NCBI GenBank assembly: GCA_001770205.1
Contig: MEQL01000055.1
Span: 56,551-76,550 of the forward strand
Origin: Bdellovibrionales bacterium RIFOXYD12_FULL_39_22
GTDB lineage: Bacteria; Bdellovibrionota; Bacteriovoracia; Bacteriovoracales; Bacteriovoracaceae
Direction of reading: 5' to 3'
DNA length: 20,000 nt
A model generated the notes under the pieces. It made no database searches and was not told the origin of the DNA. It saw nothing but the letters and a program-made list of their open reading frames with translations. The translations under genes and the position numbers were made by a program. Shown piece by piece: positions 1 to 20,000 of this stretch. Within the stretch, counting starts at the first letter, position 1. The number at the start of each line of letters is the position of its first letter.

Positions 1-3000
1 TTACTATAAGTTCCGTTCGCAATAGTAATGTTCATTGTTCCATCAACGTATGTGGAGGAGGTTCCATCTCGCCAGGTAGCAACCAACATTGGAGGCCTAG
101 TATCTTCGGCGGTAGTTAGTAGATATGTTTCACTATCCGGAACATCGCTAATAAAGACTTTATTGTTGTATGTGTTGGCCGCTTTTTCTGATTTGTTAAA
201 ATTAAGCGTTATACAGCGAGCATCATTAATTATCTTGGCCGCACGATAACGCACAGAACTTTTATACAACTTCTTACTACCCTCTGGAATAAATGTACAA
301 ACGCTGGCCGTGTCGGTAGAGATTATCGTTCCAGTAGTAGTAGTTGCGCACATCGGAATGCTATTTTCATAAGTCAACATTCCGGCACCTAGACTAGCAG
401 TACAAATATTTCCATATTGGTCATAAGGAGTAGAACAAATTTGCAAAGAGTTTTGGTCGGCAGAAAAAGTAAAGACAGTTCCACCGGCAGTTGTATAACC
501 AATTGGTTCATTGGCACCACCAGTATTATTTGTTCCTGTGGGCAGTGTCGTATAATTTATCGTAGCGGTAGTCGGATCTGAATTGTTATGAAAATGTACC
601 ACATCAAGCGGGCCATGATTCATTGCAAAGGCAAAAGTGGCAGTATAACTACCAGCACTAGGAACAGACATGGTTGCGGTCATAGTGTAACTCTGCTCGG
701 CCTTCGGAAATTTAGCATGGATGGCATATACTGAATAACTCGCACCATCGTAAGAATACGCCACCGGAGATAGCGTCGCTTGCACTGAAGTTATTGTGGG
801 ATTAACTATAGTGGTATTTCCAATTGTCGGCATCTCTCCAAATAGCGATCTTGTCGGAACTGCTCCTGCTAAAAATGAAAAAGTTATAGTTCCATCAGTA
901 GTCGCATCCAACCAGTTTCCATTTTCATCAGTGGCCTTAACAATAACTGAAGTATCGGAATCGGTGGCTGTATAAGAATTTAGGGCCACTCCTATTTTCT
1001 CCCAATCTCCCGGAGTAACTTTTAATGTGACATAAGAGGTTGCACTCCCGGAAGCATAAGAAAGGCCAGAATCATCAAAAGTACCAGTAAATGCTGATGA
1101 TAATGCTACTACTCCCGATCCCATAGAGACAGTCCAAAAACTTGGATGACTGCCTGTTAGCATTGCAGTGTTATCTGCACTAGTGGCCGCCAGACTTCCA
1201 AAGAAATTCCATGAAGTGTTGGAAGTATCTGCCGCAGTTGCCAAATAATTTCCAAACTCATCTTCTAAAACTGCCAAATAGGAAGTTTGCGTGGCAGAAG
1301 TTTTTAGCAACTGACATGGCGTAACACTACCGCTTCCACACTGATAATCTACGTTGTCGTGATTGGTATCACTCAGGCCTCGACATAAATTAGGAACGAA
1401 ATCTGTAGAAAATACAATCTTAACCGCATCATATGATTGGTTTTCACAAATGGCCGTTGGTGTGCCAGAAACATAGCGCAAGTTAACACGTTTAGGCGGC
1501 CCACGATAAATAGTGATAGGATTATTAGTACGATAATTTAAATGGCCGGCAAAATAAGTATAATAATCATCATCTCCATACCAGCCAGGAAGTGGGCCAG
1601 CAAAATCATAGGTGGTAGAGGCAGCAATCGTTTCTAAAAAGTCTCTTGTACTTAATGGATATCTGGCCTCAATTGCCGCCACTCCAGAGTTAAAAGTATG
1701 AGTCTGGGTATCAACATGAACAAATGGCCGATAATTAGCATCTCTAAACATTATTTTTAAGTCAGTAGATCTTCCGTTTCCAAAGCTCAAACGTATGGTG
1801 GGAGTACCATCAGTACCAAGTAACCAGGTTCCGGTGGTAGTAGTTGGCAAATATTCCTGATTGTAGTCTTCAAGCGAATAGGAAATAATGGGACGAGTCC
1901 CTTTGCTATCTACTCCATACGCAGAACCACTACTATTTGGATAATTTGTAATCGGTAGTGATAAAACCGGGTCTGATCCATCGGTTGTCGAATTAAATCT
2001 TTCAATACTTATTCTAGTGTCATAGTAACCATTGATCTTATCGCAGGTATTACCAAACTTATCTTTAAACGAAATTTCGACTGGCGTAAATTGTCCGGCC
2101 AGGGCAGAATCATTGTTTGGATAATCACACCTCGTCCTATCCAAACAACTATTCATCATCGCCCGAATATAACTCGGACGATCAGCATTTACTGTTAATC
2201 CTAGTCCCTCAAAAGTATATGTCGTTCCATCAAGCGTTAATCTGGGAATTAGTTTATTTTGGTAACCAATTTTTGTTGGACGATAAATTAATCCCGTTGT
2301 TCCCGCAGCACTTGTACCATTTGTAAAAGTTAACTCTGTTCCAGCAACATTTGTCCTTCTCAAAATTGTTCCAGTTTCGGCTGTTCTTAAAAACATCGTT
2401 GGATCTGGAGTGGTCCAAACCAAAACATCACCAGCGACATCTCCAACATCGCGCAGATAGTTTCCCGAACTATCAATGACTGCCGCATAAAAGGCCAAAG
2501 AAGAAGTATCGGTGGCAGTCATCGTCTGTGCTCCATAGACTTGCGCTCCGAGATTTTCCCGATTTATCTGAGTATTATCAAAAATATCTGCCGCAAAAGT
2601 GTAGCTCGGCCCATCCATAGAATTGGCCACAACTACACCACCTGGAGATCCGGGGGCCACGTAAATTTCTACCGCGGTTGCATCATAAAGATTGGCCTCA
2701 TTTCCTGCCTGGCCTTCTCGATTATCACTAACCCAAACTCGGGTAACTCCTGCGTTGTAGATAGTAACTGCCTCAGGTATGGTGTATTCACCGTTAAAAA
2801 AAGTATAGGTTGTTGATTGATTGGCCGGAGGCAATACATTTTGACGTCCACTCCAACTAGGATATTCCTGATAGGAAAAGCTTAGGGCCCGCGGAAAATT
2901 ATCTGCCTCTTCTGCAATATTTTGTTCAACGTCAGTAATTGCCAGTTGAAAATTAAATGGCACTCCCGCATCTTCATAATTTCTCCGTCGAGCAGCGACC

Positions 3001-3653
3001 TGTGCACACAATGCTTCTTGTTCGCAACCAAATTCTAATGAATATTTAACACAAAGAGCATTCCAAGTATCAACGGAAAAAGTATTATCTCGACAATCTC
3101 TAAGCGTCATTGATTCACTGTCAAAAATTTGCTCATAGTATGGGTGAGTATTGCCAACTGTAGTATAGTGGGTAGTACGCAAATCTATCATCGCAATACT
3201 TTCCATTGCACTACCAGGAAGAACTTTCAAGTTAAAGGTATTGGAGGCAAAAAATTTTGTGGCCGAGACATTAATGTCAAAAGAACCTCCCGATGAGCCT
3301 AAAGTCGTATCTCCAAACTTAATAGCAGTAGAAGCATAGCCCGCTGAATTGGTTTTTGTTTTGGGTGTACTAATTGTGATAAAAGATGAATCAAAGCCCA
3401 CAACATTACTATAGCGAAATGCTATTGCCGTATTGGCAATCGGGTTACCGTGCATATCGACGAGTCTAACTCTAAGTGGTTCATATACAGATCCCGGTGC
3501 AACCGTTTGGTTATTACCACTAACAATCACCAGCGAAATATGTAGGCCACCTTTTTCGATTTCCTCATTTAAATTTTTGGTACAAGAATAGTTGCCCAGC
3601 AAAGCTAGCACTAGCAGGATGGAGGTCAAAATGGTGTCTAATACTCTTTTCAT
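1..3653 (-). CDS. Giant Ig-like (Big_1/invasin-type) repeat lipoprotein, 3'-truncated by the window edge (at least 1217 aa); paralog of the upstream 3965-aa protein
   Basis: Not in the ORF track, consistent with no stop inside the window. Manual translation from ATG at 3653: MKRVLDTILTSILLVLALLGNYS-C-TKNLNEEIEKGGLHISLVIVSGNNQTVAPGSVYEPLRVRLVDMHGNPIANTAIAF...KTNSAGYASTAI. This gives a lipoprotein-type signal (Cys24) followed by a Big_1-like motif. Every segment I translated in this frame was open, including the window edge (...TYVDGTMNITIANGTYS). An AGGA Shine-Dalgarno-like sequence lies in the last codons of the upstream gene, with an 8-nt intergenic gap. Confidence 0.93.
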   Translation of the reverse strand, partial: MKRVLDTILTSILLVLALLGNYSCTKNLNEEIEKGGLHISLVIVSGNNQTVAPGSVYEPLRVRLVDMHGNPIANTAIAFRYSNVVGFDSSFITISTPKTKTNSAGYASTAIKFGDTTLGSSGGSFDINVSATKFFASNTFNLKVLPGSAMESIAMIDLRTTHYTTVGNTHPYYEQIFDSESMTLRDCRDNTFSVDTWNALCVKYSLEFGCEQEALCAQVAARRRNYEDAGVPFNFQLAITDVEQNIAEEADNFPRALSFSYQEYPSWSGRQNVLPPANQSTTYTFFNGEYTIPEAVTIYNAGVTRVWVSDNREGQAGNEANLYDATAVEIYVAPGSPGGVVVANSMDGPSYTFAADIFDNTQINRENLGAQVYGAQTMTATDTSSLAFYAAVIDSSGNYLRDVGDVAGDVLVWTTPDPTMFLRTAETGTILRRTNVAGTELTFTNGTSAAGTTGLIYRPTKIGYQNKLIPRLTLDGTTYTFEGLGLTVNADRPSYIRAMMNSCLDRTRCDYPNNDSALAGQFTPVEISFKDKFGNTCDKINGYYDTRISIERFNSTTDGSDPVLSLPITNYPNSSGSAYGVDSKGTRPIISYSLEDYNQEYLPTTTTGTWLLGTDGTPTIRLSFGNGRSTDLKIMFRDANYRPFVHVDTQTHTFNSGVAAIEARYPLSTRDFLETIAASTTYDFAGPLPGWYGDDDYYTYFAGHLNYRTNNPITIYRGPPKRVNLRYVSGTPTAICENQSYDAVKIVFSTDFVPNLCRGLSDTNHDNVDYQCGSGSVTPCQLLKTSATQTSYLAVLEDEFGNYLATAADTSNTSWNFFGSLAATSADNTAMLTGSHPSFWTVSMGSGVVALSSAFTGTFDDSGLSYASGSATSYVTLKVTPGDWEKIGVALNSYTATDSDTSVIVKATDENGNWLDATTDGTITFSFLAGAVPTRSLFGEMPTIGNTTIVNPTITSVQATLSPVAYSYDGASYSVYAIHAKFPKAEQSYTMTATMSVPSAGSYTATFAFAMNHGPLDVVHFHNNSDPTTATINYTTLPTGTNNTGGANEPIGYTTAGGTVFTFSADQNSLQICSTPYDQYGNICTASLGAGMLTYENSIPMCATTTTGTIISTDTASVCTFIPEGSKKLYKSSVRYRAAKIINDARCITLNFNKSEKAANTYNNKVFISDVPDSETYLLTTAEDTRPPMLVATWRDGTSSTYVDGTMNITIANGTYS

Positions 3654-3661
3654 TTTAACTA

Positions 3662-6600
3662 TTATTTCCTTCTTAAAATCAATTTACCCTGTCCATCAAC
3701 TATTCCACCTAGGCCATAATCAAACATGGCCGCGTTGGAAGGATCCGTTCTGTATATAAATACATCATTGTTCGTAAATCCCAAACTTGTGGAAGAACCC
3801 ATAGACGGACTAATAGTTTGTGCATTGGTATATAAGCAAAAATAGTTATCTGACGTCGTTGCCAACCCTGCGGCAGCATTAGAATTTTTGCTTAAATCAA
3901 ATCCTTTAATATTTTTATTATTTCTGCACTCAAGTACTAGCGCAACCGTTGCTAACGTTAAATCATCTGGATTTGTACCACTTTCATGGACGGCAATAAT
4001 TTTCTCTTCCACCGCGACATAGACAATATTTTGTCCTAAAGCACCACCAACGCTGGAAAGGCCATCGGCAACTTTTAAATCAACAACACTAACATCCGTA
4101 TTGTTAACGCCTGTATACGTACTTGCGACAACCGAGTTTAAGGTTAAACTATCTTTAATCAGATTATTATCAACGTCTGTCGTAAAATAAACCGCCCCAT
4201 TAGTTGCCATTACAACTGTAGAAATCACTCCCAATCCTATTCGACTTGCTTGTGCCATGGTTTCTAGATTAATCACCACCACCGCTCCACCTGCTGCATA
4301 GGCAACATAATCCGTTCCATTTGATCGCGTAGTTGCCAAATAATTTATCTCACTTGACCCGCCAGGAATAATGCCAAAGCTTCCTGCCGCCCAACTATCC
4401 ATCGCCTCGTTGCGCGCAGCAATTTTGCCATCTACAAATGAATTATCAGAACTTGAACTATAAGCGCTAGTTACTAGATGAATTTGATCATTGGCAAAAT
4501 CAAACACCGTTAAACCACCTTCTCGACCAATAAATAACTTACCGGCGATCGCGGCCATATGATTTATTGATCCCCAACCAGAAGGCATAGCATCAGTGTT
4601 GGCATTTATACGCATAAATTTTTTATTTGCAGTAGCATCGACAATCTCCACATAATTTAGAGCATAGGCCAAAACCATGGCCTTATTTGGGAAATCATGA
4701 CGAGCGCTTCTATAATTCTCGTTAGGATCTACTGTTGAATTATATTCATCATACCAAGACAAATTATCATCGGTGGCCCAAGCTTCTGTTGTTGGAATAT
4801 CCCAAAAAATTGCCTTAGATATTGCTGCGGAGTCTATATCATCATAATCGAAAGTTCCCGTTGCCGTCGTGCCGGTAGCAACCACCACGTTTGCTGTTCC
4901 ACTAGCATCTGTACCAATCCGTAAAGTAAAGGTTCCTGTTTCAAAACCAGTAATGATTGTTCCAAGATCAACTTCGTTATAGTTTTCTGGACGCACATAA
5001 TTTCCACCACCTTTTTCAAGCATCCATTCAGTAGCAGAAGAAGACTCTGTGGGCAGATAATAATTATTATAATCATCAAAGGCAGCAACATAATATGTTC
5101 CGCTAACATTTAAATTTAACGAAATAGCTGCTCCCAAATTTTGAGCGGCCGACGCAGAAGAGGAAACACGATAGCAGGCATTATTTTCGCTATCAGCACT
5201 CACTGTAAATGTTGCCGAATCTCCAACAACCGGCGAAATAGTACTCATCACGCGATTACTATTGGCCACCTTAAACTTGGCCTGGAAGGAATAAACTCCG
5301 CTACTAAATGGCACGGCCGTAACCGATCCATAGGTCTCCAGACTACTTAACGTTCCACAGCCAGCAGTATTCGCGCTAGGGATTGTAAAAGTAAGAGTGG
5401 TGGAAGGAGCGGTTGCCACCGTTACACCGCTTTCATCTTTGGCCGTTACCATTACCCAGGTGTCAACTCCGGCGGTGACGGCAGGTGTTGTATCAACATC
5501 TATATTGTAGTACGCAATTCCATCTTTTTTCAAATATAGAAGTGGTGATGTTCCCGCCACACCGCTATGAGTGGCCACAATATGTGTTCTCCCGGCCGTG
5601 GAGGCGGTTAAATTAAATGTCCCAGTTGTAGCAGTGGCCGGGCCAATTACAATGGCCGTGCTATCCACGGTGGACCAGACCGCATTTGCCATCTTAGAGA
5701 TAAAATTTCCATAAGCATCATAACCGTAGGCCACAAAGCTAGCAGAAGTTGCAGTGCTTGCCTTATCCCAAACAGTGGTGGATGGCCCACTGGTAGGTAA
5801 ATTATCTCCACCGTAACTGCCATCACTGGCCAGTACAACTTTTATTTTAGAAAGTGTATTGGGAGCAATCCAACTATGATCAACCGTGGTGGCCAGCGGC
5901 GCCTGCAAAGCGCTAACACAACTACCTAATCCGTCCGTGCCACACACTTGGGTAGTAAGAATCGGGGACGATCCATCGGCAGTGTAGAAAGTAAATGTTT
6001 TATCCAAATAAGTTGTTCCACTGGCCAAAACAAATGATCCAGAAACGTTGGTAGTAACTGGATTTTGCAATACCGGGTCTGTATGTGAGTTTGCAAAATT
6101 GGCCCAGGTAAGTTTAAACTGTCTCGGCCCGGCGGCCAATGCCGTTTTATAGAAGCGACTATCTACCGCGATAAAGCGCACGGTAGTATCGGCCCCAGTC
6201 GTAAAGGCGGCCACTCCACTAATTGCCGCCGCTCTGCTGGCCACTCCTCCCGCACTATAACTCTCCCCTGGAAAGAGCGGCATGAAATATTTTAAATCTC
6301 CTGGACTTACTTTCAATCCGACGGTACCCGAAGAGGCGGTTATCGCATTAAAAATTGAGCCGGTGGCCGTGGTAGAAACTTCCAGTGTCCCACCCGATGC
6401 AGTAAAGGCCGCAATCGATGCCCCGGCGGCAGTTACCCAGCTAACGCTATCATTGTTTCCAAGAAAATTTCCTCCGGCATCATAAGAAGCCGCATACATG
6501 GTAGTGCTTTGGCCGATTTTTAAATTAACGGTTGTTCCATTAAGCAGTGAACCTTCGCCATTACTACCGGTGAAGATTTTTGTACAGGCCACTGGCCCTG

Positions 6601-9600
6601 GCACTACGTGAGCGGTAGTTGTTCCACCGATCAAAACATTATCTCTATCTACTGCTGATATTGTATAAGTGTCTGGCCGATATAGTGTACCGGAAGTAAA
6701 GGTGCCGGAGCCTCCTGCGAAAGTTATCGCTTTGGTTCCTGTCACATTTGAAATCAAATTTATTCCACTGCACTCACTACTTCCATCTGCATTACTGGAT
6801 GGAGAAAACACTATCGAGCGTACCCCTGTATAACTTACGGCCGTAGTATCACTGCTAGTCATGGCCGTAATAATTATATTAAAGGCCGAAGCAGAAGTTA
6901 TATCTCCGGCCGTACTTAGCGCTAAATCAAAGTGATCAGCATTGCCCGCGGAAATAGAAATGATTCCCGAAGAATCCGCAGGGGGAGAGCCTACTGCCTG
7001 CGAAGTAGCGGTAACAACCATCTCTCCGGACTGTATCAAATTTAAGACGACAGAACTTGCATTCGTAACAGAGGCCATGGGTATTGCACTAAAAGGCGTC
7101 GTAATTAATGTTCCATCTGTTCTTGTAAACGTCCAATCCGCAGTAGTATCGTTACCAATAAAATTTCCAAAGCTATCGTACTTGGCCGCCCAGAAGGTGG
7201 GATCTGCACTTGTTGCGTTAGTCGGATAAGCGAGCGTGTCAATTTCGCTGCCATTTGGCGCATCCACTATCTTTAATACCGCCGCCGAAGAATTGGCCGT
7301 GACAGGAATTGGATACGGTGAGTATCCAATGATGTCCGGCCCCTCCGAGACAACTTTTAGTTTAACATTAGTATTGCTGCTATTGTACAAAACAAAACTT
7401 CCCAGCGCAGCAGTGAAAAGATAGGTTCCGTTAGTGAAGGTAGGAGAGGACATTACTCCATGCACTCGGGCAATATCCCCATTGGGCGAAGGAGTTGTAT
7501 TAATAAACTGAAATGCCAAAGATGTCGGCGGCGAAAAGTTTGAGATGGTATTGAAATTAGAATCTACTGCACGAATTAAAACAGCAAAAGAGCTACCGGC
7601 AGTTTGCGTTCCCACTGCAATGGAGCCTAACGCTTCCGCGGCAGTATCTACTCCATAATTGTATGTACTAATCTGATTGGCCACTGCCACCAAAAAAGAA
7701 ATATTACTACTTCCCGTTGTCACATCATATTCTACTCTATTGGCCAAGGCCGTGTGGGTATAAGAACCGCTATTGGTAAAAGTAAATGTTTTACTATCGC
7801 CTACTGCACTATCTCTAGCGGCAAAATTAATCACACCCGAAGAGAAAGTGTAGCTACCGACCGGAGCAGTAAGCGAGTCAACGCTATTTTTGATGGACCA
7901 GACAGATGTTGAACTATCTGTAGTAATATTGTGATAATCATCTACGGCATATAGTCTTACGCCAAAATCAACACCAGCATTTTTGGTGGCCGTTGCCATT
8001 GAAGGTAAAAAGGTTAAAGTCGAAATTCCTTCTACTAAGGTCTGATCGGAAAAACCATAAACAATTCGCTTACCACTTCCTTCATTTACCACATATGAAG
8101 AGGAGGTAAAGCTAACTATCCCGGCAGTGTTAACCGGAACCAATGCTTTGCCCAGGCCGGCATGTTTATTAAAGGCAGATCCCAACGTGATGCATCCTCC
8201 AGCATCTGAAGTATAACCGGTATCAAGAGTACAACTTCCCCAAATATTAGTAGCAGTAGGTGCCGTAGCATAAGTATCACCGATAAAACTAAAAGTTACT
8301 CCTGTTATTGCACTGGTAGTATTGATGTGATTAAAATATTGATCAACCGCTACCACACGAACATCGAATATTGATCCCACCGTTTGTGTAGATGGCGCCC
8401 CACTAACAGCACTGGCCGAGGATAATTTTCCTTCCTTTAAACTCTGTCCAGGCAGCAGCGCAAGAAGTTTCGTTGCCGAGGGATTCGTACGGGCCACAAA
8501 GCTACTAGACTGATAGTTAGTCCCAACACCACTGTTTGTTATCGACAAGTAGTGTAGTGCTCCAGTGTGTGTCCGTTTATATTCCGTGTAACTACCCAAA
8601 TAAGTTCCAGAAGAAAACGATAAGATATCTGAAGTCGTTTGACTGCTTGTATTGAGAGTAAATCCACGATTGTCAGAAGTTACTGTATTAAAATTTGCAT
8701 CCACTAACTTGGCCATAAAATTAACTGCCGAACCGGCCGTCATGGTATAAGCACTATTAATTAGTCGAGCACCACCGCTCCAAGTAGTATATCCCTCTCG
8801 ATGTGTCTCCGCTGAGGGAAAATATAATATACTGTAGGCCGCATTTCCTGGATCAACTTCATAGGCCGAAGAAGTAAAGTGAGTAGTAATACCCGCACTT
8901 CCTCCTTGTGGAACAAAACGCAAACTACTTCCAGATACGCTGGTAGACAATCTATTGGTGACATTAAAGGATAGAGATCCAGCTGCTGCAGAGTTAAAAG
9001 TAAATTGTCCACCAAGTAGTGCATTGGTATCAGAAAAAATTCCGTTAACCACTCCGGCCATATTGGCCGCACCCAGCGATACTCCCACCGCATCTGTTCC
9101 TGTAGTTTCTATATTGAAGTAGTTATCCACTAAGAATGCCTTAACCGTAAAAGCAGTTCCGGCACGTTGATCTTGTGGTGAATTTGCCAAGGCCTCTGCC
9201 GTAGTGGCCACTCCAGTTATAAGTGTCTGGCCAGGAAGAGTTAGTACAATGTTTTTAACCGCAGTATTGGAAGCTACTGTAAACATCGATGAAGGAACTG
9301 ATGTCAGGCCAGTCACCACCGGAGTTACATATTGCGAACTCATCGCCTTATGCAGAGCAATTGCCCCTCCTACTGTACCGCTGCTCATCGCTCCTAAATT
9401 ATAAGTAGCATTCGAACTAGTATTTAAGGTAGTGACCGTGGCAGAAGAAGTCGTCGTAGTAATTCGATTATAGCAGTTATCTGTAGCGATAACTTTAACA
9501 TTGAAATTAACTCCGGCGGTTTGAGTAGTTGCCGTGGCCAGTGGCCAAGAACCATCAGTATGCGTTTGTCCTGGTAACTCTACAATGGCCTTGCTGGCAC

Positions 9601-12600
9601 TAGCTAATAGAATTGGCGCTCTATAAGTTCCGCTCGCGGCGGTGAATGAGGCCCCGGCCACTGTACCAACAGTTGATAAAGTCCAAGTACCACGCGAGTA
9701 AGTACTCATGTTGATACTAGCACTGCCACTAGTAAACGTTATACTTTGAATATCCGCTTTTGCGATATCATTTGTATCTGTGGTATTAAAAGATAAAACT
9801 CCAGAGGCGGTAGTGGCCGTCACTGGATTAAAATATCTATCCACCACTTTAAATTTTACCGGTAAGCTGCTGCAGGCCGAACCATCTGGAACAACTCCTA
9901 AAACATTGGCCACCGATTCATTTCTATCTCCAAAAGTGGCCGCCTGTGAAGACATTATCGCAATAACTCGCGCAGCAGTTCCCGCTGCAATCGAATAAAT
10001 AGTCGCGGTTCCACTTCCCCAACTTGGAGTGGCCGGAACATTAACCACAATAGTCCCACTAGGCACTGTTGAAGCACGAAAGTCATAAGCAACAAATGCG
10101 CCCGTACCATTTGTTAGGGTAGCGGTAGTAGAGACAAAAGAGAAAGAGTTGGCCGCTCGTCCAGGCATACTAATTGAGGCGGTAGCAACGGTTGGTAATA
10201 CGTTATGATAAGCGTCGGTAACGTGGGCAAAAACAGTAAATGATGATCCGGCCACTTTTGTCCCACCAAATGGAATATCGGGGAAGGCATCATTGTGAGC
10301 AGTAAAACCACTATGTAAAGTCTGTCCAGATAACCCCACCGCTAACATAGTAGTACTAGGATTTGTCTTCACTTCATATTGAGTACTCGGTAAACAGATT
10401 ACCGGGCCCGTACCATTAGGTTCATCACAAATTGGGTGATAAATTCTAATGGCATATTTCACCCCTGTAGCACTAGCAGTTCTAGCATTTAAAGAAGCAA
10501 AAGTTAGCGTGGCCCCACTGCCATCATTATCCGAGGTAGTCGAACGCGTAGTGGCCAGCTCAATAGCATTAGCAGCAGCGTCATCCATATCGAATCTAAA
10601 GTTGGCCGTCTCAATTGGATCATCGGTTACTCCCGTTCCCACGATGCTAAGGCCGTCATCTAAAAAGTATACTCGTGCACCAATGGTGCTTCCGGCGGTA
10701 TAGGTACCGGTGCTATTTGGTACTCCGGTGATAACGGAATCAATGTCTGCCGCAGGAAAATGAGTGGTCTGGCCATCTAAGGCGATAACCGCATATTTAA
10801 TGGATGCCGCAGAATTAACCGTAATTGGCCCAGTAGCGGCCGTCATCGTAGAAGTGGTGGCCATAAATGTTAGACTGCTTCCGGGAACAGAATATCTCGT
10901 TCCAGCAAAAGAGGCCGATCCAGAGCTGAAACTAGCGGTAGGCAGAGGGCCTCCAGCAAAGTTGGCCTCTGGTTTTCCTTGCATGCTACCCGTGGCCAGT
11001 GTCGTGCTATCCGTCCAAACAATATTATTCAAATTGTCATAAATATTTAAAATCGGCCCATTCCAAGCTGTGACGGTGTCGTATGGCCCAGTAGGACTAG
11101 GCGTAGAGGCAAATTGCAAATGGTCCGCCACCCTTGGAAAAATTTTAACATCAGCACTTCCAAAGGCCGTCGACGCAATAGTTGTAGTTAGCGCAGCATC
11201 GGTGGAGAGAGTTTTAATTTTTAAATTTCCAAAACCAACACTCGGTGCTTTCGATTCATTCATCTTAATGGTGACACGGCCAGTTCCGGCGCTAAGTGTT
11301 CCAACAAAGCGTGTGGCCGACGTAATTGTTGTTGAAGTAAAAAAACTGGAAGAAACAAACGTAGCATTATTGGCCGTTGTCAAATTTGGTTCTGGATCTA
11401 GTGTAATAGTCACTGTTCCAGAGGCCCCGGTTGCTGTAGATATAATGTTGTGTCCCAAATCGTGCACCGCCACATCACAATCAAAATTAACTCCGGCCGT
11501 TCCTGTCGAACCAGTGGCCGACAAACAAGCAATATCTATATGATTTGGAGTGCTTGGAACCAGTGTAATTCTTTTACTTACCGTCGCCAGCGCAGCTGAC
11601 GTCCCCATTACCGTTGCAGAAATTATCGCTTTCTGATCTGGCCTTATAGTAGAAACTTTAAATTGATTAGCTTCTGCGGTGGGCCCCACGACTGCTCCTG
11701 CCGCAAAAGTATAAACACCATTTGCTGGTGCATGATTTTCCGGCCCAGTAAATGCTAGATAGGAAGAATCGGTTAAATTGAAGGTGACATTTTTAGGGCC
11801 ATTGTCAGCATCATTTAGTGTCGTTCCCCCGGCATTTTCACTTAAAAGATTATTATCATAGTCGTATATTTTTAAAATATTCAAACCAATGTTACTACCT
11901 GCGACGTATGTTGCATCAGCAGTAATATCTAAAGCAGCATGATCTATCACCCCAGGAAGTATGGAGATATTTATACTGGCCGACTTAGAAGTCATCCCGT
12001 AACTCCAGGTTCCTAGAAGTGTTGAATCCGATAAAGTTCCCAGTCCTGATGTAATAAAGTTAACTTCAATACATCCTTTCTCATAACTGCTATTGGAGGC
12101 CCGGTTGTTTTTAAAAATGGACCAAACACTAGTTTGATCAAATGAAACAGAACCATTGTCTAGTGTTATATCGCTGTAATTACCAAAAGCATCGATGGGA
12201 GCAACACAAAATGGTTCTTCATTATCATCAGCGGTAAAAGTATAACTACCGCCAGAGACATAGGTGAATGAAGGTGCCACATCTTGTTCGTTTCTTAAAT
12301 TGGCAGAGGCCAAAGGGCCGGCGGCCATCGTAAATGTGATGACCTCAGAATAAGCTTCTTTGACACTGCCATTTAACCAATTAGCAGATCCGGAGGCGGC
12401 CAATTTCAACTCCTCTTGGGCCCGCGGAAAAACGACTGGGATTTTATAAACGTCTCTGGTCTCTGCGCCAATGGTGTGAGGAACTGGTGAGAGTCCTGAG
12501 GCGGTGGCAAAAGCGGTGGGAGTGCAAGGTAAATTATCGTAATCTTCATCGCTATCCCCATCAACCGGAAATGGTGATCCAGCACAAGCAGTGGCCCCTG

Positions 12601-15559
12601 TTACTATGCTTCCATCAACATCCACTCCATTTACTCTAACATTTGAGGCGGCGTTAGGAGCTGGACTGGCCGACGTATCCACCAAGTAAAGTCTGGCCGT
12701 CCAAGGATCTCCTTTGGCATCAATCCAGTTATCAAGTTTATCAAAGGCCCGAACAATCAAAGTTGCCGTCGCTGTTGAAACCAACGAGTCCATCGCTATT
12801 TCGTATTTATAGGCCTTATCTGAAACAATTTTGATCACATTATAAGACGATAGAGACTTAGCGTACGTCCCCCCCTCATCGTATTCAAATGTATAGTTGC
12901 CAACCGTAGAAAGGCCGATGGCGCCAAAAGATACTGAACCAGGAATTACTGCCACATTTCCAGCGGGGAAAGTTACTAGCCCGGCCGTTTTTAAGGAGCC
13001 AAGCCCACTGCCTGTAACCAGTGAAGTGGTAAAATCAATGGGATCATAGTCGCCGCCAGCGGCATAATTTGCATCAACCACATTCCCCCACTTATCTTCA
13101 AAAAAAGCTGCGTAGGTATACGCTTCATTACTGGCAGTGTAGCTAGTACAAAAATTAAGTGTATTATCCGCAAGAGCATCACACTTATAGTTTGGATCTG
13201 GATTGGAGCTTAGAACACCACTACATCCATCTCGTGTAAAATTTTGAACAGTTCCGGCCAAAGAGCGACGCCAAAAACCATTTTTACACACTGGCATCCA
13301 TGTTCCACCTTGATTGCTTCTTAAATTTATATATTCTGCCTCACCACGCCAGACGGTAATTCGAGGTGCTCCACTGGCCACAGCGTCTGTAGTGATCGCT
13401 CCACTTTTTCCGGAAGGAATTAGTCCGCCCATAAAAGAACTTTCATTACTAACGATACTTATATAGGGCCGGTAATGAATGTCTTTAAAGGCCATGCGAA
13501 GGCCCGCATTTTCTGCACCATAAGAGGTTCCGTAAATAAAGCGCAAAGGAATAAGCGTTCCTCCGGCCGCAGTTACCAGCTGCCCTGCGCTATTAGGCCA
13601 AGCAGGCAATGTTGTGGCGGCCGTTGCACAAAGATTGGGATCGCCATAATTGTAGGCCAGGGGACTAGAGTAAGAATAATCAGAACAAACATAGTAACCC
13701 ATTACGACACTATTGGCCTGCACAATGGGAAAGGCCGCAAATGTACCAAACGTTCCTGCATTTTCAGTGTAAGCAGAGATAGATAATCCACCGCTACTAT
13801 TTGGAACAACTGGGGAGACAAAATCGGTGGCAGTTTGCGAAGTTGTCATATTGTAGTAGTTGACATCCACACTAACATCAACAGTATCATCAATCACATC
13901 TTCGCAAACATTCCCGTAGCGATCGGCCAGTATAACCCTAATTGGAGAAATTACCCCCGCACGAACTGTATTTTCGTGGCCAGCAATATCCCCGGCCGAA
14001 GTAATAAACTTATATGGCAAATTGTTTTGTACAATAACACTCGCCCCGTAGGTGAAAGCATCATCTTGAACAAAAAGAAAACCATCGCCTTTGGTTTTAG
14101 GAGTAAAAAACAGTTGCTCATTGGTATCGCCCTGCACTGCTGCATTAACTAGCACCTCATCATGAAAAAGATTAGTTGCCGAAGCATTAGTAAAAACATC
14201 AGCGGTAAACGTCCAACTCTCCACGGTGGAACTATCTCTTACGTAATTTCCTCCCGCATCAACGAGTGCCGCAGATAAGGTGGTGGCCGCATTACTGGCC
14301 AAAAAATGATATCCTTCATACACCGGTTCGGTTCCAACATTAGTACGTACCTGTTCCTCCGAACCGTCAGGCAAGGTCATCGTCGTGAAAGTATAGCTGG
14401 GCCCTCCCTCTCCATTTTGAATCACCACACCACTGACATTTCCCCTTTGGACAAAAAGATCAGCGGCCCCCGATTTTAATCCGGTGGCCGGTGCACTGGC
14501 CACCACTCTTATTTTTCCAAAACCGTTGGCAGTAAAGGGAGTTGCCGTCGCAATAGTGGTTCCCCCAACCCAACAAACTCCATTAATGAACTGGCACAAC
14601 TGTGAATAACCCGCCCCCGGCAAAGAAGAAGTCTTTCCAGTCCAACTGATCCCTGCATCATTTTGCCAATCCACCACCACAGTAGCATCTGGAAAAGTAG
14701 AAACCGGTGCGCCCTTGTAGTCAGTAACAACTATTTTAAAACGAAGTGCCTCTCCGGCAGTGATAAAATTTCTCTTAAATCTTTTAGAGTACAGCGCCGG
14801 ACACTGCTCTGAACACAAATTAAGATCCGCAGCACAGGATTCATCGCTTTCGCATACCGGATTTATCACGTACTCATCATCATCAATTGGTAATAGCGAG
14901 CCAGAAACGGAATCAGGAATCTTTCCATACCACTCGTGGCCGGTGACAGATTGATCAGTCGAAACATCGAAAAACTTATCTGTCTCCAAACTAAAGGCAA
15001 ACGGTTCACCTTCACTGACGTCCATAGAAGACGTTATCTGCATCACAAATTTTACCGATTGAGAAAAAGAGGGAATAGATGCGACAACATAAAATTTCTG
15101 ATCCGGGAAAAGAGTAGCTCCGGCCATAACCAATGCAGAAGCACGTCCATATTTATCAGTATGGGTCTCTTCTGGTAGAATCCGAACATCTGCCACACTA
15201 CGATTGATATTAAAGGAGTCAGGATAAGGCTCCGCACGAAACGACACCTGCACTCCCTCCATGGGAACTTTGCCACCCGCGCTGTCACTGTAAAAAGAGA
15301 CCTCTAAGGGTTTAGCAAACAAGCTACCAAGACTGGCATATTGCATAGGATCATCGCCACTGACTTTCAACAACAGCGTTCCCATGGTTCCATCGCCTGG
15401 AACTTTTTTCGAAGAACAAGAATTGGTGATTATAATTGCTGTTGCAAATAAAACAGAAATGAAAAAGAGGCGAAGACTCTTTGCCCAAAAAAATGTCACG
15501 AATTTATTCAACTCGCCAAATTTCATTTTTCTCTCATTCCCATCGCCAAACTTCACCAC
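3662..15559 (-). CDS. Giant (3965 aa) surface lipoprotein / putative adhesin with tandem Ig-like domains and a distinct C-terminal beta-rich domain
   Basis: 11.9-kb uninterrupted ORF. Hydrophobic N-terminus ending in IIITNS-C (Cys48), a lipobox-like site. First domain is Big_1-like (VSGDDPMQ...PLEV...P.EGVQVSF...TDKYGRASA). The motif AG..F.V.V.A.D.Y.N recurs many times. Rich in Thr/Ser/Ala/Gly. The true start could be GTG 15559, GTG 15556 or ATG 15526. Confidence 0.92.
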   Translation of the reverse strand: MVKFGDGNERKMKFGELNKFVTFFWAKSLRLFFISVLFATAIIITNSCSSKKVPGDGTMGTLLLKVSGDDPMQYASLGSLFAKPLEVSFYSDSAGGKVPMEGVQVSFRAEPYPDSFNINRSVADVRILPEETHTDKYGRASALVMAGATLFPDQKFYVVASIPSFSQSVKFVMQITSSMDVSEGEPFAFSLETDKFFDVSTDQSVTGHEWYGKIPDSVSGSLLPIDDDEYVINPVCESDESCAADLNLCSEQCPALYSKRFKRNFITAGEALRFKIVVTDYKGAPVSTFPDATVVVDWQNDAGISWTGKTSSLPGAGYSQLCQFINGVCWVGGTTIATATPFTANGFGKIRVVASAPATGLKSGAADLFVQRGNVSGVVIQNGEGGPSYTFTTMTLPDGSEEQVRTNVGTEPVYEGYHFLASNAATTLSAALVDAGGNYVRDSSTVESWTFTADVFTNASATNLFHDEVLVNAAVQGDTNEQLFFTPKTKGDGFLFVQDDAFTYGASVIVQNNLPYKFITSAGDIAGHENTVRAGVISPIRVILADRYGNVCEDVIDDTVDVSVDVNYYNMTTSQTATDFVSPVVPNSSGGLSISAYTENAGTFGTFAAFPIVQANSVVMGYYVCSDYSYSSPLAYNYGDPNLCATAATTLPAWPNSAGQLVTAAGGTLIPLRFIYGTSYGAENAGLRMAFKDIHYRPYISIVSNESSFMGGLIPSGKSGAITTDAVASGAPRITVWRGEAEYINLRSNQGGTWMPVCKNGFWRRSLAGTVQNFTRDGCSGVLSSNPDPNYKCDALADNTLNFCTSYTASNEAYTYAAFFEDKWGNVVDANYAAGGDYDPIDFTTSLVTGSGLGSLKTAGLVTFPAGNVAVIPGSVSFGAIGLSTVGNYTFEYDEGGTYAKSLSSYNVIKIVSDKAYKYEIAMDSLVSTATATLIVRAFDKLDNWIDAKGDPWTARLYLVDTSASPAPNAASNVRVNGVDVDGSIVTGATACAGSPFPVDGDSDEDYDNLPCTPTAFATASGLSPVPHTIGAETRDVYKIPVVFPRAQEELKLAASGSANWLNGSVKEAYSEVITFTMAAGPLASANLRNEQDVAPSFTYVSGGSYTFTADDNEEPFCVAPIDAFGNYSDITLDNGSVSFDQTSVWSIFKNNRASNSSYEKGCIEVNFITSGLGTLSDSTLLGTWSYGMTSKSASINISILPGVIDHAALDITADATYVAGSNIGLNILKIYDYDNNLLSENAGGTTLNDADNGPKNVTFNLTDSSYLAFTGPENHAPANGVYTFAAGAVVGPTAEANQFKVSTIRPDQKAIISATVMGTSAALATVSKRITLVPSTPNHIDIACLSATGSTGTAGVNFDCDVAVHDLGHNIISTATGASGTVTITLDPEPNLTTANNATFVSSSFFTSTTITSATRFVGTLSAGTGRVTIKMNESKAPSVGFGNLKIKTLSTDAALTTTIASTAFGSADVKIFPRVADHLQFASTPSPTGPYDTVTAWNGPILNIYDNLNNIVWTDSTTLATGSMQGKPEANFAGGPLPTASFSSGSASFAGTRYSVPGSSLTFMATTSTMTAATGPITVNSAASIKYAVIALDGQTTHFPAADIDSVITGVPNSTGTYTAGSTIGARVYFLDDGLSIVGTGVTDDPIETANFRFDMDDAAANAIELATTRSTTSDNDGSGATLTFASLNARTASATGVKYAIRIYHPICDEPNGTGPVICLPSTQYEVKTNPSTTMLAVGLSGQTLHSGFTAHNDAFPDIPFGGTKVAGSSFTVFAHVTDAYHNVLPTVATASISMPGRAANSFSFVSTTATLTNGTGAFVAYDFRASTVPSGTIVVNVPATPSWGSGTATIYSIAAGTAARVIAIMSSQAATFGDRNESVANVLGVVPDGSACSSLPVKFKVVDRYFNPVTATTASGVLSFNTTDTNDIAKADIQSITFTSGSASINMSTYSRGTWTLSTVGTVAGASFTAASGTYRAPILLASASKAIVELPGQTHTDGSWPLATATTQTAGVNFNVKVIATDNCYNRITTTTSSATVTTLNTSSNATYNLGAMSSGTVGGAIALHKAMSSQYVTPVVTGLTSVPSSMFTVASNTAVKNIVLTLPGQTLITGVATTAEALANSPQDQRAGTAFTVKAFLVDNYFNIETTGTDAVGVSLGAANMAGVVNGIFSDTNALLGGQFTFNSAAAGSLSFNVTNRLSTSVSGSSLRFVPQGGSAGITTHFTSSAYEVDPGNAAYSILYFPSAETHREGYTTWSGGARLINSAYTMTAGSAVNFMAKLVDANFNTVTSDNRGFTLNTSSQTTSDILSFSSGTYLGSYTEYKRTHTGALHYLSITNSGVGTNYQSSSFVARTNPSATKLLALLPGQSLKEGKLSSASAVSGAPSTQTVGSIFDVRVVAVDQYFNHINTTSAITGVTFSFIGDTYATAPTATNIWGSCTLDTGYTSDAGGCITLGSAFNKHAGLGKALVPVNTAGIVSFTSSSYVVNEGSGKRIVYGFSDQTLVEGISTLTFLPSMATATKNAGVDFGVRLYAVDDYHNITTDSSTSVWSIKNSVDSLTAPVGSYTFSSGVINFAARDSAVGDSKTFTFTNSGSYTHTALANRVEYDVTTGSSNISFLVAVANQISTYNYGVDTAAEALGSIAVGTQTAGSSFAVLIRAVDSNFNTISNFSPPTSLAFQFINTTPSPNGDIARVHGVMSSPTFTNGTYLFTAALGSFVLYNSSNTNVKLKVVSEGPDIIGYSPYPIPVTANSSAAVLKIVDAPNGSEIDTLAYPTNATSADPTFWAAKYDSFGNFIGNDTTADWTFTRTDGTLITTPFSAIPMASVTNASSVVLNLIQSGEMVVTATSQAVGSPPADSSGIISISAGNADHFDLALSTAGDITSASAFNIIITAMTSSDTTAVSYTGVRSIVFSPSSNADGSSECSGINLISNVTGTKAITFAGGSGTFTSGTLYRPDTYTISAVDRDNVLIGGTTTAHVVPGPVACTKIFTGSNGEGSLLNGTTVNLKIGQSTTMYAASYDAGGNFLGNNDSVSWVTAAGASIAAFTASGGTLEVSTTATGSIFNAITASSGTVGLKVSPGDLKYFMPLFPGESYSAGGVASRAAAISGVAAFTTGADTTVRFIAVDSRFYKTALAAGPRQFKLTWANFANSHTDPVLQNPVTTNVSGSFVLASGTTYLDKTFTFYTADGSSPILTTQVCGTDGLGSCVSALQAPLATTVDHSWIAPNTLSKIKVVLASDGSYGGDNLPTSGPSTTVWDKASTATSASFVAYGYDAYGNFISKMANAVWSTVDSTAIVIGPATATTGTFNLTASTAGRTHIVATHSGVAGTSPLLYLKKDGIAYYNIDVDTTPAVTAGVDTWVMVTAKDESGVTVATAPSTTLTFTIPSANTAGCGTLSSLETYGSVTAVPFSSGVYSFQAKFKVANSNRVMSTISPVVGDSATFTVSADSENNACYRVSSSASAAQNLGAAISLNLNVSGTYYVAAFDDYNNYYLPTESSSATEWMLEKGGGNYVRPENYNEVDLGTIITGFETGTFTLRIGTDASGTANVVVATGTTATGTFDYDDIDSAAISKAIFWDIPTTEAWATDDNLSWYDEYNSTVDPNENYRSARHDFPNKAMVLAYALNYVEIVDATANKKFMRINANTDAMPSGWGSINHMAAIAGKLFIGREGGLTVFDFANDQIHLVTSAYSSSSDNSFVDGKIAARNEAMDSWAAGSFGIIPGGSSEINYLATTRSNGTDYVAYAAGGAVVVINLETMAQASRIGLGVISTVVMATNGAVYFTTDVDNNLIKDSLTLNSVVASTYTGVNNTDVSVVDLKVADGLSSVGGALGQNIVYVAVEEKIIAVHESGTNPDDLTLATVALVLECRNNKNIKGFDLSKNSNAAAGLATTSDNYFCLYTNAQTISPSMGSSTSLGFTNNDVFIYRTDPSNAAMFDYGLGGIVDGQGKLILRRK
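7300..10800 (-). repeat. About nine tandem, divergent Ig-like protein repeats of about 115-150 aa ('LPGQT...AG..F.V...VD.Y.N' type)
   Basis: Unit-start motifs at about 10770 (ALDGQT), 10325 (GLSGQT), 9945 (IMSSQA), 9570 (ELPGQT), 9230 (TLPGQT), 8810 (FPSAET), 8450 (LLPGQS), 8045 (GFSDQT) and 7675 (VANQI). Each is followed by a core such as AGSSFTVFAHVTDAYHN, AGVNFNVKVIATDNCYN, AGTAFTVKAFLVDNYFN, VGSIFDVRVVAVDQYFN or AGVDFGVRLYAVDDYHN. The repeats are visible at protein level only. Boundaries are approximate. Confidence 0.8.
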
Positions 15560-15585
15560 ACTCCAAATCGTTACTATTTTAGACT

Positions 15586-15613
15586 GTTTCGGTTTATCGC
15601 TTCGCGATGTTTA
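15586..15613 (-). promoter_or_regulatory. Candidate sigma-28 (FliA)-type promoter upstream of the giant lipoprotein gene
   Basis: Minus strand reads TAAA-N16-ACCGAAAC, compared with the sigma-28 consensus TAAA-N15/16-GCCGATAA. It ends about 27 nt before the GTG at 15559. Confidence 0.4.
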
Positions 15614-15752
15614 GTTATTATTATAACCACTCCTGCCAATATCTATATCTGGCCATTAAGCTGTTAAATTTTGCCTACCGACTTATTATAGTCCTTCAAT
15701 CGTAGCGGTCAGAAATGAAACCTATTTTCAATGAGTTGCCGGCCAGACAAAA

Positions 15753-15771
15753 GTTGACAATTATCATTAAC
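15753..15771. promoter_or_regulatory. Fur-box-like imperfect palindrome
   Basis: Minus strand GTTAATGATAATTGTCAAC matches the classical Fur box GATAATGATAATCATTATC at 14 of 19 positions. It lies in the intergenic region between the barrel gene and the giant gene. Confidence 0.3.
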
Positions 15772-15830
15772 TGCCCACCACAGTTGGCAGTGGCAAGTAC
15801 AAAAAAAGTGTAGCAATTAATTTATTGAAA

Positions 15831-16472
15831 TTACTTGTAGTTTAAAGTTATGCCAACAAGTGCTGTCATTGTGCTTCCACTGACGGCATAAACGGTAAAA
15901 CCAAAAGCGTAAGAGTAGCCAATGCGCGCCTCTACCCCCCAATTTTTATTAATTGGATATATTGCGCCGCCATGCGCTCCAGCATCAAATGCCACAGAAT
16001 GTAAGACGACACCGGAATCGTATTCACGCAAATTAACATCGACAACACCAAAATCCCAACCGACAAAAAAGCGATAGCGCGGACGAGAGGAGACAACGTT
16101 TTGACTATCGCTTTCTTCAATGGCCATTCCCGAAGAGCCTAGATAATAACGATTTCCAAAAAAACCTCCCAGATAAGCAACCATCCCTGACGTTGTATTC
16201 ATGGCCACCACACCTTTAAAAAAAACGGCACTATTGGAGTTAAAAAAAGACTCATACTCCGCTTGGACCGTGTTTGTGCCAGTATGATTGTAAGTGTTAT
16301 TTGCTCCGGTATAAGTGCCCGAAGAGGTTCCCAGACTAGCATGAATTTGGGAGTATCCATAGGCCATTTTACTGCCTCCTTCCAGCACCACTAGCAACAC
16401 AAAAATCAAACAATAAATCCCCAAACGTACAACAATAGCTCTAGCACAATATTTTTTTAAATTAAGCAGCAT
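15831..16472 (-). CDS. Small outer-membrane beta-barrel protein (OmpA/OmpW/PorT-size, about 8 strands)
   Basis: N-terminal hydrophobic signal-like segment (possible cleavage at AYG|YSQ). Amphipathic Gly/aromatic strands: VQAEYESFF, YLGGFFGNRYYL, RYRFFVGWDFG, FDAGAHGGAIYPINKNWGVEARIGYSYAFG. Ends in a beta-signal-like strand (LVGITLNYK). The start overlaps the upstream stop by 11 nt. Confidence 0.8.
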   Translation of the reverse strand: MLLNLKKYCARAIVVRLGIYCLIFVLLVVLEGGSKMAYGYSQIHASLGTSSGTYTGANNTYNHTGTNTVQAEYESFFNSNSAVFFKGVVAMNTTSGMVAYLGGFFGNRYYLGSSGMAIEESDSQNVVSSRPRYRFFVGWDFGVVDVNLREYDSGVVLHSVAFDAGAHGGAIYPINKNWGVEARIGYSYAFGFTVYAVSGSTMTALVGITLNYK

Positions 16473-18678
16473 TTCTCACATCCAAAGTTGTTGAAGTTGT
16501 TTGGCCTTGCTGTGCCTTTTCTCCAATCCAATCGTCAATAATTCTATCAATCTCCGGAGAGGCCGACTCATCAATACTTAATTCCTTTCGGAAAAACTGG
16601 ATGAAGGCCCGCCCAATCTTTTCCTTAAAGGATTTGATGGTTGATACTTTGCTTTCATTTTCTAAAATCAACTCCATGTCTGCCTCAATAAAGGATCGCA
16701 TCTTAGAATTTTTATCTCCAAAGACGGAAAGATAAAATTCTCTTTCTGCATCATCTAAAGAAAGCAAAAATTCTACTCGTTGATCTCGCTTATACTTCAT
16801 TAAAATTTTACGAACTACATCTTCGGAAAGACGATTGATCAATTCACCAGGAAAATTTTCTCGCGCTACCTCTTTTAAAATTTCTACTTTGCCATTGCGA
16901 TAGAGTGAATCAAAAAGTGCTCTCTCTTTTTCTAATCCAACGTAAGGAATCATATCGACGATTTTATCTAAAAATGGAGCATAAACACTCTTTTGTTTTG
17001 TATCCAGGGTAGAAAGTAATTTTGTTAACTCTTCGCGCTTTTCATTTAACAAACCGTCTGTGTAATTTAATCCATAATCTGAAAGCAACAAGGCCGTCTC
17101 TTGATCAATTAGTTCATAAGTGTCCGCAATAAAATCAGTAGGCAGTACGTTTAATAAAATTGACCCTATTTCAAAGTCATCGCGCAAAATACGTGCACAC
17201 TCTTGTGGAGTAATTCGCGAAAGAATCTTCTTAGATTCTTTATCCAAAGTAGGTGGAGGTAAAATAATATCTTCCATAATCTGTGCTTCAATAAAAGTAT
17301 CTCCCAGGCGCAAGTTGTTTTTATCCATATCGGTAACTAAATTTTTCTTCCATTGCGCACGTTCGGTAACCGACAGGTTATCAAAAATATATAACAAATC
17401 GTCAGTAGATGATTTTTTAATAATAATAGTCAGGGCCTGCGTTGACCCTTCCGCCTGTTGATTAATCCATCTCCGAATTAACAACAACGCCTCATTGGGG
17501 GAAGATTTTAGCAGAGACATAAATCGGTCAAATCCCACCAGAGGAACATCATCGTCCAAGGAAATAGTTCCACCACTCATACTCAACTGGCCGGCCAACA
17601 TGCCTCCGACCCCTTCACCTCCGGCACCCGTAGGAGCATGTGCCGCGGCCTGCTGCGCCGGAGTTTTAGTGAATGCCTCATCCAGCGTGGTCAAAAATTT
17701 ATTTCCAAATTGGATCATTCTTCCCAAAAGAGCAAATCCTAAAAATCCTATCAACAGCGCAAACAGCACAATTGCAATAGGAATTTTAAATTCCCGGATC
17801 ATCTTTAACACAGGGTTTTCTTCTACCCGCTCGGCCGCTTTTTTGGCCTCTTCTAATTCCAATTTTAATTTGGCCAAACGCGCTTCTTCTTCTTCTCTTT
17901 TAGCGTTGGCCTCATCAGGCGGTATCAGTCCTATTGAAGCGTATGATACTTGCGGAGTAACAGCAGCAATTGGCGTAACAATCCGCTGTAATAAATCTTT
18001 AACCATATCCTGACGCAGTGGCGAAACACTTTTATCTATTAAAACTTCCACTGTGACATTTTTGATTCGATCCATGATGCTAACTGATTCTTGATTTAAA
18101 TTTATTTGTCCTAAAATCTCACGCAGCGATGGCTCGTTTTTATTTTTTTCATCCTCTGTTTGTCCTCCTAATTGAATTGGAAAAGGAAGATCAAACTTAT
18201 CAATAAACAGCGCATTCTCACCGTTGTCGTACTCTTGCGCATTCCGAACAAAAGGATTGGCGGCATCCTTTGCCTGTTTTTCTCTTTGTTTTTCTTCTTC
18301 TTTTTTCTTCTCCTCCAACTCTCTGGCCGCTTTCTCTTCGGCCTCTTTTAAGGCCGCCTTCTGCTTGGCCCGTCGCTCCACCGACTCGGTATCATCCTCG
18401 ATGGAAATCGTAACATTAACAACATATTCATTTGGTTTTAAGATCGAGCTAATTCCGTTGCTGATTTTATTTCTTAAATTATTTTCCTGCTCTGTTTTCT
18501 GAGTAAAAATATCACTAGCAAAGGCCAGTGGATTTATAGAAAAAAACAGCGCTATTAGTCCCCCGGCCAGCAAGAAGCGCAAAGAAAAAAACGCAACGGG
18601 CCCTTTTTTCGCCAAACTTCCGCTCCGATCATTATCATGCTGTTTCATTTGCGATACCTCTATCATGTTCTTTCTCAT
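16462..18678 (-). CDS. Putative FliF-like/FliG-like fusion protein (signal peptide, periplasmic ring-building motif with coiled-coil insert, one TM helix, FliF-C helix, FliG N/M/C-like domains)
   Basis: Signal peptide ends AFA|SD at aa 54. aa 60-95 (EQENNLRNKISNGISSILKPNEYVVNVTISIE) and aa 203-252 (RIKNVTVEVLIDKSV...MVKDLLQRIV...PQVSYASI) resemble the two halves of FliF RBM3. TM helix at aa 299-319. aa 383-407 (FMSLLKSSPNEALLLIRRWIN) resembles the FliF C-terminal 'P..A..IR.W' helix. aa 410-447, 480-535 and 568-700 follow FliG N, M and C helix patterns (e.g. ENFPGELINRLSEDVVRKIL vs EMFxFEDL..LDD..IQ.LL). Alternative start ATG 18648 has a GAGG upstream. Confidence 0.75.
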   Translation of the reverse strand: MRKNMIEVSQMKQHDNDRSGSLAKKGPVAFFSLRFLLAGGLIALFFSINPLAFASDIFTQKTEQENNLRNKISNGISSILKPNEYVVNVTISIEDDTESVERRAKQKAALKEAEEKAARELEEKKKEEEKQREKQAKDAANPFVRNAQEYDNGENALFIDKFDLPFPIQLGGQTEDEKNKNEPSLREILGQINLNQESVSIMDRIKNVTVEVLIDKSVSPLRQDMVKDLLQRIVTPIAAVTPQVSYASIGLIPPDEANAKREEEEARLAKLKLELEEAKKAAERVEENPVLKMIREFKIPIAIVLFALLIGFLGFALLGRMIQFGNKFLTTLDEAFTKTPAQQAAAHAPTGAGGEGVGGMLAGQLSMSGGTISLDDDVPLVGFDRFMSLLKSSPNEALLLIRRWINQQAEGSTQALTIIIKKSSTDDLLYIFDNLSVTERAQWKKNLVTDMDKNNLRLGDTFIEAQIMEDIILPPPTLDKESKKILSRITPQECARILRDDFEIGSILLNVLPTDFIADTYELIDQETALLLSDYGLNYTDGLLNEKREELTKLLSTLDTKQKSVYAPFLDKIVDMIPYVGLEKERALFDSLYRNGKVEILKEVARENFPGELINRLSEDVVRKILMKYKRDQRVEFLLSLDDAEREFYLSVFGDKNSKMRSFIEADMELILENESKVSTIKSFKEKIGRAFIQFFRKELSIDESASPEIDRIIDDWIGEKAQQGQTTSTTLDVRNAA

Positions 18679-18693
18679 AAATACTCTCTTGAA

Positions 18694-19431
18694 TTACTGT
18701 TGTTGAGGTGCTTCTCCCTCAAGAGGAGCTCCTTCAGTAGTTCCTGTATTGCTATTTTGATTAGTTGTATTTCCAGTTGTGTCTGCTCCAGCGCCGCTAC
18801 CACCACCACCTTCGGATGTAAGATTAAACTGCTTTTCTACGGCCCGCTTTAATCGCAACGCCTCTACATTTCCCGAATTATATTTAATGGCCATCTTGAA
18901 ATTATCTAAGGCCTGCGTGTATCGTTGCTCAATAAGATCAACGCCTCCTTCAAATTCATAGATAACTGATAGGTAAGGAAATTGAACTTTTATTTTATTT
19001 AAAATTTCTCTGGCCCGAACCAGTTCTTTTTTTCGAATCAATTTCTGACACTCAAAAAGATCGGTCACCACTGAATCAATAGAATTTGCCATATCCAAAA
19101 AGTTGGTGGCCTCCATTTTAACTTTAATTTCAATATCTCTGGCATTAAGATCGGTAACAATAACCGTTGAAGAAAGATATCCTTCCTTGCGCAGCTCTAA
19201 AAACATAGTTCCAGATCCACCAAAGGCATCGCTAACATCGCTCGACTGAATGGTCAGCGGCGTAGTTCCAATTTTTTTGGAAGTACTATCGGATAATTTC
19301 CTTATATAGATATCGGCCTTGGTAGGATCGCTGTTAATTGTAATGGTTGATGAAGCACATGCCACCAACCCCAATAGCAAAAGACCTCGTCCCATCTTTG
19401 CTGCTAACAATAAACTTTTTCTCGCCAACAT
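18694..19431 (-). CDS. PEGA-domain + TPR lipoprotein
   Basis: GGGGAG Shine-Dalgarno sequence just upstream of the ATG. Lipobox LVA-C (Cys25). PEGA signature ITINSDPTKADIY...IGTTPL...LELRKEGY. TPR-like helices (AREILNKIKVQFPYLSVIYEFEGGVDLIEQRYTQALDNFKMAIKYNSGNVEA). Low-complexity G/T/N/Q tail. Confidence 0.88.
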   Translation of the reverse strand: MLARKSLLLAAKMGRGLLLLGLVACASSTITINSDPTKADIYIRKLSDSTSKKIGTTPLTIQSSDVSDAFGGSGTMFLELRKEGYLSSTVIVTDLNARDIEIKVKMEATNFLDMANSIDSVVTDLFECQKLIRKKELVRAREILNKIKVQFPYLSVIYEFEGGVDLIEQRYTQALDNFKMAIKYNSGNVEALRLKRAVEKQFNLTSEGGGGSGAGADTTGNTTNQNSNTGTTEGAPLEGEAPQQQ

Positions 19432-19463
19432 CGCTTCTCCCCGTTTACAGGTTTTCTCAAACA

Positions 19464-19490
19464 GTATCGAAAATATGATGGAAAAAATTA
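19464..19490 (-). promoter_or_regulatory. Weak sigma-28-like promoter candidate for the cluster
   Basis: Minus strand TAAT-N15-TTCGATAC about 33 nt upstream of the PEGA gene ATG. A perfect TATAAT also occurs at 19538-19543 on the minus strand. Confidence 0.25.
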
Positions 19491-19558
19491 GAATTCAGAC
19501 GACTTGTAACGAAAGAGGAAAAATTAACCTAGCGTTGATTATACTTGATAGAAATGTT

Positions 19559-20000
19559 CATAGGTGATCGGTATTTTTCATGCCTTTTTTCCTGTCATTC
19601 GTAAAACATGTTGTACAGAGGTCTTTCTCCTTTTGTTAGGATCAAATAATTCATCTAATTTTAAGAGCAAATGGATGAATGATTGTTGTGACAATAATCG
19701 ACACCAACACTAAACTCATAACAATGTTGGCATTTGCAGAAGAAATATCAGCGATTCGCAAACTTCCCTTGGCAGTTTTAAAAAGTAATTCCACCGACCA
19801 CCTAAGCCGATATAACGTCGTCAATTGCCTGAAAAAGCGCAAAGTCAAAATATCCGAGATCAAAGATTATAAGATATCCTGCGACTGTTTTTAAATCCGG
19901 AAAATGATTGTGATCGTTGCTAGTTCCAGGACTTATATCAAACCATTTTACAACACCGCCAAAAATGTCAAAGCAGTGATGCCACTTTATCACCGCCGCG
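19559..20000 (-). mobile_element. Degenerate IS4-family insertion sequence, right end (continues beyond the window)
   Basis: Transposase remnant plus a candidate terminal inverted repeat CATAGGTGATCGGT starting at 19559, 19 nt beyond the transposase stop. Several IS4 subgroups have ends beginning with CAT. The partner end is outside the window. Confidence 0.65.
19578..20000 (-). pseudogene. IS4-family DDE transposase remnant, internally deleted and frameshifted
   Basis: Three pieces separated by frame changes: KWHHCFDIFGG...DISPGTSND...LIIFDLGYFDFALFQAIDD (second catalytic Asp region); LYRLRWSVELLFKTAK (exact IS4 Y-2-R-3-E-6-K signature); and a likely C-terminus DELFDPNKRRKTSVQHVLRMTGKKA* with its stop at 19578-19580. 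Confidence 0.88.

Follow-up and report, generated by a model that had tools for sequence, protein, structure and literature searches.

The gliding and type IX secretion (T9SS) apparatus of Bacteroidota contains the GldLM motor, the lipoproteins GldJ and GldK, which belong to the FGE-sulfatase-like fold class, and the giant adhesin SprB. In Myxococcus, the Agl-Glt gliding system spans the envelope and combines a TolQR/MotAB-class motor with TPR proteins, small outer-membrane barrels and a surface adhesin; relatives of this complex occur in predatory bacteria. Giant bacterial adhesins include the intimin/invasin Big_1 proteins and RTX adhesins such as SiiE and LapA. The core of the bacterial flagellar motor is made up of the FliF MS-ring, FliG and the MotA5B2 stator. 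Laboratory full-frame fusions of Salmonella FliF and FliG are reported to assemble into rings (PMC6079021).

The DNA studied here comes from a predatory-type bacterium. The window, meaning the whole 20,000-nt stretch that was analyzed, contains five ORFs, all of which are co-directional on the minus strand:

18694..19431, minus strand, TPR lipoprotein gene (245 aa ORF)
16462..18678, minus strand, FliF::FliG fusion gene (738 aa ORF)
15831..16472, minus strand, predicted outer-membrane barrel gene (213 aa ORF)
15560..15830, minus strand, intergenic gap between the barrel and giant 1, carrying a promoter-like site
3662..15559, minus strand, giant lipoprotein 1 gene (3965 aa ORF)
1..3653 (ORF listed as 3-3653), minus strand, giant lipoprotein 2, N-terminal 1217 aa, open at the window edge

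The ORF coordinates give a 15-nt gap between the TPR (PEGA) lipoprotein and fusion genes, an 11-nt overlap between the fusion and barrel genes, a 271-nt gap before giant 1 and an 8-nt gap between the two giants, in agreement with the five co-directional genes and spacings of a preliminary description of this DNA. The three core parts (TPR lipoprotein, fusion and barrel) make up the right-hand 3.6 kb of the window. The gap between the barrel and giant 1 would be 304 nt if giant 1 begins at an ATG 11 codons past the listed GTG. Within this gap, a sigma-70-like site (CTGACC-16-TATAAT, 15712..15685, minus strand) has 10 of 12 matches and is a consensus match only; no terminator-like site was found on the minus strand of 15560..15830. 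Because the 271-nt gap has a promoter-like site, the giants may have transcription of their own. The window end is also the contig end and falls inside a decayed DDE transposase remnant, so that the view upstream of the operon stops there.

In the 738-aa protein, FliF and FliG are naturally fused (FliF::FliG); it contains an RBM3-type domain, a membrane anchor, FliG-binding helices and a complete FliG. Starting from the N-terminus, it consists of a first TM helix, an RBM3-like ring domain interrupted by an insertion that is charged and disordered, a second TM helix, a linker, the FliF C-terminal FliG-binding helices, and full-length FliG-like N-M-C domains. Alignment of the AF2 model (pLDDT 81.8) using VIA-align matched residues 55-252 to Salmonella FliF 232-438, which includes RBM3 (Z 11.2, rmsd 2.8, 91 aligned), and residues 410-716 to FliG 4-329 (Z 11.0). 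The best 11 Foldseek matches of the model were all FliG. A profile of the fusion family, which comprises 294 clusters at E<=0.001, matched FliG (E 2e-06) and the FliF C-terminus (E 0.0024) in the PDB, and the Pfam FliF and FliG models scored below their cut-offs on the fusion protein. Three residues show no variation among the 84/84 family sequences: W404, which lies in the FliF-C-like helices, P610 and R697. D667 (equivalent to FliG D289) is D/E in all 84, and K659 (equivalent to FliG R281) is K/R in 77. The folds, PDB profile matches and conserved residues bear out the earlier suggestion that this protein is FliF/FliG-derived.

The module shares with the flagellar motor an RBM3 fold that bears an insertion where FliF has its beta-collar, the FliG-binding helices of the FliF C-terminus and their conserved Trp, a full-length FliG fold, a charged helix equivalent to the torque helix, and linked MotA/MotB. 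Unlike the motor, it has FliF and FliG in one chain, from which RBM1, RBM2 and the beta-collar are absent. In place of the FliM-binding EHPQR motif, the sequence reads DDFEI in this protein and E-N-P-E-L in the consensus of the family. Since this motif is lost, a switch complex is not expected. No fliM/fliN, export gate, rod, hook or filament genes were found nearby, and fliE, fliH and fliI are absent from the window ORFs, as had been noted previously; the constant partners of the module are instead the TPR lipoprotein, a small outer-membrane barrel and large lipoproteins. The module coexists with a canonical fliF-fliG pair, which the preliminary description had proposed looking for and which was found on contig C39. 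The laboratory Salmonella fusions (PMC6079021) similarly join FliF head-to-tail to FliG, but contain full-length FliF and are flagellar, whereas the fusion here is natural, shortened and has its own neighbourhood.

Gene neighbourhoods indicate that the usual partners of the module are MotA/MotB stator genes, which had previously escaped notice. MotA is present in 24/38 module loci. Pfam MotA_ExbB, MotB_plug and OmpA were detected above cut-offs in module-linked genes, the products of which have the plug, the conserved Asp and an OmpA-type peptidoglycan anchor. These stators match flagellar MotA/PomA/MotP and MotB/MotD models best, not TolQ/ExbB, with all matches below equivalog cut-offs. No MotA/MotB genes were found in the window, and the genome contains several MotA paralogs (6 matches in all). 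In the closest ortholog locus, L045, the order is HEAT<-MotB<-MotA, followed by 247 aa->PEGA->fusion->barrel. The best matches of L045 in this genome lie in the window for PEGA, fusion and barrel (56%, 49% and 35% identity), and on contig C7 for MotA, MotB and HEAT (58%, 47% and 30% identity), where the MotA-MotB-HEAT genes are located at a repeat-bounded end. The repeats allow a join between C7 and the contig end in the window, but do not single it out, because the 92-nt repeat ends several other contigs too.

The 245-aa lipoprotein contains a lipobox visible in the translation (LLGLVAC), a PEGA-like N-terminal domain, a TPR C-terminal half and a low-complexity G/T/N-rich tail. In the PDB, a profile of 16 homologs matched TPR proteins, the strongest match having E 1.4e-45. 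The TPR part of the earlier "PEGA-TPR lipoprotein" assignment is thus clear, and the PEGA part lies under the Pfam cut-off (E 0.0043). The 213-aa protein is predicted to fold as an 8-stranded outer-membrane beta-barrel with a signal peptide, its AF2 model (pLDDT 81.3) containing a signal helix, eight long strands and a short hairpin. Foldseek returned 55 matches at E<=0.001, including NspA (E 1e-07), the OprF N-domain, Ail, OmpA, OmpX and OmpW, consistent with the small outer-membrane barrel proposed before; no Pfam or NCBIfam match was obtained for this protein.

The two giants are the largest ORFs in the 3.95-Mb assembly. Giant 1 (3965 aa) contains a signal peptide, a Cys, a Big_1-like first domain and a long S/T/G/A/N-rich body, in which no sequence-detectable repeats were found (no self-matches in a BLAST self-comparison). 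A full-length homolog of 4552 aa in genome G067 has ~25% identity, and shares its C-terminal region. Giant 2 runs beyond the window, and is 5919 aa as a whole (contig C55, 42444-60203). It gave a Pfam Big_1 match at residues 45-112 (E 4.4e-05, 23.9 bits versus a cut-off of 34.9), and an NCBIfam match to the fibrinogen-like NF040941 GGGWT_bact (E 2.4e-10, 40.2 bits versus a cut-off of 30) at residues 4516-4559 of its 4717-aa C-terminal piece. This fibrinogen-like domain, located near the C-terminus and outside the window, is probably ligand-binding. Atlas language-model leads for giant 1, which are leads only, were Ig-like and LVIVD families (scores 0.84-0.95). The earlier "Ig-like" label therefore stands weakly, on a sub-cut-off Big_1 match and these leads. 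Pfam and NCBIfam searches revealed no RTX, autotransporter or T9SS tail domains in the giants, in keeping with the previous observation that RTX repeats and an autotransporter barrel are missing. Large ORFs are common in this genome (G000), in which 38% of 20-kb windows overlap an ORF of at least 1000 aa; this counts against the link between giants and module.

Compared with Ig-repeat and RTX adhesins, the giants similarly have very long, S/T/G-rich, beta-rich bodies; their first domain resembles Big_1 weakly, and giant 2 has a distal domain of binding type (fibrinogen-like). They differ in having an N-terminal lipobox, the Cys of which is invariant in an N-terminal alignment of six giants, where those adhesins have a barrel at the N-terminus or an RTX/T1SS signal at the C-terminus, and in lacking both sequence-detectable repeats and any Pfam domain above cut-off.

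The module was found in 49/121 genomes of the family and 39/301 of a phylum sample. The proposed linkage of the fusion to its small partners was observed in both surveys: the TPR lipoprotein gene immediately precedes the fusion gene in 14/14 loci of one sample and 37/38 of the second, and a small barrel gene is present at the module in 9/14 and 30/38. The proposed linkage to giants was observed in part. Giant homologs were found in five genomes (G000, G013, G116, G067 and G108), and directly adjoin the module in four of these. Three arrangements occur, with the giant following the barrel, diverging from PEGA or following MotB. For the order PEGA-fusion-barrel, as in the window, a giant is next door in 4/6 loci; G036 has the same order, and no giant was found there with the giant query. 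G067, the closest relative and the only genome in which an ortholog of the module was found (49% identity), carries its giant in the interior of a different contig, and its module is flanked by unrelated genes.

Large lipoproteins of two other classes, cl5 or cl8, accompany modules with the other gene order (barrel-PEGA-fusion) and are located near modules in 24/38 loci, and 12/38 loci have no large lipoprotein within 10 kb, several of them being short contigs. Comparison of coordinates in the 28 genomes with a cl8 homolog placed it within 13 kb of the fusion gene in 18 and clearly elsewhere in 2; a further 6 were unplaceable (short contigs) and 2 are without a module. G000, G013 and G116 each carry both module types, each type with its own large-lipoprotein class. 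Most modules pair with other large lipoproteins or none, and giants are not universal partners.

The module resembles the Bacteroidota gliding apparatus in its predicted ion-driven MotAB-class motor, outer-membrane parts, lipoproteins and giant adhesin-like surface protein, and the cl5 lipoproteins have a weak FGE-sulfatase-like motif (Pfam E 0.0022; PDB profile E ~0.2). It differs in having a FliF-FliG ring as the putative rotor and no GldL/GldM-type motor, and in its giants, which are lipoproteins with no T9SS C-terminal sorting domain found. Agl-Glt is similar in its trans-envelope make-up of motor, TPR proteins, barrels and adhesin, but its motor family is TolQ/R-like without a FliF or FliG homolog, and no homology between partner proteins was seen.

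The module is apparently a real, undescribed rotor-stator envelope machine; a literature search found no paper describing it. We propose, with moderate confidence, that this machine is non-flagellar and moves or deploys large lipoproteins, with the fusion, TPR lipoprotein and barrel as its core. The fusion protein would form a ring in the inner membrane. As in the flagellar motor, the conserved charged helix of its FliG part would be pushed by MotAB units that are anchored to the cell wall and driven by the ion gradient. From the periplasmic ring and its long insertion, movement would reach the outer membrane, where the TPR lipoprotein and the barrel would receive it, with the large lipoproteins as the load. 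The partners of PEGA-fusion-barrel modules would be lipid-anchored giants of 4,000-6,000 aa, and those of barrel-PEGA-fusion modules would be other large lipoproteins of 1,100-1,900 aa. It is gene context that points to the link with large lipoproteins. Most likely, the machine would move or deploy these giant adhesin-like proteins on the cell envelope and so serve surface motility or prey attachment.

Descent of all module parts from flagellar proteins, together with the complete-looking fliF-fliG pair and six MotA matches in the genome, could instead suggest an accessory of the ordinary flagellum, such as a second rotor ring or a sheathed-flagellum part. We regard this as highly improbable, in view of the occurrence of the module in only a fraction of the family and phylum genomes, and of the lack of flagellar genes beside it in the loci examined. 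A rather improbable reading is that the fusion is a static scaffold, with MotAB-type units acting in a Tol-Pal/TonB-like manner on a ring that does not rotate, and powering the outer membrane by pulling or by a change of conformation. Such a scaffold might help surface lipoproteins to be exported or released, by way of a complex that the TPR lipoprotein forms with the barrel. The missing RBM1/2 and collar, the loss of EHPQR with no switch complex expected, and the absence of rod, hook and bearing genes near the loci examined are compatible with this scaffold, and the TPR-barrel pairing recalls lipoprotein-handling systems (SLAM and BamD-type proteins). However, the stator-meeting charged helix is kept in the FliG part (R281 and D289 equivalents, invariant R697), the linked stators are closest to flagellar models, albeit below equivalog cut-offs, and an 8-stranded barrel, as predicted, would be too narrow for a folded chain to pass.

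It is also conceivable, though somewhat unlikely, that the rotor-stator machine is real and the giants are unrelated neighbours, namely adhesins with another surface route that were placed by local gene shuffling; the motor would then have a different role in the envelope. The separation of giant and module in G067, both in contig interiors, is in line with this reading, as are the promoter-like site in the gap before giant 1, the transposase remnant beside the operon, indicating local rearrangement, and the rarity of giants (5 genomes) relative to the module. Our proposal that the machine acts on large lipoproteins is favoured by the direct adjacency in 4/5 giant genomes in three different arrangements, for which a rough estimate of chance adjacency is ~1 in 1,000 per genome (1-2 modules, ~3,500 genes), and by the other module type, which has its own large lipoproteins near most loci.

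The window forms the final 20 kb of contig C55 in the 3.95-Mb, 62-contig assembly of this genome (G000). It contains five co-directional genes and, at the contig end, a transposase remnant:

19640-20000, minus strand: decayed DDE_Tnp_1 (IS4/IS5-type) transposase, extended by positions 1-640 of locus L046; two frames, Pfam E 1.1e-08 and 9.6e-05
18694-19431, minus strand: TPR lipoprotein gene, 245-aa ORF
16462-18678, minus strand: FliF::FliG fusion gene, 738-aa ORF
15831-16472, minus strand: barrel gene, 213-aa ORF
3662-15559, minus strand: giant 1 gene, 3965-aa ORF
3-3653, minus strand: giant 2 gene, open at the window edge; 5919 aa in contig C55

The spacings computed from the ORF coordinates are a 15-nt gap (lipoprotein to fusion), an 11-nt overlap (fusion to barrel), a 271-nt gap (barrel to giant 1) and an 8-nt gap (giant 1 to giant 2), the same values as in the preliminary description, which was confirmed as a whole. 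Its proposal of a gene set spanning the cell envelope is supported by the analyses below. The 271-nt gap contains a promoter-like site, and giants 1 and 2 are the largest ORFs in the assembly. On the 5' side of the lipoprotein gene, a spacer of ~200 nt is followed by the transposase remnant up to the contig end. Two independent metagenome contigs with the same sequence as the window are also broken in this remnant; the search that returned them (five-row alignment) matched one short fragment as well. Related transposase copies are present at the end of contig C44 and in the interior of C57, C59 and C2.

The 738-aa protein had been described as derived from FliF and FliG. Searches of Pfam and NCBIfam gave no matches above cut-off. 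No FliG model (FliG_N, FliG_M or FliG_C) was listed in Pfam, MgtE_N alone being of note (E 0.0024, under cut-off), and YscJ_FliF (PF01514), with which the canonical FliF of G000 scores 206.6 bits, did not match. The protein is therefore outside both Pfam families, FliF and FliG, as defined. A word-based search recovered 6 proteins, the closest with identities of 65, 55, 48 and 49%, one of them from a Bacteriovoracaceae bacterium. The family comprises 294 clusters (50% identity) at E ≤ 0.001, or 129 at E ≤ 1e-30, mostly 600-750 aa long.

An 84-member alignment of the fusion family served as the basis of a profile search of the PDB and of an AlphaFold model. The profile matched FliG (E 2e-06; Salmonella FliG, E 0.0035) and the C-terminal 93 residues of Salmonella FliF (residues 467-559, E 0.0024), with a second FliF at E 0.007. 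Comparison by hhalign of the family alignment with the single canonical FliF and FliG sequences of G000 was weak (probability 0.4% and 13%, respectively), and was superseded by the profile-to-PDB and fold comparisons. The model (pLDDT 81.8) consists of a TM helix (26-46), a helix and strand (57-93), a charged helix with a disordered stretch (96-200), a strand-helix-strand unit (205-249), a hydrophobic helix (298-337), a disordered linker and an all-helical domain (381-737). As in FliF, two TM helices (26-46 and 298-337) bracket a periplasmic part, of ~250 aa in the model.

Residues 55-252 of the model superimpose on the RBM3 domain of Salmonella FliF (232-438) with Z 11.2 and rmsd 2.8 Å over 91 aligned residues (VIA-align), and the periplasmic domain matches the Vibrio FliF S-ring with Z 9.9-10.8 at 21-22% identity. 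Because the RBM3 match covers both halves of the domain, the insertion between them sits at the position of the FliF beta-collar, where the model has the charged helix and disordered stretch; its length across the family is 42-261 aa (median 83). RBM1, RBM2 and the beta-collar itself are absent from the model, which has a single RBM-type domain. Other folds matched to the periplasmic domain were OsmC/Ohr, MamM/CzrB and PrgK/EscJ (VIA-align Z 7.5-10.1). They probably reflect a common alpha-beta sandwich and, in the case of PrgK/EscJ, a related ring-building motif; FliF RBM3 ranked first and spanned the insertion. For the helical half, the top 11 Foldseek matches were all FliG (212-343 alignment columns), and residues 410-716 superimpose on the N, M and C armadillo-like domains of FliG (4-329) with Z 11.0 (VIA-align). 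These profile and fold matches, together with the conserved residues described below, support the derivation from FliF and FliG: the protein is a natural fusion of FliF (RBM3, anchor and C-terminal helices) with FliG (N-M-C).

In the profile alignment, the helices immediately N-terminal to the FliG part correspond to the FliG-binding C-terminal peptide of FliF. Within them W404 is conserved in 84/84 sequences, R385 is R or K in 80/84, and F386 is present in 75/84. In FliG, the torque-helix charges facing MotA are R281, D288, D289 and R297 (E. coli numbering). HMM alignment of the C-domain to Salmonella FliG places K659 of the fusion at R281 and D667 at D289; the former position is K or R in 77/84 sequences, and the latter D or E in all 84. 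The D288-equivalent position is hydrophobic in the family, and R697, a possible counterpart of R297, is invariant in the 84-row alignment. The FliM-binding EHPQR motif is not kept, being DDFEI in the window protein and E-N-P-E-L in the family consensus, and neither fliM nor fliN was found in the related loci examined (sets of 14 and 38). The MFXF hinge is replaced by F-P, in which P610 is invariant.

In the periplasmic part, K161 is the sole invariant residue, and lies inside a short conserved motif of the low-confidence insertion. We suggest that the TPR domain of the lipoprotein may dock on this motif. A predicted complex of fusion residues 47-292 with lipoprotein residues 26-206 scored 0.01 (mark 0.32), and has no bearing either way.

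The 245-aa protein has a canonical lipobox. Its PEGA match is weak and under the Pfam cut-off; its TPR half is clear, a profile of 16 homologs matching TPR proteins with a best E of 1.4e-45. The model of the 213-aa protein (pLDDT 81.3) shows a signal helix and then eight long strands, and matches NspA, the OprF N-domain, Ail, OmpA, OmpX and OmpW, with 55 matches at E ≤ 0.001. The alignment profile of the barrel gave nothing significant against the PDB (best match NspA, E 0.31).

Conservation of this neighborhood was examined in 14 loci of related genomes, and in a second sample of 38 loci, taken symmetrically with 10 kb on each side, ten of which overlap the first. The lipoprotein gene lies directly 5' of the fusion gene in 14/14 loci of the first sample, and adjoins it in 37/38 of the second. 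A barrel homolog is present in 9/14 and 30/38 loci, respectively. The linkage of the fusion to both small partners was thus borne out. A further gene pair, encoding proteins of ~265 and ~260 aa, occurs in 8 and 6 of the 14 loci, and was identified as MotA (MotA_ExbB, 59.7 bits) and MotB (MotB_plug and OmpA); MotA is present in 24 of the 38 surveyed loci. The module built around the fusion was found in 49 of 121 sampled genomes of the family (about 40%), and in 39 of 301 sampled genomes of the phylum, in six families (E ≤ 1e-20).

The genome also encodes separate canonical proteins, as the preliminary description had asked: fliF (568-aa ORF, 206.6 bits) and fliG (139.4 bits) are linked on contig C39. 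A third FliG_C match in G000 (55.1 bits) lies in a 149-aa ORF on contig C4 (54543-54860, locus L004), away from the flagellar cluster. Short paralogs of 368-418 aa, with similarity confined to the cytoplasmic FliG-like half of the fusion, occur near full modules in two other genomes (L035 2464-3570, G018 contig C5; L087 6120-7370, G049 contig C13).

The window itself contains no MotA or MotB gene. The orthologous locus L045, from a Bacteriovoracaceae bacterium MAG (G067), encodes a fusion 49% identical to that of the window, with HEAT, MotB and MotA genes running leftward (MotA innermost), and genes for a 247-aa protein, the lipoprotein, the fusion and the barrel running rightward. Its MotA and MotB exceed the Pfam cut-offs. 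The best matches in G000 to these MotA, MotB and HEAT proteins (58, 47 and 30% identity) are found close to the end of contig C7, with their gene order conserved. The HEAT-repeat protein (Pfam HEAT_2, E about 1e-08), which is membrane-anchored and follows MotB, is encoded at:

L043 7195-8130 (G000 contig C7): HEAT-repeat protein
L045 5775-6827 (G067): HEAT-repeat protein

Among the 38 surveyed loci, none had a gene labelled as a HEAT homolog, and HEAT is specific to the module subtype of L045 and C7. A 92-nt repeat forms the end of C7 and is found at the start or end of several other contigs as well. On C59, this repeat precedes a copy of the element at the window end by ~720 nt, and the order and orientation fit a join of C7 to C55. 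Such a join is compatible with the synteny, is not unique, and is probable.

A paralogous second module is present in G000 on contig C23 (locus L032/L101, e.g. L101 8357-19663). It encodes a 657-aa fusion, a lipoprotein, MotB, MotA, a barrel, two cl5-family lipoproteins of ~1260-1280 aa and, further on, a protein like those of family cl8. Its cl14-family member, of 566 aa, combines a signal peptide with a charged coiled-coil region.

The giants share a signal peptide, an invariant Cys, a short linker and a Big_1-like first domain, in all six examined from five genomes. Their bodies are rich in S, T, G, A and N, and no internal repeats were detected by BLAST self-comparison. Pfam gave only a sub-threshold Big_1 match, and NCBIfam nothing for giant 1; the N-terminal alignment profile gave nothing significant against the PDB (best E 0.019, an unrelated small domain). 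Look-alikes proposed by a language model, which are leads only, were Ig-like families and LVIVD propellers. The reported lack of RTX repeats and of a C-terminal autotransporter barrel was borne out, since Pfam found neither RTX repeats nor an N- or C-terminal autotransporter barrel; a T9SS C-terminal sorting domain is likewise absent from giants 1 and 2 and related giants (NCBIfam, Pfam). Near its C-terminus, giant 2 contains a fibrinogen-like YCDxxxxGGGW domain (40.2 bits against a cut-off of 30, E 2.4e-10):

L002 5845-6450, outside the window: fibrinogen-like GGGWT domain region of giant 2 (NF040941)

This domain suggests a distal binding function, in the form of a lectin-like tip on a stalk anchored by lipid.

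A search with the first 1217 aa of giant 2 gave matches in 4 of the 121 family genomes, and a fifth (G108) came from the locus survey. In G013 and G116, a giant of ~6110 aa (66% identical between the two) starts 375-460 nt from the lipoprotein gene and is divergent from it, beside a module in the order lipoprotein-fusion-barrel-MotA-MotB. The giant of G108, truncated by the contig end and at least 2213 aa long, lies 146 nt after MotB; those of the window come after the barrel gene. A giant thus directly adjoins the module in 4 of the 5 giant-bearing genomes, in three arrangements. In the fifth, G067, a full-length homolog of 4552 aa lies in the interior of a contig other than that of the module, among unrelated neighbors. 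The order lipoprotein-fusion-barrel is shared by six loci (the window, G067, G108, G116 contig C2, G013 contig C2 and G036), whose barrels are the most alike, and a giant is adjacent in four of the six; no giant homolog was found in G036 with the giant 2 N-terminal query. The proposed tie between module and giants therefore stands as a recurrent adjacency, but not as a universal one. Giants as a general feature of all modules were rejected, since they accompany only 4 of about 43 loci.

Loci with the order barrel-lipoprotein-fusion have no giant of the window type. Large lipoproteins of families cl5 and cl8 accompany this order, in 24 of the 38 surveyed loci. The cl8 proteins (1,100-1,900 aa) contain Ig domains of the choice-of-anchor-D/HYDIN type and fn3 domains. 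The cl5 proteins contain fn3 domains and a C-terminal domain with the motifs RYGIQD..GN..E and G.RCAV:

L101 15890-17242: cl5 lipoprotein
L031 14742-16094: cl5 lipoprotein

This domain resembles FGE-sulfatase weakly (Pfam E 0.0022), and its best PDB profile matches are all FGE/SUMF1 (E about 0.2). GldJ, GldK and PorK of the gliding/T9SS apparatus have the FGE-sulfatase fold. In the reverse test, 18 of 28 genomes with a cl8 homolog had it ≤13 kb from a fusion gene; in 2 it was clearly elsewhere, in 6 it was unplaceable (short contigs), and in 2 the matches were weak and the module was not detected. Both types of module coexist in G000, G013 and G116, and each type is neighbored by the lipoprotein class particular to it. 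About a third of the loci lack a large lipoprotein in the 10 kb covered on either side.

As background, 38% of 20-kb windows of G000 overlap an ORF of at least 1000 aa, and the presence of any such ORF near a module was dropped as a meaningful signal after this check. Because such ORFs are common, size alone is not evidence; the family-specific pattern is. Several ORFs of at least 1000 aa near modules match no lipoprotein family, one of them (L026) appearing NRPS-like by eye.

We propose a mechanism in which the fusion would form an inner-membrane ring via its RBM3 domain; the flagellar MS-ring contains ~33-34 FliF subunits. Wall-anchored MotAB units would work on the FliG part at its conserved charged helix. 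The fusion would not be expected to bind a switch complex, because the EHPQR motif is lost and fliM and fliN are not found nearby. The periplasmic ring and its long insertion may connect to the TPR lipoprotein and the barrel, and the load would be the associated large or giant lipoproteins. The output might be a rotation by which adhesins are moved, or energy supplied for exporting or deploying them.

In its fullest form, this would be a third adhesin-driving surface machine, in Bdellovibrio-like predators, standing beside the GldLM-SprB system of Bacteroidota and the Agl-Glt system of Myxococcus: a FliF::FliG ring turned by its own MotAB, whose torque, passed through the TPR lipoprotein and barrel, moves or deploys lipid-anchored giant adhesins, with paralogous motors each serving their own lipoprotein class. 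We consider this full reading unlikely.

For the narrower proposal of a rotor acting on giants, recurrent adjacency in 4 of 5 genomes is in favor; against it, the stator genes are outside the window, the giant of the closest ortholog is unlinked to the module, a promoter-like site lies between barrel and giant 1, and about a third of the loci lack a large lipoprotein nearby. A lead on the job of the module is that each of its subtypes is accompanied by a distinct class of large or giant lipoproteins, one of these proteins in G000 having a fibrinogen-like binding domain. This pattern points to a putative role in adhesin handling, in surface motility or prey attachment.

To our knowledge, FliF and FliG have been described solely as flagellar components. 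In the fusion they occur as a natural rotor made of one chain, which has stator genes of its own and lacks an export apparatus or axial structure. A rotor of this kind would represent a new class of ion-driven envelope machine, and bears on the evolution of the flagellar motor core. If the reading as a third surface machine is true, the motor core is able to function without protein export or filament rotation, and may also have originated independently of them. No natural, non-flagellar FliF-FliG protein with its own stator was found in the literature searched, and the system appears to be undescribed there. The nearest precedents are laboratory FliF-FliG fusions (PMC6079021).

A conserved protein of ~290-300 aa is encoded after the giant in both G116 and G013 (L059 302-1210 and L061 18922-19794); it has a signal peptide and matched no family. 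On the 3' side of giant 2 in contig C55 lie two other genes:

L002 5191-5700, minus strand: cupredoxin-like protein, 169 aa, just 3' of giant 2; E 8e-06, slightly under cut-off
L002 4055-5209, minus strand: PilT-type T2SSE ATPase, 384 aa; E 6.3e-50

Follow-up and report, generated by a model that had tools for sequence, protein, structure and literature searches.

A natural FliF-FliG fusion linked to a flagellar-type MotA/MotB pair: a candidate non-flagellar rotor

Fusion gene and annotation

The window (the whole stretch of 20,000 nucleotides that was analysed) encodes a protein, P0001, in which a FliF-like part continues unbroken into a full FliG fold (N, M and C domains). The gene is a single 738-aa ORF at 16462..18678, identified as a FliF(RBM3)-FliG fusion from profile matches and structure models. 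This and all features below lie on the reverse strand. Because relatives of the gene are found with MotA and MotB genes of their own and with no other flagellar genes, the fusion looks like part of a flagellar-type motor put to a non-flagellar use. The reading that we favour, with moderate confidence, is that this single polypeptide would form the rotor ring of a non-flagellar machine, predicted to be turned by a MotAB stator dedicated to it.

A predicted record of the protein begins at Met5 and is 734 aa long, and its public name is "hypothetical protein", as the sequence-only reading of this DNA had expected of automated pipelines. A Pfam scan of the single sequence returns MgtE_N alone, below threshold (E-value: 0.0024). 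An NCBIfam scan of the protein gives no match, and the Pfam domains FliG_N, FliG_M and FliG_C give none at E≤1 for P0001 or for six close relatives.

The sequence-only reading had described one ORF with FliF-like and then FliG-like segments in N-M-C order, and all of its quoted segments are present in that order. The FliF-C-like segment, SSPNEALLLIRRWINQ, is aa 392-407 (window 17458-17505); the FliG-N-like and FliG-M-like segments are aa 410-443 and aa 485-519, respectively, and the FliG-C-like segments lie within aa 571-647.

A family profile built from 88 members was searched against 177,635 PDB sequences. It matches solved FliG with E-values of 5.9e-7 and 8.8e-4 and solved FliF with E-values of 1.6e-3 and 5.6e-3. 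The FliF matches span the start of RBM3, TM2 and the C-terminal helix, and as single stretches they are borderline (i-Evalues of 0.28-33). FliG entries head every fold search of the FliG-like part, and FliF RBM3 entries head the VIA-align search of the periplasmic part, in keeping with the fusion first proposed. The resemblance of this protein to FliF and FliG lies far beyond chance.

FliF-like part

The fusion is laid out like FliF: its hydrophobic N-terminus is followed by one periplasmic RBM3-like motif, then by a membrane helix and the FliG-binding C-terminal helices. The N-terminal hydrophobic helix (aa ~26-46, 18541..18603; helix 26-46 in the model) lies in a hydrophobic run at aa 27-54 and may serve as TM1, as it does in FliF, or may instead be a signal peptide that is cleaved off. 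Ala-Phe-Ala closes the run ahead of Ser55, which by eye fits the Ala-x-Ala rule for signal peptide cleavage.

The ring-building motif that follows (aa 55-252, 17923..18516) is FliF RBM3-like according to the model, fold search and profile. In the model it consists of a helix (57-76), a strand (85-93), an insertion, a second strand (205-215), a second helix (220-233) and a third strand (243-249). When this periplasmic part is compared with 48,161 chains using VIA-align, the three best entries are all FliF RBM3: 8z5v_A (Z 11.4, rmsd 3.1, 96 residues aligned, 21% identity, FliF 260-452), 6scn_A (Z 11.2, FliF 232-438) and 8z4d_1 (Z 10.5). The fold is a common one, and OsmC-like proteins reach Z-scores of up to 9.5, less than 2 below FliF. 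Foldseek finds nothing significant for this part, its best FliF row having an E-value of 0.27. Positions 40-84 of the family profile match FliF 240-293 and 268-311.

Ring-building motifs of non-rotating rings also match the periplasmic part in VIA-align (PrgK, Z 8.1; EscJ, 7.9; CdsD, 7.4; SpoIIIAG, 7.1). These matches are consistent with the fusion being a static or conformational envelope scaffold, in which the RBM3-like ring is fixed and MotAB relays energy as ExbBD and TolQR act on TonB and TolA, with no continuous rotation of the ring. FliF nevertheless scores above all of these proteins, and for this and other reasons given below we consider the scaffold unlikely, though worth weighing.

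The insertion between motif strands 1 and 2 (aa 94-204, 18067..18399), delimited by the model and by conservation, has a charged helix at 96-139 followed by a stretch of low confidence (pLDDT 47-58 in a monomer model). The best-conserved residues of the periplasmic part lie in this stretch, among them K161 (invariant) and P167 (conserved in at least 90%). The region of FliF covered by the alignment (residues 232-438) includes its insertion, which in FliF forms the beta-collar, and the insertion of the fusion is at the same site.

RBM1 and RBM2 (YscJ_FliF, PF01514) have no match in the fusion even at E≤1; the canonical FliF of the same genome scores 5.6e-61 for this family. In the model, helices 26-46 and 298-337 bracket one alpha-beta-beta-alpha-beta domain and no other. 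Helix 298-337 contains transmembrane helix 2 (aa ~299-319, 17722..17784); Salmonella FliF 466-559, the region of its TM2 and C-terminus, is matched by profile positions 230-330.

Two helices like the FliG-binding FliF C-terminus (aa 381-407, 17458..17538) are seen in both the HMMER alignment and the model. HMMER aligns profile positions 296-330 with the C-terminal end of FliF from Salmonella and Vibrio, and W404 is kept in 87 of the 88 members. These helices correspond to 12-23 and 25-38 of the model described below (pLDDT 96-97) and lie ahead of the region that matches FliG from residue 3 onward.

FliG-like part

A no-template AlphaFold2 model of aa 370-738 (pLDDT 93.5) shows the two FliF-C-like helices followed by FliG N, M and C domains. 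Model residues 40-347 are collinear with 3-329 of full-length Salmonella FliG (281 aligned), at a sequence identity between the fusion and FliG of ~15-17%. The top 12 Foldseek rows are all FliG, with alignments of 319-342 columns. With VIA-align, FliG accounts for all of the 14 best entries (Z 8.7-10.5), followed by MgtE (Z 5.0); in a separate scan against 48,161 chains the top 8 are FliG (Z 9.7-6.4).

The FliG-N-like domain is aa 409-472 (17263..17454), where the model from residue 40/41 onward aligns with FliG from residue 3/4 onward (8umx_B, 8wiw_3 and 8umd_B). The FliG-M-like domain is aa 477-559 (17002..17250); its model region, 108-190, is similar to the middle domain of Helicobacter pylori FliG (4fq0_C; Z 8.7, rmsd 2.1, 79 aligned). 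The FliG-C-like domain is aa 608-706 (16561..16857), with profile support (3ajc_A, E-value: 5.9e-7); model region 239-337 is similar to the C-terminal domain of Thermotoga maritima FliG (1qc7_B; Z 9.2, rmsd 2.5, 89/89 residues aligned).

Two FliG motifs are not kept. The FliM-binding motif of the middle domain, EHPQR, is replaced in P0001 by D-D-F-E where HMMER aligns E-H-P-Q of T. maritima FliG; among the 88 members these positions are first a mixture of E, K and D, then N or D, then P (in 34) and lastly E (in 36). In place of the hinge motif stand F609-P610. The earlier suggestion that the fusion builds an MS + C ring is overstated, as the protein has one RBM3-like motif, lacks RBM1, RBM2 and the FliM-binding motif, and no fliM or fliN was found near its gene.

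A charged helix (aa 655-672, 16663..16716) occupies the place of the FliG torque helix, as judged from conservation and the HMMER alignment. Basic residues are found at 659 in 90% and at 661 in 76% of the 88 members, and acidic residues at 662 in 92%, at 665 in 68% and at 667 in 100% (E in 77, D in 11). In the HMMER alignment it pairs with the FliG helix starting at the MotA-paired Arg of E. coli, in a register that puts the charged residues of the fusion one off the E. coli positions. In E. coli FliG, the torque-helix residues facing MotA are R281, D288 and D289 (PMC12505986). Retention of the full FliG fold and of the charged helix argues against a static scaffold.

The MgtE_N match, the sole Pfam hit of the single sequence, and the presence of MgtE in the fold lists (Z 5.0-6.0) raise the alternative of a membrane-anchored sensor or regulator, acting through an MgtE-N-like helical domain (responding, for example, to Mg2+ or a protein partner) and with no mechanical role. 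We regard this as very improbable: MgtE falls far below FliG and covers one sub-domain only, whereas the FliG N-M-C order is complete. The fusion has no transporter domain, and a sensor would leave the link to motAB described next unexplained.

Linked MotA/MotB stator

Flagellar-type motA and motB genes are found as a pair inside 13 of the 23 fusion loci that were fetched, and in seven further loci motA is on the same contig, 16-21 kb away. The 20-kb window contains no motAB; the matching pair of this genome is on another contig (C7:146126-147881). The stator genes encode the Pfam domain MotA_ExbB and, in MotB, MotB_plug and OmpA, each above its cut-off. When the MotA profile is searched against the PDB, 10/10 matches are flagellar MotA or PomA (best E-value: 7e-50), covering profile positions 5-259 of 263. 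The stator is thus of flagellar type over its full length and not of the ExbB/TolQ type that a scaffold energised in the manner of TonB or TolA would suggest.

The fusion and this MotA occur together in the 301 genomes searched. All 37 genomes (of 301) with a MotA of at least 325 bits carry the fusion, and all 39 genomes with a fusion at E≤1e-41 have a MotA of at least 312 bits; the best MotA score in a fusion-free genome is 296 bits. The score cut-off was set after the scores were seen, and the genomes compared are related rather than independent; the survey also favours these lineages, since the MotA profile was built from fusion-adjacent genes. Copy numbers of the two genes are equal in five genomes (2/2 in four and 3/3 in one), and the tallies by genus match for 29 of the 30 genera listed for both genes, differing for g13 alone (0/2 vs 1/2).

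In the cytoplasmic loop of the dedicated MotA, an Arg (12 R and 1 K of 13) aligns with the Arg pair of solved MotA. At the site where solved MotA has its acidic residue, the dedicated MotA shows no conservation (E 3, K 3, A 2 and D 1 among the commonest residues). As this acidic site is used in flagellar torque generation, its variability counts in favour of the scaffold.

The MotB proteins match ZorB models (E-values of 2e-16 to 1e-6), which might indicate a Zorya-like anti-phage system, with effectors that receive signals from a MotAB-like motor. Such matches are expected for any MotB, however. PADLOC returns no match for the fusion, its two small neighbours c1 and c2 or either MotA, and no ZorA match; the cassette has no conserved gene for a nuclease or another effector. 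An anti-phage role is the least probable of the explanations that were weighed, and we give it almost no credence.

Gene neighbourhood and distribution

Directly upstream of the fusion is c1 (P0003, 245 aa; 18694..19431), which encodes a signal peptide with a lipobox-like Cys, a PEGA-like domain (E-value: 0.0043) and a TPR domain found by profile. This gene is 15 nt from the fusion and holds the same position on the same strand in 22/23 loci. Downstream is c2 (P0002, 213 aa; 15831..16472), which overlaps the fusion by 11 nt and adjoins the c1-fusion pair in 19/23 loci. The c2 protein has a signal peptide and then a beta-rich pattern of Gly and aromatic residues. It has no Pfam or PDB match, and from its sequence pattern it is probably an outer-membrane beta-barrel.

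The remainder of the window is largely taken up by two giant ORFs. The first (3965 aa; 3662..15559) has a lipoprotein-like N-terminus and no Pfam match, and shows distant similarity to large proteins encoded next to the fusion in loci L046 and L031. The second, of which the start is at 3..3653 and a further 4701 residues lie beyond the window, has a Big_1 domain (E-value: 4.4e-5) and shares 23-27% identity with the first. Fusion loci repeatedly contain large Cys-lipobox proteins that carry fn3/Ig domains. A HEAT-repeat protein is also among the partners. The partner proteins of the fusion are envelope proteins, as would suit a scaffold.

The gene was initially described as an orphan outside any flagellar operon. 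The first term does not hold: 294 representative clusters match the family at E≤0.001, the same genome has a second fusion paralog, and the gene belongs to a conserved cassette with dedicated flagellar-type motAB. The second is borne out, as no other flagellar Pfam family is found in the scanned neighbourhood. This covers the fusion itself, c1, c2 and both giant ORFs of the window, six further ORFs in the 20 kb downstream and, motAB aside, the scanned neighbours of the fusion in relatives. Genes for fliM/N, fliH/I, flhA/B, fliP/Q/R, rod and hook are likewise absent by Pfam among the scanned neighbours. The canonical fliF-fliG pair of this genome, with the same gene order, is on contig C39. From the order of its domains, it is plausible that the fusion arose from a duplicated fliF-fliG pair.

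The presence of that canonical pair bears on whether the fusion could be an accessory or alternative rotor subunit of the ordinary flagellum, mixing into or beside the FliF and FliG rings and recruiting extra stators. A relative, Bdellovibrio, has three motAB pairs acting on one flagellum, according to passages of two papers (PMC13689555, PMC3526173). Several observations speak against such a subunit: the fusion lacks RBM1, RBM2 and the FliM-binding motif, its scanned neighbours include no flagellar gene by Pfam, and it is tightly linked to non-flagellar partners (c1 in 22/23 loci). The fusion is present in 41 of the 301 genomes of the phylum and is patchy among flagellated relatives (23/67 genomes of its own family). 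A part in the ordinary flagellum is accordingly judged improbable.

Proposed model

The proposed model for a non-flagellar rotor is as follows. Fusion subunits would assemble via the RBM3-like domain into an inner-membrane ring displaying FliG-C-like domains; the FliF ring has about 34 subunits. MotAB, which MotB would attach to peptidoglycan through its OmpA-like domain and gate with its plug, would exert force on the charged helix conserved in the FliG-C-like domain, causing the ring to turn. Because it lacks RBM1 and RBM2, the predicted ring could not house a type III export gate, and it could not bind the FliM/FliN switch; it would therefore neither build nor turn a filament. Through the periplasmic ring and its conserved insertion, the motion might reach the PEGA/TPR protein, the beta-rich protein and the giant lipoproteins encoded nearby. 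As a guess, the purpose of the machine might be surface adhesion or movement, or the handling of the giant proteins.

More tentatively, the cassette of predatory Bacteriovoracaceae and their relatives may encode a free-standing rotary nanomachine. This would consist of the torque core only, without type III export apparatus, switch, rod or filament, and would drive the PEGA/TPR protein, the outer-membrane barrel and the giant lipoproteins; it could power surface movement or adhesion. We hold this fuller picture, taken as a whole, to be possible rather than probable.

Significance

To our knowledge, FliF, FliG and MotAB are known solely as parts of the flagellum, and no description of a natural FliF-FliG fusion with its own stator was found in literature searches. 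If the model is correct, a conserved and widespread rotor-stator core combined with unrelated envelope proteins would show the best-studied bacterial rotary motor put to a new purpose. A single-gene rotor with its own stator would ease the study of ring assembly and torque generation. The system also makes it testable whether a rotor-stator core can work, and be selected, without an export apparatus and filament. It would then be a living example of a useful filament-free rotor-stator pair, which bears on the origin of the flagellar motor.

The gliding motor and adhesins of Bdellovibrio have yet to be identified, according to passages of a 2026 review (PMC13104615). The fusion cassette is a candidate of this kind, though a patchy one (41/301 genomes). 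As a lead only, a protein language-model atlas contains clusters of similar length in other phyla with FliG_M, FliG_C and YscJ_FliF_C members, and the architecture may thus be widespread and overlooked.

Comparison with known systems

The closest known system is the flagellar motor. Like FliF, the fusion has an RBM3-like motif with an insertion at the same place and a membrane helix; as in FliF and FliG together, FliF C-terminal helices are packed before a FliG N-M-C fold with a charged helix in its C domain. The linked stator likewise resembles that of the flagellum, with a flagellar-type MotA and a MotB carrying plug and OmpA-like domains. The flagellar rotor is made of two polypeptides, whereas the fusion is one. 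Unlike flagellar FliF, the fusion lacks RBM1 and RBM2 and so has no seat for an export gate, and its partners are a PEGA/TPR protein, a small beta-rich protein, a HEAT-repeat protein and giant lipoproteins.

In laboratory FliF-FliG fusions of Salmonella and Vibrio, FliF is joined head-to-tail to FliG in one chain, as it is here. Rings of the Vibrio fusion have been formed, purified and solved, according to two reports (10.1101/2023.02.06.527414, PMC11481574). Among the items listed, the literature using the phrase FliF-FliG fusion concerns, in the available excerpts, such constructs or the flagellar motor itself. The laboratory fusions are engineered or mutant full-length flagellar proteins inside a flagellum, whereas the present gene is natural, RBM3-truncated and non-flagellar.

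Injectisome SctJ (PrgK, EscJ) and SctD (CdsD) and the sporulation proteins SpoIIIAG/AH share the alpha-beta-beta-alpha-beta fold (Z 7.1-8.1), and the ring-building motif of SpoIIIAG also bears an insertion. These proteins score below FliF, however, and have neither a FliG-like cytoplasmic domain nor MotAB. The N-terminal domain of MgtE is a helical repeat related to FliG domains, as is found in the fusion, but its match covers one sub-domain and the fusion has no CBS or transporter part.

The 5:2 ion motors GldLM (T9SS gliding), AglRQS, ExbBD-TonB, TolQR and ZorAB are ion-driven stators that power non-flagellar envelope processes, as is proposed here for the fusion. In Bacteroidota, giant surface adhesins are moved by a rotary motor, and none of these 5:2 motor machines is described with a FliG/FliF-type rotor in the available passages of the same review (PMC13104615). 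The present system differs from these machines in having a stator of the flagellar MotAB type and, as its partner, a homologue of FliF and FliG in a single protein.

Gene organization and family

The fusion is encoded by a single open frame of 738 aa (window 16462-18678, - strand); the public gene call starts at Met5 and gives 734 aa. It sits within a run of genes on the same strand. P0003 (18694-19431), a PEGA/TPR protein of the cluster called c1, lies upstream with a gap of 15 nt, and P0002 (15831-16472), a small beta-rich protein of cluster c2 and a putative outer-membrane beta-barrel, overlaps the end of the fusion by 11 nt. Also on this strand is a giant ORF of 3965 aa (3662-15559). A second giant ORF of approximately 5900 aa (3-3653) continues into an adjoining fetched locus (L004 5894-19999) for 4701 residues past the window. 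The two giants are arranged in tandem and share 23-27% identity. The first has no Pfam match and a relatively weak lipobox-like signal, while the start of the second has a clear lipoprotein-like signal and a sub-threshold match to Big_1 alone. Downstream of the giants, on the same strand, are a cupredoxin-like protein (E-value: 8e-6) and a T2SSE/PilT-type ATPase (E-value: 6e-50) (L004 4104-5749). The G+C content is 38-48% across the whole window. The contig ends 0.6 kb upstream past P0003, inside a repeat fragment shared with contig C44 of the same genome: positions 19651-20000 carry transposase-like ORF fragments and a 175-nt stretch that is 98% identical to C44. The assembly break is just upstream of the fusion cassette.

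Searched as a single sequence, the fusion has no NCBIfam match and only a Pfam match to MgtE_N that falls below the cut-off (E-value: 0.0024, aa 572-652). Relatives in Bacteriovoracaceae MAGs are publicly named 'hypothetical protein'. Among 1.84 billion representatives, the family has 294 matches at E ≤ 0.001; the count is 249 at 1e-10 and 129 at 1e-30. Almost all members are 600-800 aa in length, and their matching region starts at the membrane helix and extends to the C-terminus. A profile of six close relatives recovered FliF from the PDB at an E-value of 0.49 and nothing else, so a deeper profile, built from 88 aligned family representatives, was needed. A protein search based on the 88-member alignment yielded those same six proteins, and a locus search with the six-member alignment gave just two loci.

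The literature searched describes engineered or mutant FliF-FliG fusions and no natural or non-flagellar one; subscription journals were mostly outside this search, and an earlier description is possible. In a protein atlas, look-alike clusters occur in Balneolota, Bacteroidota, Pseudomonadota, Elusimicrobiota and others, with members carrying FliG_M, FliG_C and sometimes YscJ_FliF_C. As a lead rather than a test, this suggests that the architecture extends beyond the phylum.

FliG-like cytoplasmic half

The 88-member profile matches solved FliG structures, with an E-value of 5.9e-7 for 3ajc_A, covering the M and C domains, and 8.8e-4 for 8umx_B. AlphaFold2, run without templates on a 145-row alignment, predicts aa 370-738 at a pLDDT of 93.5 (pTM 0.81). 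When this model was compared with the PDB using Foldseek, the first 12 rows were FliG, mostly aligned over the full length. In a second comparison with VIA-align, the best 14 entries were FliG (Z 8.7-10.5), followed by MgtE (Z 5.0), and a scan of 48,161 chains independent of Foldseek placed FliG in the top eight positions. Model residues 40-347 align by VIA-align to residues 3-329 of Salmonella FliG, with an rmsd of 2.1 for the middle domain and 2.5 for the C-terminal domain (89/89 residues). Identity to flagellar FliG is approximately 15%. The family is collinear with the FliG of the source genome but matches it weakly in hhalign (probability 15%, E-value: 0.0017), a comparison limited by the single-sequence template. 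The sequence-only reading had seen this half as FliG-like, and with FliG on top of every fold search the similarity is more specific than a generic ARM or MgtE fold would give; that assignment withstands the refuting condition set for it.

Elsewhere in the source genome, a second FliG_C Pfam match over the cut-off (C4:54543-54860; E-value: 2.6e-14) is found in a 149-aa open frame away from the flagellar genes.

FliF-like parts

Two confident helices (aa 381-407) lie within the 40 model residues that precede the FliG-like part. In HMMER alignments they correspond to the very end of FliF from Salmonella and Vibrio, and W404 is kept in 87/88 members. The model of aa 1-372 (pLDDT 79.1) has a hydrophobic helix (26-46) followed by one alpha-beta-beta-alpha-beta domain (57-76, 85-93, 205-215, 220-233 and 243-249) with a 110-residue insertion after its first strand, then a long helix and a membrane helix (298-337). 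By Pfam scan and model, the ring-building motifs RBM1 and RBM2 are absent from the fusion.

Foldseek found nothing at E ≤ 0.001 with the N-terminal model, FliF appearing at ranks 5, 21 and 32. In VIA-align against the 48,161 chains, three FliF MS-ring structures come first (Z 11.4, 11.2 and 10.5; 21% identity to Vibrio FliF), in alignments that cover RBM3 including its collar insertion. Next are OsmC-like folds (Z 9.5) and PrgK, EscJ, CdsD and SpoIIIAG (Z 8.1-7.1). The 88-member profile matches FliF with overall E-values of 1.6e-3 and 5.6e-3, and these matches also touch the start of RBM3. Against the FliF of the source genome, hhalign gives a probability of 0.35% (E-value: 0.17), weaker than against its FliG and likewise limited by a single-sequence template. 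Homology of the periplasmic half to FliF is probable but not certain. A complex prediction for the periplasmic part (aa 47-296) with c1 (aa 24-206) scored 0.01 against a mark of 0.32, which speaks neither way on binding.

Conserved neighbourhood

ORFs were called and clustered in 23 loci, comprising those of 21 family genes in 19 other genomes, that of a paralog in the source genome and the window. A c1 gene is directly upstream of the fusion in 22/23 loci, the exception being the locus of a 368-aa soluble form, and c2 is adjacent in 19/23. A MotA_ExbB cluster and a MotB_plug plus OmpA cluster are each present in 13/23. In the PDB, the MotA profile matches flagellar MotA/PomA exclusively and over the full length (E-values down to 7e-50); the c2 profile has a single chance-level match. 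PADLOC gave no match for the fusion, c1, c2 or MotA, and only generic ZorB matches for MotB. Pfam identified no other flagellar family in two window neighbours, 18 + 51 + 17 proteins of relatives and nine proteins on this contig, with one exception in locus L031 (16670-17680): a stand-alone 337-aa protein with FliG_M over the cut-off (E-value: 4.6e-7), which is divergent from the local motA.

Recurrent neighbours across loci include large lipoprotein-like proteins that carry fn3/Ig domains, and a HEAT-repeat protein. The latter (311-350 aa; L048 11198-12130, L006 5778-6827, L031 7294-8334 and L046 5944-6972) comes immediately after motB in three of these loci and, in L031, lies downstream of c2; the copy in L046 resembles HEAT only faintly (E-value: 0.078). 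The soluble 368-aa form (L042 3917-6570) consists of FliF-C-like helices and FliG-like N-M-C domains, lacking the membrane and periplasmic part. It adjoins motAB and is preceded by a 516-aa protein containing a single membrane helix and coiled-coil repeats rich in leucine. In L028 (845-4860), two proteins of 291 and 1042 aa with an N-terminal methylation (pilin-like) motif are a few genes from the fusion.

The source genome has two fusion paralogs, that in the window and one of 657 aa on another contig (C23:28339-30312; L039 9040-11013). The latter is flanked directly by its own c1 upstream and a divergent motA/motB pair downstream, with c2 four genes further on. There are also two MotA genes of the fusion-linked type, one next to the C23 paralog and the other at C7:147069-147881. 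The C7 MotA shares 58-64% identity with the motA that neighbours the ortholog of the window gene in L006, and this motAB is 2.8 kb from the contig end. As both C7 and the window contig end in repeats, neither their junction nor adjacency of motAB to the window fusion is demonstrable from the assembly. A further contig, C31 (L049 4098-12617), encodes a c1-like TPR protein (profile E-value: 2e-31), a 1235-aa NHL/PKD protein, a response regulator and a motA/motB pair. A 588-aa protein follows; its C-terminus has a weak hhalign match to the FliG-C-like region (E-value: 0.0034, probability 9.6%). This locus is possibly a third, more diverged system.

Co-occurrence with a dedicated MotA

At E ≤ 1e-10 the fusion is present in 41/301 phylum genomes (23/67 of its own family, plus matches in six other families). 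A MotA profile, itself built from fusion-linked genes, was run against the same 301 genomes. Using a bit cut-off chosen after the scores were seen, MotA matches of at least 325 bits occur in 37 genomes, and the fusion is present in 37/37; the fusion at E ≤ 1e-41 occurs in 39 genomes, with MotA at 312 bits or more in 39/39, these counts including related genomes that are not independent. The best MotA match in a fusion-free genome is 296 bits, and the flagellar MotA of the source genome scores 243. Genus tallies agree in 29/30 of the genera printed by both searches, and copy numbers are equal in five genomes. In seven loci where the fetched stretch lacks motAB, motA is on the same contig at a distance of 16-21 kb.

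Proposed mechanism

Fusion subunits would assemble into a ring through the RBM3-like domain, and MotAB would act on the FliG-C-like domain, turning the ring. The output of such a machine can only be guessed at from the conserved partners. The data fit poorly with a role within the flagellum, with an MgtE-like sensor or with phage defence. In the main rival explanation, MotAB energises a scaffold that does not rotate.

Compared with flagellar FliG, the positions of the fusion that align to the FliM-binding motif are not conserved, and an F-P pair stands in place of the hinge motif (P610 in 88/88 members, F609 in 60/88). Where FliG has its torque helix, the fusion has a helix with a conserved charged pattern: among the 88 members, position 659 is basic in 90%, 662 acidic in 92% and 667 acidic in 100%, in a register uncertain by one residue relative to R281/D288/D289 of E. 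coli FliG (numbering as in PMC12505986). As a whole, the findings fit a flagellar-type rotor-stator pair that lost, or never had, all the parts that export and turn a filament.
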